51,841 nt of DNA. Origin: an archaeon (GTDB lineage: Archaea > Nanobdellota > Nanobdellia > Pacearchaeales > GW2011-AR1). This document shows, one piece after another, positions 1 through 51,841 of this stretch; positions within the stretch are counted from its first letter, which is position 1; each line of letters begins with the position of its first letter. The stretch is from positions 1-51,841 of the forward strand of contig JBDRMT010000039.1 of assembly GCA_043811855.1 (NCBI GenBank). Reading direction: 5' to 3'. The notes below the pieces were generated by a model. That model worked only from the letters and a program-made list of their open reading frames with translations. It had not been told where the DNA came from and searched no databases. The position numbers were made by a program, and so were the translations under genes.

Positions 1-147
1 GTTATCTAGTCTATTCATCCACCTTTGTAGTGTTCTAGGATTTACCTCATAATTATATTTAGCATATATTATCTTACTGCATTGAGAGTATGAATGTCCT
101 TTATTCTTTAACTTAAAGAATATCTTTCTTATTTCTTCCTTTTTCAT
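1..147 (-). CDS. IS transposase OrfA (HTH) N-terminal fragment, partial
   Basis: My own translation from the ATG (cat at 145-147) gives MKKEEIRKIFFKLKNKGHSYSQCSKIIYAKYNYEVNPRTLQRWMNRLDN. This aligns with the 37653-37868 product MKKEEIRKEFFKLRIKGHSYSQCRKILLALLSYEVNVRTLKRW. It is absent from the ORF track because it runs off the window. Confidence 0.6.
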   Translation of the reverse strand, partial: MKKEEIRKIFFKLKNKGHSYSQCSKIIYAKYNYEVNPRTLQRWMNRLDN

Positions 148-232
148 AGAAAAAAGAGACTATGTTATCACAAGTTTATTTAGGTGATAAAACATAAGTG
201 ATTACTTACGACATATGTCTGTGGATTCTACA
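1..232 (-). mobile_element. Partial IS element (orfA-proximal end), same family as the IS at 36988-37954; truncated by the window edge
   Basis: The minus-strand ORF fragment resembles OrfA of the complete IS. The terminal sequence cgacatatgtctgtggattctaca (209-232) parallels tgacatatgtcatggtcttacaca at the corresponding end of the other copy (37931-37954). Confidence 0.55.
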
Positions 233-916
233 TCACTTGTTATTAAGTCTTCCTTTTATATTGTAGATATGATGTTTTATATCCTCCCATCTTGGATTGA
301 CAATGCTCTTTTTTACATCTCCACCATATGAATAAAAATTATTAAAATGCCTCCAGTCTCTTTTATCCACTCCAATCTTCTGAAATAATATCAAGCTCTC
401 AATAGGCACATTGATCCTTTTATAATTCTTTTTGTTTGAATCAATCCATGAAACAACAGAGCTTATTGAAGGCATCCAAATATCATCAAAAAGCACATAG
501 CCTTTATCATCTAACAACAGGTCAATATAAAAGAAATCAACAAATATCTCATCAAACTTATGGCCCCCATCAATAAATGCAAAATCAATCTTTATCCCTT
601 TTTTATACAGTCCTGGAAGGACATTGTGTGAATGGTCTTGGAAAAAATTTATGTATTTGTCTAACTTTAGTTTTTTAAGATTTTTTATGCCAATACCCAT
701 GAAATTGCTCTTCTGACAGGGGTCAATTATAATATGGTTTTTTTTTGTCGTCGAGACTATATATGCAGCCGAACATCCATATGCAAAGCCCACCTCAAGC
801 GTTTGATTGATATTCTTGTCTGATAGAAAGTCATGGATGAATTTACCTTGTTTTTTTGAGATTGGAGTCTTGCTCTCAGGTATCTCTAATTGGTCATATA
901 TTTCATCCATTATCAA
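233..916 (-). CDS. Class I SAM-dependent methyltransferase (O-methyltransferase / Methyltransf_24-like)
   Basis: 227 aa. It has a Gly-rich motif I-like LEVGFAYGCSAAYI, an acidic FAFIDGGH and LFDDIW, a layout typical of small Rossmann-fold methyltransferases. It overlaps the upstream sulfotransferase gene by 14 nt. Confidence 0.6.
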   Translation of the reverse strand: MIMDEIYDQLEIPESKTPISKKQGKFIHDFLSDKNINQTLEVGFAYGCSAAYIVSTTKKNHIIIDPCQKSNFMGIGIKNLKKLKLDKYINFFQDHSHNVLPGLYKKGIKIDFAFIDGGHKFDEIFVDFFYIDLLLDDKGYVLFDDIWMPSISSVVSWIDSNKKNYKRINVPIESLILFQKIGVDKRDWRHFNNFYSYGGDVKKSIVNPRWEDIKHHIYNIKGRLNNK

Positions 917-1766
917 TCTTATTTTTTATAGAAATAAGTCTGCTTTTTAAATCATTTAGTTTATTATCAACATCTCTTTGATCAGAAGAAAATTTAAACA
1001 AGAATCCATTTTCATTGTTTCCTAGTTTTTCTTCAACAAATCCAATGTTAGGAATTTTTTTGTAAACTTCTTCATCATTTATTTTATTTTTATTATAATC
1101 TAGTATATCTTTTGTCTTTTTGAGAATCTTGGAGTCAGAGATAATATCTAGACCAATAAATTTTATTATATTGTTTATCATCTTTATCTGATTGTTTGAT
1201 TTTAACCTATAATCAAATAAGTCTTCATGATATAGGTTAAAGAAAGGGATATTATTTTGTTCTAGAAACCTTCTATAAAGATTAATTTTATTTTTATTAT
1301 AATTAATTATTTTTTTTAGGCTAATAATATCCATATTTTTAAACTTCATCTCTTTTATTTCTTCATTGTATTCTTTAAGATTTTCTCCTCTTGGATTCCA
1401 TATCCTTGTTTCTCTTGATAGATTTTCTGAAACAGCTGCCTTCAAAAGGTTCTTTCTTGTTAGGAATATTACCTTATAATCTACCTTAGATAACAGATAT
1501 TTGTATAGATTTTCCTGCAGATGATGAAAAAGTGTCTTTAATCCATTATAATCTTTATAGATTTCTTTCAAATACCATTCAAGCGATTCAATGTCTTTTA
1601 TATTCTTTATTTTTGGTATTAAATGCTGTTTATTCTTATGTTGATGTTCAGAATTAAAAGGCTCATTAATTATATTTATTTTTGGATGTTGGTTCAGAGA
1701 TAGTAATAATGAAGTGCTTCCGCTTCTTCCATGTGTGATAATAATTATTTTCTTATTTTTATCCAT
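903..1766 (-). CDS. Sulfotransferase (Stf0-like)
   Basis: 287 aa. The N-terminal IIIITHGRSGSTSLLLSL matches the RSGST PAPS 5'-phosphosulfate-binding loop of Stf0-type sulfotransferases. Confidence 0.55.
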   Translation of the reverse strand: MDKNKKIIIITHGRSGSTSLLLSLNQHPKINIINEPFNSEHQHKNKQHLIPKIKNIKDIESLEWYLKEIYKDYNGLKTLFHHLQENLYKYLLSKVDYKVIFLTRKNLLKAAVSENLSRETRIWNPRGENLKEYNEEIKEMKFKNMDIISLKKIINYNKNKINLYRRFLEQNNIPFFNLYHEDLFDYRLKSNNQIKMINNIIKFIGLDIISDSKILKKTKDILDYNKNKINDEEVYKKIPNIGFVEEKLGNNENGFLFKFSSDQRDVDNKLNDLKSRLISIKNKIDNG

Positions 1767-1845
1767 AACTTACTTTAATTTAGCTTATTTTTATATATTA
1801 TCATAGTATAATAAACAATAAATAAAGATTTTTTATCTAAAGAAT

Positions 1846-3696
1846 ATGAATTATAATGATGATTTGTTCAAAGAAGAAAAGATAAATGAAGATTTGATAC
1901 ATTTAAGTGTTAGACATCTTTATGGAATTGAAAAGGTAGAATTATCAGATGAAGAAGTCATTCTTCTTTGTTTGGTTAAAAATGGGGAAAAATATATTGA
2001 AGAGTTTATTACCTATTATTTAAAATTAGGAATTAAACATATGGTTTTTTTAGATAATGGAAGCTCTGATAAAACAATTGATTTAATCAAACAAATAGGA
2101 AAAGAAAGGGTTACAATTTTGCAGACTGATTTTTATTTTGGTGATAATAATGATATGAGGATGAGAGATTATCTTATTAATAGATTTGCTAAAAATAAGT
2201 GGAGTTTATGTCTTGATATTGATGAGTTTTTTGATTATCCTTATTCAGATTTTATAAGTCTAAAAAAACTTATTAAATATCTAAATGATAATAAATATAC
2301 CTCAGTTGTAACTCAGATGCTTGATATGTTTCCTGAAGAGATAGTTGATGGAAGAAAAAATAGGTTTATTAGGAAAGAACATAGATATTATGAAATATTT
2401 AATATAGAGAAGAAAGATTATTATTTTAATGATTTATTAAAAAAAAGAATTAAAAATAATATTAAGATACATCTTGGAGGGGTACGAAAGACTATTTTTA
2501 ATGTAAATCCTACTTTGACAAAACATGCACTTTTTTTTAATAATCAAATTACAAAGAGAGATAAGTTTGGCCATCTTTTAAACAAGGGAGCCATAGCAGA
2601 TTTTAGTGCTGTTTTATTACATTATAAGTTTACTGATGATTTTTTTGATTATGTCAAAGATGCTGTTGAAAAAGAATATCATTATGATAATTCTAGTGAA
2701 TATAAAGGTTATTATAAAAAATTAAAGTTTCGTAATTCATTAAAGTTGGTAAATGATAACTCTAAGGAATTAATCAGTGTTAAAGATTTGATTTTAAATG
2801 GTTTTTTAGTTGTTTCTGAAAGATATAAAGAGTTGATAAAAAATGAAGAATTAAACGCTCCTGATTCTTTGGAAGTTATTAATAAGATTTCTAATATTAA
2901 GGATTCTTATTTTTCATCTAAGGATGATGTTTCAGTTATAATTGGGGTAAGAAACAGGTTAGATTATAGATTGGAAAACGCATTCAAAACCCTTCGAAAT
3001 CAGGATTATAATCAGGATTTAATTAAAATATTACTTGTTGATTATGGTAGTAAAGGGGAATTTATTCCTAGTATGAAAAATCTTTCTAGAAAGTATAATG
3101 TATCTCATATAAGGGTTGATAATGTGGATGTGTGGAATAGATCTCATGCACTTAATATAGGAATTAAAATGGCTGAAACAAAATATGTATTATGCTCTGA
3201 TATTGATATTATATTTAGAAAAAATTTTATTAGTGAATGTGTTAAGGAATTAAAAAGATTTCCTAATCAGGTTTTGTTTTGTAGTATGAGACATCTTCTT
3301 TCTGAAAGAGTGTTAAGAGAGTTTGATGTTATTAAAGATTTTGATAAATTAATAAAGAGATCTGTTTTTCAAAATGTTGTTGAAAACTGTTATAGTTACA
3401 TTTATGGAAAGAGCATAATTTTTATTTTAAAGAAGTTCTTTTTTAAGATAAATGGGTATGATGAAAAATATTGTGCATGGGGGGCTGAAGATGATGATAT
3501 TATCAAAAGATTTGAAATGTTAGGTTTGTTTATAAAGAATATGGATGATAAAACATCTCATTTACATCAATGGCATCCAAAATATGAAGGATTGACCGAG
3601 GAGGATAAAGAGCAAATTAAGAATAATAGAAGATATTTAAAGGAAATAAATACTCTAAAGAGAAATAAAGAAGGTTGGGGGAGGATTGTGATATGA
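1846..3696 (+). CDS. Two-domain GT-A glycosyltransferase (N-terminal GT2-like domain plus C-terminal GT2 domain with beta-4-galactosyltransferase-like C-terminus)
   Basis: 616 aa. The N-terminal half has LCLVKNGEKYIEEF...FLDNGSSDKT...LDIDEF (DxD). The C-terminal half has VSVIIGVRNR...LVDYGS...CSDIDIIF (DxD) and ...GYDEKYCAWGAEDDD. Confidence 0.7.
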   Translation: MNYNDDLFKEEKINEDLIHLSVRHLYGIEKVELSDEEVILLCLVKNGEKYIEEFITYYLKLGIKHMVFLDNGSSDKTIDLIKQIGKERVTILQTDFYFGDNNDMRMRDYLINRFAKNKWSLCLDIDEFFDYPYSDFISLKKLIKYLNDNKYTSVVTQMLDMFPEEIVDGRKNRFIRKEHRYYEIFNIEKKDYYFNDLLKKRIKNNIKIHLGGVRKTIFNVNPTLTKHALFFNNQITKRDKFGHLLNKGAIADFSAVLLHYKFTDDFFDYVKDAVEKEYHYDNSSEYKGYYKKLKFRNSLKLVNDNSKELISVKDLILNGFLVVSERYKELIKNEELNAPDSLEVINKISNIKDSYFSSKDDVSVIIGVRNRLDYRLENAFKTLRNQDYNQDLIKILLVDYGSKGEFIPSMKNLSRKYNVSHIRVDNVDVWNRSHALNIGIKMAETKYVLCSDIDIIFRKNFISECVKELKRFPNQVLFCSMRHLLSERVLREFDVIKDFDKLIKRSVFQNVVENCYSYIYGKSIIFILKKFFFKINGYDEKYCAWGAEDDDIIKRFEMLGLFIKNMDDKTSHLHQWHPKYEGLTEEDKEQIKNNRRYLKEINTLKRNKEGWGRIVI

Positions 3697-4652
3697 TTCA
3701 ATTAAGGAATAAATTAGAAGAATTAAAAAGAGGATTTAATAAGAAATCAGATTTAGCAGTTGTTTCTTGTTATTTTAATCCATGCCATTACAAATCTAAA
3801 TTTGAAAATTATAAGATATTTAGAAAAGGAATTATAAGGACCGGAGTAAGATTCTTAACAGTTGAATTAGCTTTTGGAGATGAGGATTATGAATTAAGTG
3901 AGTTTCCAGAAGTTATTCAGTTAAGAACTGAAAAGGAAAATATTATGTGGCAAAAGGAAAGATTGCTTAATATTGGTATAATAAAGTTAATTGATGAAGG
4001 ATATGAGAAAATTGCATGGCTAGATGCAGATATTATTTTTGAAGATGATAAATGGGTTGAGGATTTATCAGAAGAATTGGATAGGTATTTAATTTGTCAG
4101 GTTTTTAGTGAAGTTTTTATAGAATCTTTATCAGGGGGTGAAAATCATCCAGGGTCTGTAAAAAACTATTATGATAATGGAACCTTAATAATTAATCATA
4201 CAAAACCAGGTGGGGGGTGGGCAGCAAGAGCAGAAGTTTTAAGAAGAGTTTTATTATTTGATCTAGCTATTATTGCTGGAGAGAATGATGTTTTAATGTT
4301 TTTTGGATGTTTTTATAATAATCCTAAACTTTTTTCAAACTTTAATAAATCAAATACCTTTAAGGTGTTTTATCCTAGTTTTTTGTCACATTACAAACAT
4401 TGGGCAAAGATATGGGGGTCATTGATAAACTGCAAGGTTGGATTTATTGATCATAAGGTAAGAGTATTATATCATGGAGAAAAAGAAAATAGGAAATATA
4501 ACTTGATTAGTAAACTTTATAAAAAATATGATTTTAAACCTTCTTCTGATTTAAAACTTAGTTCTAATCTTTCTTTTGAATGGGCAAGCAACAAACCTAA
4601 TTTTCATGAAGAAGTTAGGAATTATTTTTATTTAAGAAAAGAAGATAGTTAG
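3693..4652 (+). CDS. Putative GT-A fold glycosyltransferase / hypothetical protein
   Basis: The track ORF starts at a TTG at 3675. The ATG at 3693 forms an ATGA overlap with the upstream stop. VVSCYFNPCHY and WLDADIIFEDD (DxD-like) suggest a nucleotide-sugar transferase. The assignment is weak. Confidence 0.4.
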   Translation: MIQLRNKLEELKRGFNKKSDLAVVSCYFNPCHYKSKFENYKIFRKGIIRTGVRFLTVELAFGDEDYELSEFPEVIQLRTEKENIMWQKERLLNIGIIKLIDEGYEKIAWLDADIIFEDDKWVEDLSEELDRYLICQVFSEVFIESLSGGENHPGSVKNYYDNGTLIINHTKPGGGWAARAEVLRRVLLFDLAIIAGENDVLMFFGCFYNNPKLFSNFNKSNTFKVFYPSFLSHYKHWAKIWGSLINCKVGFIDHKVRVLYHGEKENRKYNLISKLYKKYDFKPSSDLKLSSNLSFEWASNKPNFHEEVRNYFYLRKEDS

Positions 4653-4691
4653 TTACTATAAACTTAAAAATCTAAAAGATTTTGAATAATA

Positions 4692-5468
4692 ATGAAATTA
4701 AGAGGGTATTTTCAACATTTAAAGAGTATTTTAGGTTTGGGTTTTCAGTTAGCAAAGGCTAATTTTAAATTAAGAAATGAAGGTAGTTATTTAGGTATTT
4801 TTTGGTATTTATTAGAACCTTTTTTATTGTTCTTAATTATACTTTTAATAAAAGCTACTTTTTCAATTGAAGGTATAGCAAATTACCCTTTATACTTGTT
4901 AATGGGTTTAATTATGTTTAATTTTTTTACAGGAATTACTTCAAAATGCACTAATCTGATAACTGCTAATTCTAGTTTTATTAAATCCATGAAAATTAAT
5001 TATGAATCTCTTGTTATTTCACAGGTTTTAGAAGGTGTTTTTGCTCATTTTTTTGAGATAATCTTATTTATATTATTTATGATTCTTTATAAATTATCTG
5101 TTATAGGTATTTTATTTTATCCTTTAATTTTTATTTTATTTTTCTTATTTGTCTTAGGAATAGGATTTATCTTATCCACAATTGGGGTTTATATTAATGA
5201 TTTGAACAATATATGGAGAGTTATAACAAGGTTCTTATTTTTTGCAACACCATTATTTTATGTTATTGCAGTCGGAAGTTTAATATATAAAGCAAATTTA
5301 GTTAATCCTATGTATTATTTTATAACTATTTCAAGAGATTTAATTATTTATAATAAAATTCCAGATTTATGGATGATTAGTGTTTTGATTGGGATTAGTT
5401 TGGTTACTTTTTTAGTCGGAGTTTATATTTTTGAAAAATTTAAATATAAGTTCCCAGAATTAGTATAA
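4692..5468 (+). CDS. ABC-2 type polysaccharide/teichoic-acid exporter permease (Wzm/TagG-like)
   Basis: 258 aa with about 6 hydrophobic segments. The N-terminal FKLRNEGSYLGIFWYLLEPFL is typical of ABC-2 permeases. It is coupled (TAATG) to the downstream ATPase. Confidence 0.75.
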   Translation: MKLRGYFQHLKSILGLGFQLAKANFKLRNEGSYLGIFWYLLEPFLLFLIILLIKATFSIEGIANYPLYLLMGLIMFNFFTGITSKCTNLITANSSFIKSMKINYESLVISQVLEGVFAHFFEIILFILFMILYKLSVIGILFYPLIFILFFLFVLGIGFILSTIGVYINDLNNIWRVITRFLFFATPLFYVIAVGSLIYKANLVNPMYYFITISRDLIIYNKIPDLWMISVLIGISLVTFLVGVYIFEKFKYKFPELV

Positions 5469-6220
5469 TGGAAGATGTAAGAATTAGATTAAAGGAAGTT
5501 GTAAAGGTTTTTGATTTAAATTCAAAAGCTAATAAAAGTGCATTAGAAAATACTTTGTCTTTTTTAGGAAAAAAAGAAAAAAATAAGTTTGTAGTTTTGA
5601 ATGACATAAATCTTGAAGTTAAACCTGGAGAAAATATTGGACTTATTGGTAAAAATGGTTCTGGAAAAAGTACTTTGTTGAGAGTTATTGCAGGAATCTA
5701 TAGGATTGATAAAGGAGAAGTTGAAGTTTCTGGTGAGTTAGTTTATTTAACTGGTTTTGGATATGGATTAAAACCTAAATTAACAATGACTGAAAATATT
5801 TTTTTAAGTGGTTCTTTAATGGGTTTAGGTCAGGACTCAATAAAACAGAGATTTGATGAGATTGTTGAATTTTCAGGATTAAAAGATTATTTAGATACAA
5901 AATTATTTAAATTTTCAACAGGGATGCAAATTAGATTGGCTAGTTCTATTGTATTACATTGTGTTGTTCATAGAAACCCAGATATTTTATTAATTGATGA
6001 AGTTCTTGGTGCTGGAGCAGATACTAATTATCAGGAAAAAGCACTGAGAAAAATGGAAGAGTTGTTAAAAGGTGGAGCAAGTGTTGTTTTTGTAAGTCAT
6101 AATTTAGAAGCAGTTAAAGAATATTGTGATAGAGTTATTTGGTTAGAAAAAGGAAAGGTTGTTATGGAAGGAAATCCAGAAGAAGTTACAGATGCTTATC
6201 TTAAATCAGTTAATGTTTAA
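5468..6220 (+). CDS. ABC exporter ATP-binding protein (Wzt/TagH-like, no C-terminal carbohydrate-binding extension)
   Basis: Walker A GKNGSGKST, signature FSTGMQIRLA, Walker B ILLIDEVL and H-loop FVSHN are present. The protein is only 250 aa. Confidence 0.85.
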   Translation: MEDVRIRLKEVVKVFDLNSKANKSALENTLSFLGKKEKNKFVVLNDINLEVKPGENIGLIGKNGSGKSTLLRVIAGIYRIDKGEVEVSGELVYLTGFGYGLKPKLTMTENIFLSGSLMGLGQDSIKQRFDEIVEFSGLKDYLDTKLFKFSTGMQIRLASSIVLHCVVHRNPDILLIDEVLGAGADTNYQEKALRKMEELLKGGASVVFVSHNLEAVKEYCDRVIWLEKGKVVMEGNPEEVTDAYLKSVNV

Positions 6221-7357
6221 TATTTTTTTATAATATTTTTCTTGTTGTTCTGTAATTTTATTCCAATCAAAATCTTTTGATTTTTCTAAGCCTTTTTTTG
6301 ATAAATTGCTTCTTAGTTTTTTATTTTTAAGTAAGGTTTTTATTGCTTGTGAAAAATCTTTTGGATTTGGCTTTACAACAAGTCCATTTATGTTGTTTTT
6401 AATATATTCTGTTGTATTGTTATATTTTGTTTTTGTAGTTATAATTGGAAGGCCTGCTGCATTTGCTTCAATGATTGTTAAAGGAAATCCTTCTAATCTA
6501 GATGGTAAGACAAATATTTTTGAAGATTTTAAATAAGCATATACTAGGTTTTTATTAGTTAAATTGCCTGTAAATTTAAAATTATCTTTTAAATTTAGTT
6601 TTTTTATTTTAGTTAATAATTTGTTTTTTTCATCTCCGTCTCCTATAATGCATATTTTTATTTTTGGAAATTGTTTTTTTGTTAAGTTTATTGAATCAAT
6701 GAGTAAGGAAAGGTTTTTTTGATAGCATAGCCTTCCTACAAAAATTAAGTCAAATTTTTCTTTTAGAGGTTTTGTTTTTTTTATTTCTTTTATATCTGCA
6801 CCATTATAAATAACTTGTATGTTTTTTTGTTTGATATTTCTTTTTATTAATTCATTTTTTACATGATTTGAAACTGCTAAATTATTTTTTGTTAGTTTTG
6901 TAGATGTTTTTTCAAGTATCATTGCTATTTTTCCTGTTCTTTTTCCTAAAGTATCTATTAGATAATCTCCAAAATATTGATGCCAAGTTAAAACTAAGGG
7001 TGTTTTTTTTATTAAAGATATGAACTTTGTTGAATAGCAGTTAAAAAAACTAAATGCTGCATTGTCAATTATATCATAATTGTTTTTTATTAGTTTAGGA
7101 AGTATTTTTATTGATATTTTTAAAGGATCTACAGGTTTTCTAGTTCCAGAAGAGTCATATAAACTTTTTGCTTCTGCTACTCCGTGTATTGTTACATTAT
7201 CTATTTTAATGTCATTAGGTCCTTTCCAGAGTTTTGCACCATAAATATGAACTTCATGACCTTTTTTTACTAGTCTTTTTGCTACTTCATGGTTTCTTAT
7301 TTCAGAACCCCCTAGTGTAAAAGGCCATATAGCATCGGTTGTTATTGCTATTTTCAT
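6206..7357 (-). CDS. GT-B glycosyltransferase, family 4 / group 1
   Basis: 383 aa. It has a C-terminal E-x7-E region, SRLEGFPLTIIEANAAGLPIITT, and an N-terminal TLGGSEIRNHEVAKRLVKKGHEV. Confidence 0.85.
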   Translation of the reverse strand: MKIAITTDAIWPFTLGGSEIRNHEVAKRLVKKGHEVHIYGAKLWKGPNDIKIDNVTIHGVAEAKSLYDSSGTRKPVDPLKISIKILPKLIKNNYDIIDNAAFSFFNCYSTKFISLIKKTPLVLTWHQYFGDYLIDTLGKRTGKIAMILEKTSTKLTKNNLAVSNHVKNELIKRNIKQKNIQVIYNGADIKEIKKTKPLKEKFDLIFVGRLCYQKNLSLLIDSINLTKKQFPKIKICIIGDGDEKNKLLTKIKKLNLKDNFKFTGNLTNKNLVYAYLKSSKIFVLPSRLEGFPLTIIEANAAGLPIITTKTKYNNTTEYIKNNINGLVVKPNPKDFSQAIKTLLKNKKLRSNLSKKGLEKSKDFDWNKITEQQEKYYKKILNIN

Positions 7358-7434
7358 TTTTCTTTAATCCAGGGAACCTAGGTTCCCTAGATGCAACCCT
7401 CCTAGATTTGCATATTTTTTCATTTTTCTTTAAT
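7351..7434. repeat. 18-bp direct repeat (ttttcatttttctttaat at 7351-7368 and 7417-7434) flanking a 48-bp segment with an 18-nt perfect palindrome (agggaacctaggttccct, 7371-7388) and a second short hairpin (atgcaa...ttgcat)
   Basis: Read directly from the sequence. Each repeat copy contains the ...AAAGAAAAATGAAAA junction, that is the stop of the GT2 gene and the start of the GT4 gene. Confidence 0.8.
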
Positions 7435-8598
7435 ACCTAATATACTTAGCATAAATGATGAGAAGATAGTTTGAATTCCAATTACTCCTAGAGTTAATCC
7501 AATAACTAGTGTTTTTATTTCATCTAAAGAACTAAAATCCAGGTTTATCCATTTAATTAAAACTGCAATGTAAATTATTGCACCAATTAAAGTTATTATT
7601 ATTCCTAGTATGCTTGCGTTTTTTATAGTTATATATTTAAAATATTTTTCTAAAGGTGATTTTTCATTTAAATGAGTTATTGCGTATGTTTTTGCAAATA
7701 TTGAAAATATGATTAATTGATAACCCACTATGACTAACATGGAAGATATAAATATAGGATGAGTGTAAAGAGTTATCCCAAATAATGTAGGGTTTTTAAT
7801 TGAAAATAAAATCATTGTTATTATTCCTATTAAGAATATAATAAATCCGGGAATAAAGAATAAAAATAAAGGAGAATAAAGCAGCATAAATCTTAAGTGT
7901 CTCCATCCATCTGCCATTGTGTTTAATTTTGATTTTCCAATTCTTGGATTGTAATGAATTGGAAGTTGTTTTATTTTTAAGTTATTTTTTAAAGCTTTAA
8001 TAACCATTTCAGATGCAAATTCCATTCCAACTGCTTGAAGTTTAAGTTTGTTAAGACAGCTGGTTTTAATTGCTCGCATTCCACAATGAGAATCTTTTAT
8101 TTTTGTTTTATAAAAAAGTCTTAAAAGCCAGGAAAGAAGAGGATTTCCTATATATTTATGAGACCAGGGCATTATATCTTTTTCTAGTTTGTATGCAAAC
8201 CTGTTACCAATAATAAAATCATAATCTTTTTTTAATTGATTTAGAAAATTAGGAATTTCAGCAAAATTATAAGTTCCATCACAATCTGCCATAAAAATGT
8301 AAGGTGATTTTACATGTTTAAATGCTTCAAGATAAGCATTTCCATAACCTACTTTATCATGTTTAATAATTTTAATATTTAATTGCCTTGGATGTTTTTT
8401 TGCAAACTCTCTTATTACTTCTATGCTATTATCTGTTGAAGAATCAGAGATTATTATTTCTGCATTTATGTTTTTTGAAGATAAGGTCTTGTTAATCTGG
8501 TCAAGAACATAAGGTAATGCTTTTTCTTCATTTCTGCATGGGAGAACTATTGATAATTCTAGTGGTTTAAAAAAGGTATTTTTAAGTAGATTTTCCAT
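7420..8598 (-). CDS. GT2 glycosyltransferase with C-terminal membrane domain (dolichyl/polyprenyl-phosphate sugar synthase-like)
   Basis: 392 aa. It has LSIVLPCRNEEKAL, ISDSSTDNS, ADCDGTY (DxD) and about 4 C-terminal TM helices. Confidence 0.8.
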   Translation of the reverse strand: MENLLKNTFFKPLELSIVLPCRNEEKALPYVLDQINKTLSSKNINAEIIISDSSTDNSIEVIREFAKKHPRQLNIKIIKHDKVGYGNAYLEAFKHVKSPYIFMADCDGTYNFAEIPNFLNQLKKDYDFIIGNRFAYKLEKDIMPWSHKYIGNPLLSWLLRLFYKTKIKDSHCGMRAIKTSCLNKLKLQAVGMEFASEMVIKALKNNLKIKQLPIHYNPRIGKSKLNTMADGWRHLRFMLLYSPLFLFFIPGFIIFLIGIITMILFSIKNPTLFGITLYTHPIFISSMLVIVGYQLIIFSIFAKTYAITHLNEKSPLEKYFKYITIKNASILGIIITLIGAIIYIAVLIKWINLDFSSLDEIKTLVIGLTLGVIGIQTIFSSFMLSILGIKEK

Positions 8599-8825
8599 TG
8601 ATTAGCAAGTTTTGACATATTTATAATATTTTGTGTGATTTTTGCACATAATTGTTACTAGTTATTTTTATCGTCGATAAAATGGATTTTAATATAGAAA
8701 ACTTTATAAAGGAAACTGCCTTGAAAATAGTAAGAATAGGTAGTTTCTGACCTAGAAAATTAATTAAAAATTGATGATAATTAGTCAGAACTATCAGATT
8801 TAAGAGTATGGGGAAAAGTGAATAA

Positions 8826-9761
8826 ATGGCAGAGAAAATATATGATATAAAGAGCTTAGGAGAAGTTAGGGAGAAGTTTGATGTAGTTGAGCTATCAAGA
8901 AAAATAAAGAAGCAAGGAGACGTTTTAATCCTTTCTAATGAGCTAAAAATTAAACCGAGAGTTATGAGCTTAGCTGTTGATGAGGGAAGAATCTTATCTC
9001 TTTTTTCAGGTATTCATAAGAGTAAAGCAGGGGTTTTGGCTAGATTGAGAACAGATAGAGAATTAATTAAATTTTCTAAAAAATATGATATTTATAATAT
9101 ATCTGTTCGAGATTTAATAAAATTAATTAATGAATGGAACAAGGATATTCAGAATAACCCTTTAATATTCCTTAGTCAAGAAGAACATGATTTGATTATT
9201 GGTAGTTTGTTAGGAGATGCAAGTATAAGACAAAGAGAGAAGAATTCTTGTTTTCGATTTTCTCATTCAATCAAACAAAAATATTATTCAGAACATAAGA
9301 GAGACATTTTAAAGAAATTTGGAATAACAGAGTTTAGAGAAGTTAAGAGAAAAATAAAAGATAATTTTATCTATGCTATTGATTTTTCTACTAGAACCCA
9401 TCCTGCTTTTAATTATTATAGAAATTTATTTTATAAAGATAGAAGGAAGGTTGTTAGTAAGGAATTATTAAATCAGTTAAATCCTAGAAGTTTGGCTTTT
9501 TGGGTTTGTGATGATGGAAGTTATAGTAGAACTCAAGGATATATTATTTTATGTACAAATTCTTTTAGTTTAGAAGAACATGAATTGATGAAAGAATTTT
9601 TTAATGATAGATTTGGATTGGATCCAACAATTGGTTTTAGAGATAAAAAATATTATTATTTAAGATTTAAAAAAGAAGATTCAGAGAAACTAATTAAGAT
9701 TATAAAACCTTTTATACCTAATTGTATGCAATATAAAATTGGAGGAGAGAATGGTAGATAA
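8826..9761 (+). CDS. Free-standing LAGLIDADG homing endonuclease (two-motif, LAGLIDADG_3-like) with an N-terminal extra domain
   Basis: 311 aa. Motif 1 is LIIGSLLGDASI and motif 2 is LAFWVCDDGSY. Its 3' end overlaps the gyrB ATG (9751) by 11 nt. Confidence 0.8.
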   Translation: MAEKIYDIKSLGEVREKFDVVELSRKIKKQGDVLILSNELKIKPRVMSLAVDEGRILSLFSGIHKSKAGVLARLRTDRELIKFSKKYDIYNISVRDLIKLINEWNKDIQNNPLIFLSQEEHDLIIGSLLGDASIRQREKNSCFRFSHSIKQKYYSEHKRDILKKFGITEFREVKRKIKDNFIYAIDFSTRTHPAFNYYRNLFYKDRRKVVSKELLNQLNPRSLAFWVCDDGSYSRTQGYIILCTNSFSLEEHELMKEFFNDRFGLDPTIGFRDKKYYYLRFKKEDSEKLIKIIKPFIPNCMQYKIGGENGR

Positions 9762-12700
9762 AAAAACAGATTATACTGCTAAGAATATTAAAGTTCTTCA
9801 AGGATTGGAGGCGGTAAGGCAGAGACCAAGTATGTATATAGGATCTACTGGCAAAGATGGTTTGCATCATTTAGTTTATGAAGTTGTTGATAATTCTATT
9901 GATGAGTGTTTAGCAGGTTTTTGTACTATTGTTGAGGTTACTATAAACAAGGATGGGAGTGTTACTGTTAAGGATAATGGAAGAGGTATTCCTGTTGATA
10001 TGCATTCTACTTATAAGAAATCTGCAGTTGAAGTTGCATTAACTAAATTGCATGCAGGAGGTAAGTTTGAAAAGAGTGCTTATCAAATTTCTGGTGGTTT
10101 GCATGGTGTAGGGGTTAGTGTTGTAAATGCATTATCAATAAAATTAAGTGTTAAAGTTTGTAGGGATGGAAAGATCCATCAACAAGAGTATAAGATTGGA
10201 AAACCAAATTATTCATTAAAAGTTGTTGGAAAATGTGGTAAGGATGAAACAGGAACTGAAATAACTTTTTATCCTGATAAAGATATTTTTTCAACTCTTG
10301 ATTTTGATTTTGCTGTTTTAAGAAAAAGAATACAAGAGATTGCATTTTTAAATCCTGTTAAAATTACATTAAAAGATGAGAAACATGGAAAAAAAGAAGT
10401 TTTTCATTATACAGGAGGATTAATTGAGTTTATTAATCATATAAATAAAAGTAAGGGAGTTTTGCATAAACCTATTTATTTTAAAAGACAGGAAAATTCT
10501 ACTATTGTTGAAGTTGCTCTTCAATATACAGATAGTTATAATGAAAATATTTTTGGATTTGTTAATACAATTAACACAACAGAAGGAGGAACTCATGTTT
10601 CTGGATTTAAAACTGCATTGACAAGAGCAATTAATGATTATGTTGCAAAAAAAGGATTATTAAAAAATGAAAAGTTGTCTGGAGATGATACTAGGGAAGG
10701 TTTAACTGCTATTATTAATATTAAGATGAGTGAACCTCAGTTTGAAGGGCAAACTAAAACTAAACTTGGTAATAGTGAGATGAAAGGGCTTGTAGATTCT
10801 TTAGTTTATGTTGCTTTTTCTGAGTTTTTAGAAGAAAATCCAAGTGTTTCAAATAAGATTGGACAAAAGGTTGTTGCTAGTGCAAAAGCTAGAAGTGCTG
10901 CTAGAAAGGCTAGAGACTTAGTTAGAAGGAAGAATGCAATGGGAGGGTTGTCTGGTTTGCCTGGTAAATTATCTGATTGTTCATCAAAGAAATTTGAAAG
11001 AACAGAACTTTATATTGTTGAGGGAGATTCAGCAGCTGGTTGTTTTTCAGGAGAGACTGAAGTAGTATTAGTTGATGGAAGGAGTATATCTTTTAAACAA
11101 CTTGTTAAAGAGGATAGTGAAGGAAAAGATAATTTTTGTTACACTATAAAAAATAATGGAACTATTGGAATTGGGAAAATAAAATATCCTAGAGTAACTA
11201 AAGAAAATACTGATGTAATTAAAATTGTTTTAGATAATAATAAGGAGATAATCTGTACACCTAATCATAAGTTTATGCTTAGGGATGGAAAATATAAAGA
11301 AGCAAAAGATTTAACAAAAGAAGATTCACTTATGCCTTTAAATAGAAAAATATCTAAGATTGGTGGAAGGATTACTATTGATGGTTATGAAATGGTATGG
11401 GATAATAAAAAGAAATTATGGATTTTTACACATTTATTAGCAGATGATTATAATTTGGAAAATGAGGTTTATGATAAAAAACAGGGAGATTCAAGGCATC
11501 ATATTAATTATAACAAACTTAATAATAATCCTAATAATATAGTTAGAATAAAGAGAGAAGATCATTTATTACATCATGCTGAGCACTTGGAAAAAGTATT
11601 ACATAGAGATGATGTTAAAGAAAAAGCCAGACAAGCTCATAAAACTCCGGAGTATAGAGAAAAAATTAAAAATTGGAGAAGGCAACCAGAAGTTAAGGAA
11701 ATGTTTTCTAATATTTCTAAAAATTTAATGAAAGATGAAAAATATAAAAAGAATTTAATGAAAAATTATATTAATTTTTATAATTCTGATGAAGAGTATA
11801 GAAAAGCTAATAATAAAAGATTAAATGATGCTCAGAAAAAATATTGGTCAGAATCTGAGAATATAAAAAAAGCATCTGAAAAAGTAAGAAAGTTTTTTGA
11901 GGAGAATCCTGATGCTAAGGAATATTTATCAAGTCTTGCAAAAGAGCAATGGAAAGATGAGGCTTTGATTATTTGGAGAAGGGAAAAAACTAGAGAGCAG
12001 TGGACTCCAGAGTTTAGAGAGAAACGGAAGATTGCTTATAATAAAACTTATTATAAAAAGACAATTAAATTAATGAAAGAAGTTGTAGAAGAGTTTGGAG
12101 ATTTAAATAATTTTGATGAGATTAGAATAAATAAAGGCGATAGAACTATTTTAAGTATGAAAACATTTTCTTCAAGGTTTTTTGAAGATAGTCCTTTAGA
12201 TATGTTAGAATCAGTTAAAAACTATAATCATAAAATAAAAAATATTTTTAAGTTAAATGAGAAGATTGATGTATATGATTTAGAGGTTGAAGATACTCAT
12301 AATTTTGCACTTGCATCAGGGGTTTTTGTTCATAATAGTTCAAAAATGGCAAGAGATAAAGAATTTCAAGCTATTTTACCTTTGAAAGGTAAGATTTTAA
12401 ATGTTGAAAAATCAAACCCAACTAAAGCCTTGAGTAGTGAGGAAATAATTAACTTAATTACTGCTATTGGAACTGGTGTTAAGGAAAATTTTGATTTAAA
12501 GAGGTTAAGATATAATAAAGTAATAATTATGACAGATGCAGATGTTGATGGTCAGCATATTATGACTTTGTTATTAACATTTTTTTATAGATATATTCCA
12601 GAATTAATTGAAAATGGAAATATTTATGTTGCTGTAAGTCCGTTGTTTAGAGTTAGAAAGAAAAAAGATTATTATGTTTATAGTGATGATGAGTTAAAAA

Positions 12701-12939
12701 GATTATTAGCAAAGTTAGGTGGTAAAGCTGATGTTCAAAGATTTAAAGGTTTAGGAGAGATGAATGCTCAGCAGTTATGGGATACTACTATGGATCCTAA
12801 GAAAAGAATTTTAAAGAAAATCCATATTGATGATGCTGTTATTGCTGATGAGACATTTACAATGTTAATGGGAGATGTGGTAGGTCCTAGAAGGAAGTTT
12901 ATTGAAACAAATGCTAATATTGCAGAGGTGGATATATGA
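9751..12939 (+). CDS. gyrB: DNA gyrase subunit B, interrupted by an intein
   Basis: It has GLEAVRQRPSMYIG, HHLVYEVVDNSIDE (GHKL ATPase), EGDSAAG|intein|SSKMARDKEFQAILPLKGKILNVEK (Toprim), IMTDADVDGQHI and KGLGEM. I start it at the ATG at 9751, preceded by ggaggaga. The track begins at a TTG at 9739. Confidence 0.95.
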   Translation: MVDKKTDYTAKNIKVLQGLEAVRQRPSMYIGSTGKDGLHHLVYEVVDNSIDECLAGFCTIVEVTINKDGSVTVKDNGRGIPVDMHSTYKKSAVEVALTKLHAGGKFEKSAYQISGGLHGVGVSVVNALSIKLSVKVCRDGKIHQQEYKIGKPNYSLKVVGKCGKDETGTEITFYPDKDIFSTLDFDFAVLRKRIQEIAFLNPVKITLKDEKHGKKEVFHYTGGLIEFINHINKSKGVLHKPIYFKRQENSTIVEVALQYTDSYNENIFGFVNTINTTEGGTHVSGFKTALTRAINDYVAKKGLLKNEKLSGDDTREGLTAIINIKMSEPQFEGQTKTKLGNSEMKGLVDSLVYVAFSEFLEENPSVSNKIGQKVVASAKARSAARKARDLVRRKNAMGGLSGLPGKLSDCSSKKFERTELYIVEGDSAAGCFSGETEVVLVDGRSISFKQLVKEDSEGKDNFCYTIKNNGTIGIGKIKYPRVTKENTDVIKIVLDNNKEIICTPNHKFMLRDGKYKEAKDLTKEDSLMPLNRKISKIGGRITIDGYEMVWDNKKKLWIFTHLLADDYNLENEVYDKKQGDSRHHINYNKLNNNPNNIVRIKREDHLLHHAEHLEKVLHRDDVKEKARQAHKTPEYREKIKNWRRQPEVKEMFSNISKNLMKDEKYKKNLMKNYINFYNSDEEYRKANNKRLNDAQKKYWSESENIKKASEKVRKFFEENPDAKEYLSSLAKEQWKDEALIIWRREKTREQWTPEFREKRKIAYNKTYYKKTIKLMKEVVEEFGDLNNFDEIRINKGDRTILSMKTFSSRFFEDSPLDMLESVKNYNHKIKNIFKLNEKIDVYDLEVEDTHNFALASGVFVHNSSKMARDKEFQAILPLKGKILNVEKSNPTKALSSEEIINLITAIGTGVKENFDLKRLRYNKVIIMTDADVDGQHIMTLLLTFFYRYIPELIENGNIYVAVSPLFRVRKKKDYYVYSDDELKRLLAKLGGKADVQRFKGLGEMNAQQLWDTTMDPKKRILKKIHIDDAVIADETFTMLMGDVVGPRRKFIETNANIAEVDI
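11041..12336 (+). mobile_element. GyrB intein (432 aa) with an HNH-type endonuclease domain
   Basis: It runs from Cys1 CFSGETEVV to the terminal VFVHN, followed by the +1 Ser. Block B is CTPNHKF. The HNH-like stretch is GDSRHHINYNKLNNNPNNIVRIKREDHLLHHAEH (about 11490-11590), followed by K/E/W-rich repeats. It is in frame with both exteins. Confidence 0.9.
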
Positions 12940-13328
12940 AAATACAATTAGCTTATAAAATGACTGGAGAAAATAGAGAAGAAGTAATTGAAATGCTTAA
13001 GGAGATAAAGAGTATTTTAGAAGAAAAAAGCAATGAAGTTTATGTTCCTGAGTTAAATCCAGATAGACCTAAAACTAAGAAAGAACTTTATCTAGATACA
13101 TTAAGAAAACTAGATAGTGCTGATGTTTTATTAGCTATTATTAAATCTGATGATAAAAGTGAAGGTATGTTAATGGAGATAGGTTATGCTATGGGAAAAG
13201 ATAAGAAAGTTGTTACAGCTATTTGGGATTGTGTTAAACAGACACACTTAAGAGAGTTAGCTAACCAGGTTATTGAGTTTAATAATATTGATAATTTATA
13301 TAAAAAATTAAAGGAGGTGGATATATAA
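12936..13328 (+). CDS. Nucleoside 2-deoxyribosyltransferase-like small protein
   Basis: 130 aa. SADVLLAIIKSDDKSEGMLMEIGYAMGKDKKV resembles the E-x-G-[YW]-A core of this fold. It has an ATGA overlap with the gyrB stop. Confidence 0.4.
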   Translation: MKIQLAYKMTGENREEVIEMLKEIKSILEEKSNEVYVPELNPDRPKTKKELYLDTLRKLDSADVLLAIIKSDDKSEGMLMEIGYAMGKDKKVVTAIWDCVKQTHLRELANQVIEFNNIDNLYKKLKEVDI

Positions 13329-13329
13329 A

Positions 13330-13713
13330 ATGAAAGAAGATTTTAATAAATTAAAAATAAGAATAGATGAAGAAGATTATGCTGTTGTAAGGACTAATAA
13401 GATTTATTCAGATGCATTTGCTAATATTAAACATAAGAAAGAGATTACAGTTATTATTGATCAAACTAAGATTCATGAAGAAGATATAATTGAAATTGAA
13501 AAAGATTGGAAGCTTATTACTTTTGATACTATTTTAGGACTTAGTTTAGTTGGTTTTGTAGCTAAAATATCAGAGGTTTTAGCAAAAGAAAAAATGAGTA
13601 TTTTTGTTTTATCTTCGTATTTTACAGACCATGTTCTTGTTAAGAAAAAGGATTTAGATAAAGCTGTTGAAGCATTAAATAAACTTGGAGTTAAAGTTAA
13701 GAAAAAATATTAA
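13330..13713 (+). CDS. ACT-domain protein
   Basis: 127 aa. The C-terminal half, ITFDTILGLSLVGFVAKISEVLAKEKMSIFVLSSYFTDHVLVKKKDLDKAVEAL, is a typical ACT beta-alpha-beta-beta-alpha-beta signature. Confidence 0.5.
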   Translation: MKEDFNKLKIRIDEEDYAVVRTNKIYSDAFANIKHKKEITVIIDQTKIHEEDIIEIEKDWKLITFDTILGLSLVGFVAKISEVLAKEKMSIFVLSSYFTDHVLVKKKDLDKAVEALNKLGVKVKKKY

Positions 13714-14085
13714 ATGGAAATAATAAAACCAGAAGTACATGAAAAAGCTTGGGGATTTGAAGAATGGGTTGCAAATAGAGATTATTGTGGGAAGATTATG
13801 CTTTTGAAAAAGGGATTTAGATGTAGTATTCACTATCATAAAAATAAAGATGAAACTTTTTATATTTTAAGTGGAAAAGTTTTATTTGAGTTAGGAGATG
13901 AGAAAGCAATTATGGTTCAAGGGGATGTTATTTTAGTTGAACCTGGAGTTAAACATAGATTTACTGGTTTAGAGGATTCAAAAATAATAGAGTTTTCAAG
14001 TCATCATGAAGATGATGATAGTTATAGAGATACTGAAAGTGGTAGTGTAGATTTAAGTGAATTAGATTTGGAGGTATTAGAATAA
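13714..14085 (+). CDS. Cupin-domain protein (type II phosphomannose-isomerase-like cupin)
   Basis: 123 aa. It has EKAWGFEEW, SIHYHKNKDETFYILSG and GDVILVEPGVKHRF, which are cupin motifs 1 and 2. Confidence 0.65.
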   Translation: MEIIKPEVHEKAWGFEEWVANRDYCGKIMLLKKGFRCSIHYHKNKDETFYILSGKVLFELGDEKAIMVQGDVILVEPGVKHRFTGLEDSKIIEFSSHHEDDDSYRDTESGSVDLSELDLEVLE

Positions 14086-14086
14086 A

Positions 14087-14275
14087 ATGAGCATAGAAGA
14101 TTTAAGATTTCAATTAGCAGTGAGAGAATTAGGTCCCTTTAAGAAATTTTTAATGGCAGATGGGACTTGGGTACCTATAACTGAAAGGGTTGGACCTTAT
14201 TGTGAAAAAGGTGGTTGTTTTTGTGATCAAACTTATGAGGAACATGAATGTGTTCAATGTAGTTATAATAATTAA
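14087..14275 (+). CDS. Small Cys/His-rich hypothetical protein (possible Zn-binding)
   Basis: 62 aa. It contains [20 protein letters not shown] and is tightly packed between the cupin gene and gyrA. Confidence 0.4.
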
Positions 14276-14277
14276 AA

Positions 14278-17200
14278 ATGGTAGATGAAGAAGAACAAGA
14301 AACATTAGAAGAGGATAAAGAAGATGAAATAATTGAAGAAGAAAATGAAAATAATGGAGATTCTAATGGAAATGGAAATGGTAATGGAAAAGGAAATGGG
14401 GTTGAAATAGAACATTTAGAAAGAACAGATTTAAATTTAAAAGATTTAGATGAAAATAGAGTTTTAGGAAGTGAGATTACTCATGAAATGAAAAAAGCAT
14501 ATATTGATTATGCTATGAGTGTAATTGTTAGTCGTGCATTGCCTAGTGTTGAAGATGGATTAAAACCAGTCCATAGAAGAATATTATATGCAATGAAGGC
14601 TATGGGGTTGGAAAAGGGAATGACTAAGAAAAGTGCTAGAATTGTTGGAGATACAATGGGTAAGTTTCATCCTCATGGTGATATGGCTATTTATGATTCA
14701 ATGGTTAGAATGGCTCAACCTTTTTCATTAAGATATCCTTTGGTTCATGGACAGGGTAATTTTGGTTGTTTTACAGCAGATACAAAGGTTAAACTTGTTG
14801 ATGGAAGAAATTTATCTTTTATAGATTTGATAAAAGAGAATAAAGAAGGTAAAAGAAATTTTACTTATACTATTAATGCAGATAAAAGAGTTTGTATTGC
14901 TGAAATAAAAAATCCAAGAAAAACTAAGATTAATACAGAGATTATTAAGGTTATTTTAGATAATGGAGAGGAAATTAAGTGTACTCCCAATCATAAATTC
15001 ATGTTAAAGGAGGGTAGTTATAAAGAAGCTCAGTTTTTAAAATCTGGAAATTCTCTAATGCCTGCTTATTTTAGATTATCTACTAAAGAGGATAGTCATA
15101 AGGCAGTGGGATATAATATGGTGTTTCAACCTCAATCAGATTCATGGGATTTTACTCATATTTTATCTGATCAATGGAATCTTAATGATAATATCTATCA
15201 AAAATCAACAGGTAGAATTAGACATCATATAGATTTTAATAAATTAAATAATAATCCCGATAATATTAGGAGAATGAATTGGAAAGAGCATTGGCAAACT
15301 CATTATAATTTTACTTCTGAAAAACATAAAAATGATCCAGAATATAGAAAAAAACTAGCAAAAGGTAGGGAAGAATTTTGGAATAATAATGATAATAGAG
15401 AAGCTTATTCTAAAAGGATGTCAGAGAGAAATCTTAAAAATTGGAAAAAAAAGGATTATAGAGATAAGATGAAAATAACTTTAAGTGAAGTTAATAGAAA
15501 ATATTTAGAAGAACATCCTGAAAGAATTGAAGAGATTAGAAGAACAGCTTCAATTACTTTTAGTAAGATGTGGAAGATTTCTAAGTATAGAGATTTGTTT
15601 AATAAGAAGATTGTTGCAAGTAATAAAAGACGAAAAACTAATCTTACAGGAAAAAGGAAGTTTTTGAATATATGTAATTATATGAAAAGTAATAATCTTT
15701 TATTAACTAAAGAAAATTATGAGAAAGTGAGGGTTGAGGTTTTTGGAGGAAAGAATTTTACAACTTGGGATTTTGGATTAGAGAAATATTATGAAGATGA
15801 TAAAAATTTATTATTATGTGAAATAAACAAAAATCATAAGGTTGTAAGTATTGAATTTTTAAATGAATTTACAGATGTTTATGATTTAACAATTGATAAT
15901 AGTCATAATTTTGCTCTTGCTTCAGGAGTTTTTGTTCATAATTCAATGGATGGAGATAGTGCTGCAGCATCAAGATATACAGAAGCTAAACTTGCAAAAA
16001 TTTCTATTGAATTATTACAAGATATTGATAAAGAAACTGTTAAATTTGTTCCTAATTTTGATAATTCACTAAAAGAACCTGTTGTTTTGCCTGGAAAATT
16101 ACCAAATTTACTAATAAATGGAAGTTCAGGAATTGCAGTTGGTATGACTACAAATATTCCACCTCATAATTTAGTTGAAGTTTGTGATGCAATAACTGCT
16201 GTTATAAATAAGCCTAAAATTACAACAGATGAGTTAATGGATATAGTTAAAGGTCCTGATTTTCCTACTGGAGGAAAAATTGTTGCTGAAAATCTAAAAG
16301 ATCTTTATGAAAAAGGAAAGGCTGGTTTTGTTATTAGGGGAAAAGTTACAACAGAAGAAAAAAAGAATAAAGAATTAATTGTTATAACTGAAATTCCTTA
16401 TCAAGTTAATAAATCAGATTTAGTTAAGCAGATTGCTGAACTTGTTAGAGATAAGAAGCTTTCTGAGATTTCAGATCTTAGAGATGAAAGTAGTAAGGGA
16501 AATGTTAGAATTGTTATTGAGGTAAAAAAAGGAGCTAATAGTCAGTTTACAATAAATAGGTTATATAAATCCACTAAATTACAAACTAGATTTGATGCTG
16601 TTTTAGTTGCATTAGAAGCAGGAATTCCTAAAACTTTCACATTAAGAAAAATAATTGATTCTTATATTAAATATAGAAGAAGGATTATTAGAAAAAGAAC
16701 AGAGTTTGATTTAAGAAAAGCAGAAGATAGGTTGCATATTGTTGAGGGCTTGCTTATGGCACTAAAACAATTAGATGCTATTATTGAAACTATTAAAAAA
16801 AGCAGAACAACATTAGAAGCATCTGAAGCTTTGCAAAAGAAATTTAAACTTTCTAAAAAGCAGGCTGAAGCTATTTTAGAGATTACTTTGAAGCAACTAA
16901 CATCTTTAGAAAGAGAAAGACTGCAAAAAGAAGAAAAAGACTTAAAAGAATTAATTGAAAAGTTAAAAAAGATTTTAGCTGATGAAGGAGAGATTTTAAA
17001 AATAATTAAACTTGACTTAAGTGAGTTAAAAAGAAATTATGGAGATAATAGAAGAAGCACTATAATCAAGACTATTAAGGAAATTAATGAAAAAGATTTA
17101 GTTCAGAAGAAAGATGTCATTATAACAATTACAGAGAAAGGTTATATTAAAAGAATGCCATTTAGAGCTTATAATGAGCAAAAGAGAGGAGGAAGAGGAG

Positions 17201-18075
17201 TTATAGGAGCTGAGTTGACAAGTGAGGATTTTGTTAAAAAATTAATTAGTTGCTCAACTCATGATTATTTATTATTATTTACAGCTCGTGGAAGAGTATT
17301 TTGGTTAAAAGCATATAAAGTTCCTGAAACTCAGAGATATGGTAAAGGACAGGCAATTGTTAATCTGTTAAGTATTAAGGATGATAGTATTACTAATGTA
17401 ATTGCTGTTAAGGAGTTTAAAGATTATTTGTTTATGGCTACTAGGAAAGGACAGGTTAAGAAAATTAAGTTAGAATTGTTTTCTAAACCAAGAAATGCAG
17501 GTGTTAGAATAATTAATCTTCCAAATGATAATAGTGATGAAGTTGTTGGGATTAAAGAAGTTAAGGGTAAGCAAGAAGTAATGTTAATAAGTGAGAAAGG
17601 TCAGGCTATTAGATTTAATTCAGATGATGTTAGAGATATGGGAAGAGCAAGCTATGGTGTTACAGGAATTAAGTTAGGAAAGGACGATAAGGTTGTTAGT
17701 TTGGAAATTGTTGAAGATGTTAAAGATTCTATTTTAACAATTACTCAAAAAGGGTATGGTAAAAGAAGCAGGATTGAAGATTATAGATTAACAGGAAGAG
17801 CTGGTAAGGGAGTTATTAATCTTAAGATAGGAGAAAAAACAGGAAATGTTGTTGGAACTATTGATGTTATTGATAAAGAAAAGTTTGTTGTTTCAACTAA
17901 AAAAGGAATTGTTATAAAAACAAGTGTTAAAGATATTAGGATTATGGGAAGAGCAACATCTGGTGTTAGAATAATTAAGCTTCAGCAAGGAGATAGAGTA
18001 AGTGCTATTTCAAAGTTAATGGAAGATAAAGAAGTTGTTGAGAATGGTGATGGTGGTGAGGAAAATGGAAATTGA
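14278..18075 (+). CDS. gyrA: DNA gyrase subunit A, interrupted by an intein; acidic/NG-repeat N-terminal extension
   Basis: It has [42 protein letters not shown]|intein|[17 protein letters not shown] (catalytic Tyr motif intact) and C-terminal beta-pinwheel repeats (GGRGV, RAGKGV). Confidence 0.95.
14767..15942 (+). mobile_element. GyrA intein (392 aa) with an HNH-type endonuclease domain, paralogous to the GyrB intein
   Basis: It runs from [14 protein letters not shown] to [23 protein letters not shown], followed by the +1 Ser. Block B is CTPNHKF. The HNH-like stretch is [31 protein letters not shown] (about 15220-15303). Confidence 0.9.
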
Positions 18076-18607
18076 AATAAAGGCTAAATTAGATAATAAG
18101 GAAGAAATTCTAAAAAAACTTAAAGAGTTGGGGTGGGAGGCTGGAGAGGAAATTGAAGAAAATGATATTTATCATGTATCTAAGGATGTTATAGGTAGAG
18201 TGAGGGGACCTGGTGATTTTATTTTAAGAGTAAGAAGTTCTTCAAAAGGTAATTTTCTTACATTTAAGGCATTTACTGATACAAGAGGGGTTTGGGAAGA
18301 GTATGAAACTGAGATTTCTGATGTAGAAAGTATTAGGAAGATTTTACTTAAAGCAGGTTTTGTAGAAGACATGGTTATAAATAAAAAAAGAATAAAAGGT
18401 AAGATTGATGATATGGAAGTTTGTATTGATGATTTAAATATAATTGGACCACATATTGAATGTGAGTTAATATCTGATGACAAAGAATCTGCTATAGAAA
18501 GATTATCTAATTTTTTAAAATCTCTTGGAATAACAGAAGACAATTTTGAACGTAGGGGTTATGGTGAGATTTTTGGAGAAATGAAGGGGATTAAGTTTAA
18601 TCAATAA
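18065..18607 (+). CDS. CYTH-domain protein (CyaB-type class IV adenylate cyclase / triphosphatase family)
   Basis: It has an N-terminal MEIEIKAKL (ExExK signature). The ATG at 18065 is preceded by ggtgagg and overlaps the gyrA 3' end. The track ORF starts earlier, at 18035. Confidence 0.7.
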
Positions 18608-18700
18608 TAATTAGTTTTTCTTTTTATGACTTTTTAATCAAAACATTTATAAACTATGGTATCTATAGTAACTATAGTATCTATGGGATGTAAGATTAAA

Positions 18701-18913
18701 ATGGATATAACAACAATTCAATTAAGCAAGGAAATGAGAGATAAGATTTCATCATTTGGTATGAAAGGAGAAAGTTATGATGTTATTCTTAAAAGGATTT
18801 ATGCTTTAGCTGTTAAAGAGCAATTAAGACAGTTTTTTATGGATGATGAAGGTTTTATTTCTATTGAGGATGCTAGGAAAGAGTTAGATAAAAAATGGCC
18901 AAGGTCAAAATAA
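18701..18913 (+). CDS. Putative antitoxin-like small protein
   Basis: 70 aa from the ATG at 18701 (MDITTIQLSKEMRDKISSF...). It overlaps the downstream RelE/ParE-like gene by 19 nt. The fold assignment is tentative. Confidence 0.4.
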   Translation: MDITTIQLSKEMRDKISSFGMKGESYDVILKRIYALAVKEQLRQFFMDDEGFISIEDARKELDKKWPRSK

Positions 18914-19233
18914 TTGATTCTTTATTTCAGGAGATTCAAAAAAAGTTTAAAGGAGAATCTCATAAAATTATTGATTTAATGGAATCCCTTGAAAAAAATC
19001 CAAAAAAAGGTAAGTTATTGGGAAGTGTTGGAGGGATTTTAATTAAGGAGATAAAATATAAGTCTTTTAGGTTTTATTTTGTTACTGATGGATATAAATT
19101 AAGGTGCATAGGTAAGGAATATTTAACTGATTTATTAATAAAGTTTGTTAGAATGTCTGATAAAAAGCATCAACAACAAACAATAAATGAGATAAAAAGT
19201 ATTTTGATTAATTTGGGTTTTGAAGGTTTTTAA
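18895..19233 (+). CDS. RelE/ParE-superfamily toxin-like protein
   Basis: 112 aa. LEKNPKKGKLLGSVGGILIKEIKYKSFRFYFV matches the usual L..nP..G..L...l...R.g.yR..Y pattern of RelE/ParE. Confidence 0.45.
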   Translation: MAKVKIIDSLFQEIQKKFKGESHKIIDLMESLEKNPKKGKLLGSVGGILIKEIKYKSFRFYFVTDGYKLRCIGKEYLTDLLIKFVRMSDKKHQQQTINEIKSILINLGFEGF

Positions 19234-19260
19234 GGTTTATTTTTCTTAATTGTTTTATTT

Positions 19261-20073
19261 TCATCTCTTTTTACCCTTATGATTTTTAATTGGTAATGTT
19301 TTTTTCACAACTTTTTTTAATTTAATAGCTTGCTTTTTTTGCTTTTCAAATTTTTTTAGTTTTGTTTTTTCTTCTTGTTTTTCTTTTTGACTTATTTCTT
19401 TTTTTGCTTTTTTTAATAATTTTTCTTGTTTTTCAATGATTTTTTTCTTTTTTTGGAAATCTTTTTTTTCATTTAGTAAAATCTCTCTTTCTTCTTGTTC
19501 TTTTAATTTTTGAACATATGAAAAAAGATTTCTAATTGGAATTTTTGCTAAGTTAAGTATGATTATTAAGACTACAAAATATACAAATAAAGATATTTCA
19601 AGATAAGAAGTTCCTGTTCCTGGTGATAAAAAGATTCTTATATTTTCTGTTCCAGCAAAAACATAAAGTATGACTGCATAAGCTAATAAGTTTAAAGTTA
19701 GAGGTGAGCTAATATATTTTGCAATTTTTTCAGGTAAAAAATGTTCAAAATTCATAAATAAGACTATAATTCCAATTATAAGCAATCCTAAAGCTATGAA
19801 AAATTTAATTGGATAGTCAATAAAATTAAAAACACCTTGATTTTCAATACTGTATAGATATCTTAACAACATTACAGATATAAATAATAAAACTAAAGAA
19901 TTTCCTACATGAGTATTCCATCCACGTTGTTCATCTTTATATTTTTCAAAGTAAAACAACATGATTATTGTTGCAATAATAAGAGGCATAATTACCCATA
20001 AGACATCTGTATTTAAAGACAAATCAATAAAATATATAATGTTGTAGTAAATTTGAGCTATAAATTCTATCAT
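19261..20073 (-). CDS. Polytopic membrane protein with a Lys/Glu-rich C-terminal tail
   Basis: 270 aa with about 6 TM helices, followed by KEQEEREILLNEKKDFQKKKKIIEKQEKLLKKAKKEISQKEKQEEKTKLKK... Confidence 0.7.
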   Translation of the reverse strand: MIEFIAQIYYNIIYFIDLSLNTDVLWVIMPLIIATIIMLFYFEKYKDEQRGWNTHVGNSLVLLFISVMLLRYLYSIENQGVFNFIDYPIKFFIALGLLIIGIIVLFMNFEHFLPEKIAKYISSPLTLNLLAYAVILYVFAGTENIRIFLSPGTGTSYLEISLFVYFVVLIIILNLAKIPIRNLFSYVQKLKEQEEREILLNEKKDFQKKKKIIEKQEKLLKKAKKEISQKEKQEEKTKLKKFEKQKKQAIKLKKVVKKTLPIKNHKGKKR

Positions 20074-20234
20074 TTTTTATTTTCACCTCCTTTGTTTTCT
20101 TTTTCTAGTTCTTCTGACATGAATAATTCTAATTGTTTACCAATTTTTAGACCTTTTTTTTCACAAAGTTCTTTATATTTGTCTTTGGTTTTTTTATTTA
20201 TAGAAATAGTTAACTTATCATTACCTTCTTTCAT
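20070..20234 (-). CDS. Small ribbon-helix-helix-like protein (54 aa), not in the ORF track
   Basis: My own translation is MKEGNDKLTISINKKTKDKYKELCEKKGLKIGKQLELFMSEELEKENKGGENKK. This gives a beta-strand/helix/G-turn/helix pattern. Its stop forms an ATGA overlap with the start of the 19261-20073 gene, and GGAGGTG inside its 3' end serves as that gene's RBS. Confidence 0.45.
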   Translation of the reverse strand: MKEGNDKLTISINKKTKDKYKELCEKKGLKIGKQLELFMSEELEKENKGGENKK

Positions 20235-20309
20235 ATTTGCTTTTAACTAACCTCTTTTTGTACGTACAATATAGTATTAATTAGTATTTATACGTATTTA
20301 AAGGTTATG

Positions 20310-20399
20310 ATTGGAGAAATGAGGTTTTGAGAGCAGTTTAGTAACTTTCTAATATAAACGCTTGAGCTACTCTGGTGTATAATTGTTTAAAGGTTATTA
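20310..20399. repeat. Copy 1 of a ~90-nt conserved intergenic element (second copy at 46430-46523)
   Basis: attggagaaatgaggttttgagagcagtttagtaactttctaatataaacgcttgagctactctggtgtataattgtttaaaggttatta aligns with attggagacaagtattttttaagtaaggttttagtaatctcttaatataaacacttgagcctactcttgtgcataatatgtttaagattactta. The best-matching block is taatataaac.cttgagc(c)tactct.gtg.ataat. Confidence 0.65.
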
Positions 20400-20423
20400 A
20401 GGAGTCTTGTGTTTTAGAAAGGA

Positions 20424-21992
20424 TTATTCCCACATTTCTTTTCTTATTTTAGAGATTATTAGTTTTTCCTTAGGATGATTTGCAGTTACATCTGTTACTG
20501 ATATTCTTTCTTCAGTATCAGTAAGTTGAGATTTTCTGTTTGTATAATGTTGTAAGTTAAATTCATTGTTTTGATCTAGTTTATTTTGAATTTGTTTTAC
20601 TCCAAATGGAGCATTTTTAACTAATCTTGGATAGTAGGTTTTTTGTTGATTAAATTTAATTTGAATATCTCCTGAATAAAAATCTAAGTCTTGACCTCCT
20701 GCGCTTAGTTTGTTAAAGGTTTTAAGTGCATAGATTTCTATATCTCTTCCATTAAATTCAACATCATGTTCTATGAATTTTACATATTGTCCTGAAGGAC
20801 TTCCAATTACTTCATTAAGAACCTCTTCTGCATCTATAAATGGGATTATTGAAAATATGTTTAGGAAGGATTTAAGGAGTGGGAGAGAGAGTGCATTTGC
20901 AGTGGGTATAGATGTTTGTTTTTCTGATTCTGATTTTGGTAGATTATTAGGATCATTCCCAATTGTTGCATCTGCAAATTTAAGATTAGTTATTGTTCCC
21001 GGAGGTGTTTTTCCTGCAGCTAGATTTGGAGCTACAAATGCAATATTTTTAGCATCTCCTGTATTGGTTAATGTTCCATCTTGTTGAGGTTTGTTTGCAG
21101 CTATTGCTACATCAGGAACACCTCCTCCTTGAAGTAATCCTCCACCTCCCTCACTAAGACCTATTCCTTGTTGATTTACATTTGTTTGTCCTTTTGCATT
21201 AGTTGCAATACTTTGGTAAGCTTGCATAAAAGGGGCAGAAAACGTAGAAATAAGACCCATATCGTTTCCAAATTGTCTAACAAATTGTTCTGCTCCTGCT
21301 CCAATTCCTCCAAATAATCCTCCTGCTGCAGTGCCTAAACCAGAACCTGCTGCAGCTCCAGCTCCTCCTGCACCACCACCTGACGAACCGCCCCCACTTC
21401 CACTTCCTGTAGCTCCACTTGAAATTCCACCACTTCCACCACTTACCTGACAACTTCCTCCTGCACAACCTTTAACATTATTTACACTTCCTTGCTTAAT
21501 ATCTAATAGACCTCCCTCAGGGTTTCTTATTTGATTATTTCCAGAACTATCAATACTTATTTTAGAGCCTTTGGGTATCTTATCAAGCTCTATGTTTTCA
21601 TCTCCAACTTTAAGAGTTTTAAAATCATTATTTGGAAAAGTTCCAAGGCCTTTTCCTTCTCCTGACAATTTAATATCTTTTTTAGCTAACAATTCAGTAT
21701 TATATTCTCCTGCTTGTTCATCATCCATTGGTTTTTGATGTTCAAATGCTTTTTTTGGATTTTTTGCTAAATTCTCTCCTGATTCTTTTGTACAAGGTTC
21801 TTCTCCATTACATCCAGGGCTATCATAATACTCTTTTCCATCTGTATAAACTCCTTTTCCAAAAGTTCTTAAGTCACTTGAATCAGCTGAACCACTTGAT
21901 GTTGTTGAAATAACAGATATCTGATTAATTATTATTATTAGGGATATTGATAATATTGTTGTAATAATTATTGCATTTATTTTTTTCATCAT
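20424..21992 (-). CDS. Secreted/anchored large protein 'L-A' with a Gly/Ser/Ala-rich central tract; function unknown
   Basis: 522 aa. It has an N-terminal hydrophobic signal or anchor, KINAIIITTILSISLIIII, and the tract GGSGGISSGATGSGSGGGSSGGGAGGAGAAAGSGLG. It lies 36 nt downstream of pilin-like gene P1. Confidence 0.8.
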   Translation of the reverse strand: MMKKINAIIITTILSISLIIIINQISVISTTSSGSADSSDLRTFGKGVYTDGKEYYDSPGCNGEEPCTKESGENLAKNPKKAFEHQKPMDDEQAGEYNTELLAKKDIKLSGEGKGLGTFPNNDFKTLKVGDENIELDKIPKGSKISIDSSGNNQIRNPEGGLLDIKQGSVNNVKGCAGGSCQVSGGSGGISSGATGSGSGGGSSGGGAGGAGAAAGSGLGTAAGGLFGGIGAGAEQFVRQFGNDMGLISTFSAPFMQAYQSIATNAKGQTNVNQQGIGLSEGGGGLLQGGGVPDVAIAANKPQQDGTLTNTGDAKNIAFVAPNLAAGKTPPGTITNLKFADATIGNDPNNLPKSESEKQTSIPTANALSLPLLKSFLNIFSIIPFIDAEEVLNEVIGSPSGQYVKFIEHDVEFNGRDIEIYALKTFNKLSAGGQDLDFYSGDIQIKFNQQKTYYPRLVKNAPFGVKQIQNKLDQNNEFNLQHYTNRKSQLTDTEERISVTDVTANHPKEKLIISKIRKEMWE

Positions 21993-22028
21993 TATTCTTT
22001 TTTATTAAATTTTATTTACTTTTATTAA

Positions 22029-22811
22029 TTATGGTGTTAGGAGCTCTTCTGTTGGAAGAGGATATTTATTTAAAAATTCAAATAAGTAAGGTTGTTCCAT
22101 TGTCTTATTTTCAAGTATCATTACTAAAGTAGAATCTTCTTCAAAAGCTATGAAATCAACATAAAGATTATCTTGTTTTGCCATTTCAGTTATACAGTTG
22201 ATACACATTAAATCTGCATCTTCTTTATGAGAATCTGTTATGTAAGTTGCTAATTTAATTATATCACTTAGTTTTGAATCTATTGTTAGTGAATGTTCTG
22301 AAAGTTCAAAAACAACTACATTATTATCATGGTTTATTTTTGTTGAAAGTGATGTTTTAAAGGTTATTTCTGATTGTTTTATTGTTGTTGTTGTTTGGGG
22401 TTCTGAAAAAGTTACTTCAAAATCTGAAAATTTAATATCTCTAATGCATGAGCCTATTTCATTATCAATAAAATTAGATAATTCAGATTCAATTTCTTGA
22501 GCTGAAGGTTGAAGAAATTCTCCTACATGATAATAATAAGGTACAAAAGTCCATTCCATGTCGTAGTAGTATTTTGGTTTGTTATAATATCCGCCTTGAA
22601 TTCCAGTTCTTATTAGTGCATCTTTAGATGTTGTTTCAAGGCAGTCAATTATAAAACCTTGTATATTATTAACAGTAGGTTGAAGTCCATGCTCTTTAAA
22701 GTAATTTAAATTATGTTCTTCTTTATCTGATTTTAGAAATACAAATAAAAGCACTATTACTACTATAATAACTGCTATTATTATGAAGATTGTTGTCTGC
22801 CCCTTTTTCAT
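22029..22811 (-). CDS. P1: class-III (type IV pilin-like) signal peptide protein, uncharacterised Cys-motif family
   Basis: 260 aa. It has MKKGQTTIFIIIAVIIVVIVLL, conserved DCLE, GIQGGYYNKP, FVPYYY, SCIRD and CINC. Confidence 0.8.
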   Translation of the reverse strand: MKKGQTTIFIIIAVIIVVIVLLFVFLKSDKEEHNLNYFKEHGLQPTVNNIQGFIIDCLETTSKDALIRTGIQGGYYNKPKYYYDMEWTFVPYYYHVGEFLQPSAQEIESELSNFIDNEIGSCIRDIKFSDFEVTFSEPQTTTTIKQSEITFKTSLSTKINHDNNVVVFELSEHSLTIDSKLSDIIKLATYITDSHKEDADLMCINCITEMAKQDNLYVDFIAFEEDSTLVMILENKTMEQPYLFEFLNKYPLPTEELLTP

Positions 22812-22835
22812 TTTTTAATAAAGAATATAGAGTAT

Positions 22836-22923
22836 TTAAGGTTTTTTGGAGGATTTTGTTATTTTTAAATAAACTTAAATTAAGGTTTTTTGGAGGATTT
22901 TGTTATTTTTAAATAAACTTAAA
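22836..22923. repeat. Perfect 44-bp tandem duplication (2 copies) in the P1/P2 divergent promoter region
   Basis: ttaaggttttttggaggattttgttatttttaaataaacttaaa occurs at 22836-22879 and again at 22880-22923. Each copy carries an AT box, tttttaaata. Confidence 0.95.
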
Positions 22924-22946
22924 TATGGGTTTTTGTTAGGTTTATT

Positions 22947-23729
22947 ATGAAAAGAGGACAAACTACTATTTTTATTATTTTAAGTATTGTTATTATAGCA
23001 GTAGTTGTAGTTTTGATTTTTGTTATTAATAATAAAGAAAAAACTGTTGATGATTATTTTTTAAGTTCTGAAGTTAAAGCAATGATGGATTCTTTAATAG
23101 TGGAAGTACAAGGATGTGCTGAAGAAACTTCAATAAATGCTTTAGATACTATTGGGTTTCAAGGAGGTTATTATAATAAACCTGAAAAAGCTTTTGAAGT
23201 AAGTGATCCTGATGAATTAGAGATTTTGGATTTTATTCCATATTATTATTATGAAGGACAGATTTTAGTTCCAACAAGAAATAATGTTGAAAATGAACTT
23301 TCAAAAGCAATTGATTCAGAATTAAGGGATTGTTTAGATAATATTGATTCTGAGCTTGATTTTAGTTATGGTAATTCAAAGAGTTTGGTTGAAATTAAAG
23401 ATAAAGAAGTAATTATTACTATTAAACAAGATATTAAAATTCAGAGAGAAGAACATACAACAACTTATAGGTTAGAAGATAATCCTATTGTTTTAGAGTC
23501 GGGATTAAAAGATATTTTAGAACTTGCTGATTATATGACTGAATCTCGTAAAGAAGAACCAAATAAAGATTGTGTTAGTTGTATTGCAGATGTTGCAGAA
23601 GAAAAAAACCTTTATATTGAAGTTACAAATTTTGATGAAGTTACAACACTTGTTACAATTTATGAAGAATATACAGAACAACAGCAATTGTTAATGTTTT
23701 TAAATAAATTTAAAGAAGAGGATTTGTAA
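22947..23729 (+). CDS. P2: class-III signal peptide protein, same family as P1
   Basis: 260 aa. It has MKRGQTTIFIILSIVIIAVVVV, GCAE, GFQGGYYNKP, FIPYYYY, DCLDN and CVSC. Confidence 0.8.
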   Translation: MKRGQTTIFIILSIVIIAVVVVLIFVINNKEKTVDDYFLSSEVKAMMDSLIVEVQGCAEETSINALDTIGFQGGYYNKPEKAFEVSDPDELEILDFIPYYYYEGQILVPTRNNVENELSKAIDSELRDCLDNIDSELDFSYGNSKSLVEIKDKEVIITIKQDIKIQREEHTTTYRLEDNPIVLESGLKDILELADYMTESRKEEPNKDCVSCIADVAEEKNLYIEVTNFDEVTTLVTIYEEYTEQQQLLMFLNKFKEEDL

Positions 23730-25628
23730 ATGAATAAGATTATTTTGATTATTTGTATGGTGGTTGTTTTGTTAGCTGGATTTATAGTTATGAATCAGGC
23801 AGCAGAAACTACTTCAAATTTTGATGTTAATGATATTAATACTTGGCCTGATAATGGGGGTAAGGTTATTGAAGAAGTTAAAAAAGATTCTAATAAGGTT
23901 AATAGTGTTTTAGCTCAAGCATCTGTAGAGCAGAAAAATAGTTTATCTTATAATATTGTAAATCAAGGTAGAGAATCAAAAATTAATATAGTAGGTTTTG
24001 GTTCATCTGATCTTTTATTTGATAAAGATGGTTTTTTAACAAATGGAAATTCTAAATTAGATTTAAGAAATATCCCAAATGGTGTTAATGAGGTTATTTA
24101 TAATGAAAAAGAAAAGGCTTTTACATTTAAAACTGAAAAAGGGTCAATGGAAGTAAAACAAGGTACTTTAAATGAGGATATGAGTTATACTGTTAATACT
24201 GGAACTCTTCATTTACCAGACGATAAAACAGAAGATAGGATGGTTGATGTTAAATGGAATGGATTAGGAGAAGTTAAACAAACAGGAAAAAATACTTTTG
24301 AATTAAGTGGAGATGCAAAATTTAATGTTGGTAATTTAGATGTTGATTTAAATAAAGAAAGTGGAAGTGTTAAATTTTTTACTTCTGATTTTGGAGATCT
24401 TCATGTTCTTGGAACTAATCTAGATATAAAATTTGATGAGATTTCAAAAGTTTCTTTTCCAGAGGGTGTAGAAACTGAGTTTTTTGTTGGACCTGGTTTG
24501 CCAATTGAGGCAAAAGAATCTTATGTTAAGATAGATTCACCAAAGACAGGAAGAGAAGAATTTCTTGTTAATGATGAAAGAGGAAATCCTAAAGTAGTTT
24601 CAAAGGGAAATTTATTTTCAGAAGATTCATTAAATCGTTATAATAATTTTGTTGATGAAGATATTAAATTAGAAATAGTTGGTGAAGATATAAGTTTAGA
24701 ATTTTTAACAGATAGTCCTAATAAAGAAGCTAAAGTTAATGGAGAAAATATTATAATAAAAAATCAAGGTGTTACTTATGAAATAAAAGGTGCTGAAAAT
24801 GCTAAGGGTGAATGGGTATCTCAGATTTCTTTTAATCATGTTCCTGAAAAAGGACATAATATGGATGTAATTAATCTACAAAATGAAGATGCTAGTGTAT
24901 ATAGAATAAGGCCTAGGATTGAGAATAAAGATTATTATACTTTAACTACATCAACTCCGGACCAGGGTGTTGAAGACCAGGGTGTTAAATCTGCTAATGG
25001 GAGATATGAGCTTGTTCCTGTTGTTGGAATTAGTAAAGACTATGAAAAAGAAGGAAAAACAATAAAAATATATGCAGGGCATGTTTTATTAGATAATGAG
25101 TATGCAAATTTACCTTCTGGACTTAGTAGAGAAGATTTTTTAACTCAAATAGCACCTCTTTCAAAAGGACTTTTAATTGAATTTGGTCCAATAATAGGTT
25201 TAAATGAAGAGCATATAGTTGGTAGTTTGGTTAAGAAAGTGGAAACTTATCAGACTCAGGGCTTATTAAGTAAAAGTGAGGCAGATGAACTTGTTGCATT
25301 TCTTCCAACAGCAATTCCTTTTAAGAATTATAAAACAGAGAGTCTTTTAATGATATCAGGAACAGGTAATTCTCCTACAGTAATTGGTTCTTCATATTTA
25401 GGAACAAGTGCTCCTAATGTTATTCAATTTGCTGAAAATCCTGTAGAGAAAGTTGAGTCTGTTTCATATTTTAAAGGTATGCAACCTAATTATCAGCAAA
25501 GAGAAGCTAGTGCAGTGCAAATAGCTGCATTAAATAAGTTTATTAATTTAAGAGTAGCTGAACCATCAATTTCAGATCCGTTGTATGAGAACTATAAGAA
25601 GCGTCAGAATTTAGTAACTTTTAAATAA
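23730..25628 (+). CDS. Secreted large protein 'L-B'; function unknown
   Basis: 632 aa. It has the signal or anchor MNKIILIICMVVVLLAGFIV and starts immediately after the P2 stop. Its N-terminal ETTSNFDVNDINTWPDNG is shared with L-G (ETNPNFNLDDSNTWLVNG). Confidence 0.85.
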   Translation: MNKIILIICMVVVLLAGFIVMNQAAETTSNFDVNDINTWPDNGGKVIEEVKKDSNKVNSVLAQASVEQKNSLSYNIVNQGRESKINIVGFGSSDLLFDKDGFLTNGNSKLDLRNIPNGVNEVIYNEKEKAFTFKTEKGSMEVKQGTLNEDMSYTVNTGTLHLPDDKTEDRMVDVKWNGLGEVKQTGKNTFELSGDAKFNVGNLDVDLNKESGSVKFFTSDFGDLHVLGTNLDIKFDEISKVSFPEGVETEFFVGPGLPIEAKESYVKIDSPKTGREEFLVNDERGNPKVVSKGNLFSEDSLNRYNNFVDEDIKLEIVGEDISLEFLTDSPNKEAKVNGENIIIKNQGVTYEIKGAENAKGEWVSQISFNHVPEKGHNMDVINLQNEDASVYRIRPRIENKDYYTLTTSTPDQGVEDQGVKSANGRYELVPVVGISKDYEKEGKTIKIYAGHVLLDNEYANLPSGLSREDFLTQIAPLSKGLLIEFGPIIGLNEEHIVGSLVKKVETYQTQGLLSKSEADELVAFLPTAIPFKNYKTESLLMISGTGNSPTVIGSSYLGTSAPNVIQFAENPVEKVESVSYFKGMQPNYQQREASAVQIAALNKFINLRVAEPSISDPLYENYKKRQNLVTFK

Positions 25629-25649
25629 GTAGATTATGTAATTATTAAT

Positions 25650-27443
25650 ATGGAGAAAAAGAGGAGTAAAAATATAATAGCATTTATATTGGTTTTTTTA
25701 GTAGTGGTTATCTTGTTAAGCAGTTTTTTAATAGCTCAGGAAACAACAGGTGAGTATGCTGCAACAACTCCTGAAGAATTGTTAACTAAATATAATAGTA
25801 ATGATCCTAATGATCAAAGTTTTATAATTACTAATTGGAAGGGATTTTCAAGTGAAACAAGAACAAAATTTTTAAGTGACTTGTCTGGGAAAACATTTGT
25901 AGATTTTGGAAGTAATGACCTTAAATTTGAATATGATATTGTTGGGAGTTATGCAAGTATTAGCGATGGAAATATCAAGATTAATTTGAATAGAGATAAA
26001 TTAAATGAAAATATTGTTTCTATTACTTATGTTACAAAAACTATTGATAGTGAAAGCAGGTTAGTTTATGAGTTTGATAAAGGAAAAATTTCAATAGGTT
26101 CTGGAGAAGTAGATAAGGATTTAAGATATACAAATAAAAATGTTCCAACAAGTTTAGAAGATAAAGGTAAAATGTTGCTTATGATTGGAGAAGGTGGAAA
26201 TATTGATATTGATTTTGAAGGAAAAATTTCCTTTAGTAAGGATGATAAAGTGATAGTTGGAAATAGGGAGTTTTTGGTAAATGATAAATCTGAATCAAGT
26301 TCAATTGAGGTTGTTGAGGGAAGTTATTTTAGAGGAGATAATTTATTAGTTAGTACTGATGTTGTTGATATTAAAACTCCTGCTGGAAAATCAACTGATT
26401 TGATTTTTAAAGAAGGAGATTATAAAAAACTTGATAGTTATGTTCAAGTTTTTGATTCTGAAATTAAAGAAGGAGACGAAATTAAAAAATATTTAAATTT
26501 TAATGGCGAAGATATTGATATTAAATTAAAAAAAGAAGGAATGGGAGATAACAAGGTTTATATTGAGGGTGAAGGAAAAGGAAAAGGAGTAAAGATAATT
26601 AATGGAGAAGCTGTAACTGTTAGGAAAAGTGATGATAAAGGCAATCAAATATGGAATTATGAACGTGTTTATAAAAAAACAGATATTGATACTGTTTATA
26701 AGGTTAGTTCTGATAAAGTTATTGAAACAACAGATGGCGTTATAAGAGTTATTTCTAGTAAGGGGGAGTATCATTGTTATGGTCCTGATTGTATTTTGAA
26801 TACTGGTGCAAGGGTTATTAATGCTGAAATAGGGGTTCATGAAGATCATAAAAAACTTAAGAAATTATCCTTAGAAGAGTTTAAGCAAGAAATAGATAAA
26901 TATCCCAAGGAAATAAAGACTATTACATTATTAGGGGGAGATTTAGAAAAGATTGATGAAATAACTGGAAAAAGTGAATCTTATTTATCAACCAAAGATC
27001 AGATTGTTTATAAAGCACATGGTTATATCCTGAAAAAAGATTTAATAGATGGGCATATTGAGAATGCAGTAAAATATAAGTTAAGTGAATTAGATAGAAA
27101 AGTTTTAAGAGAAGTTTTAACTAAAACATTTACAGATTCAGATTATCCCCCCTATACTGAGATTATCTTAAAAACAGGAGATTATAGTTTAGATAAAGGT
27201 TATTTTGATAATCCTTTAGTGAGTATTAGAAGATATATTGGAACTAATATAGAAAAAGGTTGGGTATTTAGTCATGTTGTTTATGAAGAAAATCAGTTTC
27301 AAAAACCTAGTGCAGTAAAAATTTTAGATGAAAACGAGAAAAGAGTTTTTACAGAATATCTGAGATTAGGCACTTCATATGTTGATCCAGATACAAAAAT
27401 TTCTAAAAAAGAAGAATGGTATCAAAAACTAAATAACCCTTGA
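25650..27443 (+). CDS. Secreted large protein 'L-C'; function unknown
   Basis: 597 aa. It has the signal or anchor NIIAFILVFLVVVILLSSFLIAQE, in the same operon as P2 and L-B. Confidence 0.85.
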   Translation: MEKKRSKNIIAFILVFLVVVILLSSFLIAQETTGEYAATTPEELLTKYNSNDPNDQSFIITNWKGFSSETRTKFLSDLSGKTFVDFGSNDLKFEYDIVGSYASISDGNIKINLNRDKLNENIVSITYVTKTIDSESRLVYEFDKGKISIGSGEVDKDLRYTNKNVPTSLEDKGKMLLMIGEGGNIDIDFEGKISFSKDDKVIVGNREFLVNDKSESSSIEVVEGSYFRGDNLLVSTDVVDIKTPAGKSTDLIFKEGDYKKLDSYVQVFDSEIKEGDEIKKYLNFNGEDIDIKLKKEGMGDNKVYIEGEGKGKGVKIINGEAVTVRKSDDKGNQIWNYERVYKKTDIDTVYKVSSDKVIETTDGVIRVISSKGEYHCYGPDCILNTGARVINAEIGVHEDHKKLKKLSLEEFKQEIDKYPKEIKTITLLGGDLEKIDEITGKSESYLSTKDQIVYKAHGYILKKDLIDGHIENAVKYKLSELDRKVLREVLTKTFTDSDYPPYTEIILKTGDYSLDKGYFDNPLVSIRRYIGTNIEKGWVFSHVVYEENQFQKPSAVKILDENEKRVFTEYLRLGTSYVDPDTKISKKEEWYQKLNNP

Positions 27444-27961
27444 TTAGAATCATGTTTTTCTAAAAGATTAAAATAAACTAAGTCTTTTTCTGTAAGTTTA
27501 TTAAAATCTATCCAAGGATATTGTTTTTTAATTTCAACATCTAAATCAGTTAGTTTTACTCCTGCTATTGAATGGGTATCTTTATTAGGTATTTTTATTT
27601 TTAAATCATCTTTAGGATATTGTTCTTGCATTTCAGGTCCACATTCATAAGTACAGGTAGTTATTTGTTTAAGTGCAGGACTTGCATTTTTCCAATAAGC
27701 ATCAAGGTTTTCTTTGTCTTTTTTACTCATTTTAGCAAGTTTTTCTTCACCTAAAACTTGTTTAAAATGCTCTAATTCTGGTTTTTCGCCAGCTTCATAT
27801 CTTTCATAAAATGAAGGTTTATAAGAACTATTATCATTACAACCTAAAGCTGAAGATCCAACATAACCAGCTGTTAAGACTCCAACTGCTCTTTTAAGAA
27901 CATCTCTACGAGTAATATTACCTTGTTTTTCATTTGCTATTTCTTCTAAACTTTCTCTCAT
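27422..27961 (-). CDS. Putative Tat-exported lipoprotein
   Basis: 179 aa. It has a twin-arginine motif TRRDVLK, the h-region RAVGVLTAGYVGSS, and a lipobox ALGC. Confidence 0.6.
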   Translation of the reverse strand: MRESLEEIANEKQGNITRRDVLKRAVGVLTAGYVGSSALGCNDNSSYKPSFYERYEAGEKPELEHFKQVLGEEKLAKMSKKDKENLDAYWKNASPALKQITTCTYECGPEMQEQYPKDDLKIKIPNKDTHSIAGVKLTDLDVEIKKQYPWIDFNKLTEKDLVYFNLLEKHDSNQGLFSF

Positions 27962-28114
27962 TTTTTGTTGTTTTATGTGTTATTTTCTTAATTTATAGGG
28001 GGAATTATACCTTATAAACTCTTTGTTTGTATAAACTGTTTAGTGATAACAAATAGAAAGATTTATAAATGTAGATATATAGAAATTTATATAGTAAATA
28101 GTATTAATTATAAT

Positions 28115-28801
28115 ATGAGATTAATTGATAGATTAAGTAATAGAAAAGCAGGAAGGATTGTACGTGATGGTCTTACTGGTTTAGCTTTGTTAGGTGTATT
28201 TGGTAGTAATTATTGTGCTAGTTCTTATTCTGCCCAAGAAGGTAGACCTGTTCCTGTTAAAGAAACAGAAAAAAGTCCTTCTATTGATTATGTTCCTGGA
28301 AAAACACCTGATTTAGATGAAGTTAGGCTTTATACTGGAAAATTTAGTGAAAAAGATGAAAAAAGATTAAACTTATTAGTTAAAGAAAAAGGGATTAGTT
28401 ATAATTCTAAGAAAGGTTATGTGATTATTACTCCAGAAAATATAGAACTTAGAGAATTGTATAAAAGTTTTAAACATCTTGCTATAATGACAAGAATAGG
28501 TGAAGATTGGAAAACTACTTTAGAAGAGAAAGAATACGTTAGAGAACATGCTCCTGATTTATATAAAGAATTGTATGAGCCAATTAAAGGGCCAAAACAA
28601 GGAAATAAAAAGAAAAAATCAAATTCTAAAAATCCAGGTACTTCTTCAAAAGTAAGATTGAAGTTTAAATCACTTCAAAGATCTCAAATTGAAGCAGAAT
28701 CAGGTAAAATAAGTATCGAGCTTCTTAACGGAATATTTAATGCAGGTGAGCAATTTTTAAAAAATCAAAAAAAGGCTTCTAGCAATTGTAATAAAAAATA
28801 A
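28115..28801 (+). CDS. Secreted/lipoprotein-like hypothetical protein with a Lys-rich C-terminus
   Basis: I start it at the ATG at 28115 (MRLIDRLSNRKAGRIVRDGLTGLALLGVFGSNYCASS). The track starts at a GTG at 28043. Confidence 0.55.
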   Translation: MRLIDRLSNRKAGRIVRDGLTGLALLGVFGSNYCASSYSAQEGRPVPVKETEKSPSIDYVPGKTPDLDEVRLYTGKFSEKDEKRLNLLVKEKGISYNSKKGYVIITPENIELRELYKSFKHLAIMTRIGEDWKTTLEEKEYVREHAPDLYKELYEPIKGPKQGNKKKKSNSKNPGTSSKVRLKFKSLQRSQIEAESGKISIELLNGIFNAGEQFLKNQKKASSNCNKK

Positions 28802-28803
28802 TT

Positions 28804-31533
28804 TTAATGCATATAATAATTAGGTGAATAAACCTGGTATCCTGAGGGTGAGGAGGGATTAGATATTTTTTGTTTTACTAATGTTTTAACAGTAGATTCA
28901 ATTCCATATTTGATTGCATCTGCATTTCTTTTTGCATATAAACTTTGACTTATTCCTTGGTAATATCCTCCATAAACATTAATTCCAATAGATCTCCCAA
29001 ATCTAGTATCACGAGGGTTAATATAAAAATTACCATTATTATCTATTCCACCTGAACCTGCAATAACAGGCAAGACATTTCCAATAAGAGGTCCTGCAAT
29101 AGGATTAATATTATAAGTATTTCCACCTGCTCTTATTTGGTATACATTGTTGCTTGCATCTTTTGTAAATTGCAGATAATTACTCGGGTTAGCTTTAATA
29201 AAACTTCCAATATTGCTTAGTTCTTGTTTAACAAATGAACTTACATCTGATAATCCAATCCCTTGTTCTGCTAGTTGTCCTTGCAAATTTTTATTATTTA
29301 ATACTGTATCTGTTGTAATTTGTCTTATTATATCATTATTAAATTGTGTTTGTCCTCCTGAAAAAGAACTTAAAGAACTGCTTAATCTGCTTGATGTAAC
29401 TGATAAATCTATATTTCCTGAATTTAATACTTGATTATATTTTACATAAAGACTATCTCTAAGTTGGGTTAATTCTTTTCTTTCTTTGTCTGACCATCCA
29501 TCTTGTTGATATTGATAATATAATTTTCTATATTCTTCATTAGCTTGTGCTTCATAAGCTTTAGCTAATGCAATAGAATTACTATCAACCTTATAATCTG
29601 CAGTTAATACATTTTCATAACTTCCTTTATAACCACTATCACCCCAAAATAAAAACCTGTAACCATAACTTACTCCTCCTCCAGCATCAACTTTATATTC
29701 TCCTTTTACACTTTGAAGATCAGTTAAACCCCTAATCCATTTACCATTAGAATTCATATTTACTCCCACTACATTAAGGTTTCCATATTGGTCTGAAAAA
29801 ATATTAATTGCTTGCATTTCATTGAAATTTTTATTAAGAAGATTAAAATTAATATCCTGAAATGAAGTTTCTTTATTATTAATTTTTGCAGGCAGAACAT
29901 ATCCATATGAATTTGCTTGGGCGATATTAACTAGTTTTCCATACGAATCAGTAATTTGTAAACTTCCACCATACATTTCAATATTTTTTAATTTTTTTGC
30001 ATCTTGATTATTTAATTGAATATATAATATTGCTTCAGGATGTTGATTTAAACTACTTAATAATGGATTGTTTAAATTTTTTGAAATAGAGTCAACAGTA
30101 TTGCTAAATGTATTTGCTAAATCTCCTGTAGCACCCACTCCTATGTTTGCATGTCTTAAGACTTTATCTATTACAAATAATCCACCTTCAGAGGTTAGTG
30201 ATTTGATAAGGGGATGTTCTTGAGGCAGGCCAAGTTCTGAAGCAAATTCTGATTTTATTTTTCCTTCTATTGTTTCTAAAGCACTTTTTGCTAAATCAAT
30301 TCCAAATCCAAGCCTTTCTGCAGTTGCAACTGCATTTCGAGCAGTAGTTAGGCTTGATTTAGCAAGCTGAATTTTGCCACTAATACCTGAAATTTTTTCA
30401 TTTAATTTACCCATATAAGAATTAATTTCATTAAATTTTGTTTTAGTATCTCCTAAAGCTCCTCCAGAAACTCTTTCTACATCAGCTTTAGTTATTAGAT
30501 TAGTTTCTAAATCAATCATGATTTTTGATCCTTTTGCTTTATCATAACTTTCGCTATCATAAGTTACTGTAAAGTCTTTTCCAAAAAAATATTTTGAACC
30601 TTCTTTATTTTTATACATATTATTTATTTTTGTTAATTTACCCTTTGAATCAAAAGTAAGTTCACCATCTTTAAGAGCATATAATAGATTCCCTTTATTG
30701 TCATACTCTCCATTAGGATGTCTAAAAACTGAATAAGATTCTTTTTTCGAGTTAGTAAATTCTGCAAAGTTTGTATTATCATTTGCAATACCATCTTTGT
30801 TTTTACCATATTCAAAACTTAATTTAACTTCATTAGTTGATGCATCTATTTTTAAACTTCCTAATCCATTCCATTTTCCTGAAAAAGGATCTTTTTGATC
30901 TACTAATCCATTTTCTCCTACTCTTCCAATTTGCCCTGAGTCTGGATTAAAATAAAAACCTTTTTGAGATTGATCAACTGTTAGGTCTAGAGTGTTTCCA
31001 TTTTGTTTTTTGAAAACTAAAGAACTCGTGCTTCCTTCTTTTTTATATTCAATTGAGGTTATTTTGTTATTCGGATTCTTTTTATTGAACTCTACAACCT
31101 TATCCATTTGGAAAAATCCCTTGCTATTTCCAATGACATTTTTATCTCCAAAAAGAACTGCTTCATTACCCATATTTTTAAAATCTACATTATAATGTTT
31201 TCCATAATTTTGCATAAATGAGTTTTTATCTTGTTCACTTAATCCTTCTAAAAGTGCTCTTTTTTGATCTGTAGTTAAATCCTTTTTCCATTGATTCCAA
31301 AATTCTTTTGTGTCAGAGTTAATATTAGAAATAATTTGTGATTTTTGTTCTGGAGATAGGTTTTCAAGATTCTTTATTAATTCTGGACTTAAAACTCCAT
31401 TATCTTCTAAAGTAAGTAATCCATCTCTAAGATCTTCATCATCATAAGTTGCATTAACTAAACTTAAACATAAGATTATGCTTATTGCAATTAATACTAG
31501 AATATTTTTATTGTTCATTGAAACTTGATACAT
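28804..31533 (-). CDS. Secreted large protein 'L-F'; function unknown
   Basis: 909 aa. It has the signal peptide NILVLIAISIILCLSLVNA|TYDD and overlaps the 3' end of P3. An alternative start is the Met at 31518. Confidence 0.85.
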   Translation of the reverse strand: MYQVSMNNKNILVLIAISIILCLSLVNATYDDEDLRDGLLTLEDNGVLSPELIKNLENLSPEQKSQIISNINSDTKEFWNQWKKDLTTDQKRALLEGLSEQDKNSFMQNYGKHYNVDFKNMGNEAVLFGDKNVIGNSKGFFQMDKVVEFNKKNPNNKITSIEYKKEGSTSSLVFKKQNGNTLDLTVDQSQKGFYFNPDSGQIGRVGENGLVDQKDPFSGKWNGLGSLKIDASTNEVKLSFEYGKNKDGIANDNTNFAEFTNSKKESYSVFRHPNGEYDNKGNLLYALKDGELTFDSKGKLTKINNMYKNKEGSKYFFGKDFTVTYDSESYDKAKGSKIMIDLETNLITKADVERVSGGALGDTKTKFNEINSYMGKLNEKISGISGKIQLAKSSLTTARNAVATAERLGFGIDLAKSALETIEGKIKSEFASELGLPQEHPLIKSLTSEGGLFVIDKVLRHANIGVGATGDLANTFSNTVDSISKNLNNPLLSSLNQHPEAILYIQLNNQDAKKLKNIEMYGGSLQITDSYGKLVNIAQANSYGYVLPAKINNKETSFQDINFNLLNKNFNEMQAINIFSDQYGNLNVVGVNMNSNGKWIRGLTDLQSVKGEYKVDAGGGVSYGYRFLFWGDSGYKGSYENVLTADYKVDSNSIALAKAYEAQANEEYRKLYYQYQQDGWSDKERKELTQLRDSLYVKYNQVLNSGNIDLSVTSSRLSSSLSSFSGGQTQFNNDIIRQITTDTVLNNKNLQGQLAEQGIGLSDVSSFVKQELSNIGSFIKANPSNYLQFTKDASNNVYQIRAGGNTYNINPIAGPLIGNVLPVIAGSGGIDNNGNFYINPRDTRFGRSIGINVYGGYYQGISQSLYAKRNADAIKYGIESTVKTLVKQKISNPSSPSGYQVYSPNYYMH

Positions 31534-32362
31534 TAAAATTTAATTCAAAGTCAGATGGATCATTTTCATAGTTTATGTTATTTTCAACAGGTAGCATATT
31601 TATTTCTTCAAGATCCTTAGTAGCACTTAATGCAAAATTATAAAATCTTGGATAATTTTCTTCTTTTATATCATAAATTGTAACAATCAACATGTTATTT
31701 AGTGAGTCATCAAATTCTACAATTAGTTCATAGTCTATTGCTATTTCTTGAATGCAACTTATACAGACTGATTCTTTATTAATATCATAAGAAAATGCAA
31801 TATAAGATGCAAGGGAATTTATACCATATAATTTAGATTTAATATTTATTGTTGAATCACTAAAGTCTATTATGTTTGTTGAATTATCTTGAGTTAGTAT
31901 TAAATTTAAATTATTAATTATGTTTATGTTACCTTCTGAAATACTTATATTAGATAATGAATAAGAATAATCATATTCAACAATGTCTGTATCTATTAAT
32001 TCAAAACAATTATTTTTTTTAGAATCTATATATAGAGCTATTTGTTCTTGTATTAGAATAATTTCTGGAATATATTCTAATTCTCCAAAATAATAAAATG
32101 GAATAGAATTTAAATCATTTTTCAAATACATACTTAATGGTTCATAAAAATAACCTCCTTGTAAAGAAACTGTATTTATTGCTTCTTTATGTAATTCTTC
32201 AAAACAATCTCTTACTTGATTATCAATAATTTCTGTTTGTTTTTTAAAACTAAGGGTTGAAATGTCATCTGGATTAGAATTATTATATATAATAAAAAAT
32301 ACTATAACAGCTACTATGACAATTGCTATTATTATGAATATTGTTGTCTGCCCCTTTTTCAT
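31508..32362 (-). CDS. P3: class-III signal peptide protein, same family as P1
   Basis: 284 aa. It has MKKGQTTIFIIIAIVIVAVIVFF, DCFE, SLQGGYFYEP, SIPFYYF, NCFEL and CISC. Confidence 0.8.
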   Translation of the reverse strand: MKKGQTTIFIIIAIVIVAVIVFFIIYNNSNPDDISTLSFKKQTEIIDNQVRDCFEELHKEAINTVSLQGGYFYEPLSMYLKNDLNSIPFYYFGELEYIPEIILIQEQIALYIDSKKNNCFELIDTDIVEYDYSYSLSNISISEGNINIINNLNLILTQDNSTNIIDFSDSTINIKSKLYGINSLASYIAFSYDINKESVCISCIQEIAIDYELIVEFDDSLNNMLIVTIYDIKEENYPRFYNFALSATKDLEEINMLPVENNINYENDPSDFELNFNVSSFNEQ

Positions 32363-32415
32363 AAAGTAAATAAATAAAAGGATTATATAAATTTAATGAA
32401 TTAGTTAGAAATAAT

Positions 32416-34392
32416 TTAATATTCATAAACAGGTTCATATTCTTTAAGTTGGAAGTTATTTGTCATCACACTATTTATATCTTTAACAGGCATCCAAATG
32501 TCTTGACTTTCACGATATTTAAAAAATTGACCTTTTATAAATGCTACTCTTGTTCCACTAGTTAGAGTATATGAATAATCTGCATTACCTAAATTTTTAG
32601 TTTCTGTCTTTCCATTTTCCCTAACTTTAACTTTAATATTTTCATGAGTTTCTAAAGATGTTGAAAGATCTTCTCCTATAACTTGTCCATAATATGTTTT
32701 TAACATTTCGCTTTGTTTTATTTTTTCACCACTAGTAATTATTGAATTTTTTATTTCTTTTTTTATTCCTGTTTCAGAAACAGTTTCAAGCTGAACACCT
32801 GAAGTTGTACTTTCTAGTGCTATTCTTGTTTCTCCCAGAGTTGTAGGAATTTCTGTTTGTTCTTGCATTTTTTGAGGGCTACTATCCATAACCTCTCTTA
32901 CTTCTGGGCTGATTGATCTTTCACTGCCTCCTGTTGATATTGTTTTTCTAGGTTCTTCAGATGGTGCATCTTCTTGATTAGTAACAAGAGTAAATTCTTC
33001 AGTTCTATCTACATTAACATAATCTTCTTCATCTATATCTTCATCATAAAGAGTAATTATTGGTTCTTGATTTTTTTTGATGGTTACATCATTTTCACCA
33101 ACACTTAAACTATTTTCTTTTCCAACATTAAATTTTATACCTTTACTTGCTAATCTTTCATCTATCTTTGTACTGACTATTCCTTTGATAGCTACCCCAT
33201 CTTCATATATTGATTTATCTGTAATACTTATAACTCTTTCACCATCCTGAGCTATGTAATCTCCTGTTAGATATTTTCCATTTAAATCTAAAGTTGCTAT
33301 TCCATCAAGTTCTATATCTGGTATTTTAACACCCTCTATAGTGCTTCTTAGTGCTGCATTTTTACCTCTAACCCTCATTATTCCATCTTCTATCATACTA
33401 ACCTCAAAAAATCCTTGTTTTTTAGCAGTGATAAAAGAATTATCTAAATCTATTATTGCATCTCCCCATCCTTTTATACTATTTTTTTCAATAAAGACTA
33501 TACCTTTTGCTCCTAAATCAACCCTTATATCTCTTTCTATGCCATCTTTACCTATGTTTCCTTTTGCAACCCAGTCTTTGTTTTCTTTCATTTCAAGATA
33601 AGTTCCAGGATTAGCTGCCATATATCTATCATTGTCTATTTCGTAAGTCATATAAGAACCTTCAGAAGCATCTACAAGACCAATACGTTTTATATTCATT
33701 GGGACATTTTTTAATGGAAGAATATGTTCTTTTCCTGAAGAATCTGTTATAATCATTCTTTCAAAATCATTATCATTCTTATATTGTAATTTTATGTTTT
33801 TTGATATTTGACTTCCATCAGGATTTAGGAGATAAACATTTTTATCCATTAATGATGATAAGAATTCTTGTTTTTGTACATTATCTATTTTGTTTAATAA
33901 TTGTTCACTTTCTAGAATTTCTAGAAATTCTTGAGTTCTTGAAACTGCAAAAGGGTCTGAAGATATTCCTTTATCAGATTCTTTTGTTATTTCAAGTATT
34001 TTTTTTAGATTATTTCCTGCATTTTCAATATTTCCAGATTCTTTCATTTGTTGAATTATTATTTTTTTATAATCTTTTCCTATTGCAGTATAAAAGGCAG
34101 TTTTATCTTTAAGAGTTAGTTCTTTATTATTTATAACTTCTTGAAAAAGGTCATGTTTTTTTTGATGGCTGATTTGTGCAAATTGATCATCTAACCAATA
34201 AACATCTTGAGGAGCATTATTCTTAACTTTACTAACAATTAATTCTAAATTTGTCTGAGATAATTCACCATTAACAAGCCAGGTATTAGAATCATCTAGA
34301 TTAAAATTAGGATTTGTCTCGCTATTAACAACTACAAAGCTAGTTAAAAGTATTAGAGATATTATGGTTATTAAAAAAATTCTTTTTATCAT
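32416..34392 (-). CDS. Secreted large protein 'L-G'; function unknown
   Basis: 658 aa. It has the signal or anchor MIKRIFLITIISLILLTSFVVV and an ATGA overlap with the P4 stop. It shares an N-terminal motif with L-B. Confidence 0.85.
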   Translation of the reverse strand: MIKRIFLITIISLILLTSFVVVNSETNPNFNLDDSNTWLVNGELSQTNLELIVSKVKNNAPQDVYWLDDQFAQISHQKKHDLFQEVINNKELTLKDKTAFYTAIGKDYKKIIIQQMKESGNIENAGNNLKKILEITKESDKGISSDPFAVSRTQEFLEILESEQLLNKIDNVQKQEFLSSLMDKNVYLLNPDGSQISKNIKLQYKNDNDFERMIITDSSGKEHILPLKNVPMNIKRIGLVDASEGSYMTYEIDNDRYMAANPGTYLEMKENKDWVAKGNIGKDGIERDIRVDLGAKGIVFIEKNSIKGWGDAIIDLDNSFITAKKQGFFEVSMIEDGIMRVRGKNAALRSTIEGVKIPDIELDGIATLDLNGKYLTGDYIAQDGERVISITDKSIYEDGVAIKGIVSTKIDERLASKGIKFNVGKENSLSVGENDVTIKKNQEPIITLYDEDIDEEDYVNVDRTEEFTLVTNQEDAPSEEPRKTISTGGSERSISPEVREVMDSSPQKMQEQTEIPTTLGETRIALESTTSGVQLETVSETGIKKEIKNSIITSGEKIKQSEMLKTYYGQVIGEDLSTSLETHENIKVKVRENGKTETKNLGNADYSYTLTSGTRVAFIKGQFFKYRESQDIWMPVKDINSVMTNNFQLKEYEPVYEY

Positions 34393-35222
34393 ACTAGTGG
34401 TGGTGGAGTAGGAGTATTTCCTTGAGTTTCAGATAAAGGTGTTACTTCGTTTCCTGTGTATCTATTTAAAAACTCAAAACTATAAGGTTCTGATGAGATA
34501 TGATTTTCTGATATTACAATTAGCATTTCATTTTCTTGGAAATTTATTATATCTACATAAAGCTCATTTTCTTCTGCCATTTCACTAACACAAGTAATAC
34601 AATACATTGAAGGATCTTGTTTATGGGTTTCTGTTATATAATCTGCAATATTTAATATAGCAGATAGTTCTGATGGTATTATTACTGGATAATCTGCTGT
34701 TTCGTAAACAATAGAGTGTTTATCTTTTTTAATTTTTATAGGAAGATCTATTTCAAATAAAACTTGCTCATCTTCAATAGTTGTTTTTGATCTTGCCTTT
34801 GTATATTCTAATTCAAATCCTTCTGATGAAACTGATTTTATACAGTTTGTTATTTCTTTTTCATTAAATTTTGAAAGTTCAATTTCAACTTCTTGTTTTG
34901 AAGGCATTAGATATCGTCCTTGATTATAATAATAAGGGATAAATGTCCATCCTAAATCAAAGTAATCTTTTGAATTTAATGGTCTTTCATAAAGTCCTCC
35001 TTGAATTCCTATTGTTTGTAAAGATTCTTTAGAAGCAGATTCAAGGCAATTTTGTATATTTATTTGAACAGAGTTTAGAGATGATTTAATTTCTGAACTT
35101 GAAAAGAATTCTTTAGCAACATCTGTTTTTTTATTTTGAACAATAATATAGCTTGTTCCTGCAACAGCTGCAAAAATAACTATTGCTATTATGATAAATA
35201 CTGTTGTCTGCCCCTTTTTCAT
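34389..35222 (-). CDS. P4: class-III signal peptide protein, same family as P1
   Basis: I start it at the ATG at 35222 (MKKGQTTVFIIIAIVIFAAV). The track starts at a TTG at 35231. It has NCLE, GIQGGLYERP, FIPYYYN, NCIKS, CITC and a Pro-rich C-terminus TPTPPPLV. Confidence 0.8.
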   Translation of the reverse strand: MKKGQTTVFIIIAIVIFAAVAGTSYIIVQNKKTDVAKEFFSSSEIKSSLNSVQINIQNCLESASKESLQTIGIQGGLYERPLNSKDYFDLGWTFIPYYYNQGRYLMPSKQEVEIELSKFNEKEITNCIKSVSSEGFELEYTKARSKTTIEDEQVLFEIDLPIKIKKDKHSIVYETADYPVIIPSELSAILNIADYITETHKQDPSMYCITCVSEMAEENELYVDIINFQENEMLIVISENHISSEPYSFEFLNRYTGNEVTPLSETQGNTPTPPPLV

Positions 35223-35264
35223 GAACAACAAAAGATAATTATACTTATAAATTTATCTAAAAAC

Positions 35265-36170
35265 ATGAAACCTATTGTTAATATATATAAGCCTATTGGA
35301 TTAAGTCCATTACAAGCTATTGAAAAGTTTAAAATTAAACATAGAGAATATAAGAAAGTAAAAATAGGTTATGCAGGAAGATTAGACCCAATGGCTGAAG
35401 GAGTTTTGATTTGTTTGGTTGGAGATGAGAATAAAAAGATTGGGCAGTATATGAGATTTGATAAAGAATATAAAGCTGAGATTTTGTTAGGTTTAAAAAG
35501 TGATACTAATGATGTTTTAGGTGTTGTTGAGAAGGTTGGTATTGGTAATTTACAAAAGGATATGCAAGGTCAGGCAGAAGTTAGCAATAAAGGAGAGAGT
35601 CCTAGAAGTTTATCAGATACTAAGAGTTGTAAGAATATTAGTAATTTACAAACTGACAAGGATGAGGGGTCTTCAAGCGAGAGAGATAGTAATTTAAAAG
35701 GTTTGTTAGATACTAAGGTTAAAGAACTAAAGAAAAAAATTAAAAGTTTAAAAGGAAAATATGAACAAAAAATTCCAAAATATTCTTCATATAGAATTAA
35801 GGGAAAGCCAATGTTTTATTATGCTTTAAAAGGGAAGAAGGTTAAGGAGATTAAAAAGGAAGTTGAGATAAAAAGTGTAAAGATAAATTCTATATATAAT
35901 ATAGGAAGCAATAAATTGCTTCGTTATGTTGTTGAGAAGATTAGTAAGGTTGATGGTAAGTTTAGGCAGGATGAAATTGTTGATAGATGGAAGAAGGTTT
36001 TAGATGGAAAGGATGAGGGTGATAAGAGGTTTGTTGTAGTTGATGTTACTATTAGTTGTTCATCAGGAACTTATATTAGAGCAATTGCAGAAGATGTTGG
36101 TGGTTTGTTATTAAGTTTGAAAAGAACTAGGGTTGGGAAGTTTGATGTTAGAGATAGTGAGAGGGTTTGA
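35265..36170 (+). CDS. truB: tRNA pseudouridine(55) synthase TruB-type, with a ~60-aa hydrophilic insertion
   Basis: I start it at the ATG at 35265 (MKPIVNIYKPIGLSP). It has the catalytic motif GYAGRLDPMAEGVL and DKEYKAEILLGLKSDTNDVLG. The insertion is about 35538-35717. The track ORF starts at 35136 inside the divergent P4 gene. Confidence 0.8.
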   Translation: MKPIVNIYKPIGLSPLQAIEKFKIKHREYKKVKIGYAGRLDPMAEGVLICLVGDENKKIGQYMRFDKEYKAEILLGLKSDTNDVLGVVEKVGIGNLQKDMQGQAEVSNKGESPRSLSDTKSCKNISNLQTDKDEGSSSERDSNLKGLLDTKVKELKKKIKSLKGKYEQKIPKYSSYRIKGKPMFYYALKGKKVKEIKKEVEIKSVKINSIYNIGSNKLLRYVVEKISKVDGKFRQDEIVDRWKKVLDGKDEGDKRFVVVDVTISCSSGTYIRAIAEDVGGLLLSLKRTRVGKFDVRDSERV

Positions 36171-36223
36171 TATAATTAAAATTCAAACACCAACTTTAAA
36201 TATATCTTTTTCTTTTTAGAACA

Positions 36224-36976
36224 ATGAGAAAGAGGAAGGTTAAGGCACAAGTTACAATTATAATTATAGTTGCAATAGTTATAGTGGGTGTGATTTTAGC
36301 AATTTATGCAATTAATATAAAAACATCTCCAAAATTTAATAGTTATGATGATACTCAGATAAATCAAATTAATAAACAAATATATTATTGTATTGAACAA
36401 AGGGCAATTGATGTGATTTACTTGCTAGGACTTCAAGGAGGCTATGTAAATATTCCAGATGATTATGTAACAACAGACTTATCTGATGTTGCATATGGAT
36501 TAAAAGATAATCAAAATAAATTACCAACAGTTTTAGAAGTTGAAAATGAGATTTCAGGTTATATAGATTTTTCAAGCACATATTGTTTAGATAAAGATTT
36601 TCTTGAAGAAACATATGATATTCAAACAGATTTTAAAGATTCAGAAACAAGAGTTAAAATAAAAGACAATTCTGTTGAAATTGAGGTTTATATGCCTGTT
36701 GTTCTTACAAAAGGTGAAGCAACTTATGAGTTTGATGAAAAGTATAATTATGAAATACCAATAAGACTTGGAAAAATAATAAATATTGCAAATCAAATTA
36801 TTGAGAAACAAAAACAAAGTGAAGATAATATTCCTTTAACTTACTTGTCAAATATTGAAACTAAAATTATTTTTGATTATATTGATAGTGAAACAATTGT
36901 ATATATTATACATGATGAAGAATCAAAAGTAGATGAAACAATTTATAATTTTATGTTTGCTTTAGAAATTGGATAA
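36224..36976 (+). CDS. P5: divergent member of the class-III signal peptide family (lacks the CxxC motif)
   Basis: 250 aa. It has MRKRKVKAQVTIIIIVAIVIVGVILA, YCIE, GLQGGYVNIP and YCLDK, with no CxxC. The IS is inserted directly after its stop codon. Confidence 0.7.
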   Translation: MRKRKVKAQVTIIIIVAIVIVGVILAIYAINIKTSPKFNSYDDTQINQINKQIYYCIEQRAIDVIYLLGLQGGYVNIPDDYVTTDLSDVAYGLKDNQNKLPTVLEVENEISGYIDFSSTYCLDKDFLEETYDIQTDFKDSETRVKIKDNSVEIEVYMPVVLTKGEATYEFDEKYNYEIPIRLGKIINIANQIIEKQKQSEDNIPLTYLSNIETKIIFDYIDSETIVYIIHDEESKVDETIYNFMFALEIG

Positions 36977-37014
36977 TGAAGATTAGTGTCCTGGTTCAGG
37001 ACATATGTCACTAG

Positions 37015-37716
37015 CTAGAATAGTTTGTGAAAAGCGAAATAAACCTCTGAAGGATTTTTATTGTTTAGACTTGTATGAGGTCTAAAATGATTATATCTCA
37101 TCCTGAATAGTTCAGGATCATTATTACAGAAAGGCATTTCATTAATCATTGTTTGGAATAATCTTTCCACTTTACCAGAAGTTGTAGGACTATGAATTGC
37201 ACTTCTGATATGTTTAATTCCTCTTCTTCTACACCACCTATCAAACTTACTATGTTTACTTTTTAATCCGAAAACCGCACCATTATCTGTTAATATTTCT
37301 CGCGGTTTTCCATGAATTTTTATTATTTTATCAAACACATTAGTTATTATCTCAGTAGATATTTTATTAAGAGGAGTCATAGCAAGAGAGTATCTCGAGC
37401 AATCATCAATAATTGAAAGAACATATTTATCCTTGACTTTCTGGTCGCTTGTATCTGCTTGCCATAATGAATTGGGATGTTCTCTCTGCCAACGAATATA
37501 TTTTATTCTCTTCTTCTTATTTGGATTTGAATTAGATAGATTATTTTTTATTAATATCCTCTTTATTGTAGAAACTGATACTTCATTTATAATTGAATTA
37601 ATCTTTTCTGCTCCCCATCCAGTCTTACTCCTTAGATGGATTATCTTATTCTCTATATCTCCGGTAATTTTAGTAGAATATTTTTTGGCTTTCTTGAAGA
37701 ATCCATCAAATCCCAT
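37015..37716 (-). CDS. IS transposase OrfB (integrase core / rve DDE domain)
   Basis: 233 aa. It has the DDE-type signatures WQADTS, LTDNGAVF and HSPTTSGKVERLFQTM. It lies in the -1 frame relative to OrfA, with a 64-nt overlap. Confidence 0.85.
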   Translation of the reverse strand: MGFDGFFKKAKKYSTKITGDIENKIIHLRSKTGWGAEKINSIINEVSVSTIKRILIKNNLSNSNPNKKKRIKYIRWQREHPNSLWQADTSDQKVKDKYVLSIIDDCSRYSLAMTPLNKISTEIITNVFDKIIKIHGKPREILTDNGAVFGLKSKHSKFDRWCRRRGIKHIRSAIHSPTTSGKVERLFQTMINEMPFCNNDPELFRMRYNHFRPHTSLNNKNPSEVYFAFHKLF

Positions 37717-37868
37717 TCTTCAGAATTTATTCTTTTAGTCCATCTTTTTAGAGTCCTTACATTAACTTCATAGCTTAATAAAGCGAGAAGTATTTTTCTA
37801 CATTGTGAATAGGAATGACCTTTAATTCTTAATTTAAAAAATTCTTTTCTTATTTCTTCTTTTTTCAT
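37653..37868 (-). CDS. IS transposase OrfA (HTH DNA-binding part)
   Basis: 71 aa, MKKEEIRKEFFKLRIKGHSYSQCRKIL...RTLKRW. In the OrfA frame the heptamer A AAA AAT sits at 37680-37686, inside the overlap with OrfB. Confidence 0.75.
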   Translation of the reverse strand: MKKEEIRKEFFKLRIKGHSYSQCRKILLALLSYEVNVRTLKRWTKRINSEEWDLMDSSRKPKNILLKLPEI

Positions 37869-38003
37869 TAATAAAAAAGAAGCTAATTAACCAACTAGAT
37901 TTAGGTTATCTAACATAATAATTAGACTGGTGACATATGTCATGGTCTTACACAGATAATGAAGATTAGTTAAATTTATAAAGTTGTTAAGTTCTTTAAG
38001 ATT

Positions 38004-38303
38004 ATGACAGGAAATTATGATTCAAGAGAAGTACAAGATATAGTAAGAAGTTTAACTACAATGCCTGGTTATCAAGGATATTGGTTTGATGAAAGAATGG
38101 GATTTAGAAAAGGTCCTTGTGATGTTAAAGGAGAGATTCCTAATATGCCAGCAAAACTTGCAGATGGTGAAGCATTAATTGGTTTAAGAGAACCAATTTC
38201 AAGACTTCCTCAACGTCCTATAATCTTATTGGAAAGAGAGGGTGATGGTTGGAAATTTAAAAAACATGTTGCAACAATAGAAGGTACTCATTCTAGAGGT
38301 TAA
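38004..38303 (+). CDS. Hypothetical protein
   Basis: 99-aa ORF with no recognisable motif and no competing ORF. Confidence 0.4.
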   Translation: MTGNYDSREVQDIVRSLTTMPGYQGYWFDERMGFRKGPCDVKGEIPNMPAKLADGEALIGLREPISRLPQRPIILLEREGDGWKFKKHVATIEGTHSRG

Positions 38304-38363
38304 TTATTACTTAAAAATAGTAACAAACAAAAGGTTTAAAAGTATTCTTTATTAAGGTTTGTT

Positions 38364-39221
38364 ATGGAAATTTGTGCAATATCAGATATTCATCATCCTT
38401 ATAATGATGATAATTTAAACAGAGCAATTGAACAGATGCATAGATGCGATGTTGTAGTAATAGCTGGAGATGTATCTTCATACCCTCTAAAATATAAAAG
38501 AGTTTTAGATAGGTTTAAAGGAGTTGATGCAGTAAAACTTGCAGTTTTAGGAAATCATGATGTTTATTGTTCTGATGGAGAAGATTCATATGAAAGAATT
38601 GGAGAACTTGAAAAAATATGTGATTCTTGTGGTTTTCATCTTTTAGATAAATCTCCTGTTGTTGTTGGAGATGTTGGATTTGTTGGAAATATGGGGTGGT
38701 ATGATTATCAATTTGCACAAAAAGATAGTGATGAAGTTATTTTTGGAGTAAGGGGAAGTAGAATATATGAGATAAGAGTTAGAGATATGGATGATTTTGA
38801 TTTTTCACATAAACATTATTTTTTTAGAGGTTCAGATTCTAGAGATTATTCTGCAATCTGGAATGATATAAGATTTGTCAAATGGAGGTTTAGTGATAGA
38901 GAGTTTTTAGATACTCAAGTTCAAAGACTTAAACAAGATATTGAAGTAGTATCACCTAAGGTTGACAAACTAGTATATGTAAGTCACCATGTTCCTATTA
39001 AGGAATTTATATATGAAAAACCTGAAGATATACAATGGAGTGTTTTTAATGCTTATCAAGGAAGTCCTGAACTTAGCAAAGCTGCATTTTCAGATCTTAA
39101 ATTAAGAGCTGTTATTTGTGGGCATAGTCATATTCCAAATTATGTAAGAATTAATAATGTTGATTGTCATGATGTAAGCAATAGTTTTGGAAAACTTCAA
39201 CCAGTTTTTCTTTCTGTTTAA
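38364..39221 (+). CDS. Calcineurin-like metallophosphoesterase
   Basis: 285 aa. It has ISDIHHP, VVIAGDV, LGNHD, VSHHVP and CGHSH metal-ligand motifs in canonical order. Confidence 0.8.
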   Translation: MEICAISDIHHPYNDDNLNRAIEQMHRCDVVVIAGDVSSYPLKYKRVLDRFKGVDAVKLAVLGNHDVYCSDGEDSYERIGELEKICDSCGFHLLDKSPVVVGDVGFVGNMGWYDYQFAQKDSDEVIFGVRGSRIYEIRVRDMDDFDFSHKHYFFRGSDSRDYSAIWNDIRFVKWRFSDREFLDTQVQRLKQDIEVVSPKVDKLVYVSHHVPIKEFIYEKPEDIQWSVFNAYQGSPELSKAAFSDLKLRAVICGHSHIPNYVRINNVDCHDVSNSFGKLQPVFLSV

Positions 39222-42200
39222 TAAACAATTCTCCCATTTTCCATATTCATTATAGCATTTAAAACACCTTGATAAACCTCTTCTCTCCATTTTTCAGGAG
39301 TTGCAGTTATATCTAGATTAGGATTTTTCAAGTGTGCAGGAGGAAGGCCTTTAGACCTTAAAACATAGTCCATTAAAAGTCTGCTTGTTCTTCCATTTCC
39401 ATCTTCAAAAGGATGGATAGATACATATTCTCTTTGCAAGTCTGCAGCAACATTTGTTATTTCTCTAACTGTTTTTGCATTTTCTATAAAAGGATTATAT
39501 TTTTCAACTAAATTATCCATCATTTCTGGAACTTTGTTAGCAGTAGGATAAGAAACAACCCCTGTATAGTATTTATCAGGATTTTCTTTAATATAATTAA
39601 TAGATTTAATATAATCAGCATTCGTCCTAAGTTCTGGATCTGAATAAATTCTACTAATGAGATAGTCTATCATTTCTGGTGAATCAGTTAATTTTTTTCC
39701 AGAAACATCAAGATAAGGATTAGCTGCGTATCTTAAAAAATTTTCTTGATCATATATAAGTAGAGGACCAAGTTGAAACTCAGCTCCTGGTATTGTATCT
39801 GTTATCCTGAATTGGGTTTGTTCTAAAGGAACTAAATCTAATTGCCTATTTACTAGACGACCTTTTAATGTTTTACTTGGAATTCTTCTTCCAATTTCTT
39901 TAATTAAATCCACAGAAATTTTTCCATCATTAGTTTTTGTAACTTCTTCAATATAATCATGAGCACGTTTCCATTCCATCCAATCATCAATACCATAAGC
40001 TAGTTCTGGTTGTCCTCTAAGTTCGATAGGTATTACATAACCATCAGGACCTACCATCATATCTCTATAAAGGAAATAATGATCTGAATCTATAAATCCT
40101 CTTGCAGCAGACTGATCATCTGTTGGATAGTTTTTTCCTGCGTCAAAGAATTTTTGTTCATCTGCTTGGAGACGCTCTCTAGCGGTACTAGTAAGTTCAT
40201 CAGAGGTTTTAGCTGATTGTTCTTCTATAACATCATTTAAGATTTTTTGTCCTAAGTTTGCTTGTGAGTGTGTTAAAGCAATATCTAAAGCACTAACTTC
40301 AAATAATTCATTAGTTGATTGAGGATTAATTGAAACTTTAATTTCATTTCCATCTAGATTATATTTAAATATTCCATCTTCTCCTATCTTACCATCAAAT
40401 TTACTTGCTAAAGTATCTAGGTCTTTTTGTGTCCTAACAAAAAATTTATTAGTGCTTGTAAGATCACCAAAAACCTTTACACCTAATTTATTACTTCCTA
40501 AAGAATCAAGAACTCCTTTTGTAAATCCTCCTGCTACTAATAATCCCATTCCTAATCCAATTGTTTTTGCAAGTTCTGGGTCTACATTAGCTAATCCTTC
40601 TAAAGAATAAGATACTCCAGCATCAACAATCACTTCTTTTAAATAAGCACTAGCTAATTCTCTTGCTGTAATTCCAGACCATGCTTTTGCAGTTGTTTTT
40701 AGTCCTGTTGTTAGACCTAAACTTAATCCTTCTGTTGTAGCTGAAGCTCCTCTTGCACCAAAACCAGCACCAACTAAATTTAAAGGGTTTAGAAATATGT
40801 CTGCAGCAAACAAAGAAGCATATTCTGCTGTATTTAATTTTATTTCTTTTCCTAATCTATCTCCTATTTCAACAAAATCTCCTCCTGTCATAAATGAACG
40901 AAGAGTGGGATCTCCATGTTCTTTACTTGTTGCATAATCAATTAACCCCATTATTCTTACTGTATCATCAAATCTTCTTTGGAGTTCAGGATTATCTCTG
41001 CTATAACCTTTTTCCCCTAATAAACTTAAAATTATTTCTTGTCTTTGTGAAGGATTTGTATTTCTTAATTTATCATTATTAAAAATATCACTTAAGTCAT
41101 TAGTTGGAACTAAATCATCTAAACCTGCTGAACTATATATTCCTAAGAATCTATCAAAATAATTTGATTCATAATATTCATTTAAATTTATTCCATTATC
41201 AACTAATTGTTGCATATGCTTTGAACCAAGACCTATTTTTCCTGCCCTAGCTATCTGGCTTTCAGCATCTGTTAAATAGGAATCAAAGTTTGTAACCTTA
41301 TATCCAGTAGTATATGGAGAAGCAATAGCAGCTAAACTATCAAAAAATCCTTGAGATCTACTTCTTGCTCCTAAATCTGTTGTCAGAGCTCCAAGGTTTT
41401 GAAAAACTCTTTCATCTTCTTGATTTGCAAGATTACTTATTGTTGATAGTTGTGTAGTTGTAAAATCTTTGTAAACTTTTTTAATACCTACATCATCACT
41501 ATAAAGAGAAAGGGATTTATCAAGTGTTTTTTTACTTTCTGCAAATTTTCCATCTAAAAACAAAGCTCTTGCTTTTTGAACATAAGCTTCTTTAACATAT
41601 GCATCATTAATGTTTTCTCCTCTGCTATTAAGGTCAATTATTCTTTGAGCTAATCTTTCAGCTTCAATATTATCTCCTAAACTAATCATTGTGGAAATTT
41701 GTTTTGATTCTAATTCACCAGGTTGATATATTCCTGTTGATTCAGCTTTTTTAAAATCTTCTCTTGCTTCTTGTGCAAGTTTTACATTTTCATTATAATT
41801 TTCTGGAATTAAAACAGAATAACTAATCTCTGAAGAACTGCTTTTTTGAATGCTTTTTAGAGCAGAAACAGAACTGTCTTTTTTTAAGAACTTTAAATCA
41901 TAAGGTAATTGAGAATCTATTGGTTTCCATGTTTTTCCTTGGTCATCTGAATAAGCTCTTACTTCACCATTGCTTCCGAGCTTTAGTTGATAAGTGTTTG
42001 ATATGTCAGGTTGTAGATTTTCTAAATTAGGATTAGAACTAAATCCTCCTCTTTGTGTAACTGTTATTGTTCCAATCATTGAATCTTTTGAGTCTAGTAC
42101 TTTTTGAGTTATTAATTTTCCAGCTTGATCATAAAATTTACCTAAAACTTCTTTGTATTCTTGATTATCTGCTTTAGATTCAATCTCAGTTATTAATGAT

Positions 42201-43993
42201 TTAACTTCACTTAAGGTATCTGTTGCTTTTTTACCTTCAAAAGGATTAAGATTTGCCTGCGCATTAAGTATATTAAATTTTGTTTCATACCATTCTTTGC
42301 TTCCTTTTTTTCCTTCTGCTTCTAATGTTTTTAATCTAGCTTCACTAAACTTTATTTGACCTTTTAATACATTTTTTATTTGATTACTTACTATTAAATC
42401 TGGAACTGAAGCTGATTTTGTTAATAAGTTTGTATCTAGTGAAAATGAAAGTACTTTTTGATTTTCCTTATTAAATAAGTTTAAGGTAAGATCATCTCCT
42501 GAAAAACTTGTTTTTATAAATCCTTCTTCTTTTAATCCCTTATTGTTTATATGTGAAAAACCAAACTCATGCTCTTTAACTGATTCTTTTGATTTATGAA
42601 AAAAAGCTTCATTATTTTTTATAGATATTTTGTAAGAATCATCTCCAAATGTAACATCTCCTTTTTTTACATCAAAGAAATTATCTTTTCTATCAAATTC
42701 AACATAAGTATCATCTTCCTGCCCTCTATAAAAAAGACTATTAGAATTAAAATCATCAGCATTAACTTTTCCATTTAATAAGACTTGAGAGTCATCTATG
42801 AAAACTAAATTTTTTATTCCTTCTGATTTTAATTGGTCATATTTTGTTTTATCACCAAAGATAACTGTCATTGGTCCGTTAATAGAATAAAAATTTCCTG
42901 CTTCTATAGAAAAAACAATATTTTCAAAAGTTGCTGATGAAATATCTCCATTTTTATTAAGAGTTAAAGATACTTTTCCATTGCTTTTTAATCCTTTTTT
43001 TAAATAAGATTCAGGATCTTCTCCTAACCAGAATTTGTTAGTTGTTTTTCCATCAATAGAAAAGTCATTAATATTTTCAAGTTCAAGAGTTCCTTTAGTG
43101 AAATCAATTTCAACTTTTCCTCCTTTATTAACTACTACGGTATATATTTTTCCATTATTTTTAATAGGATATCTATCTCCTTCTTTTGAGGTGAATTTTA
43201 CATAAGTTATTTCTCCATTTTCATCAAGTCTTAGGGCTGCTTGTTCAATTTTTCTTAGTTCTCTTCCTCCATTTTGTTTAAAAGAATCAATATAATCAGA
43301 GTTTAATACTACCATATCATTTACATGAGAAATTTCTAATGTTTTTCCTTGAACAAGTACTATTTCATTACCTCTAAGTTTTACTGGATAGATATTTCCC
43401 CTATTATAGGGGTCTGAATTTACAATCTTTAATTTTCCATCAGGACTTTCCTTTATAGAGTAAGGTTCAGTTATAACAAGAAATTCTTTTCCATTTTCTT
43501 CTATAGTTATTTTATTTTTTTCAGCAGTTCCCTTAAGAGTTTCAGCAGAAGGAATTTTTATTGTGAATTCCCTTTGATTTTGTTTTGCATATTTTGCAAG
43601 ATTATCAAGTCCTTTTTGTGATAATAATTCTGAATAATAAGCAGCTTTATCTGAACTTGCTCTGTGAGAACTAATTACAATTCTAAGGCCAGATTTAACT
43701 TGATTATGGTTTGTATAAGAAGATATTTTTGAAACACCAGTTTTAAGCTCTTCATTAAAAGATTCTATCTCTGTATTAATTACTTTAATTTCTTCAGGAG
43801 TTAGGTCTGTTGTATCAGATAAAAGGTATTCTAATAAAGGGTCTGTTTGTTCTCCAATAGAAGTAACTTTTCCACTTGAATCAACTTTATATTCTAGTGC
43901 TGATGTTAGTTGAATAACTATTAGTACAAGAAAAATTGCTATTATACTAAGTGTAAACTTTGATTTTTTATTAAAATTTAAACCTCTTTTCAT
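39218..43993 (-). CDS. Giant (1591 aa) membrane-anchored/secreted protein with a C-terminal Fic (AMPylase-type) domain
   Basis: It has an N-terminal anchor FTLSIIAIFLVLIVIQLTSA and a long beta-rich, motif-poor region compositionally like the L proteins. TPR-like helical and Gly/Ala-rich hydrophobic segments follow. The canonical Fic motif HPFEDGNGRTSR is encoded at 39380-39415. Confidence 0.85.
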   Translation of the reverse strand: MKRGLNFNKKSKFTLSIIAIFLVLIVIQLTSALEYKVDSSGKVTSIGEQTDPLLEYLLSDTTDLTPEEIKVINTEIESFNEELKTGVSKISSYTNHNQVKSGLRIVISSHRASSDKAAYYSELLSQKGLDNLAKYAKQNQREFTIKIPSAETLKGTAEKNKITIEENGKEFLVITEPYSIKESPDGKLKIVNSDPYNRGNIYPVKLRGNEIVLVQGKTLEISHVNDMVVLNSDYIDSFKQNGGRELRKIEQAALRLDENGEITYVKFTSKEGDRYPIKNNGKIYTVVVNKGGKVEIDFTKGTLELENINDFSIDGKTTNKFWLGEDPESYLKKGLKSNGKVSLTLNKNGDISSATFENIVFSIEAGNFYSINGPMTVIFGDKTKYDQLKSEGIKNLVFIDDSQVLLNGKVNADDFNSNSLFYRGQEDDTYVEFDRKDNFFDVKKGDVTFGDDSYKISIKNNEAFFHKSKESVKEHEFGFSHINNKGLKEEGFIKTSFSGDDLTLNLFNKENQKVLSFSLDTNLLTKSASVPDLIVSNQIKNVLKGQIKFSEARLKTLEAEGKKGSKEWYETKFNILNAQANLNPFEGKKATDTLSEVKSLITEIESKADNQEYKEVLGKFYDQAGKLITQKVLDSKDSMIGTITVTQRGGFSSNPNLENLQPDISNTYQLKLGSNGEVRAYSDDQGKTWKPIDSQLPYDLKFLKKDSSVSALKSIQKSSSSEISYSVLIPENYNENVKLAQEAREDFKKAESTGIYQPGELESKQISTMISLGDNIEAERLAQRIIDLNSRGENINDAYVKEAYVQKARALFLDGKFAESKKTLDKSLSLYSDDVGIKKVYKDFTTTQLSTISNLANQEDERVFQNLGALTTDLGARSRSQGFFDSLAAIASPYTTGYKVTNFDSYLTDAESQIARAGKIGLGSKHMQQLVDNGINLNEYYESNYFDRFLGIYSSAGLDDLVPTNDLSDIFNNDKLRNTNPSQRQEIILSLLGEKGYSRDNPELQRRFDDTVRIMGLIDYATSKEHGDPTLRSFMTGGDFVEIGDRLGKEIKLNTAEYASLFAADIFLNPLNLVGAGFGARGASATTEGLSLGLTTGLKTTAKAWSGITARELASAYLKEVIVDAGVSYSLEGLANVDPELAKTIGLGMGLLVAGGFTKGVLDSLGSNKLGVKVFGDLTSTNKFFVRTQKDLDTLASKFDGKIGEDGIFKYNLDGNEIKVSINPQSTNELFEVSALDIALTHSQANLGQKILNDVIEEQSAKTSDELTSTARERLQADEQKFFDAGKNYPTDDQSAARGFIDSDHYFLYRDMMVGPDGYVIPIELRGQPELAYGIDDWMEWKRAHDYIEEVTKTNDGKISVDLIKEIGRRIPSKTLKGRLVNRQLDLVPLEQTQFRITDTIPGAEFQLGPLLIYDQENFLRYAANPYLDVSGKKLTDSPEMIDYLISRIYSDPELRTNADYIKSINYIKENPDKYYTGVVSYPTANKVPEMMDNLVEKYNPFIENAKTVREITNVAADLQREYVSIHPFEDGNGRTSRLLMDYVLRSKGLPPAHLKNPNLDITATPEKWREEVYQGVLNAIMNMENGRIVY

Positions 43994-44027
43994 GTATTTA
44001 ATAAAATAGTATGGTATAAATAATTAT

Positions 44028-44666
44028 TTATTTCATATAATTATCTTCCCAGATTCTTATTTGATTTTCATTAAATTTTATTTGTTTTTTATTTGATTTT
44101 GTCTTAGGGAATTTATATCTTAAGTAAATTCCAGCTATGATTCCAATTGCAATTCCAGAAAGATGAGCAATTGAACCTATGTTTGTGTCTCCTAAAGCTC
44201 CTAAAGTTCTTAATACATCTGCTATTACCCAGATAATTGATGCAATAAACATTGGCATCATTAATCCAAATGCCCATACCATAATAAAAGGTGCCATGAT
44301 TGTTAAAGCACCCATAATCCCATATATTGCTCCACTTGCACCTAAGCTAGAGGTGTAGAAATTTACAGATATTATATTTGCTATTATTCCTGAAGCTAGG
44401 AAAATAATTAAGAATTTGTTAGAGCCTACTTTTTTTTCAAGAAGGATTCCAAAAAACAAAAGTGCAAATAAATTAAAAAATAAGTGAGTTACTGAACCAT
44501 GTAAAAAAATTGATGATAGAAATCTCCAGTATTCAAAATTTATTAGTGCTTTTTCATTTAATATAAGAGTATCTGTAAAACTAGGAATTATTAATTGAAG
44601 TAAGAAAAATAAAACTATTATTCCTGCTAACCATAGAAAGTAAAGTTTCATTTTATTTTTTTTCAT
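44028..44666 (-). CDS. Rhomboid-family intramembrane serine protease
   Basis: 212 aa. It has YWRFLSSIFLHGSVTHLFFNLFAL, the catalytic GASGAIYG and AHLSGIAIG. It ends 34 nt upstream of the Fic gene start on the same strand. Confidence 0.85.
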   Translation of the reverse strand: MKKNKMKLYFLWLAGIIVLFFLLQLIIPSFTDTLILNEKALINFEYWRFLSSIFLHGSVTHLFFNLFALLFFGILLEKKVGSNKFLIIFLASGIIANIISVNFYTSSLGASGAIYGIMGALTIMAPFIMVWAFGLMMPMFIASIIWVIADVLRTLGALGDTNIGSIAHLSGIAIGIIAGIYLRYKFPKTKSNKKQIKFNENQIRIWEDNYMK

Positions 44667-44716
44667 GGAAAAAACAAGAAGGTGAAGTTTAAAAATACTT
44701 GGAAATTAGTATTTTT

Positions 44717-45841
44717 ATGGTATTTAAAATAAAATATAAGGATAAGAAGAGTGATGCAAGAGTTGGAATTTTGAAAACTAAGTCTGGAAGTGTGGAAACT
44801 CCGTTTTTTATGCCTGTTGCAACAAAAACAGCTGTTAAATTTATTGATAGTAAAAGATTAAGTGAGATAGGAATAAGGGTTATTATTTCAAATGCATTGA
44901 TTTTATCTTTTAGACCAGGTGTTGATGTTGTTAAGAAGTTAGGAGGTATTGGAAAGTTTATGAATTTTAATGGAATTAATTTTAGTGATTCAGGAGGTTT
45001 TCAAATGTATTCTGATTCTATTTATATTAAATCAGGAGATACAGGAGTTTTATTTAGAAATCCTATAAATGGAAGTAAGGTTTTTATGACACCTGAAGAA
45101 AATATGAAAATTCAAATTAATTTGGGTGGTGATGTTGCAATGTGTTTAGATAGGATGCCTCTTTATGAAGAATCTAAAAAGGAAATTAAAAAAGCAGTTG
45201 AATTAACTAGTAAATGGGCTAGAAGATGTAAAAAAGAACACGACTTGTTGCAAAAAAATATTAAGAAAGAAAAAAGGCAATTGTTGTTTGGAATAAGTCA
45301 AGGAGGGATTTATAAGGATCTTCGGGAGGAGAGCATTAGGGGTTTGGTTGAAATGAATTTTGAGGGTTATGCAGTAGGAGGTTTTGGAATGGGAGAAACT
45401 TTTAATGAGAAGATGAAGATTGTTAAACATCAGAAAGAAATTATTCCAGAAAATAAACCTGTTTATTTAATGGGTATTGGAAATCCTATTGAGATTTTAG
45501 AAGCTATTGGTTATGGTTTTGATATTTTTGATTCAAAAATGCCAACCCAGAATGCTAGAAGAGGAACTTTGTTTACATCAAATGGTAAATTAAAAATATT
45601 AAATAAGAAATTTGAAATAGATAAAAGTCCAATAGATAAAAATTGTAAATGTTTTGTTTGTAAAAATTATTCAAGAGCTTATGTTAGGTTTTTATTAAAA
45701 GAAGAAGAATCTGTTGGAAAAGAATTAGCAAGTTATCATAATATTTATTATTTGCAGAATTTATTAAGACAAGCTAAAGAAGAAATTAAAAAAAATAATT
45801 TTAAAGAGTTTATTAAAAAAATAAAAAAAAAATATAGTTGA
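44717..45841 (+). CDS. tgt: tRNA-guanine transglycosylase (catalytic domain only)
   Basis: It has ETPFFMPVATK, FSDSGGFQ, the Zn site CKCFVCKNYSRAYVRFLL...H and YLMGIGNP. I start it at the ATG at 44717. The track starts at a TTG at 44699. Confidence 0.85.
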   Translation: MVFKIKYKDKKSDARVGILKTKSGSVETPFFMPVATKTAVKFIDSKRLSEIGIRVIISNALILSFRPGVDVVKKLGGIGKFMNFNGINFSDSGGFQMYSDSIYIKSGDTGVLFRNPINGSKVFMTPEENMKIQINLGGDVAMCLDRMPLYEESKKEIKKAVELTSKWARRCKKEHDLLQKNIKKEKRQLLFGISQGGIYKDLREESIRGLVEMNFEGYAVGGFGMGETFNEKMKIVKHQKEIIPENKPVYLMGIGNPIEILEAIGYGFDIFDSKMPTQNARRGTLFTSNGKLKILNKKFEIDKSPIDKNCKCFVCKNYSRAYVRFLLKEEESVGKELASYHNIYYLQNLLRQAKEEIKKNNFKEFIKKIKKKYS

Positions 45842-45972
45842 GTTATATAAGTATTTTGTAAACTTAAAGTGTGAGAATCTTCTAGGTTTATAGCAGTTGA
45901 CTTATCATATAGATATGTTAGTTACTAGTAGGGTTAATAAAAAAATATAAATAAAAAAAAATAAAAATAAGT

Positions 45973-46308
45973 TTAGTTCTTTGCTAGTATAAATACACTT
46001 TTAATTGCTACTACAATTGTTGCAGGAACAAATAATACTAGTAATGCATCAAATATTGTACCTATGTATGGAACTGCTCCTAAAACATTACCTCCGAATG
46101 CACTAGCAATTATTAATACTGCTCCAGCCATTAAGAAAGCATTTGTTTCTTTATCTGCAATATTTAATAATCCAACTATTAATCCTATTATTACTAGAAT
46201 CAACGATGTTGTTGAGTTTAAACCACCTAATAAACCTACTACAACTGCTAATACAAGACCAATTAAAAACGCCCAACTTCCAAGGGTATTATTAGTTTTT
46301 TTTGCCAT
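45973..46308 (-). CDS. Small membrane protein (3-4 TM)
   Basis: 111 aa and highly hydrophobic with Gly/Ala/Leu/Val-rich helices. The antisense ORF at 46064-46354 is judged spurious. Confidence 0.6.
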   Translation of the reverse strand: MAKKTNNTLGSWAFLIGLVLAVVVGLLGGLNSTTSLILVIIGLIVGLLNIADKETNAFLMAGAVLIIASAFGGNVLGAVPYIGTIFDALLVLFVPATIVVAIKSVFILAKN

Positions 46309-46429
46309 GTTTCTTAACCTCCTTTCAGTCCTCTTTTTTAAAGTTTATTTTTAAATATCTTATAATTTAAAGGATATTTTGCTTTTTATAGGTTTCGTTT
46401 GTAATTTTTTACTTTTTAGTAATTATTAT

Positions 46430-46523
46430 ATTGGAGACAAGTATTTTTTAAGTAAGGTTTTAGTAATCTCTTAATATAAACACTTGAGCCTACTCTTGTG
46501 CATAATATGTTTAAGATTACTTA
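46430..46523. repeat. Copy 2 of the ~90-nt conserved intergenic element (first copy at 20310-20399)
   Basis: See the alignment given for copy 1. Both copies lie upstream of minus-strand genes for membrane proteins. Confidence 0.65.
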
Positions 46524-46740
46524 TAAATTTGGGCTAGGTTTTTTAAATTTGTTGATAGAAAGATTTAAAAGTTACTGTTTTCATTAATTAGTACGATGAA
46601 AGCTAAATTAATTAGGGGTTATCCCCATCACTAGAATAAAAGAAAATAATTCTAGCTTAGCTTTTAATAGAGATTTCTCATATGATTTGTGTTATGACAA
46701 GTTTTTTATACCAAATTATTCTTGTTTATTTAACTTAAAT

Positions 46741-46812
46741 GGCGGATGTAATTCAGTGGCAGAATACTCGGTTGTGGTCCGAGCAGCGAGGGTTCGATTC
46801 CCTCCTTCCGCT
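46741..46812 (+). tRNA. tRNA-His (anticodon GTG) with a genome-encoded G-1; no encoded CCA
   Basis: Hand-folded. The layout is G-1, acceptor GCGGATG/CTTCCGC (one T:T mismatch), D arm attc-agtggca-gaat, anticodon arm ctcgg-ttGTGgt-ccgag, variable loop cagc, T arm gaggg-ttcgatt-ccctc and discriminator T. Confidence 0.8.
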
Positions 46813-46838
46813 TCAAAATAAAACAAAGGAATAATAAA

Positions 46839-47990
46839 ATGGATACAGTAAAAGGATTTAAAGATGTAGAAAATGCATCAAAAAGAATTGCAATTAGAAA
46901 CATAATTGAAAATGTGTTTAAATTATATGGTTTTATCCCAGTTGAGACTCCTGTTATAGAATATGAAAAGTTTGTTAAAGGAGAAAATGCAAGTGATGAA
47001 GCTGTTTCAGATATTTTTAAATTAAAAGATAGGGGAGATAGAAAGCTGGCTTTAAGATATGAATTTACATTTCAATTGAAAAGACTTGCTAAAAATAAGA
47101 AACTTCCTTACAAGGTTTATAATATGGGTCCTGTTTTTAGAGATGAGCCTGTTACAGGAAATAGGTGGAGGCAGTTTACTCAATGTGATGCAGATATTAT
47201 TGGAGTAAATTTAAAAGATGTTGGAGAGATATTAAAATTAACTTCTGAAATTTTAAAGAAGTTGGGAGTTAAGTTTACAATTAATATTAATAATAGGAAA
47301 TTATTAAATGAAATATTAGATAGTATTGGGGTTAAGGAAAAAAATAGATCTGAAGTTATTAAAGAGATTGATAAGATAGATAGATTAAGTGAATCAGAAG
47401 TTAAGAGGAATTTAAAAAAATACAATGCTGATGGAATTATTTCTATTTTTAAGAAACCTGAAAAATATTTTGAAAAGTTTAAAAATTATGAAGATATTAA
47501 AGAGTTGAAAAAGATTTGTAATTTTTATAAGATTAAAACTGAGTTTTCTCCTTTTTTAGCTAGAGGTTTAAGTTATTATAACTGGATTGTTTTTGAAATT
47601 AAGGGTGAGATGAAAGAATCAATTACTGCCGGAGGTAGTTATTTGGTTAATGGGGTTCAGGCAAGTGGTATTTCATTTGGTTTAGATAGGTTAGAATTAA
47701 TTTCTAAGATTGGAGATGATATTAAAAAGGTTTTAGTAATAAGTTTAGGGCAGGATAAAAAAGCTGTTGAGTTTGCAGATAATATTAGAAGTAATAATAT
47801 TCCTTGCGAAGTATTTTATGGAAAACCTGGAAAAGCTTTAGATTATGCTAATTCAAATAATATTCCGCTAGTTGTTTTTGTTGGTGATGAAGAAGTTAAA
47901 AAGAAAAAGTTTAAACTTAAAAATATGAATTCTGGAAAAGAAGAATCAGTTAGCGAGAAAGGTTTAATAGAGATTTTAAAGGTTGTTTGA
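46839..47990 (+). CDS. hisS: Histidyl-tRNA synthetase (class IIa)
   Basis: 383 aa. It has GFKD, LRYEFTFQ, the motif 2 region GPVFRDEPVTGNRWRQFTQCDADIIG and a C-terminal anticodon-binding fold, VLVISLGQD...IPLVVFVGDEE. Confidence 0.85.
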   Translation: MDTVKGFKDVENASKRIAIRNIIENVFKLYGFIPVETPVIEYEKFVKGENASDEAVSDIFKLKDRGDRKLALRYEFTFQLKRLAKNKKLPYKVYNMGPVFRDEPVTGNRWRQFTQCDADIIGVNLKDVGEILKLTSEILKKLGVKFTININNRKLLNEILDSIGVKEKNRSEVIKEIDKIDRLSESEVKRNLKKYNADGIISIFKKPEKYFEKFKNYEDIKELKKICNFYKIKTEFSPFLARGLSYYNWIVFEIKGEMKESITAGGSYLVNGVQASGISFGLDRLELISKIGDDIKKVLVISLGQDKKAVEFADNIRSNNIPCEVFYGKPGKALDYANSNNIPLVVFVGDEEVKKKKFKLKNMNSGKEESVSEKGLIEILKVV

Positions 47991-48356
47991 TTATTCTGGT
48001 TTTGTACCTAAATCCATGTCATCTAATGCCCTTTCAGTTTCAAGACTTATTTTTGGAATTTTATCACTTTTTCTTAAGAATACATTTTTTCCTGAGATGT
48101 ATGTACAAGCAGCAATACCATCCTCTGCTCCAGTATATTCTTCTGAATATCTATCAATTAAAGCTTCTATTTCTCCTACGGGAATTCCATTGGAATTTTT
48201 TTCTGTTAGTTTTTCTAGTTCATTATAAAACCCTACTGATTTAGCAAGAGACATATAACTTCCTTTTCTTATTTTAAATTTTCTTCCATCTTTTGTTCTA
48301 AGAAATCCTTCTCTAAAATCATAACGATTCCCGTTTTCAGCTAGCAATTCTGCCAT
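47991..48356 (-). CDS. Hypothetical protein
   Basis: 121-aa ORF with ordinary composition, convergent with hisS. The two overlapping plus-strand ORFs have low-complexity F/L/S-rich products and are judged to be shadows. Confidence 0.5.
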   Translation of the reverse strand: MAELLAENGNRYDFREGFLRTKDGRKFKIRKGSYMSLAKSVGFYNELEKLTEKNSNGIPVGEIEALIDRYSEEYTGAEDGIAACTYISGKNVFLRKSDKIPKISLETERALDDMDLGTKPE

Positions 48357-48409
48357 AACCTAATATGTCTTTTTCACTTATAAATATTGTAGTCTGTTAA
48401 AAATATATA

Positions 48410-48751
48410 TTAATTATAATTTTCAAAAAGTCTTTCAGGATTGTCTCTTCTTTTTCTTGCTATGTTCATTATTGTATTTAAAATAGCAAAAATTATTATT
48501 GGATAGATTATAAGTAAGACTACATTTAGGATTGGAGCAAGGTAATAAGGAGGTGTTTTTTCTATAAGTTCTTTGTTTGAAACAGCTTTATAAAAATTAG
48601 CAAGTTCATAATCTGCATCAAAAAAGTATTTTGTTTCTGTTTCTTGCTCATAAACTGATTCAGCAACACTAAATTTTACAAAAATAGGGACAAAGCTAAG
48701 GCCTACTAAAATTACAAAGAAAATAAATATTTTAAAGTAAACATTTACCAT
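48410..48751 (-). CDS. Small membrane protein (2 TM)
   Basis: 113 aa with N-terminal and central hydrophobic helices. Confidence 0.5.
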   Translation of the reverse strand: MVNVYFKIFIFFVILVGLSFVPIFVKFSVAESVYEQETETKYFFDADYELANFYKAVSNKELIEKTPPYYLAPILNVVLLIIYPIIIFAILNTIMNIARKRRDNPERLFENYN

Positions 48752-48913
48752 GAATAATTAATGGGTTTTTAGTTTAATAATGTTTTTAAAATTAAACTGC
48801 TCCAAACTTGCTTTCAGTGGAGTTTTACACGCGTTGTTTTGATAAGATACTAGAATTAGGGGAGGGATGGGAGAGCTTATATTTTATTAGTACTATTTAA
48901 GAGGCCTTAAATG

Positions 48914-49603
48914 TTATTTTGGTTTTTTTATTCTTATTATCCAGTTTTTTTTAGAAAACCTGTCTTTTTCCTGAGGTTTGTAAAATTCTAATATTTTAAA
49001 TCCTGTTTGTTTTAATAAGTCTATTAGTTCTTGTTTTTTAAAAAGATAGTAATATCTCATATGTGCTTGATTGTTTTCTTTCCAAGACATATAAATATCT
49101 CCTTGATGATTAACAGATTTAAATCTTTTATCTTCTGAATCCCAGGTTGTGATTAGTGCTTGTGCATTTGGTTTTAAAACTCTAAAAAACTCTTTTAATG
49201 TTTCTTGTCTTTTTTGTTTTGTTTCTAAACAATGTAAAGTTGCTATAAATAACCCATAATCAAAAAAATCATCTTTAAATTCTGAAAGATTGTCTGTTTG
49301 TTTTTTAAAAAGTTTTATGTTTATTTTTTCTTTTTTTGCTCTTTTTTCTGCGTGGTTTAAAGAGTCCTGTGAAAAATCAACTCCGTAATAAGTTATGTTT
49401 GAATTTGAAATCATGTTTCTTCCATCTCCACAACCTAAATCAATTATGTTTCCTTTTTTATTTTTTAAAAAGTCAACAACTATTGGTATTTTTTTTACAA
49501 CATATTGATTCCAGGTCTTTGCAATGGAGTTCCAAACTTGTTCTTGTTCTGGTTTTTTGTTTTTTTCAAGGAATTCTTTTTTTGAGATTATTTTGATTGT
49601 CAT
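48914..49603 (-). CDS. Class I SAM-dependent methyltransferase
   Basis: 229 aa. It has motif I, IIDLGCGDGRN, and post-I YGVDFS. Confidence 0.8.
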   Translation of the reverse strand: MTIKIISKKEFLEKNKKPEQEQVWNSIAKTWNQYVVKKIPIVVDFLKNKKGNIIDLGCGDGRNMISNSNITYYGVDFSQDSLNHAEKRAKKEKINIKLFKKQTDNLSEFKDDFFDYGLFIATLHCLETKQKRQETLKEFFRVLKPNAQALITTWDSEDKRFKSVNHQGDIYMSWKENNQAHMRYYYLFKKQELIDLLKQTGFKILEFYKPQEKDRFSKKNWIIRIKKPK

Positions 49604-49606
49604 TTT

Positions 49607-49783
49607 TTATTTAAGATTTAGAGAAAAAATCTCTACAATTATTGTGTAAATTAATAGGAAATATGATATAAATATTTGAAAAGAACTAAAACATGTAGTC
49701 TGATAAGTTGTTAATAAGATTATGATTATCACAATAAAGCTAGAGGTTATTCCAAATAATTTAAGAATATCAAATATATCCAT
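49607..49783 (-). CDS. Small hydrophobic protein (58 aa), not in the ORF track
   Basis: My own translation is MDIFDILKLFGITSSFIVIIIILLTTYQTTCFSSFQIFISYFLLIYTIIVEIFSLNLK. It stops 3 nt before the methyltransferase ATG. Confidence 0.35.
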   Translation of the reverse strand: MDIFDILKLFGITSSFIVIIIILLTTYQTTCFSSFQIFISYFLLIYTIIVEIFSLNLK

Positions 49784-49784
49784 T

Positions 49785-49892
49785 TTAGATTAAAGAGTTT
49801 ACTATGACTGCAATTCCTACAATTAATAGTATAATCCCAATTCCTAGTAAAATCCATCCTATACTTTCTCTAATTTTTGATTTTCTTTTCAT
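49785..49892 (-). CDS. Tiny single-TM peptide (35 aa), not in the ORF track
   Basis: My own translation is MKRKSKIRESIGWILLGIGIILLIVGIAVIVNSLI. It has an ATGA overlap with the preceding peptide ORF. Confidence 0.35.
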   Translation of the reverse strand: MKRKSKIRESIGWILLGIGIILLIVGIAVIVNSLI

Positions 49893-49999
49893 GATAATAT
49901 TAAATAAAAACCTCCAAGAACTATTAATGCTATAACTATTCCAATTACTAAATAAATTATTTTTTCTTTTATTGAAAGGTTGCTTTTAATGAATGGCAT
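49889..49999 (-). CDS. Tiny single-TM peptide (36 aa), not in the ORF track
   Basis: My own translation is MPFIKSNLSIKEKIIYLVIGIVIALIVLGGFYLILS. Confidence 0.35.
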   Translation of the reverse strand: MPFIKSNLSIKEKIIYLVIGIVIALIVLGGFYLILS

Positions 50000-50329
50000 A
50001 TTATTAAGAGTAAACAATTATATTTAAGTCTTACTTATTTTTAATTTTATCCCAAGATTTTACCCTACCAGCTCTTATATCTTCTAGTCCTTTAATTAAC
50101 TTTATCAATAAATCTTTATTTAAACTTGATCTTTTTTTACTATTTTTATTTATTGGTTTATTGTTTGTCATGTTATAGTTTTTATTTTAGCATATTTGTA
50201 TACTCTTAACCTAAGATGCGAGACTTCTTTTGCTTAAATTTAATAGGCTTATCTTGTAGTTATGTAAGTTATTAATATGTTTAATCTTAAAAAGAATAGA
50301 TTTTAAAGGTTAAAAAGGGTTGTTATTTT

Positions 50330-51841
50330 ATGAAAATTCCACAACCAAATGAGATTAGAAAGCCTTCAAAGACATTAGCAGGTGTAACTCCGATTGCAGT
50401 TATGTGTAGGCCTAAAAAATGTAGACATGGTACTTGTGTTTATTGTCCTAGTTTAAATGTTCCTCAAAGTTATACACCTAAGAGTCCTCCTGTATTACGT
50501 GCAAGCCGTTTGAGTTATGATGCTTTTGAGCAGGTTAAGTCCAGACTAAAAGCATTTAAATTAATGAATCATCCAACTGGCAAGATTGAAATTATCATAA
50601 TGGGGGGTGATTTTTTAGGGTTTTCAGTTAAATATCAAGAAAAATTTGTTAAGAATATTTATGATGCTTTAAATTGTAGGAAAAGCAAGAGTTTAGAAGA
50701 AGCTAAAAATAGAAACCAGAAAACAAAGCATAGATGTGTTGCATTATGTATTGAAACAAGGCCAGATAGTATTAATAAAAAATCTGTTCAAAGAATATTA
50801 GGTTTTGGTTGCACAAGGGTTGAGTTAGGGGTTCAGTGTTTAGATGATAAAATTTATAAAAAAGTTAAAAGAGGGCATCTAGTTGAAGATGTTATTGAAG
50901 CAACAGAGATGTTAAAGAATAATTCTTTCAAGGTCGGTTATCATATGATGTTAGGTTTGCCTGGAAGTAATGCTAGAAAAGATCTTGAAATGTTTAAAAA
51001 ATTGTTTAAAGATGAAAGATTTAAACCTGATCAATTAAAAATTTATCCTTGCCAGGTTATTGAGGGTTCTGTTTTAAGTAACTGGCATAAAAAAGGAAAA
51101 TATAAACCTTACTCAAAGGTTAATATTCAAAAGCTAATAATTAAAATAATGAAGATAATTCCAAATTATTGCAGGGTTATGAGAATTATGAGAGAGATTC
51201 CTCCAGACTATTTAGTTTCAGGAACAACTAGAATTGATTTAAGAAAAGATATTGATGATGAATTAAAAAAAGAAAAAATTAAGATTAATGAGATAAGGTT
51301 TAGAGAAATTGGTTTTGCAATAAGAGATTTAAAGCCTGGTAAAAAAGTAAATAATAAGTTAAAATTAAAAGTTAGTAAGTATCAATCTTCTGGTGGTGAG
51401 GAATATTTTTTAGAATTTGTTAATAAGGATGATATTTTATTTGGTTTAGCTAGATTAAGGGTATTTGGAGAGAGTCTTAGTAATAATAAAGATAACACGA
51501 GAGGTAAGAGGTTAATAGATAAAAATATTAGTAATCTTAAAAATAAGACGATAAGTAAGTCTCTTGAAGTTAGAGGAGTTAGCTGTAAAAATACTGAGAA
51601 TAAAAAAATAGCTTTTGTTAGAGAGGTTCATGTTTATGGAAAAGCTCTTGGAATTGGTGAAAAAGCTAAGATGATTGGGCAACATTCAGGTTTAGGAAAA
51701 AAACTTATGAAAGAAATTGAAGATATTTGTAAGAAAGAAAAGGTTAAGGAGTTAAAAGTTATTTCAGGAGTAGGTGTTAGAGAGTATTATAAAAAACTAG
51801 GTTATAAGTTAGATAAAGAAAAAACTTATATGATTAAAGAA
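50330..51841 (+). CDS. elp3: Elp3-type tRNA U34 modification radical-SAM/GNAT enzyme, 3'-partial (runs off the window)
   Basis: My own translation runs MKIPQPNEIRKPSKTLAGVTPIAVMCRPKKCRHGTCVYCP... (radical-SAM Cys cluster), ...RVELGVQCLDD..., ...REVHVYGKALGIGEK...HSGLGKKLMKEIE (GNAT). It is absent from the track because no stop lies within the window. Confidence 0.85.
   Translation, partial: MKIPQPNEIRKPSKTLAGVTPIAVMCRPKKCRHGTCVYCPSLNVPQSYTPKSPPVLRASRLSYDAFEQVKSRLKAFKLMNHPTGKIEIIIMGGDFLGFSVKYQEKFVKNIYDALNCRKSKSLEEAKNRNQKTKHRCVALCIETRPDSINKKSVQRILGFGCTRVELGVQCLDDKIYKKVKRGHLVEDVIEATEMLKNNSFKVGYHMMLGLPGSNARKDLEMFKKLFKDERFKPDQLKIYPCQVIEGSVLSNWHKKGKYKPYSKVNIQKLIIKIMKIIPNYCRVMRIMREIPPDYLVSGTTRIDLRKDIDDELKKEKIKINEIRFREIGFAIRDLKPGKKVNNKLKLKVSKYQSSGGEEYFLEFVNKDDILFGLARLRVFGESLSNNKDNTRGKRLIDKNISNLKNKTISKSLEVRGVSCKNTENKKIAFVREVHVYGKALGIGEKAKMIGQHSGLGKKLMKEIEDICKKEKVKELKVISGVGVREYYKKLGYKLDKEKTYMIKE

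Follow-up and report, generated by a model that had tools for sequence, protein, structure and literature searches.

The window, by which we mean the whole 51,841-nucleotide stretch of DNA analysed here, holds the genes for both subunits of DNA gyrase, and each of them carries an intein. The features are as follows, with both genes taken from the ORF list and all of them on the plus strand.

9739..12939, +, gyrB precursor gene, 1066 aa
9739-11040, +, GyrB N-extein
11041..12336, +, GyrB intein, 432 aa, precursor aa 435-866, class 1 (Cys1 ... His-Asn, Ser+1)
11041..11352, +, N-terminal HINT part of the GyrB intein (blocks A and B), with CTPNHKFML at 11254-11280
11353..12213, +, endonuclease insert of the GyrB intein: NUMOD4-like strand region, HNH motif and long helical repeat region
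11494-11577, +, HNH motif of the GyrB intein, RHHINYNKLNNNPNNIVRIKREDHLLHH, inside the endonuclease insert
12214..12336, +, C-terminal HINT part of the GyrB intein (blocks F and G), with the block F/G string at 12268-12336
12337-12939, +, GyrB C-extein
14278..18075, +, gyrA precursor gene, 1265 aa
14278-14766, +, GyrA N-extein
14767..15942, +, GyrA intein, 392 aa, precursor aa 164-555, class 1
14767..15078, +, N-terminal HINT part of the GyrA intein, with CTPNHKFML at 14980-15006
15079..15819, +, endonuclease insert of the GyrA intein: HNH motif at 15220-15303, then about nine helices
15820..15942, +, C-terminal HINT part of the GyrA intein, with the block F/G string at 15874-15942
15943-18075, +, GyrA C-extein
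15976-15978, +, catalytic Tyr codon of gyrA (TAT)

The precursors are true GyrB and GyrA by their scores against NCBIfam TIGR01059 gyrB (890 bits, cutoff 882) and TIGR01063 gyrA (1043 bits, cutoff 877). Both ORFs are free of interruptions, and once the inteins are removed a continuous extein remains in each case, 634 aa long for GyrB and 873 aa for GyrA. With a slash marking each junction, the GyrB intein lies at EGDSAAG/CFSGETE...GVFVHN/SSKMARD, interrupting the Toprim motif, and the GyrA intein at HGQGNFG/CFTADTK...GVFVHN/SMDGD, 12 residues upstream of the catalytic tyrosine. An earlier, sequence-only reading of this DNA had placed the two splits in the Toprim motif and after HGQGNFG, and both are there. 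Pfam detects an Intein_splicing domain in each intein (E 2.6e-23 and 6.3e-22), and a check of the splicing residues for degeneracy, which the same reading had proposed, found C1, T73-P-N-H76, D373, H380, H391-N392 and Ser+1 intact in each. Across 42 gyrA-site and gyrB-site inteins, C1, T73, H76, H154, N161, N162, N166, H175, H179, D373, H391 and N392 are invariant (42/42), while H153 and H380 are kept in at least 90%. An AF2 model of the GyrA intein (mean pLDDT 89) has a HINT fold and matches the RecA, DnaB and DnaE inteins in the PDB at E values of about 1e-6. Judged from their sequences, the two genes are intact intein-containing precursors, neither fusions nor pseudogenes, and this groundwater DPANN-type archaeon carries in both of its gyrase genes an intact, predicted self-splicing HNH intein.

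In the architecture that we propose, two elements split the HINT splicing domain: an HNH homing endonuclease resembling I-HmuI, and a helical region that presumably binds DNA. A set of 30 inteins taken from different sites keeps the HH, N, N and H of the motif without exception (30/30). The window inteins themselves score 16.7 bits (GyrA) and 11.6 bits against Pfam HNH_3, below the threshold of 24.8; the homologous inteins P0341 and P0286 score 44.7 and 45.1 bits, and relatives reach an E value of 1e-11. Around the GyrA HNH motif the AF2 model (pLDDT 92) shows a strand-strand-helix arrangement (E47-50, E63-66, H68-85). The top named BFVD matches to the modelled GyrA insert are mostly phage HNH, NUMOD4 and generic homing endonucleases (probability 0.85-1.0); the sole match with E below 0.001 is the one at rank 1, a phage Hint-domain protein (E 3.7e-7). 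The helical repeat region that follows the HNH motif has no Pfam match. Going by their conserved residues, the precursors would self-splice by means of Cys1, Thr-x-x-His in block B, Asp/His in block F, the terminal His-Asn and Ser+1. Splicing would rebuild the GyrB Toprim motif and, in GyrA, the stretch adjoining the active site, so that both reactions are predicted to be needed for active gyrase, as the sequence-only reading also held. The HNH domain would cut an intein-less allele, into which recombinational repair would then copy the intein, and such homing would account for the spread of these elements over DPANN archaea, CPR bacteria and other phyla.

Homology spans both inteins entirely: BLASTP aligns them at 35% identity from end to end (E 5e-74). 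By region, 58/110 of the opening columns match (53%), as do 57% of the last 49 columns; identity is 41% near the HNH motif and 27% across the helical region. Much of what had been noticed by eye held up on measurement: the proteins are alike far beyond chance, more than half of the first 100 or so residues are identical, block B (CTPNHKFML) is the same in both, and the HNH strings and C-termini read as they had been quoted. The flanking extein contexts are unrelated, again as claimed, and the homology extends across the HINT domain, the HNH module and the helical region. The description of the pair as closely related was not supported, given that 35% compares with 44-75% identity to relatives at the same sites.

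Those relatives define two site-specific families. The inteins closest to that of GyrA, at 47-75% identity, without exception occupy the corresponding gyrA position in their hosts, among them DPANN archaea and CPR bacteria; those closest to the GyrB intein (44-65%) all lie at the gyrB Toprim site. Every complete match that includes the GyrA N-extein reads GQGNFG/C..HN/S.DGD, and every one of the 42 complete GyrB matches reads EGDSAGG/C..HN/SAKxxR, with the same insertion point as in the window. Of the 80 best GTDB loci, 72 have the intein at the same gyrA site, 71 of these 72 without an internal stop; their hosts include Pace-, Woese-, Nano- and Micrarchaeota, CPR bacteria, Omnitrophota, Elusimicrobiota, Geobacter and others. 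That puts the gyrA-site family in 72 or more GTDB species genomes; most of its members are 390-395 aa long. Mini-intein variants that lack the nuclease occur at both the gyrA and the gyrB sites. In a neighbor-joining (NJ) tree the split between gyrA-site and gyrB-site inteins is recovered in 100/100 bootstraps, with the GyrB intein of the window inside the gyrB-site clade. The window pair is 36.7% identical, which is the mean over all cross-family pairs, and ranks 336th of 640 such pairs (335 are more alike).

These results are best explained if the window holds two separate full-length class 1 inteins, each a member of its own old and widespread allelic family, if the ancestor shared by the two families is far older than this organism, and if in this lineage both inteins were apparently inherited with their host genes. 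We put the probability of this reading at roughly 85%. Since each intein belongs to an old, widespread site-specific family, the locus is an ordinary case and calls for no recent jump between gyrA and gyrB. An ancient relationship between the two families, within one HNH-intein superfamily, remains; the NJ tree does not settle which way any transfer between them ran, or whether it passed between the two gyrase genes without an intermediate.

One possibility, which we consider less likely though worth weighing, is that each site acquired its intein separately from a mobile, for example phage-borne, pool of HNH inteins, making the families cousins and not parent and daughter. The same HINT-plus-HNH architecture occurs at at least 15 sites, including a second gyrB site, RtcB, dCTP deaminase and T4-like portal proteins, although these other-site inteins were gathered with the GyrA nuclease as the query, so that the sampling of those sites is biased; some proteins carry 2-5 such inteins. 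The NJ tree over sites recovers no clade of gyrA plus gyrB, and its deep branching order is not settled; the RtcB inteins and those of the second gyrB site branch beside the core gyrA-site clade. A small number of divergent inteins at the gyrA and gyrB sites lie outside the core clades, which suggests repeated invasions, and the gyrA and gyrB target sites share no DNA likeness beyond chance (11/15 matches, the 95th percentile of shuffles). Against independent seeding, however, the best non-allelic family is reciprocal, being gyrB for all 36 gyrA-site members (36/36) and gyrA for all 60 gyrB-site members (60/60). Likewise, the mean identity over conserved modules between the gyrA-site and gyrB-site families is 0.48, higher than the 0.37-0.45 found with the rest of the labelled site classes.

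Comparison with a related genome, L002, bears on whether the inteins are kept for some benefit to the host, for instance as conditional-splicing switches that gate gyrase, and not as active selfish homing elements. L002 also carries both gyrase inteins, and between the window and L002 the identities are 63% for the GyrB intein, 69% for the GyrA intein, 65% for the GyrB extein and 62% for the GyrA extein. The inteins have diverged about as much as the exteins. Such conservation, the co-occurrence of both inteins in two related genomes and the placement of both in catalytic motifs would fit a host function. We nevertheless think it improbable, because the invariant HNH catalytic residues across families point to selection for a working nuclease; the scattered occurrence over domains, which is typical of homing, and the nuclease-less mini-inteins at both sites also count against it.

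The sequence-only reading had inferred that one gyrase intein had apparently colonized the gene of the partner subunit by ectopic transfer. Homology over the whole length of the two inteins would fit a recent transfer or gene conversion of this kind inside the genome or lineage, and the 3' ends look suggestive: the last 13 residues are identical, as are 36/39 of the corresponding nucleotides, and the last 50 alignment columns hold 22 same codons, compared with 17.7 +/- 2.3 expected. The near-identity of the DNA, which that reading had pointed out, is real, but it does not exceed chance: for identical amino acids and the codon usage of this genome 32.9/39 would be expected, with P(>=36) = 0.10, so codon bias is enough to produce it. 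Over the whole alignment, synonymous codons are saturated (96 same codons versus 92.5 +/- 5.6 expected). Each intein is 63-69% identical to its same-site counterpart in L002 but only 35% identical to its partner in the window; the pair within L002 is itself 36% identical, and pairing the inteins across genomes gives 0.62, no lower than the 0.60 of the same-genome pair. The bootstrap split and the middling rank of the window pair argue the same way. We therefore rejected recent ectopic transfer between the gyrase genes of the window, the nearest relatives of each intein being same-site inteins of other organisms, and regard a recent copying event anywhere in this lineage as extremely improbable. 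A circular contig from a related metagenome (L001), in which a gyrA-type intein is joined to the gyrB C-extein, might be taken as a sign of such a transfer; it is likely a chimeric contig from assembly, misled by the block F/G sequence that the two inteins share, and that shared sequence can mislead assemblers elsewhere. Finally, the clade does contain broken copies, since in L002 a TAA stands in frame where gyrA should have its catalytic Tyr codon, but there is very little chance that either window intein is degenerate and unable to splice, leaving gyrA or gyrB a pseudogene, with uninterrupted ORFs, a full set of canonical splicing residues and a confidently predicted fold.

A better example of ectopic transfer than the gyrase pair is provided by archaeal radA, whose mini-inteins nest within the DPANN gyrA-site clade and look like a younger offshoot of it. 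A broader and rather doubtful idea is that one HNH-intein lineage has switched repeatedly among DNA-metabolism genes that are functionally linked though not homologous (the gyrB Toprim motif, the gyrA active-site segment and radA), the radA case being a comparatively recent move followed by loss of the nuclease, and that the DPANN gyrase inteins jointly gate gyrase assembly after translation. Their co-inheritance and their conservation on a par with gyrase itself could mean such a joint gate. To intein biology the window contributes nothing unusual, only another genome in which these two well-populated alleles occur. There is a modest lead in the superfamily as a whole, as its many sites, the gyrA-site and gyrB-site families as each other's closest neighbors and the radA offshoot would help in working out how homing endonucleases come by new targets. 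For annotation, gene callers and databases often truncate intein-containing gyrase genes; many database homologues of the gyrase intein genes described here are partial.

Among known systems, the I-HmuI type of nuclease (HNH_3 plus NUMOD4; PDB 1U3E) resembles that of the window inteins in its HH..N..NN..N....H...H motif and predicted strand-strand-helix fold. The window nuclease differs in sitting within an intein and being followed by a long helical repeat region, and matches of the window inteins to I-HmuI itself fall below significance: it is the top PDB fold match to the GyrA HNH region, at E 3 by fold and E 0.66 by profile. The HNH family at the gyrA GQGNFG/S site shares insertion point and length with the GyrA intein and shows no material difference from it. 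NCBI labels its members, found in metagenome-assembled genomes, "intein-containing DNA gyrase subunit A," and our literature search found no paper devoted to this allele. The GyrA intein of Mycobacterium xenopi and M. leprae (PDB 1AM2) is likewise in GyrA near the catalytic tyrosine, but at a different site: it lies just after that residue (..RY/C...N/TEA..), whereas the window intein ends 12 residues before it. The M. xenopi intein is not known to carry an HNH domain. A PDB sequence search with the window GyrA intein gave no match to the Mxe GyrA intein, and NCBIfam NF038098 (GyrA_w_intein) reaches 828 bits where its cutoff is 1850, covering the extein part only. The different site and the absence of an intein match in these searches exclude the Mxe-type allele.

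The insertion point in the gyrB Toprim motif is that of the GyrB intein of Synechocystis sp. PCC6803, whose HNH nuclease was reportedly identified by Dalgaard et al. in 1997. Compared by site and type, the two share the host gene, the Toprim insertion point (EGDSAGG/SAKQGR in Synechocystis) and a full-length, HNH-type intein; the window differs in its DPANN-type archaeal host and its extein motif (EGDSAAG/SSKMARD). Cyanobacterial homologues do occupy the Toprim site, and homologues of this allele in cyanobacteria, Chloroflexota, CPR bacteria and archaea are 44-65% identical to the window GyrB intein. The allele has already been described as old and as crossing the boundary between archaea and bacteria (Soucy et al. 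2014, PMC4071816). Multiple non-allelic inteins have been described in eukaryotic RNA polymerase genes (PMC1635734). They resemble the gyrase pair in being related inteins at non-homologous sites, which implies past site switching; the case here differs in that the switch is ancient and links the two subunits of a single enzyme, and in that it extends to radA.

The gyrase locus of the window contains two inteins, one in each subunit gene, and 11041-15942 is the span from the first base of the GyrB intein to the last base of the GyrA intein. No further intein copies were found in the window by tblastn with both inteins as queries. The features of the locus are:

9739-12939 (+): gyrB, intein-containing; precursor above the NCBIfam equivalog cutoff for gyrB
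11041-12336 (+): GyrB intein, 432 aa, inserted after EGDSAAG, reading CFSGETE...GVFVHN and followed by SSKMARD; matches Pfam Intein_splicing
between gyrB and gyrA: three small genes (nucleoside deoxyribosyltransferase-like, ACT-domain and cupin)
14278-18075 (+): gyrA, intein-containing; precursor above the NCBIfam equivalog cutoff for gyrA
14767-15942 (+): GyrA intein, 392 aa, inserted after GQGNFG, reading CFTADTK...GVFVHN; matches Pfam Intein_splicing

The sequence-only reading had proposed that these inteins are closely related and that one of them recently moved into the partner gene. All of the sequence strings that it quoted are found in the window, and the two inteins are indeed homologous along their full length (35% identity in an end-to-end alignment, E 5e-74). 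The N-terminal splicing parts are 53% identical and the C-terminal ones 57%, with 41% in the surroundings of the HNH motif and 27% for the helical region. They are not, however, closely related. When 52 complete inteins (380 aa or longer) were compared pairwise, the identity of the window pair (36.7%) equalled the mean of all 640 gyrA-site by gyrB-site pairs, 335 of which are more alike than the window pair. The CF.GDT start, the GVFVHN end and the HH..N..NN..N motif, which had been taken as special to the pair, are common to the whole HNH-intein superfamily.

The nearest relatives of each intein lie at its own site. When each was searched against 5.8 billion proteins, the best matches of the GyrA intein (47-69% identity, full-length) all had GyrA exteins, the junction GQGNFG, C...HN and S.DGD, and those of the GyrB intein (44-65%) all had GyrB exteins, the junction EGDSAGG, C...HN and SAKxxR. 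GyrB inteins enter the GyrA-intein match list only from 33-38% identity. A search with a concatenated HINT-only query returned short fragments alone. In a neighbor-joining tree of the aligned complete inteins, gyrA-site and gyrB-site inteins were apart in 100/100 bootstraps. Same-site nearest relatives are the result that the sequence-only reading had itself set as refuting a recent ectopic transfer.

Recent exchange between the inteins leaves no trace at the DNA level either. The near-identical 3' ends, to which the sequence-only reading pointed, share 36 of 39 bases encoding 13 identical residues, as expected from codon usage: 32.9 identical bases are expected and at least 36 occur in 10% of simulations under the genome's codon usage (P = 0.10), and gene conversion at this end was rejected. 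Of the 150 aligned positions at which both inteins have the same degenerate amino acid, 96 also share the codon, vs 92.5 +/- 5.6 expected, indicating that synonymous sites are saturated. Genome-specific coevolution of the HINT domains was considered since same-genome pairs fall in the top 2-3% of cross-family pairs by HINT-only identity; cross-genome pairs in the same clades are equally high (0.62 vs 0.60), so the raised identity is a clade or composition effect. A common DNA target as the cause of a jump was dismissed, as no 15-nt stretch does better than 11/15 matches, a value at the 95th percentile of shuffles; GDSAA is encoded near the junction in both exteins, but on opposite sides of the two insertion points.

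A relative with the same arrangement, the archaeal contig L002 (ENA ERZ27254729 k141_904299), carries intein-containing gyrB and gyrA a few genes apart. The window and L002 are 63% identical in the GyrB intein, 69% in the GyrA intein, 65% in the GyrB extein and 62% in the GyrA extein; since the two lineages split, the inteins have thus diverged about as much as gyrase. The GyrA/GyrB intein pair of L002 is itself 36% identical, and cross-genome GyrA-intein/GyrB-intein pairs reach 35-38%, so the split between the families is far older than that between the window and L002. These identities suggest that in this lineage both inteins travel with their host genes. The gyrA gene of L002 has an in-frame TAA (11561-11563) in place of the catalytic tyrosine codon (..PPAAYR*TEARI) and is called in two pieces; an error in sequencing, a pseudogene or strain variation could account for this.

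The two families belong to a large HNH-intein superfamily. With the endonuclease insert of the GyrA intein alone as query, 1.8 billion cluster representatives yielded 490 matching proteins at E <= 1e-3 (113 at E <= 1e-10), and HMMs derived from the alignment of both gyrase-site families served to delimit the inteins. The HINT plus HNH architecture occurs at no fewer than 15 distinct junctions. Besides the gyrase sites of the window, these include another gyrB site, which immediately precedes GLHGVG in the ATPase region, and sites in RtcB, dCTP deaminase, T4-like portal proteins (P0336 and P0264 among them) and an ATPase-like host; Pfam was used to check the host identities. Some phage-like proteins carry two to five inteins of this HNH type; proteins of 1,500-3,000 aa with such sets are P0256, P0260, P0273, P0286, P0338, P0347-P0349, P0352, P0359-P0361 and P0380. 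In this sample, the best non-allelic match was the other gyrase family for 36/36 gyrA-site and 60/60 gyrB-site inteins, and mean identity in the conserved modules was 0.48 between gyrA-site and gyrB-site inteins, compared with 0.37-0.45 against the remaining labelled site classes. The all-site tree does not recover the deep order, and in it some divergent inteins of either gyrase site fall outside their family. The most economical reading is therefore an ancient switch between gyrA and gyrB, but it is a tentative one, and independent seeding of the two genes from a mobile HNH-intein pool is a live rival.

One small contig joins the two gyrase sequences. L001 (ENA ERZ27248201 k141_7546225; protein P0095) is 2311 nt long with a 141-nt terminal direct repeat, which indicates a circular assembly path. 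Its order is the end of a gyrB C-extein, a 63-aa ORF, an ACT gene, a gyrA N-extein, a mini-intein of gyrA type (166 aa) and the gyrB C-extein. Sequence of gyrA type gives way to gyrB type within the last ~65 nt of the intein, in block F/G common to both. L001 is either an assembly loop through shared intein sequence or the circle expected from recombination between directly repeated inteins.

A better case of ectopic movement than the gyrase pair is found in radA, a gene absent from the window. Three archaeal RadA proteins (P0112, P0116 and P0119; contig L006, 3001-4488) carry mini-inteins of 153-162 aa at GGHxxGHA, with C...HN and ST(Y/F)R. In the N-terminal splicing part they share 61-72% identity with the window GyrA intein vs 53-54% with the GyrB intein. 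Over the splicing modules only, the window GyrA intein averages 71% identity to the radA inteins and 63% to other gyrA-site inteins. A HINT-only neighbor-joining tree puts the radA inteins together with the gyrA subclade of the window in 74/100 bootstraps, a grouping that leaves out the more distant gyrA-site inteins and every gyrB-site intein; the radA splicing domain is thus nested among DPANN gyrA-site inteins. These comparisons make a younger ectopic transfer between gyrA and radA, accompanied by loss of the HNH nuclease domain, likely.

The canonical class-1 splicing residues are all present in both window inteins and are kept in all or nearly all of 42 family members. Inactive splicing residues, which the sequence-only reading had named as a mark of degenerate elements, are not seen, and splicing itself is predicted. 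Both precursors would have to splice to restore the GyrB Toprim motif and the GyrA active-site segment. In an AlphaFold model of the GyrA intein (pLDDT 89), the splicing domain matches solved inteins at E ~1e-6; in a model of the insert (pLDDT 92), the HH..N..H residues lie on a strand-strand-helix unit, after which come about nine helices. The best match in a viral structure library was a phage Hint-domain protein (E 3.7e-7), and the other named top matches were mostly HNH, NUMOD4 or generic homing endonucleases. The window inteins score under the threshold of Pfam HNH_3, for which relatives reach E 1e-11. I-HmuI is the top PDB match by fold and is also among the matches of a sequence-profile search with the HNH module, neither match being significant. 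The HNH domain would cleave intein-less alleles and drive homing, and the helical region, for which Pfam gave no credible family, may contribute to DNA binding.

Both alleles are widespread. In GTDB, scanned with one genome for each species, relatives of the GyrA intein are encoded by at least 525 stretches. Among the best 80, the gyrA site was shown for 72, of which 71 have no internal stop; the gyrA-site members are mostly 390-395 aa. Their hosts include Pace-, Woese-, Nano- and Micrarchaeota, Diapherotrites, many CPR lineages, Omnitrophota, Elusimicrobiota, Geobacter, Gammaproteobacteria and Methanosarcinales. NCBI names one member "intein-containing DNA gyrase subunit A." The gyrB allele is described as old and as spanning the boundary between archaea and bacteria (PMC4071816), archaeal GyrA and GyrB inteins have been noted and then set aside in gyrase phylogenies (PMC9348778), and bacterial GyrA and GyrB are among listed intein hosts (PMC4760082). 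On two CPR-type contigs (L004, 7205-10881; L005, 10001-13632), the intein-containing gyrA is called as two to three consecutive genes downstream of the intein, which could reflect an alternative genetic code, frameshifts or assembly errors.

The window has a G+C content of 26-32% and encodes archaeal-type proteins; in databases, its gyrase genes come closest to sequences with the labels Pacearchaeota, Woesearchaeota or Nanoarchaeota. Its sequence is also present in groundwater metagenomes, where contigs on the locus are mainly intein-less gyrB and gyrA of other community members. In one of the groundwater source metagenomes (run X1), a contig matches the gyrA flanks and skips the intein exactly (14765/15949), with 7 differing junction letters and a depth of 13, similar to that of the intein-containing contig. 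The sample thus also contains an intein-free gyrA from some related organism, and gyrB contigs free of the intein were seen for other community members.

Other features of the window, beginning next to the gyrase genes, are:

8826-9761 (+): free-standing LAGLIDADG_2 homing-endonuclease gene, 311 aa (Pfam E 3e-41), immediately 5' of gyrB
14278-14400 (+): acidic N-terminal extension of GyrA with a low-complexity run, preceding the conserved domain
22029-22811 (-), 22947-23729 (+), 31508-32362 (-), 34389-35231 (-), 36224-36976 (+): five prepilin-type paralogues, about 250-285 aa
39218-43993 (-): protein of 1591 aa, hydrophobic segment near the N-terminus, Fic/DOC domain (Pfam E 1.7e-11; motif HPFEDGNGRTSR) at the C-terminus

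The LAGLIDADG_2 gene overlaps the gyrB start codon by 23 nt, so gyrB also has at its flank a homing element of a second kind, unrelated to the inteins; the first ~120 residues of its product have no Pfam match, and ribosomal protein genes occupy its place in L002. The paralogues have archaeal prepilin-type N-termini like MKKGQTTIFIIIA, a start that we read as an archaeal pilin-like signal, and three of the five gave no match in a Pfam scan. They alternate with large secreted-looking proteins of 522-909 aa, in what looks like a repeated surface-structure cassette. The remainder of the Fic/DOC protein matched no family.

Collectively, the sequence observation that drew attention to this locus is accurate, and its interpretation holds for homology but not for recency. 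There is nothing out of the ordinary in the locus, a case of one genome with two established intein alleles, and its modest interest lies in the superfamily-level picture and the link to radA. The GyrA intein is not the mycobacterial one: a PDB search gave no sequence match to the M. xenopi intein, and NCBIfam GyrA_w_intein matched the extein part alone, with a score far under its cutoff. The sites differ as well, as the mycobacterial GyrA intein sits after the catalytic Tyr, whereas that of the window lies 12 residues upstream of it.

What the first reader, a model, noticed from the sequence alone, without database searches (positions are those of the whole stretch)
20424..36976. Five-fold iterated two-gene module: pilin-like (class-III signal) Cys-motif protein followed by a large orphan secreted protein
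**Paralogues.** Five paralogues encode 250-284 aa proteins:
- P1, 22029-22811 (-)
- P2, 22947-23729 (+)
- P3, 31508-32362 (-)
- P4, 34389-35222 (-)
- P5, 36224-36976 (+)

**Conserved order.** Four of the five are followed on the same strand by a 522-909 aa protein that has an N-terminal signal or anchor and no motif I can recognise:
- P1 to L-A, gap of 36 nt
- P2 to L-B then L-C, gap of 0 nt
- P3 to L-F, overlapping
- P4 to L-G, ATGA overlap

The fifth, P5, is followed by an IS insertion exactly at its stop codon.

**Interpretation (inference).** A conserved P-then-L order with translational coupling, repeated in both orientations within 16 kb, argues for a functional pair that has been amplified and diversified. 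In a reduced, probably episymbiotic genome, such investment suggests a variable surface, adhesion or host-contact apparatus. I cannot tie this arrangement to any described system.
Basis: partly seen in the sequence, partly recalled or inferred. Interest (0 to 1): 0.85.

Follow-up and report, generated by a model that had tools for sequence, protein, structure and literature searches.

The report
Pilin-like carrier paired with secreted proteins
A tiny symbiotic archaeon carries five copies of an undescribed protein with a pilin-type export signal. Four of them are each coupled to a different large secreted protein that almost completely lacks sugar-attachment sites. This pairing is conserved across a whole archaeal lineage and probably forms part of its host-contact surface.

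Summary
Five paralogues (P1-P5, 250-284 aa, 25-42% identical) lie at the stated coordinates. Four are followed on the same strand by a 522-909 aa protein with a Sec-type signal, at +36, 0, -26 and -4 nt.

- **Distribution.** P is a very large family with no annotation. It has 7,699 representatives at 50% identity and no Pfam, NCBIfam or PDB match. Named members come from Pace-, Woese- and Nanoarchaeota.
- **Signal.** A basic leader of variable length ends in [KR][GAS], followed by an invariant Gln and a strongly conserved hydrophobic stretch. This is the EppA-type class III (prepilin) signature.
- **Ectodomain.** It is a confident but unmatched alpha/beta fold with two conserved Cys pairs.
- **Pairing.** In 34 other loci, P is directly followed by a large secreted protein in 29 of 40 informative cases. 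P subtypes co-vary with L types (0 of 5000 permutations).
- **History.** These are old cognate pairs in a conserved island next to TruB and often gyrase, not a local amplification.
- **New finding.** L proteins are about 12-fold depleted in N-x-S/T sequons (19 observed, 234 expected). P and cytoplasmic proteins are not depleted.

Best reading: P is a pilin-like carrier that docks and displays or exports its cognate L. No pilus machinery was found nearby, so processing and assembly remain untested.

The parts
22029..22811 (-). P1: pilin-like carrier, 260 aa. Class III-type N-terminus MKKG|QTTIFIIIAVIIV; Cys 57, 122, 203 and 206.
   Evidence: AF2 model has pLDDT 91, with a helix at 3-40 followed by an alpha/beta domain. 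Falls in the P1 clade, whose members are followed by L-A homologues (bootstrap 86%).
20424..21992 (-). L-A: 522-aa protein with a Sec-type signal. Variable N-terminal part, Gly-rich linker, and a conserved C-terminal domain of about 125 aa (G401-W521).
   Evidence: The family has 21 members (20 in related loci), most of them after a P gene. Zero sequons against 5.5 expected. The AF2 model is only partly confident and has no fold match.
22812..22946 (.). Divergent P1/P2 intergenic region. Contains a 44-nt tandem repeat (22836-22935, 2.3 copies); each unit has a TATA-like TTTTTAAATAAAC.
22947..23729 (+). P2: pilin-like carrier, 260 aa (MKRG|QTTIFIILS...).
23730..25628 (+). L-B: 632-aa protein with a Sec-type signal, starting directly after the P2 stop. 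Carries the motif FDVNDINTW just after the signal peptide.
   Evidence: Zero sequons against 6.7 expected. Weakly related to L-C and to L006:3124-4851.
25650..27443 (+). L-C: 597-aa protein with a Sec-type signal; a second L with no P of its own.
   Evidence: Zero sequons against 4.4 expected.
31508..32362 (-). P3: pilin-like carrier, 284 aa.
   Evidence: Falls in a clade with L014, L017 and L033 P proteins, all followed by L-F homologues (bootstrap 62%).
28804..31533 (-). L-F: 909-aa protein with a Sec-type signal, overlapping the P3 end by 26 nt.
   Evidence: Homologues of 899-929 aa directly follow P3-type genes in L014, L017 and L033. Two sequons against 13.4 expected.
34389..35222 (-). 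P4: pilin-like carrier, 277 aa from the ATG.
   Evidence: Falls in a clade with P proteins that precede the 633-765 aa 'L10' family in L003, L007 and L019 (bootstrap 50%).
32416..34392 (-). L-G: 658-aa protein with a Sec-type signal, joined to P4 by an ATGA overlap. Carries the motif FNLDDSNTW just after the signal peptide.
   Evidence: Zero sequons against 6.3 expected. No homologue among the fetched loci.
36224..36976 (+). P5: degenerate paralogue, 250 aa (MRKRKVKA|QVTIIII...). Lacks the CxxC pair and the PYYY motif and has no L partner here.
   Evidence: Its nearest relative, L004:639-1436, is followed by a 678-aa protein (bootstrap 83%).
36988..37954 (-). IS element carrying an rve-type integrase gene (37015-37716, minus strand), inserted 11 nt after the P5 stop. 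It is not part of the module.
   Evidence: 18-nt terminal inverted repeats and a 16-nt target duplication.

Best explanation
**What the locus is.** It is a conserved cell-surface island of Pace-/Woesearchaeal (DPANN) archaea, built from cognate two-gene units.

**P.** P is made with a class III (prepilin-type) signal. A class III signal peptidase would cut after [KR]-[G/A/S] and leave an N-terminal Gln at the head of a conserved hydrophobic helix of about 21 residues. That helix either keeps P in the membrane or lets a type IV filament machinery take it up as a low-abundance (minor or tip) subunit. Translational coupling to L suggests roughly 1:1 amounts, which does not fit a major pilin.

**L.** L is exported through Sec and has no membrane anchor of its own. 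It would bind the conserved ectodomain of its cognate P through a type-specific conserved segment. In L-A this is the C-terminal domain of about 125 aa. In L-B and L-G types it is the F-x-x-x-D/N-x-S/N-T-W motif right after the signal peptide.

**The complex.** P would hold L at the cell surface or carry it outward, with the fast-evolving part of L facing the host. L must stay free of N-glycans.

**Shown.**
- Paralogy of the P genes.
- The signal motif.
- Conserved P-to-L adjacency and coupling.
- Co-variation of P subtype with L type.
- Export signals on L.
- Sequon depletion in L.
- Absence of known folds.

**Inferred.**
- Cleavage of the P leader.
- Physical binding between P and L.
- Filament incorporation.
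- A role in host contact.
For: 1. **Class III signature.** In 67 of 67 aligned P proteins Gln is invariant at the start of the hydrophobic stretch. The preceding basic leader varies from 3 to about 40 residues. In 44 P genes position -1 is A (19), G (19) or S (6). KGQ and RAQ are the processing sites of the EppA-dependent Epd pilins, and EppA needs Gln at +1 (PMC4371748, read).
2. **Conserved H-domain.** P1-P4 are nearly identical over the first 17 residues but only 28-42% identical overall. F9, I10, I11 and A13 are 88-94% conserved. This resembles the shared H-domain of the Haloferax PilA paralogues.
3. **Structure.** The AF2 model (pLDDT 91) has a long N-terminal helix (3-40) ahead of a globular domain.
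4. **Adjacency.** 29 of 40 informative P genes in other genomes are directly followed by a secreted protein of 400 aa or more. The count is 34 of 40 if inserted small genes are allowed. Gaps are mostly -77 to +76 nt, with a few up to 361 nt.
5. **Cognate pairing.** P proteins that share an L family are closer to each other than in any of 5000 label permutations. NJ bootstrap for the P1/L-A, P3/L-F, P4/L10 and P5 clades is 86, 62, 50 and 83%.
6. **L has a signal but no anchor.** Each L has a Sec-type signal and no other membrane segment.
7. **Matching conservation.** The L-A C-terminal domain stays 56-62% identical in genomes where the rest of L-A cannot be aligned. P1-type proteins are similarly 54-62% identical.
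8. **Machinery in the wider group.** TFF system 1 (Epd-like) is reported in DPANN (bioRxiv 10.64898/2026.04.22.720090). FlaI, FlaJ and FlaK are reported in Woesearchaeota (PMC8407392).
9. **Precedent.** In type IVb pili the minor pilins TcpB and CofB bind and export the Sec-secreted TcpF and CofJ encoded in the same operon (PMC9565799, PMC10120004 and PMC6048534; titles and abstracts listed).
Against: - No secretion ATPase, platform protein or prepilin peptidase is encoded in the 52-kb window or within about 6 kb of 33 related loci. Neighbours are housekeeping genes and toxin-antitoxin modules.
- One study states that type IV pilus components are missing from DPANN genomes (bioRxiv 2020.05.14.094862).
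- The P ectodomain matches no solved pilin or archaellin (best TM about 0.2-0.3) and no pilin Pfam model.
- The ectodomain is unusually conserved for a pilin: QGGYY, PYYY, H195, C203-x-x-C206, D219 and FLNKY. That pattern could instead indicate an enzyme or a fixed structural role.
- The Glu at +5 typical of EppA substrates is replaced by Phe.
- Some P genes have no L. Three loci show P-P tandems, three P genes have no same-strand partner, and P5 here has none.
- P-L binding was not modelled.
Confidence: 0.45

Rival explanations
1. P is a plain membrane anchor or stalk and no filament machinery is involved. Its N-terminal helix, cleaved or not, stays in the membrane. Its ectodomain holds the anchorless L, which forms the outer coat. 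This would be a two-component surface layer, comparable in logic to SlaB/SlaA of Sulfolobales.
For: - L has no anchor of its own and P has one N-terminal membrane helix.
- Coupled translation suggests 1:1 amounts.
- No pilus genes are linked to the module.
- The P ectodomain is strongly conserved, as expected for a structural base.
- The island sits among housekeeping genes at a fixed chromosomal position.
Against: - A plain anchor does not explain the invariant Gln preceded by G, A or S behind a leader of variable length, nor the near-identical H-domain among paralogues.
- Archaeal S-layer proteins are usually rich in N-glycans, whereas L is almost free of sequons.
- Four or five different coats per cell would be unusual.
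- SlaB is anchored at its C-terminus (from general knowledge).
Confidence: 0.27
2. P is a membrane-tethered maturation factor for L, such as a foldase, a thiol or metal-dependent enzyme, or a processing protease. It would act on L rather than carry it.
For: - Near-invariant polar and aromatic residues in P suggest a site rather than a surface: Q72-G-G-Y, P91-Y-Y-Y, S179, H195, C203-x-x-C206 at a helix N-terminus, D219 and N235.
- P is far more conserved than L.
Against: - Mature L-B, L-F and L-G contain no cysteine at all, so P is not a disulfide oxidoreductase acting on L.
- P shows no fold or sequence similarity to any enzyme.
- A general enzyme would not need a separate paralogue co-varying with each L type.
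- P5 has lost the CxxC pair and other motifs yet is retained.
Confidence: 0.13
3. P and L are merely co-located surface genes in a variable genomic island and do not interact directly.
For: - The island also holds L genes without a P (L-C here, and the second L-A in L002 and L031) and P genes without an L.
- Toxin-antitoxin and IS insertions are common in the island.
Against: - P-then-L order with overlapping or abutting reading frames recurs in 29 of 40 cases across genera.
- P subtype tracks L type (0 of 5000 permutations).
Confidence: 0.08

Closest known systems
EppA-processed Epd pilins of Methanococcus maripaludis (archaeal TFF system 1)
   Same: The processing-site motif is the same (KGQ, RAQ) with an obligatory Gln at +1. 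A basic leader is followed by a hydrophobic H-domain. There are several paralogues per genome, encoded away from the machinery (PMC4371748; system 1 is reported in DPANN).
   Different: P has Phe rather than Glu at +5. It carries a globular domain of about 220 aa with an unmatched fold, whereas the main Epd pilin has none. P matches no pilin Pfam model. No EppA or machinery gene was seen near P.
Type IVb minor pilin and secreted protein pairs (TcpB-TcpF of Vibrio cholerae, CofB-CofJ of ETEC)
   Same: A low-abundance pilin and a Sec-exported, anchorless protein are encoded together, and the pilin binds and carries the secreted partner outward (PMC9565799, PMC10120004 and PMC6048534, listed). 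That the partner binds through a short N-terminal segment is recalled from memory. The comparison with the conserved motif right after the signal peptide of L-B and L-G types is therefore only a lead.
   Different: The known systems are bacterial, with one pair per pilus operon, sitting inside the machinery operon. Here there are 4-5 cognate pairs, no linked machinery and no sequence or fold similarity. The partners are 500-900 aa.
Sulfolobus bindosome (class III signal on non-pilin surface proteins)
   Same: It shows that archaeal class III signals are used by large functional surface proteins that are not classical pilins and that depend on a PilB/PilC-type assembly system (PMC4371748).
   Different: Bindosome subunits are recognisable substrate-binding proteins. 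P has no known domain and works with a separate secreted partner.
SlaA/SlaB two-component S-layer of Sulfolobales
   Same: A small membrane-anchored subunit and a large anchorless outer subunit are encoded side by side (general knowledge).
   Different: SlaB is anchored at its C-terminus and uses a Sec signal. S-layer proteins are typically N-glycosylated, whereas L is almost free of sequons. There is no homology.

Membership tests
Archaeal class III (prepilin-type) signal peptide proteins | Short basic leader ending in [KR]-[G/A/S] immediately before the hydrophobic stretch | tested here: met
   Seen in 67 aligned P proteins and in 44 P genes from the window and loci. Position -1 is A 19, G 19, S 6. 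Leaders run from 3 to about 40 residues.
Archaeal class III (prepilin-type) signal peptide proteins | Uninterrupted hydrophobic H-domain of about 20 residues starting at the cleavage site | tested here: met
   Each P has one hydrophobic segment, covering about residues 5-27. It is modelled as a helix spanning 3-40.
Archaeal class III (prepilin-type) signal peptide proteins | Cleavage by a FlaK/PibD/EppA-type peptidase encoded in the same genome | not testable with these tools
   The window is a single 52-kb contig without such a gene. The rest of the genome is not available. The literature on DPANN is divided.
EppA-type pilins (DUF361-like, Q-x-S-x-E-x-x-x-L) | Gln at +1 | tested here: met
   Invariant in 67 of 67 sequences. 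The requirement is described in PMC4371748.
EppA-type pilins (DUF361-like, Q-x-S-x-E-x-x-x-L) | Ser/Thr at +3 and Glu at +5 | tested here: not met
   Position +3 is T or S in 64 of 67, but +5 is Phe in 59 of 67 and never Glu. There is no Pfam hit to class III or pilin N-terminal models. The motif itself is recalled from memory.
Type IV pilin (filament subunit) | Globular domain with a known pilin or archaellin fold, or a match to a pilin family model | tested here: not met
   Foldseek against PDB gave no hit at E <= 1e-3, the best TM was about 0.2-0.3, and no pilin appeared among the top 50. A PDB sequence profile found nothing relevant. Pfam and NCBIfam gave nothing.
Type IV pilin (filament subunit) | Genomic or functional link to a secretion ATPase and platform protein | tested here: not met
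   None appeared among the Pfam families listed for 105 neighbouring proteins from L001-L035, nor among the window ORFs scanned (42 of 45 ORFs of 100 aa or more). One search lists only the first 25 of 73 families. Archaeal pilin genes are often unlinked to their machinery, so this does not exclude function.
Type IV pilin (filament subunit) | Polymerises into a filament | not testable with these tools
   Needs microscopy or biochemistry.
Type IVb minor pilin and secreted partner pairs (TcpB-TcpF, CofB-CofJ) | A pilin gene and a Sec-secreted, anchorless partner gene in one transcription unit | tested here: met
   Gaps are +36, 0, -26 and -4 nt in the window. The pattern holds in 29 of 40 cases elsewhere. 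L signal peptides and the lack of an anchor are shown.
Type IVb minor pilin and secreted partner pairs (TcpB-TcpF, CofB-CofJ) | Homology to TcpB/CofB or TcpF/CofJ, and location inside the pilus operon | tested here: not met
   No sequence or fold similarity and no machinery genes nearby. The resemblance is one of logic only.
Two-component archaeal S-layer (SlaA/SlaB type) | A large outer subunit that is heavily N-glycosylated, and an anchor subunit with a C-terminal membrane helix | tested here: not met
   L has 19 sequons against 234.5 expected. The only membrane helix of P is N-terminal.

The most novel reading that the evidence does not exclude
The L proteins, and the neighbouring secreted 1591-aa Fic-domain protein, may be cargo that is moved beyond the symbiont's own surface and into or onto the host cell. 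A pseudopilus-like device would move them, with each P paralogue acting as the adaptor for one cargo type. This would be an archaeal counterpart of type II or type IVb pilus-dependent secretion.

On this reading, the near-total loss of N-glycosylation sequons marks proteins that must pass a further narrow translocation step or insert into a foreign membrane. A comparable depletion was reported for apicoplast-targeted proteins of apicomplexans (recalled from memory).
Probability: 0.15. Interest if true: 0.9.

Novelty: new variant of a known kind. Interest (0 to 1): 0.72.

Why it matters
Pacearchaeota and Woesearchaeota are abundant, uncultured archaea with minimal metabolism. Pacearchaeota appear to be firmly attached to hosts. 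How they attach to and exploit hosts is unknown.

- **Gap in earlier work.** Cognate pilins for nanoarchaeal secretion ATPases could not be identified in earlier surveys (PMC4858521).
- **Candidate apparatus.** This module offers a concrete, widespread candidate. The family has thousands of 50%-identity clusters, carries a prepilin-type signal, and is hard-wired to diversifying secreted partners.
- **A usable marker.** The sequon-free signature of the partners is a simple sequence mark. It could flag the same functional class of exported proteins in other DPANN genomes.
- **Testable predictions.** The model predicts N-terminal Gln or pyroglutamate on mature P, P-L complexes, and unglycosylated L beside glycosylated surface proteins.

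Tried and rejected
**Searches that found nothing.**
- Pfam and NCBIfam scans of all P and L proteins gave only chance-level hits.
- A PDB sequence profile of P gave nothing relevant.
- Foldseek of the P1 model against PDB and viral structures gave no credible match, with TM at most 0.3.
- Foldseek of the L-A model (pLDDT 60) gave no match.
- Word-based homologue searches for L-A returned only 13 and 6 proteins. I attribute this to the Gly-rich linker taking up the candidate list. The L-A alignment was therefore shallow and its model mediocre.
- The search for pilus machinery next to P in related genomes found none.
- A literature search for a prior description of this family or of sequon depletion in DPANN found none.

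**Ideas considered and rejected.**
- Recent duplication or gene conversion as the source of the five copies. The only DNA repeats among the P genes are short stretches at conserved codons.
- A nucleotide-level signal at the invariant Gln codon. CAG makes up 34% there against 24% elsewhere in P genes.
- P as a disulfide oxidoreductase for L. Mature L-B, L-F and L-G have no cysteine.
- A link between the cytoplasmic Fic protein next to L-A in L009 and the secreted Fic protein here. The L009 protein has no signal and a normal sequon count.
- The IS as the cause of a lost L partner for P5. The intact 16-nt target duplication shows a simple insertion.

Full report
**1. The observation**

The window has 27% G+C. 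Its genes are chromosomal: glycosyltransferases, an ABC exporter, gyrB and gyrA (both with inteins), TruB, TGT, HisRS, tRNA-His and a rhomboid protease.

- The five P proteins are real paralogues. BLASTP E-values run from 9e-68 to 5e-3, with 25-42% identity to P1.
- The spacing is as reported:
  - P1 to L-A, 36 nt.
  - P2 to L-B, 0 nt.
  - L-B to L-C, 21 nt.
  - P3 and L-F, 26-nt overlap.
  - P4 and L-G, ATGA overlap.
- The only long DNA repeats among the copies are the codons for the shared N-terminus and two conserved motifs. The copies are therefore old.

Three corrections apply.

1. The L proteins are not one BLAST family. Only L-B and L-C match, weakly.
2. P5 has lost the CxxC pair and the PYYY motif.
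3. The IS is a simple insertion 11 nt after the P5 stop.
   - It spans about 36988-37954.
   - It has 18-nt terminal inverted repeats and an intact 16-nt target duplication that overlaps the stop codon.
   - Nothing was deleted, and the next gene is a 99-aa ORF rather than an L.

**2. The P family**

- **Size.** A profile of the five paralogues found 180 proteins by word search. An exhaustive HMMER scan found 7,699 representatives at 50% identity with E <= 1e-3, of which 4,861 had E <= 1e-10. Almost all of the listed best hits are 240-290 aa and aligned end to end.
- **Annotation.** None carries a Pfam domain. The names on record are almost all 'hypothetical protein'.
- **Taxa.** Named sources are Pacearchaeota, Woesearchaeota, Nanoarchaeota or simply 'archaeon'.
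- **Invariant residues** (67-sequence alignment): Q5, C57, G73, G74, C122 and F246.
- **Near-invariant residues**: Q72, Y75, P79, P91-Y-Y-Y94, G97, P102, S179, H195, C203, C206, D219, N235, T237 and F244-x-F-L-N-x-Y250.
- **Structure.** AlphaFold2 gives a confident model (pLDDT 91, pTM 0.81). It has a long N-terminal helix (3-40), then a mixed alpha/beta domain.
- **Fold matches.** Foldseek found nothing credible in PDB (best E 0.02, TM about 0.2-0.3, no pilin or archaellin) or among viral models. A PDB sequence profile and NCBIfam were also empty.

**3. The N-terminus of P**

- The leader before the hydrophobic stretch varies from 3 to about 40 residues and is basic.
- It always ends in [KR or similar]-[G/A/S].
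- It is followed by the invariant Gln and the sequence [TV]-[TS]-[IV]-F-I-I-x-A.
- In 44 P genes position -1 is A 19, G 19, S 6.
- A plain signal anchor has no reason to fix one residue behind a leader of variable length.
- KGQV, KGQI, KGQL and RAQI are the processing sites of the M. maripaludis Epd pilins. EppA requires Gln at +1 and FlaK rejects it (PMC4371748).
- P differs from those pilins in having Phe, not Glu, at +5.
- P1-P4 are nearly identical over the first 17 residues although only 28-42% identical overall. This recalls the shared H-domain of the six Haloferax PilA paralogues.

I therefore accept the class III reading as the best-supported one. Cleavage itself is not shown.

**4. 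P-then-L is conserved and cognate**

I fetched 33 loci from GTDB species representatives plus two metagenome loci.

- **Adjacency.** Of 45 further P genes, 5 lie at contig ends. Of the 40 informative ones:
  - 29 are directly followed on the same strand by a protein of 400-930 aa with a signal peptide. Gaps run from -77 to +361 nt, and many overlap.
  - 5 have an L-A homologue just beyond inserted small or toxin-antitoxin genes.
  - 3 are followed by another P.
  - 3 have no partner.
- **L families seen after P**:
  - The L-A family has 21 members including the window copy.
  - The L-F family has 5 members; 4 directly follow a P3-type gene, with an overlap or a 1-nt gap.
  - An L-B/L-C family.
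  - Two further families, which I called L10 and L13.
- **Link between L families.** A profile of the L-A C-terminal domain also detects an internal domain in several other L types (E 2e-9 to 1e-5).
- **Shared motifs in L.** A short motif, F-[DNK]-x-x-[DN]-x-S-T-W, sits right after the signal peptide in L-B, L-G and members of three other groups. L-A proteins have a CxxxxC pair at that position.
- **Co-variation.** In an NJ tree of P, clades follow partner type. Bootstrap values are 86% for P1/L-A, 62% for P3/L-F, 50% for P4/L10 and 83% for P5 with L004:639. P proteins that share an L family are closer than in any of 5000 label permutations.
- **Synteny.** The island is next to TruB in 11 loci and gyrase in about 9.
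  - One relative reads HisRS, rhomboid, TruB, P, L-A, 362 aa, L-A, gyrA, cupin, gyrB (L002).
  - Another reads TGT, rhomboid, TruB, P, P, L814, L610, L1029, L772 ... P, [TA], L-A.

The window is therefore a typical, well-populated example of a lineage-wide island with old cognate pairs. It is not a local five-fold amplification.

**5. L proteins lack N-glycosylation sequons**

This was found while checking for membrane segments.

| Protein or set | N-x-S/T observed | Expected |
|---|---|---|
| L-A | 0 | 5.5 |
| L-B | 0 | 6.7 |
| L-C | 0 | 4.4 |
| L-F | 2 | 13.4 |
| L-G | 0 | 6.3 |
| Secreted 1591-aa Fic protein | 0 | 14.7 |
| 39 L-type proteins, window plus loci | 19 | 234.5 (ratio 0.08) |
| P family | 111 | 115.9 (ratio 0.96) |
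| Gyrase, TruB, TGT, HisRS | 65 | 71.7 (ratio 0.91) |
| 14 further large neighbours with an N-terminal hydrophobic segment | 4 | 82 |

- Each of the six window proteins has shuffle P <= 0.007.
- Control motifs in the L-type set are normal: S/T-x-N 0.92, D-x-S/T 1.24, Q-x-S/T 1.09.
- Window gyrB (8 against 7.3) and gyrA (7 against 8.5) are normal.

Two conclusions follow.

1. The L proteins really are outside the cytoplasm and exposed to an oligosaccharyltransferase.
2. A glycan anywhere on them is selected against.

P tolerates sequons and even has a near-invariant one at N235-x-T237. I found no prior report of this pattern.

**6. Mechanism**

The shown facts are as follows.

- P has a prepilin-type signal and a conserved ectodomain.
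- L is Sec-exported, anchorless and fast-evolving, apart from a type-specific conserved segment.
- The genes are translationally coupled.
- P and L types co-vary.

My best reading (confidence 0.45) is that P is a pilin-like carrier. It would be cleaved at [GAS]|Q. It is either kept in the membrane by its helix or taken up as a minor or tip subunit by a type IV filament machinery. It would dock its cognate L and display or export it at the host interface.

The closest working analogues are the type IVb minor pilins TcpB and CofB, which bind and export the Sec-secreted TcpF and CofJ. The Sulfolobus bindosome shows that class III signals also serve non-pilin surface proteins.

Evidence against this reading:

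- No ATPase, platform or peptidase gene is linked to P anywhere I could look.
- The literature disagrees on whether this group has such machinery.
- The ectodomain is neither pilin-like in fold nor variable like a pilin.

The rivals are:

- a plain anchor plus coat arrangement (0.27), which the signal motif and the sequon-free L argue against;
- a tethered maturation enzyme (0.13), which the cysteine-free L proteins and the one-paralogue-per-L pattern argue against;
- mere co-location (0.08).

**7. The most novel reading not excluded**

The sequon purge is shared with a secreted Fic-domain protein. Fic enzymes use nucleotides, which are available only inside cells (general knowledge). This suggests a class of proteins that must travel beyond the symbiont's surface into or onto the host, with P paralogues as cargo adaptors of a pseudopilus-like exporter. 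I give this about 0.15.

**8. Novelty**

The family and its pairing are undescribed in the libraries and papers I could search. The kind of object is known: a class III signal protein working with a secreted partner. I file it as a new variant of a known kind.

**9. Limits**

- The genome beyond this 52-kb contig could not be examined.
- P-L co-folding could not be run.
- The trees are NJ on p-distances.
- The L-A model is weak.
- Family counts come from metagenomes without taxonomy.

Noticed in passing
window 20424-21992, 23730-27443, 28804-31533, 32416-34392, 39218-43993; loci L002-L035: The large secreted proteins are about 12-fold depleted in N-x-S/T sequons (19 observed against 234.5 expected in 39 proteins). 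The reversed motif, the P proteins and cytoplasmic proteins are normal. This implies strong selection against N-glycosylation of this protein class.
   Followed up: partly
window 39218-43993 (-): A 1591-aa protein has a Sec-type signal, a C-terminal Fic (AMPylation) domain, and no sequon against 14.7 expected. It is a candidate host-directed effector. The Fic protein next to L-A in L009 is an ordinary cytoplasmic one.
   Followed up: partly
window 22836-22935: A 44-nt tandem repeat (2.3 copies, 94% matching) fills most of the 135-nt divergent intergenic region between P1 and P2. Each unit carries a TATA-like TTTTTAAATAAAC, so the promoters may be duplicated.
   Followed up: no
window 22791-22811, 32342-32362, 35202-35222 (minus strand): P1, P3 and P4 begin with the same 21 nt (ATGAAAAAGGGGCAGACAACA), including GGG and CAG codons that I would expect to be uncommon at 27% G+C. 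P2 and P5 encode a similar peptide with other codons. No general codon bias at the invariant Gln was found across 44 P genes.
   Followed up: partly
window 36988-37954: An IS element with an rve-type integrase gene has 18-nt terminal inverted repeats and an unusually long 16-nt target duplication.
   Followed up: partly
window 8826-18075: gyrB (9739-12939) and gyrA (14278-18075) each contain an intein, and the two inteins are 35% identical to each other. A LAGLIDADG endonuclease ORF (8826-9761) lies directly upstream of gyrB and overlaps its predicted start.
   Followed up: no
window 27422-27961 (-) and 28043-28801 (+): Two small divergent ORFs lie between L-C and L-F. Their N-termini look like twin-arginine or lipoprotein signals (RRDVLK...GC). 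The first has a weak homologue beside L-F in L033.
   Followed up: no
P family alignment A2, positions 235-237 of P1: A near-invariant N-x-T sequon (N in 62 of 67 sequences, T in 61 of 67) lies in the P ectodomain. It may be a conserved N-glycosylation site, in contrast to the sequon-free L proteins.
   Followed up: no
window 35136-36170 (+): The TruB ORF is 344 aa against 248-275 aa in most relatives. It contains an insertion, estimated by eye at 60-70 aa, rich in Ser, Lys and Glu, that splits the TruB_N match in two. The listed TTG start overlaps P4 and is probably too far upstream.
   Followed up: no
JGI 112,616-nt contig carrying P0013, P0019 and P0106: In a close relative the island is followed by a cluster of MinD/ParA-like, CheY, CheW, dCache and KaiC-like ATPase genes, and then by a 3019-aa protein with Big domains. 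This may be a chemosensory or appendage-related neighbourhood.
   Followed up: partly

Follow-up and report, generated by a model that had tools for sequence, protein, structure and literature searches.

A very large, unnamed family of exported DPANN proteins with a prepilin-like N-terminus, encoded in operons with large secreted partners

Five paralogous genes in one stretch of archaeal DNA (hereafter the window, 51,841 nucleotides in its full length) are members of a very large, unnamed DPANN family of exported proteins, and we found that genes of this family are mostly followed at once, on the same strand, by the gene of a large protein with a secretion signal. The chances seem to us about even that the family protein serves as a pilin-like carrier or anchor displaying its cognate secreted protein, and the family-partner pairs probably represent modules of the cell surface that make contact with other cells. 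Woesearchaeota and Pacearchaeota are abundant archaea that have not been cultivated and are thought to live attached to other cells; the majority of their large surface proteins lack annotation. The family and its fixed operon partnership offer a concrete, testable handle on the tethering and display of surface proteins in these archaea.

The five copies, P1 to P5, share 24-42% pairwise identity. P1 (22029-22811, minus strand, 260 aa) has an MKKG/QTT leader, the slash marking the predicted cleavage site, followed by a hydrophobic helix, the cysteines C57 and C122, the QGG and PYYY motifs, and a CxxC in the form CINC. It is oriented divergently from P2 (22947-23729, plus strand, 260 aa), with a 135-bp spacer between the two. 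P3 (31508-32362, minus strand, 284 aa) and P4 (34389-35222, minus strand, 277 aa) are further family members, while P5 (36224-36976, plus strand, 250 aa) is a divergent orphan which has lost CxxC, PYYY and His195 alike, has no partner gene and adjoins an rve transposase. The sequence-only reading had ascribed to P1-P5 an MK[KR]GQTT N-terminus with QGG, PYYY and a cysteine pattern, and we confirmed this, finding the quoted N-termini and motifs as written; the one exception was [FI][IV]P[YF]YY, claimed for P1-P4, since P3 reads SIPFYY, with its first residue outside [FI]. The coordinates given for the family, 22029-23729, span P1 and P2 only and not P3-P5.

A profile built from P1-P5 retrieved 180 database relatives, and a 45-sequence profile retrieved 7,683 representative clusters (50% identity) at E<=1e-3, or 4,820 at E<=1e-10. 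Given these relatives and the BLASTP comparisons among P1-P5, in which pairwise E-values ran from 8e-69 (P1/P4) to 4e-4 (P3/P5), the resemblance of the five copies is not due to chance. A scan of GTDB genomes placed the family in Woesearchaeota, Pacearchaeota and "Nanoarchaeota" assemblies only, with several copies per assembly. An apparent bacterial occurrence, the 'Dojkabacteria' record L040, proved to be a mis-binned DPANN contig, every flanking gene of which best matches Woese- or Nanoarchaeota loci, and, as regards a viral origin, a scan of IMG/VR returned zero relatives. We counted conservation over 377 non-redundant members, fewer being aligned in some columns. Gln5 is kept in 361 of 362, C57 in 370 of 371, C122 in 374 of 376, G73 in 368 of 377 and G74 in 374 of 377 members; QGG, PYYY and FLNKY are the invariant loop motifs of the family. 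Exactly four cysteines occur in 311 of the 377. The two cysteines of CxxC are both present in 324 members and both lost in approximately 40 (about 11%), and the loss of a single one was seen in one member only. Where two disulfides or a metal site had been suggested for the four cysteines, covariation supports the arrangement in two Cys pairs. The members without CxxC, which include P5 and long forms of ~620 aa, retain the rest of the fold. The family, at present annotated as "hypothetical" or mislabelled FliL, merits a curated profile model.

The best-conserved stretch of the protein is the N-terminal motif [KR][GAS]-Q-x-[TS]-[IV]-F, a signature which we detected in 251 of 270 members. Among these 251, position -2 is Lys or Arg in 219, position -1 is Gly in 119, Ala in 85 and Ser in 47 (19%), +1 is Gln, +3 is Thr or Ser, and +5 is Phe in 227. 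In most members the leader ends, with its -1 residue, at residue 4-14, and the +1 Gln is followed by ~21 hydrophobic residues that form a helix. The N-terminal segment carries 2.46-2.68 bits of information per column vs 1.92 bits for the ectodomain, and the first 10 helix residues (Q-x-T-I-F-I-I-x-A-I) rank among the most conserved columns; such an excess at the N-terminus is characteristic of pilin-like proteins, in contrast to simple anchors. The class III layout which the sequence-only reading had proposed was thereby borne out: a short basic leader with a [KR]-[G/A]-type end (basic at -2, Gly, Ala or Ser at -1) stands directly before the hydrophobic segment that begins with the +1 Gln, and a helix of about 20 hydrophobic residues is the most conserved part. 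In Methanococcus maripaludis, the substrates of the EppA peptidase have leaders of 5-13 aa with Gly as the last residue, and their +1 residue is a conserved Gln (PMC3875500). The N-terminus of the family fits such an EppA-type class III (prepilin) signal, with a predicted cleavage site. Counting against the class III reading are the Phe at +5, unlike the Glu of EppA substrates, and the Ser at -1 in the 47 members mentioned. A further point against it is that, at E<=1, the Pfam scan returned no class III signal model (Class_IIIsignal/DUF361) and the NCBIfam scan no N-terminal model of archaeal flagellins or pilins. The same Ser at -1 and missing Glu at +5 favour the view, possible in our judgement if rather doubtful, that we are dealing with a type II signal-anchor protein which stays uncleaved. 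Its permanent helix would then be the stalk by which a surface complex of two components is held in the membrane, much as SlaB holds SlaA in Sulfolobales, with no pilus machinery involved. The topology predicted on this view is identical to that of the class III model; however, an uncleaved anchor leaves unexplained both the fixation of Gln right after a basic and a small residue and the strong conservation of the first 10 helix residues.

Structure prediction provided two confident AlphaFold models with a pLDDT of about 90, the AF2 model of P1 having a pLDDT of 91.4 and a pTM of 0.83. The N-terminal helix of the AF2 model comprises residues 3-40, the ectodomain is an alpha/beta fold of ~230 aa with two Cys pairs, and CxxC is located at the N-terminus of the helix formed by residues 204-213. 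Foldseek searches of PDB and BFVD, with the full-length models and with the domain alone, gave nothing below E=1e-3; the best PDB matches had E=0.01-0.03 at TM<=0.25, with zero pilins in the top 50. The likeness to pilins put forward by the sequence-only reading did not extend to the head domain, which by Foldseek matches neither a pilin nor another solved fold; nor does any known non-pilin family claim the domain in Pfam, NCBIfam, PHROG, PDB or Foldseek. A head that is not pilin-like speaks against the carrier model and for the signal-anchor alternative. When the five paralogues and distant relatives were scanned against Pfam, NCBIfam and PHROG, only the transmembrane helix drew matches, all of them sub-threshold. 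FliL was rejected on the grounds that its sole match (E=0.015, 15 bits vs a cut-off of 179) is confined to the transmembrane helix of one relative; JGI names two family members FliL. In PDB sequence searches with profiles A1 and A3 the WWE domain of PARP14 (1x4r) was the only match (E=0.045 and, over 58 residues, 7.5e-4), and, unconfirmed by Foldseek, we take it for chance. Foldseek matches to NTF2-like proteins, TcpC, SecB and LptE were discarded at TM<0.25, and a VirB8/TcpC-like NTF2 bitopic protein was likewise dismissed, as the match to 3ub1 (TcpC; E=0.04, TM 0.13, rmsd 20 A) was missing from the domain-only search. A thioredoxin-fold oxidoreductase has the CxxC at a helix start in its favour, but no Trx family or fold was matched and the motif is absent from some 40 of the 377 members.

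The most informative feature lies outside the family protein, in the co-transcribed large secreted partner, which the sequence-only reading had missed and which is the main functional clue. Each of the five window copies has a TATA-like 8-mer at -29..-22 of its ATG: CTTAAATA for P1 (22833-22840, minus strand) and again CTTAAATA for P2 (22918-22925, plus strand), the TATA box TTTATATA for P3 (32384-32391, minus strand), the TATA-like TTTATAAG for P4 (35244-35251, minus strand) and the TATA box TTTAAATA for P5 (36195-36202, plus strand). In related loci, a TATA box 20-22 nt upstream was found for 81 of 123 family genes (66%), 2 of 94 partner genes and 115 of 515 other genes. This is the register expected for leaderless operon heads, and, being shared by the window copies and the 81 family genes, it independently supports the start codons of P1-P5. 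Directly downstream of 94 of 116 family genes (81%), on the same strand, is an ORF no shorter than 300 aa, the median being 708 aa; the gap is at most 10 nt in 67 of the 94, and 19 are overlaps of 4 nt. About 19% of family genes, P5 among them, have no adjacent partner, which counts against the carrier model. Judged from this arrangement, the partner gene would in most cases be co-transcribed with the family gene and have no promoter of its own.

In the window, P1 is followed after 36 nt by B1 (20424-21992, minus strand, 522 aa), which has a signal peptide, a Gly-rich region and no C-terminal anchor, and for which we found no Pfam or PDB match. B2 (23730-25628, plus strand, 632 aa, with a signal peptide) starts at the base right after the P2 stop codon, and the same operon contains a second large secreted ORF, B3 (25650-27443, plus strand, 597 aa), a distant paralogue of B2 (E=8e-6). 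B4 (28804-31533, minus strand, 909 aa), the partner of P3, overlaps the end of its family gene by 26 nt, and B5 (32416-34392, minus strand, 658 aa) overlaps the P4 stop by 4 nt; both have signal peptides. PDB sequence searches with four window partners returned nothing. Partners in related loci range from 328 to 2,558 aa, and an N-terminal (Sec) signal is present in 91 of 94, a C-terminal hydrophobic anchor in none of the 94, a lack that would also suit a stalk formed by an uncleaved signal-anchor. Pfam recognised a domain in only 8 of the 44 partners scanned, the recognisable C-termini being YkuD + PG_binding_1, SLT + CAP, Trypsin_2 or thioredoxin. Among A-type partners, the N-terminal regions diverge too strongly to be usefully aligned. 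Family and partner have diversified together: in 80 of 94 cases, the partner belongs to the same supercluster as the partner of the nearest relative within the family, where 1,000 shuffles gave an expectation of 19 and a maximum of 33, and the family subclade predicts the type of partner. An immunity protein was rejected as an explanation, given the upstream position of the family gene and the contrast between a conserved family and variable partner C-terminal domains.

We regard it as unlikely that the family protein, instead of being a structural carrier, is a dedicated membrane-tethered maturation factor of the downstream protein, be it a chaperone, a CxxC thiol-disulfide oxidoreductase or a processing enzyme. 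The position of CxxC at the start of helix 204-213 and the tight translational coupling with the partner would suit such a role, as would the Cys-rich nature of some partners, and the invariant QGG, PYYY and FLNKY loops could form an active or binding site. However, CxxC is dispensed with by about 11% of members, P5 and the ~620-aa forms included, with the fold otherwise kept, no thioredoxin, sortase or peptidase fold or family was matched, and duplication and co-diversification with each substrate are not what one would expect of a general foldase.

Neither the 51.8-kb window nor the 10 kb around 79 related loci contains a recognisable prepilin peptidase, type IV filament (TFF)/pilus ATPase or platform gene, which counts against the carrier model and is in keeping with the signal-anchor alternative. 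Regex scans over 1.1 Mb of related loci, aimed at the Walker A motif of VirB11/PilB and at the A24 peptidase motif GxGD, yielded two candidates, one of them an Obg-like GTPase and the other an MscS channel, and clustering of the neighbours at these loci revealed housekeeping genes only (TruB, ribosomal proteins, TFIIB). Among the matches listed in a degenerate-codon scan of GTDB for the prepilin peptidase motif GxGDVK(L/F), all were on bacterial contigs. DPANN genomes do contain TFF systems 1 (Epd-like) and 4A, and non-pilin proteins also bear class III signals (bioRxiv 10.64898/2026.04.22.720090). TFF ATPases are known in 'nanoarchaea' whose cognate pilins escaped identification, and two nanoarchaea have a TFF ATPase without a peptidase (Makarova et al. 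2016, PMC4858521), the latter being a point against the carrier model. These missing pilins, the pili borne by ultrasmall groundwater cells (PMC7906910) and the class III-like N-terminus would all agree with the family proteins being ordinary major or minor type IV pilins that build filaments on their own, beside incidental large secreted neighbours. We consider this highly improbable, since it is contradicted by the adjacency in 81% of loci, the operon structure and the co-diversification, by the failure of Foldseek to match the ectodomain to a pilin, and by the location of the family genes outside TFF loci.

In the carrier model that we prefer, the family gene would have a promoter of its own and yield a leaderless mRNA, and the family protein, through the leader, the [KR][GAS]/Q-x-[TS]-[IV]-F site and the ~21-residue helix, would place a disulfide-stabilised domain of ~230 aa outside the cell. 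The next gene, co-transcribed and often with overlapping stop and start, would supply a large Sec-exported protein that itself has no membrane anchor. Most likely, a class III (EppA/PibD-type) signal peptidase cuts after the Gly, Ala or Ser, leaving Gln as the new N-terminus, and the conserved helix would keep the carrier in the membrane or in a type-IV-filament-like assembly. The carrier ectodomain may then bind the N-terminal or central region of its cognate partner, so that the partner, an adhesin or an enzyme, would be exposed, at the cell surface or on a pilus, to make contact with other cells; several such cassettes per genome would have diversified as units. More speculatively, and with real reservations, we suggest that the cassettes could be a DPANN-wide, previously unrecognised host-interaction system, in which a carrier cut by a class III peptidase and mounted on a type IV filament presents a rapidly diversifying effector or adhesin, in some cases peptidoglycan-active (SLT, YkuD + PG-binding) or protease/redox, against the host or prey envelope, and that the family might supply the 'missing pilins' of the nanoarchaeal TFF ATPases. 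If the class III reading is true, it would widen the repertoire of non-pilin cargo on the archaeal type IV filament machinery and suggest that bacterial cell walls are the target of enzymes in some DPANN.

Among known systems, the EppA-processed proteins of M. maripaludis (Epd pilins, DUF361/PF04021) resemble the family in the short basic leader ending in a small residue, the conserved Gln at +1, the Ser/Thr at +3 and the hydrophobic helix of ~20 residues, and some of them are large (PMC3875500). Unlike them, the family has Phe and not Glu at +5, its genes do not belong to a pilus locus, Pfam returned no class III signal model, and its ectodomain (~230 aa, two Cys pairs) has an alpha/beta fold unlike theirs and without a match. 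The bindosome proteins GlcS and AraS of Sulfolobales likewise have a large non-pilin ectodomain on a class III N-terminus and genes apart from the TFF machinery (bioRxiv 10.64898/2026.04.22.720090). In contrast to these, the family has neither a solute-binding-protein fold nor an adjacent ABC transporter, the constant neighbour being a large secreted protein. The SlaB/SlaA pair of Sulfolobales is also a two-gene unit, in which a large outer protein lacking an anchor is combined with a smaller protein held in the membrane; SlaB, however, is anchored through a helix at its C-terminus and is not known to have a class III-like motif, PDB searches detected no homology, and the DPANN cassettes are multiple and divergent within a genome. 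In Gram-positive type VII secretion, upstream Lap targeting factors are small proteins matched to the conserved N-terminal part of large LXG toxins. This is an analogy only, the likeness consisting in a small upstream product and a large protein with a variable C-terminal enzymatic domain, which was recognisable in 8 of the 44 partners scanned; the domain of life, the export route (Sec here) and the folds differ. In PilB and PilC of Streptococcus sanguinis, which are modular type IV pilins, a pilin N-terminus displays a functional module (PMC8179133). Their module is fused to the pilin, whereas here a separate polypeptide would serve, and we detected no homology. In the minor-pilin/PilY1 tip complexes of bacterial type IV pili, small pilin-like proteins are encoded in an operon with the large Sec-exported, anchor-less adhesin that they present. 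Archaeal TFF subsystems 4A/B similarly have a PilY-like adhesin in an operon with pilin-like proteins (bioRxiv 10.64898/2026.04.22.720090). The cassettes share with both the small pilin-like gene in an operon with a large anchor-less Sec-exported protein; the partners show no sequence or Pfam similarity to PilY1, and, unlike the minor-pilin systems, there is one carrier per partner, an arrangement that is repeated several times per genome.

All five ORFs that the sequence-only reading had grouped as one family were found in the window, an AT-rich archaeal chromosome fragment (~27% GC), together with the N-termini and motifs it had quoted. P1 (22029-22811, minus strand, 260 aa) and P2 (22947-23729, plus strand, 260 aa) lie inside the coordinates it had assigned to the family, and P3 (31508-32362, minus strand, 284 aa), P4 (34389-35222, minus strand, 277 aa) and P5 (36224-36976, plus strand, 250 aa) lie outside them. 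Pairwise BLASTP returned E values of 8e-69 to 4e-4 at 24-42% identity, and P1-P5 are true paralogues, with P5 as the outlier, devoid of His195, the PYYY motif and, as had been stated, the CxxC. The other genes of the window include TruB/Cbf5, archaeosine tRNA-guanine transglycosylase, HisRS, glycosyltransferases, a rhomboid protease and intein-bearing gyrB and gyrA. The intein of gyrB (9739-12939, plus strand) is recognised by a Pfam Intein_splicing match, and gyrA (14278-18075, plus strand) encodes 1,265 aa versus 851 aa in the syntenic related locus L001 and has a Cys...HN-Ser insert. Immediately ahead of gyrB, and running into its called start, is a free-standing LAGLIDADG_2 endonuclease ORF (8826-9761, plus strand).

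A profile search with the five copies yielded 180 relatives from "Nanoarchaeota archaeon" or "archaeon" assemblies, all annotated "hypothetical" except P0070 and P0074, which carry the JGI name "flagellar basal body-associated protein FliL"; we regard this as a mislabel, supported solely by a hit below threshold in the transmembrane helix. Exhaustive searching with a 45-sequence profile reached 7,683 representative clusters (defined at 50% identity) with E<=1e-3; this number falls to 4,820 when E<=1e-10 is required and to 806 when E<=1e-30 is required, and the members of nearly all clusters are 240-290 aa long. Scanning GTDB genomes gave 326 loci, and the 80 kept belong to Woesearchaeota, Pacearchaeota or Nanoarchaeota assemblies and one Diapherotrites, several copies per assembly being the rule. 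One bacterial member, L040 (JAFCCB010000047.1, labelled Candidatus Dojkabacteria), was rejected: its contig is probably mis-binned, because all flanking genes match DPANN loci best, every ORF having its best match in Woesearchaeota or Nanoarchaeota loci at 35-52% identity. No relatives were found among IMG/VR viral contigs. The family is uncharacterised, very widespread and of DPANN archaea.

Our main new result is a conserved operon partnership with a large secreted protein, of which we found no earlier description in the literature searched. Of the 116 family genes whose downstream sequence was long enough, 94 (81%) have a same-strand ORF of at least 300 aa as the next gene downstream (median 708 aa, maximum 2,558 aa), separated by 10 nt or less in 67 of these 94 and overlapping by 4 nt in 19. 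A Sec-type hydrophobic N-terminal signal is present in 91 of the 94 partners and a C-terminal hydrophobic anchor in none. A TATA-like 8-mer lies at -29 to -22 of the ATG in each of the five window copies. Elsewhere, 81 of 123 family genes have a strict TTWAWAWW box whose end lies 20-22 nt before the ATG, a spacing characteristic of leaderless archaeal mRNAs; such a box precedes just 2 of 94 partner genes, which are therefore co-transcribed with the family gene. The same box at this spacing precedes 115 of 515 other genes (22%) that encode 150 aa or more in the window and loci L001-L079, in 93 of the 515 ending exactly 21 nt before the ATG, so these DPANN appear to use leaderless mRNAs widely. 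Within the window, P1 is followed by its partner B1 after 36 nt, P2 by B2 without a gap and then by B3, and P4, B5, P3 and B4 follow one another, with overlaps of 4 nt (P4/B5) and 26 nt (P3/B4). The conserved FLNK(Y/F) codons ending P2 (TTTTTAAATAAA), just upstream of B2, resemble a TATA box. P5 is a degenerate orphan directly adjoining an rve-family transposase (37015-37716, minus strand), and an IS insertion may have removed its partner. The whole cassette block is flanked by gyrA and TruB, a position at which the close relatives L001, L004 and L005 hold one to three cassettes; the more distant L003 has a lone family gene in an unrelated neighbourhood. Housekeeping genes aside, family genes have no further conserved neighbours.

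The partners are highly diverse, forming at least four superclusters by profile comparison, in which the N-terminal 100-390 residues connect the window-type clusters. Partner supercluster can be predicted from the subclade of the family protein for 80 of 94 pairs (shuffled mean 19, maximum 33). The family gene comes first in a leaderless operon, a large, anchor-less protein exported by the Sec route is encoded behind it, and the two have co-diversified. A long family form of ~620 aa, homologous only over residues 2-198, is in every case followed by a giant protein of 1,500-2,558 aa (L046, L048, L051, L058, L059, L062, L064, L065, L067, L068, L070, L072, L075, L076 and L078). Recognisable domains, all C-terminal or internal, occur in 8 of 44 scanned partners: YkuD L,D-transpeptidase with PG_binding_1, SLT lytic transglycosylase with CAP (L075:11818-19494), Trypsin_2 in three partners and thioredoxin in three; the other 36, all window partners among them, gave no match. 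Examples with YkuD and PG_binding_1, SLT, trypsin-like or thioredoxin domains lie at L076:10789-13218, L020:16597-18843 and L006:1424-3622. Murein is absent from these archaea, and the peptidoglycan-directed domains thus hint at bacterial hosts or prey. B1 (20424-21992, minus strand) has a long Gly/Ser/Ala-rich low-complexity tract at about residues 190-250 (GGSGGISSGATGSGSGGGSSGGGAGGAGAAAGSG...), and cluster-1 partners share a C-terminal HPxxKLIIxxxRxEMW motif. A 1,591-aa protein at 39218-43993 (minus strand), which starts with a signal or anchor and ends in a Fic (AMPylase) domain, has the layout of some partners, a large unannotated body with a C-terminal enzyme, and no family gene upstream.

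The family protein is exported, with a predicted N-in, C-out topology. Its N-terminus carries [KR]-[G/A/S]-Q-[VTIL]-[TS]-[IVL]-F in 251 of 270 relatives, the small residue being residue 4 to 14 in most members; among the 251, position -2 is K or R in 219 and position +5 is Phe in 227. In a set of 377 non-redundant members, 361 of 362 aligned sequences have Gln5, and information reaches 2.68 bits per column over residues 1-8 and 2.46 over residues 5-27 versus 1.92 in the ectodomain; an automated locus search likewise picked this peptide as the best-conserved part. Conservation of the N-terminal helix is the hallmark of type IV pilin-like proteins and is not known from simple signal anchors. A canonical small archaeal pilin-like ORF occurs once in 1.1 Mb of related loci, at L056:3907-4374 (plus strand; MNNNKKG/LSTIVATLLIILL; no Pfam match), showing that a conventional class III substrate exists in one or more of the lineages bearing the family. 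The rhomboid gene (44028-44666, minus strand) is syntenic with the TruB/family locus in close relatives (L001 7999-8634, L005 4421-5059); as rhomboids cleave single-pass membrane proteins, it is a candidate alternative processing enzyme for the N-terminal helix.

Considering these data jointly, we see about an even chance that a class III signal peptidase would cleave the family protein before Gln5, that the helix would retain it in the membrane or a type IV filament, and that the ectodomain would dock, and thereby display, the cognate partner. By analogy with SlaB, the same docking role could instead be played by an uncleaved signal anchor, the main, though less likely, alternative, which would suit the absence of peptidase, ATPase and platform genes from the window and 10 kb around 79 related loci, the Ser at -1 in 19% of members, and the report of two nanoarchaea without the peptidase (PMC4858521). 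An uncleaved anchor, however, does not account for a Gln that is near-invariant or for helix conservation that is position-specific.

Covariation supports the two cysteine pairs suggested earlier: across the 377 members C57 and C122 are essentially invariant, while C203 and C206 of the CxxC are both kept in 324 and both lost in ~40, a single loss occurring in one member only, and 311 have exactly four Cys. His195 occurs in 217, too few for a fixed metal ligand. The pattern, of disulfide type by sequence, fits two independent units, a putative C57-C122 helix-to-helix link and a dispensable CxxC starting helix 204-213; a dedicated foldase or enzyme would fit the data less well and is unlikely. 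AlphaFold2 modelled full-length P1 with pLDDT 91.4 and pTM 0.83 and residues 41-260 with pLDDT 89.8 and pTM 0.87. The modelled chain runs from an N-terminal helix (3-40) through two further helices (44-71, 104-124) and a six-stranded sheet region to helices 181-194 and 204-213, and closes with three C-terminal strands. Foldseek against PDB and BFVD gave no match at E<1e-3 and TM-scores of at most 0.25; no solved structure, whether of a pilin or of another protein, is thus detectably related to the ectodomain. The non-pilin head domain would also agree with an uncleaved anchor, and an ordinary structural pilin, again a poorer fit to the data, is very improbable. No known non-pilin family claims the domain either, as no Pfam, NCBIfam or PHROG model matches it; the sole PDB sequence match, the PARP14 WWE domain (58 residues, E=7.5e-4), is unsupported by structure comparison. 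Of the proposed class III, pilin-like assignment, the signal layout stood and the curated-model and pilin-fold features did not; the family is not established as part of any curated pilin family.

The preferred reading, cleavage followed by docking, has parallels in known systems. In bacterial minor-pilin/PilY1 complexes, pilin-like proteins are likewise paired with a large Sec-exported protein. A similar pairing involves the PilY-like adhesin of archaeal type IV filament subsystems 4A/B, and Sulfolobus bindosome proteins also carry a class III signal on a large non-pilin domain (bioRxiv 10.64898/2026.04.22.720090). EppA-cut prepilins of M. maripaludis have a leader of 5-13 aa whose last residue is Gly, followed by a conserved Gln at +1, with Glu at +5 (PMC3875500); the family resembles them in its short leader ending in a small residue, Gln at +1 and Ser/Thr at +3, but has Phe at +5. 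The sequence likeness partly supports placing the family among class III signal, pilin-like proteins, as a variant whose domain is unmatched in PDB and BFVD.

Follow-up and report, generated by a model that had tools for sequence, protein, structure and literature searches.

Organization of the locus

The window, meaning the whole 51,841-nt stretch of DNA that was analysed, carries on its minus strand an ATG-started ORF for a protein of 1591 aa. The ORF lies at 39218-43993 exactly as claimed in the original prediction, and every peptide quoted there is present in the translation. The neighboring genes point to Woesearchaeota-like DPANN archaea as the source. Beside the gene lies a cluster encoding large secreted proteins and pilin-like ones. 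The following features were recognized:

39218..43993, minus strand: whole gene, predicted 1591-aa secreted scaffold-toxin fusion (ORF list, translation)
43898..43993, minus: predicted cleavable Sec signal peptide, aa 1-32 (MKRGLNFNKKSK / FTLSIIAIFLVLIVIQL / TSA-L; hydrophobicity, n-h-c layout)
42314..43897, minus: beta-rich N-terminal scaffold region, aa 33-560, kept across family members, without Pfam match
40820..42313, minus: helical, TPR-like scaffold region, aa 561-1058 (weak Pfam TPR and BNR matches, AF2)
41924-41953, minus: one conserved Asp-box in the TPR-like region, aa 681-690
40499..40819, minus: Gly/Ala-rich amphipathic-hydrophobic segment, aa 1059-1165, containing NPLNLVGAGFGARGAS and GLGMGLLVAGGF (invariant columns)
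40112..40498, minus: small alpha/beta pre-cassette domain (conserved FFV..DL and L.EV) plus variable linker, aa 1166-1294
about 40175-40258: recombination breakpoint with the relative P0002, aa about 1245-1273, in the pre-cassette/linker region
39221..40111, minus: exchangeable C-terminal Fic cassette, aa 1295-1591 (Pfam, homology to the P0129 tail)
39359-39658, minus: Pfam Fic core, aa 1446-1545
39380-39415, minus: Fic catalytic motif HPFEDGNGRTSR, aa 1527-1538
38364..39221, plus: calcineurin-like metallophosphoesterase (Metallophos), 285 aa, without signal peptide, convergent with the toxin gene and overlapping it at the stop codons (TTAA)
38004..38303, plus: 99-aa ORF with the C-terminus KHVATIEGTHSRG, upstream of and co-oriented with Metallophos (ORF list)
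36988..37954, minus: inserted IS element separating the partner gene from the Metallophos operon (Pfam rve, E = 2.6e-15)
37015-37716, minus: rve/DDE transposase of the IS element
36224..36976, plus: 250-aa pilin-like partner with an N-terminus of the class III signal-peptide type (homology to genes of loci L001 and L007)

The GC content is 0.321 in the Fic cassette versus 0.287 in the scaffold.

Export signal and scaffold

The sole strongly hydrophobic segment of the protein is its N-terminus (aa 1-32, KD 2.66). Hydrophobicity and inspection revealed there the n-h-c layout of a signal peptide with small residues at positions -1 and -3, as in 21 of the 21 family members examined, and an N-terminal secretion signal of the kind used to recognize polymorphic toxins is present in the window protein and all these relatives. 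The protein had been described as membrane-anchored; this layout does not support a membrane anchor and instead resembles a cleavable Sec signal peptide (predicted site between LTSA and LEY) here and in all relatives, and judging by the sequence the peptide is probably cleaved. The proposed extracytoplasmic location of the Fic domain, on the other hand, agrees with the signal peptide and with the lack of a strong internal transmembrane segment. Moreover, the scaffold C-terminus should be extracytoplasmic because the split-HINT cassettes of relatives carry signal peptides of their own.

The beta-rich region (aa 33-560) is conserved but had no match in Pfam; the short family fragments P0132-P0148 match this region alone, and it is a candidate adhesion or receptor-binding part. 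The TPR-like helices of the original prediction are retained as helices, since the AF2 model is helical at aa 740-870 and 900-1060 (pLDDT 85-95), whereas their assignment to TPR is tentative, with a weak Pfam match (E about 0.04) and generic TPR alone in Foldseek (E of at least 0.02). The Gly/Ala-rich region proved real: at aa 1075, glycine and alanine make up 40% of a 40-aa stretch. No other block is as strongly conserved in the scaffold family, and N1072, G1075, A1076, G1077, A1080 and G1150 are invariant. Its hydrophobicity (KD 1.28-1.42) is below the transmembrane threshold and AF2 modelled it with a pLDDT of 30-40; this block may serve as a membrane-insertion or translocation element. The pre-cassette domain was modelled at aa 1160-1230 with a pLDDT of 70-84.

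Neither Pfam nor Foldseek detected a relation of the scaffold to RHS, filamentous haemagglutinin, LXG or any Pfam family. The N-terminal 1300 aa had also been likened to the proteins L-A to L-G. This homology was rejected: BLASTP of the window protein against the L proteins gave nothing below E = 1, and hhalign of the scaffold family profile against five of them reached a best probability of 6.6%. The only tie between the two is organizational, consisting in paralogous pilin-like partner genes of ~250 aa.

The Fic cassette

The profile search confirmed the Fic assignment, with PF02661 above its gathering threshold (E = 1.7e-11; 45.3 bits versus a cutoff of 24; aa 1446-1545), a match far stronger than chance would give. 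As had been noticed, HPFEDGNGRTSR is the exact and complete HxFx(D/E)GNGRxxR consensus in its AMPylation-competent form; an alignment of 121 sequences shows no variation at its H, D, G, N, G, R and R. The cassette shares 46% identity with the tail of the relative P0129 over about 300 aa, and its sequence matches in the PDB include the BT_2513 Fic (1.5e-10), AnkX (1e-7) and FICD (1e-6). AF2 modelled the Fic core with a pLDDT of 83-91 within a C-terminal model of moderate confidence (pLDDT 60). The top Foldseek matches were FICD, BT_2513, VbhT and SoFic, with probability 1.00 and E down to 5.7e-5 (FICD); poor modelling of the flanks limits the TM to about 0.4. The cassette is therefore predicted to adopt the Fic fold and, judging by its motif, would transfer a nucleotide monophosphate (or a related group) to a protein substrate.

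In the scheme attributed to Engel et al. 2012, class II and class III Fic proteins reportedly carry the inhibitory (S/T)xxxE(G/N) helix in the same chain, N-terminal and C-terminal to the core, respectively. A regular-expression scan of aa 1270-1591 for the strict [ST]xxxE[GN] gave zero matches, in line with the earlier statement on the C-terminal region, although shuffled Fic tails have zero matches 78% of the time, which makes the absence uninformative by itself. The whole 1591-aa protein has 5 matches versus 2.4 expected (P = 0.09); those outside the tail are at least 400 aa upstream, in the scaffold, and the scaffold matches TLELEN, SATFEN and SYSLEG are also kept in P0002, which has no Fic domain. 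Comparison with class II homologs by hhalign did not reveal a class II/III cis helix, as only the core was aligned. MAFFT places the class II motif at a degenerate YIEE/YVED helix, conserved also in P0129, and hhalign does not support this placement.

If this degenerate helix were inhibitory, the protein might be an auto-regulated, non-toxic, FICD-like surface Fic, reversibly AMPylating the cell's own secreted or surface proteins. Such a role would agree with FICD structures being the top Foldseek matches and with the MAFFT alignment, which sets AHDYIEEV under the class II motif, its acidic pair being kept in P0129. It is nonetheless hardly credible: the hhalign alignment, restricted to the catalytic core, leaves homology of the helix unsupported, ATP is scarce outside cells, and a housekeeping function fits neither the swap of the cassette for unrelated enzymes in the closest relative nor the gene's absence from related genomes and the rarity of the family.

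Among curated subfamilies, the cassette is most similar to effector Fics, namely XopAC/AvrAC (E = 1.5e-14) and AnkX (E = 5e-10), and its PDB alignment to AnkX runs through the C-terminus. Together with the absent canonical motif, the place of the gene beside the pilin-like and large secreted protein cluster, and an affiliation with DPANN archaea, many of which are symbionts (PMC6393860), these similarities might suggest a host-directed effector: an episymbiont would display a constitutively active Fic that modifies host proteins, the phosphoesterase being a temporal regulator or eraser, or unrelated to self-protection. However, both scores fall well short of the family cutoffs (XopAC/AvrAC, NF041381: 53.6 versus 450; AnkX, NF043028: 38.2 versus 1400), with the Fic core alone aligning to these models.

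Scaffold family and cassette exchange

The scaffold family is rare, with 28 representatives in 1.84 billion proteins and no member in the GTDB species representatives; the window gene was absent from the related genomes in which it was sought. Family members combine a common conserved scaffold of ~1250 aa with mutually unrelated C-terminal cassettes. Fic tails occur in P0001 (the window protein) and P0129, PRTase-like tails in P0002, P0125 and P0140, and unknown tails in P0126, P0127, P0136, P0142, P0144, P0147 and P0148, while P0123, P0124, P0128, P0130, P0134 and P0139 are split Hint members.

The similarities of scaffolds and cassettes are incongruent across the family. P0002, the only close relative of the window protein (53% identical over aa 31-1273), has the closest scaffold, with 58% identity in the core and no match in the tail; the more distant P0129 shares 36% of the core and 46% of the tail. 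Likewise, P0125 and P0127 have a core identity of 45% without a match between their tails, and P0002 and P0125 are 38% identical in the core and 34% in the tail. Similarity to P0002 stops at aa 1273 in the protein and at 40258 in the DNA. Between the window and L001, which are syntenic at this locus, the DNA ceases to be similar precisely where the cassette and its neighbor lie.

A conserved N-terminal and central region with differing toxin tails among close relatives, a further mark of polymorphic toxins, is thus found here. PT-HINT (PF07591; E = 3e-9 and 2e-10) was detected in family members: locus L007 has it together with orphan cassettes, and it recurs at the P0124 locus. In the relatives with a split HINT, the domain is divided between two separately secreted proteins. 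The window protein itself has neither PT-HINT nor any other recognized domain of the pre-toxin kind, and orphan cassettes are absent from the window, so this pair of marks holds for the family and not for the window gene.

Cassette-linked neighbors and proposed self-protection

The 285-aa neighbor matches Pfam Metallophos (E = 1.8e-12) with intact catalytic motifs (DIH8, GD35, GNHD63 and GHSH253); a search for sequence relatives in the PDB found none. P0129 is also followed by a Metallophos protein, of 283 aa, with an identical convergent 4-nt overlap. The pairing of Fic with Metallophos is therefore seen in 2 of 2 cases, which are all the Fic-bearing members, and that of PRTase-like tails with an ADP-ribosylglycohydrolase (ARH) in 3 of 3. 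Other tails have as neighbors an IU-nucleoside hydrolase (beside an unknown tail), a GDSL hydrolase and a 154-aa protein. No Metallophos follows the non-Fic family members checked or accompanies the nearest free-standing Fic homologs P0003 and P0004, and none of the cassette neighbors whose sequence was read has a signal peptide. The best match of the ARH beside the PRTase-like cassette is the Tri1 model, with a score of 73.6, far below the cutoff of 490.

This co-variation makes Metallophos a candidate cognate immunity protein that would reverse the Fic modification. Since it is cassette-specific and lacks a signal peptide, the producer itself would need protection, which agrees no less with competition among related cells than with manipulation of a host. 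Neighbors without signal peptides at every cassette type checked are a signature of self-protection, and they weigh against the host-directed effector, as do the hypervariable tails and the orphan cassettes, both typical where related strains compete (PMC3482391); we regard that reading as unlikely. It is compatible with a polymorphic toxin, the two not being exclusive because the target may occur in the host archaeon as well as in its symbiont.

The 99-aa ORF, possibly part of the cassette module, has a 91-aa counterpart in the equivalent position beside P0129. Its C-terminal VATIEG is a near miss to (S/T)xxxE(G/N), with no match to the strict motif and no homologs from which conservation could be read. 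A class I-type Fic toxin, inhibited in trans by this ORF as VbhT is by VbhA, with Metallophos as an accessory or passenger, would account for the equal placing of a small ORF at both Fic loci, for the absent cis motif, and for the resemblance of ATIEG to the xAIEG core of inhibitory helices in class II homologs. We consider it very improbable: position -4 is occupied by V instead of S/T, an IEG tripeptide is not rare by chance in 99 residues, a search of 5.8 billion proteins gave no homolog of the ORF, which likewise has no match in Pfam or NCBIfam, and the pairing of other cassette types with hydrolases would be left unexplained.

Proposed function and comparison with known systems

The gene is most likely a polymorphic toxin of a DPANN archaeon, composed of a Sec-exported scaffold and an exchangeable Fic AMP-transferase warhead, with a metallophosphoesterase as its candidate antidote. 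The proposed architecture, in which a scaffold delivers an enzymatic warhead at its C-terminus, is upheld by the swapped tails, their incongruence with the scaffolds, PT-HINT in relatives, and neighbor co-variation. The giant protein would be exported by Sec, probably losing its signal peptide. Its ~1250 residues of beta-rich region, TPR-like helices, Gly-zipper-like hydrophobic block and pre-cassette domain would form a lineage-specific delivery scaffold, and the last ~300 an exchangeable toxin cassette, in this case Fic. A Fic enzyme requires a nucleotide donor and would therefore have to act inside a neighboring cell, where it most likely AMPylates (or otherwise NMPylates) an essential protein. 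For crossing the membrane, the strongest candidate element is the Gly-rich block. Metallophos would hydrolyze the phosphodiester joining the nucleotide to the target as a deAMPylase-type antidote, in parallel to the ARH that accompanies the alternative PRTase-like cassette. If so, a microbial weapon rarely documented in archaea is present in a tiny symbiotic DPANN archaeon.

Similar to bacterial polymorphic toxins (CdiA, Rhs, MafB, LXG/WXG), the protein has an N-terminal secretion signal and a long conserved scaffold, with unrelated C-terminal toxin domains exchanged by recombination among close relatives, an adjacent cassette-specific gene, and PT-HINT and orphan cassettes in relatives. In contrast to those, its scaffold shows no detectable relation to RHS, filamentous haemagglutinin and LXG, its bearer is a DPANN archaeon, and HINT is split in relatives over two separately secreted proteins. 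The candidate immunity genes are convergent, atypical compared to the classical co-directional arrangement, and encode enzymes rather than small binding proteins. Polymorphic toxin systems are described as rare in archaea, and Tox-Doc/Fic is among their listed toxin domains, with Imm23, Imm-SUKH and Imm13 as its immunities instead of a phosphoesterase (PMC3482391). ARH is a recognized enzymatic immunity, and Zhang et al. (2012; PMC3482391) describe Imm-ARG as the sole immunity protein known to be an enzyme. An antidote enzyme reversing the modification made by the toxin would resemble Tre1-Tri1 and Imm-ARG, and the Tri1 model is the one best matched by the ARH of the sister cassette. Unlike in Tre1-Tri1, this ARH stands beside a PRTase-like domain and not an ART, and the Fic partner is a calcineurin-like phosphoesterase. 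We know of no calcineurin-like phosphoesterase acting as a deAMPylase, and a literature search for one, and for a Fic-phosphoesterase toxin/immunity pair, found none.

By analogy, the locus may be compared with class I Fic pairs (VbhT-VbhA, FicT-FicA, Fic-1-AntF), in which a Fic AMP-transferase with the canonical motif arrests growth as a toxin and a separately encoded partner neutralizes it; GyrB and ParE are known targets of class I toxins (PMC7479194 and PMC13327609). Those are small cytoplasmic toxins whose small co-directional antitoxin inserts an inhibitory glutamate, whereas the Fic domain here forms the end of an exported protein of 1591 aa and the locus lacks an antitoxin with the strict motif. 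Effector Fics and their erasers (AnkX-Lem3, DrrA-SidD; XopAC/AvrAC, VopS, IbpA) share with the cassette a Fic without cis inhibitory motif and delivery to another cell, which for the cassette is a prediction, and the similarity to the AnkX sequence is not confined to the motif. In Legionella, writer and eraser are encoded by neighboring genes. The effector Fics differ in being delivered by T3SS/T4SS into eukaryotic cells and in NCBIfam models whose membership cutoffs the cassette does not reach; unlike in the window cassette, the motif of AnkX is atypical, the group that AnkX transfers is phosphocholine, and the erasers have folds other than that of the metallophosphoesterase. RNase Z has a metallo-beta-lactamase fold, also different from that of the window's phosphoesterase. 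According to PMC12663964, it is a metal-dependent phosphodiesterase removing AMP from proteins, and by analogy may be a precedent for such an enzyme as a deAMPylase, although in that account it counteracts SelO, not Fic, and is not an immunity protein.

The pilin-like partner and the IS element

The 250-aa partner, which probably serves to display the scaffold on the cell surface or to anchor it there, is 59% identical to a 246-aa gene of L001 and 37% to a 259-aa gene of L007, both adjoining the start of the scaffold. The position upstream of the scaffold is also found in L022, L023 and the P0124 locus. In the window, the partner is displaced from this usual site directly upstream of the scaffold gene, and its nucleotide match to L001 (9265-9982) is inverted. 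The adjacent IS element, absent from the syntenic locus L001, has 18-nt terminal inverted repeats (36997-37014 and 37927-37944) and is flanked by an exact 16-nt direct repeat (36972-36987 and 37955-37970).

The putative toxin gene and its Fic domain

The 1591-aa ORF of the original prediction is a real gene, and all the peptides quoted from it were found in the translation. The features needed here are:

39218-43993 (-), toxin gene, 1591 aa
39380-39415, Fic motif HPFEDGNGRTSR, aa 1527-1538, exactly where the motif had been placed
38364-39221 (+), Metallophos, a 285-aa calcineurin-like metallophosphoesterase gene convergent with the toxin gene

A Pfam search delimited the Fic domain to aa 1446-1545 (E=1.7e-11, 45.3 bits against a cutoff of 24). 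PDB sequence searches with the Fic protein matched the BT_2513 Fic, AnkX and FICD, and NCBIfam similarity to XopAC/AvrAC and AnkX was partial and sub-threshold. An AlphaFold model of the C-terminal 321 aa had a mean pLDDT of 60 with 83-91 in the Fic core, and retrieved FICD together with other Fic structures. The protein has no cysteine at all; in several relatives the count is likewise 0-3, and where the protein ends in HINT, the catalytic residue of that domain is one of these cysteines. The GC content of the window is 27-28%.

A scaffold family with exchangeable tails

The original prediction of a delivery scaffold carrying an enzymatic warhead was borne out by the relatives, between which tails are exchanged while the neighboring genes covary with the cassette (the exchangeable C-terminal part). 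On sequence grounds, the DPANN archaeon of the window appears to encode a true protein of the polymorphic-toxin type, with Fic as the warhead. A word-indexed search returned P0002 as the sole relative, 53% identical over aa 31-1273, with a final stretch of approximately 350 aa unrelated to the window protein. Exhaustive phmmer with aa 31-1230 as the query against 1.84 billion representatives yielded 28 proteins at E<=1e-3. Their tails fall into several types, and the convergent gene directly downstream of each toxin gene changes with the cassette type.

Tails of the scaffold family and their convergent downstream neighbors
Tail; proteins; neighbor
Fic; window protein; Metallophos, 38364-39221, TTAA stop-codon overlap
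Fic; P0129; metallophosphoesterase, 283 aa, equal 4-nt overlap, small ORF beyond
PRTase-CE-like (weak Pfam matches, common motif VIFDDxSYSGxQL); P0002, P0125, P0140; ADP-ribosylglycohydrolase
Unrecognised; P0126; IU-nucleoside hydrolase
Unrecognised; P0127; 154-aa protein of unknown family
Unrecognised; P0136, P0142, P0144, P0147, P0148
HINT N-half of ~60 aa, identical end position; P0123 (locus L007); GDSL hydrolase, L007 13068-13673
HINT N-half, as above; P0124; ADP-ribosylglycohydrolase
HINT N-half, as above; P0128, P0130, P0134, P0139

Judged from the sequences, scaffold similarity and tail similarity are incongruent across family pairs:

Identity between family members (P0001, window protein)
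Pair; scaffold core; tail
P0001 - P0002; 58%; no match
P0001 - P0129; 36%; 46%
P0125 - P0127; 45%; no match
P0002 - P0125; 38%; 34%

The P0002 locus (L001) is syntenic with the window, with HisRS, TGT, rhomboid and the giant gene followed by TruB and pilin-like genes. DNA similarity of ~70-75% extends along both flanks and scaffold, ends at window position ~40258 and restarts at TruB, so that it is lost over the cassette and its neighbor. The C-terminal cassette has thus undergone recombinational exchange, which is the defining behavior of polymorphic toxins (PMC3482391).

The giant toxin gene is accessory, and its lineage is poorly sampled. No relative was found with the scaffold profile among 185,579 GTDB species representatives, and neither the giant gene nor Metallophos lies near TGT in the related DPANN genomes L010-L020. 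A scan of JGI metagenomes for more members returned copies of P0002-like and P0125-like loci only, and IMG/VR had no match for the scaffold, Metallophos or the Fic cassette. The TGT gene beside the locus is at most 72% identical to MAG genes labelled Candidatus Woesearchaeota, Pacearchaeota or Nanoarchaeota, which together with the pilin-type N-termini of other window proteins marks the source as a DPANN archaeon.

Export and topology

The N-terminus, earlier read as a membrane anchor, is better explained as a cleavable Sec signal peptide, with an n-h-c layout and predicted cleavage between LTSA and LEY. It consists of a basic n-region, an h-region and a small-residue c-region, a layout identical in 21 of the 21 relatives examined, and only aa 9-37 form a strongly hydrophobic segment (Kyte-Doolittle 2.66). 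The Gly/Ala-rich stretches at aa 1059-1079 and 1144-1163 reach 1.28-1.42, below the usual transmembrane threshold. In the AlphaFold model of aa 740-1295 (mean pLDDT 69), the helical repeats were confident and the Gly-rich block was poorly modelled; a small alpha/beta domain was also seen. Within the family, conservation peaks in this Gly-rich block, which may serve as a membrane-crossing element. A Foldseek search with the scaffold core returned only generic TPR proteins at E>=0.02, and no known translocation domain was recognised. The scaffold also contains a single canonical Asp-box (SxDxGxTW) reading SDDQGKTW at 41924-41953 (aa 681-690); the P0002 counterpart is SSDGGETW.

Relatives with a split pretoxin-HINT gave independent support for an extracytoplasmic C-terminus of the scaffold. 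Six divergent scaffold proteins end at one point inside HINT (..GGCFL..KYYxIEYEVI, followed by the stop), and the abutting ORF starts with its own signal peptide, continues with the HINT C-half and closes with a tail of ~330 aa. Since the C-half ORF carries its own signal peptide, the two halves can meet only extracellularly, which places the scaffold C-terminus outside. The split pretoxin-HINT ORFs in L007, a layout that recurs at the P0124 locus (JGI 3300072015), are:

L007 8001-13111, scaffold P0123 and abutting ORF; the latter covers positions 58-136 of the 137-position PT-HINT profile PF07591 (E=3e-9)
L007 6049-7212, second, orphan cassette upstream, in which the HINT half is almost the same but the tail differs

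Both PT-HINT and orphan cassettes typify polymorphic toxin loci (PMC3482391). The arrangement suggests that toxins are either loaded onto the scaffold or cleaved from it after secretion, and hints at a mechanism for post-translational warhead swapping. No HINT is present in the window protein, in which a variable linker leads straight into the Fic cassette.

A rhomboid protease gene (44028-44666), possibly with a role in processing, shares the strand of the toxin gene and is 35 nt upstream of it; one is also found near the scaffold gene in the relatives' loci L001 and L003 and not in L007, L022 and L023.

Cassette-specific neighbors as candidate immunity proteins

Every cassette neighbor with readable sequence is devoid of a signal peptide. 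From this context, the neighbors can be regarded as candidate immunity proteins that would reverse or degrade the toxin product. The hydrolases among them (ADP-ribosylglycohydrolase, IU-nucleoside hydrolase, GDSL) are located at:

L001 14870-15844
L004 4403-5344
L021 5193-6179
L022 6688-7593
L007 13068-13673

The best matches of the ADP-ribosylglycohydrolase neighbor were Tri1 and DraG, below their cutoffs; in this family, the enzyme is paired with a PRTase-like domain and not with an ADP-ribosyltransferase. Imm-ARG has been described as the only known enzymatic immunity protein (Zhang et al., PMC3482391).

By the same contextual reasoning, Metallophos would be a candidate deAMPylase-type antidote to the Fic cassette. 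Its catalytic motifs are all kept (DIH8, GD35, GNHD63, GHSH253). The protein had no match among PDB sequences, and its best NCBIfam match, TIGR03729, was below cutoff. Both of the nearest free-standing Fic homologs outside the scaffold family (P0003 and P0004) lack such a neighbor, and a literature search found no described Fic-metallophosphoesterase pair. RNase Z, an unrelated metal-dependent phosphodiesterase, was recently reported to act as a deAMPylase (PMC12663964).

Auto-inhibition of the Fic cassette

In agreement with the earlier by-eye scan, the strict motif (S/T)xxxE(G/N) has zero matches in aa 1270-1591, a result expected by chance alone 78% of the time. Outside this region, the protein has five matches, all in the scaffold; the enrichment is not significant (P=0.09), and three of the five (TLELEN, SATFEN, SYSLEG) are kept in P0002, which is without Fic. 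It is established that the Fic cassette lacks a canonical cis inhibitor; this does not by itself make the enzyme constitutively active. MAFFT aligned AHDYIEEV (ARKYVED in P0129) under the class II motif, whereas profile-profile alignment by hhalign against class II aligned the catalytic core alone and did not cover the YIEE helix, so that a cis inhibitory helix at this position is a caveat rather than a finding.

The 99-aa ORF at 38004-38303 ends in ..VATIEGTHSRG, of which VATIEG is a near miss of the strict motif and resembles a Fic inhibitory helix. Considered as a possible VbhA-like antitoxin, this ORF had no homolog among 5.8 billion proteins, no family match and no strict motif. Its GC content (0.343) is the highest of its region.

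Novelty and significance

Bacterial warfare relies heavily on polymorphic toxins, and little is known of how DPANN episymbionts compete with each other or attack their hosts. In archaea, such toxins have been described as rare (PMC3482391). The locus offers a concrete DPANN weapon candidate, possibly aimed at the host or at a competitor: its scaffold is defined, its Fic warhead is canonical, and an antidote can be proposed. The scaffold family and its DPANN setting appear undescribed so far, in a literature check that stopped short of Makarova et al. 2019, a paper on polymorphic toxins of archaea; the same seems true of the convergent enzymatic immunity candidates, including the Fic-linked metallophosphoesterase, and of the split pretoxin-HINT in the sister loci. 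If Metallophos reverses the Fic modification, it would represent a new class of deAMPylases and, next to the ADP-ribosylhydrolases, a second kind of enzymatic immunity. Overall, the family couples toxins with four different hydrolase classes, and the cassette-plus-neighbor rule could be used for finding new toxin domains along with their reversing enzymes.

A wider reading is tentative and, in our judgement, rather doubtful. The lineage would possess its own toxin-delivery platform, combining a scaffold of unrecognised fold with a pilin-like presenter and, for translocation, a Gly-zipper block. Immunity would be mainly enzymatic, each warhead having a signal-peptide-less hydrolase that reverses or destroys its product, with the calcineurin-like phosphoesterase as a new deAMPylase class against Fic. 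Sister scaffolds would be loaded with alternative warheads after secretion via the split pretoxin-HINT, whose halves are exported separately and reassembled outside.

Pilin-like partners and other features of the window

The proposed likeness to the "L" proteins, the other large secreted ORFs of the window, did not hold at the level of homology (BLASTP; hhalign with the family profile). What they share is organisation: a paralogous pilin-like gene precedes each large secreted window ORF, often overlapping it. Several of these paralogous proteins of ~250-280 aa have N-termini such as MKKGQTTIFIII, which we take to resemble archaeal class III (pilin-type) signal peptides. The pilin-like (~260-280 aa) and L ORF modules are:

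34389-35231, pilin-like; 32416-34392, L ORF
31508-32362, pilin-like; 28804-31533, L ORF
22947-23729, pilin-like; 23730-25628, L ORF
22029-22811, pilin-like; 20424-21992, L ORF

The orthologous partner of the scaffold family itself overlaps the scaffold start in L001, L007, L022, L023 and the P0124 locus. The window copy of this partner (36224-36976) has a place downstream of the toxin gene and an orientation opposite to that in L001, and it adjoins a compact IS element absent from that syntenic locus:

36972-37970, IS element
37015-37716, rve/DDE transposase
36997-37014 and 37927-37944, 18-nt terminal inverted repeats

An exact 16-nt direct repeat, GATAATGAAGATTAGT, flanks the element on both sides.

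Elsewhere in the window, the ORFs at 9739-12939 (1066 aa, with a GyrB-like N-terminus) and 14278-18075 (1265 aa) have in common a segment of ~400-460 aa with 35% identity, possibly related inteins in both genes. The only tRNA of the window, tRNA-His (GTG) at 46741-46814, precedes the histidyl-tRNA synthetase gene (46839-47990) by 25 nt on the same strand.
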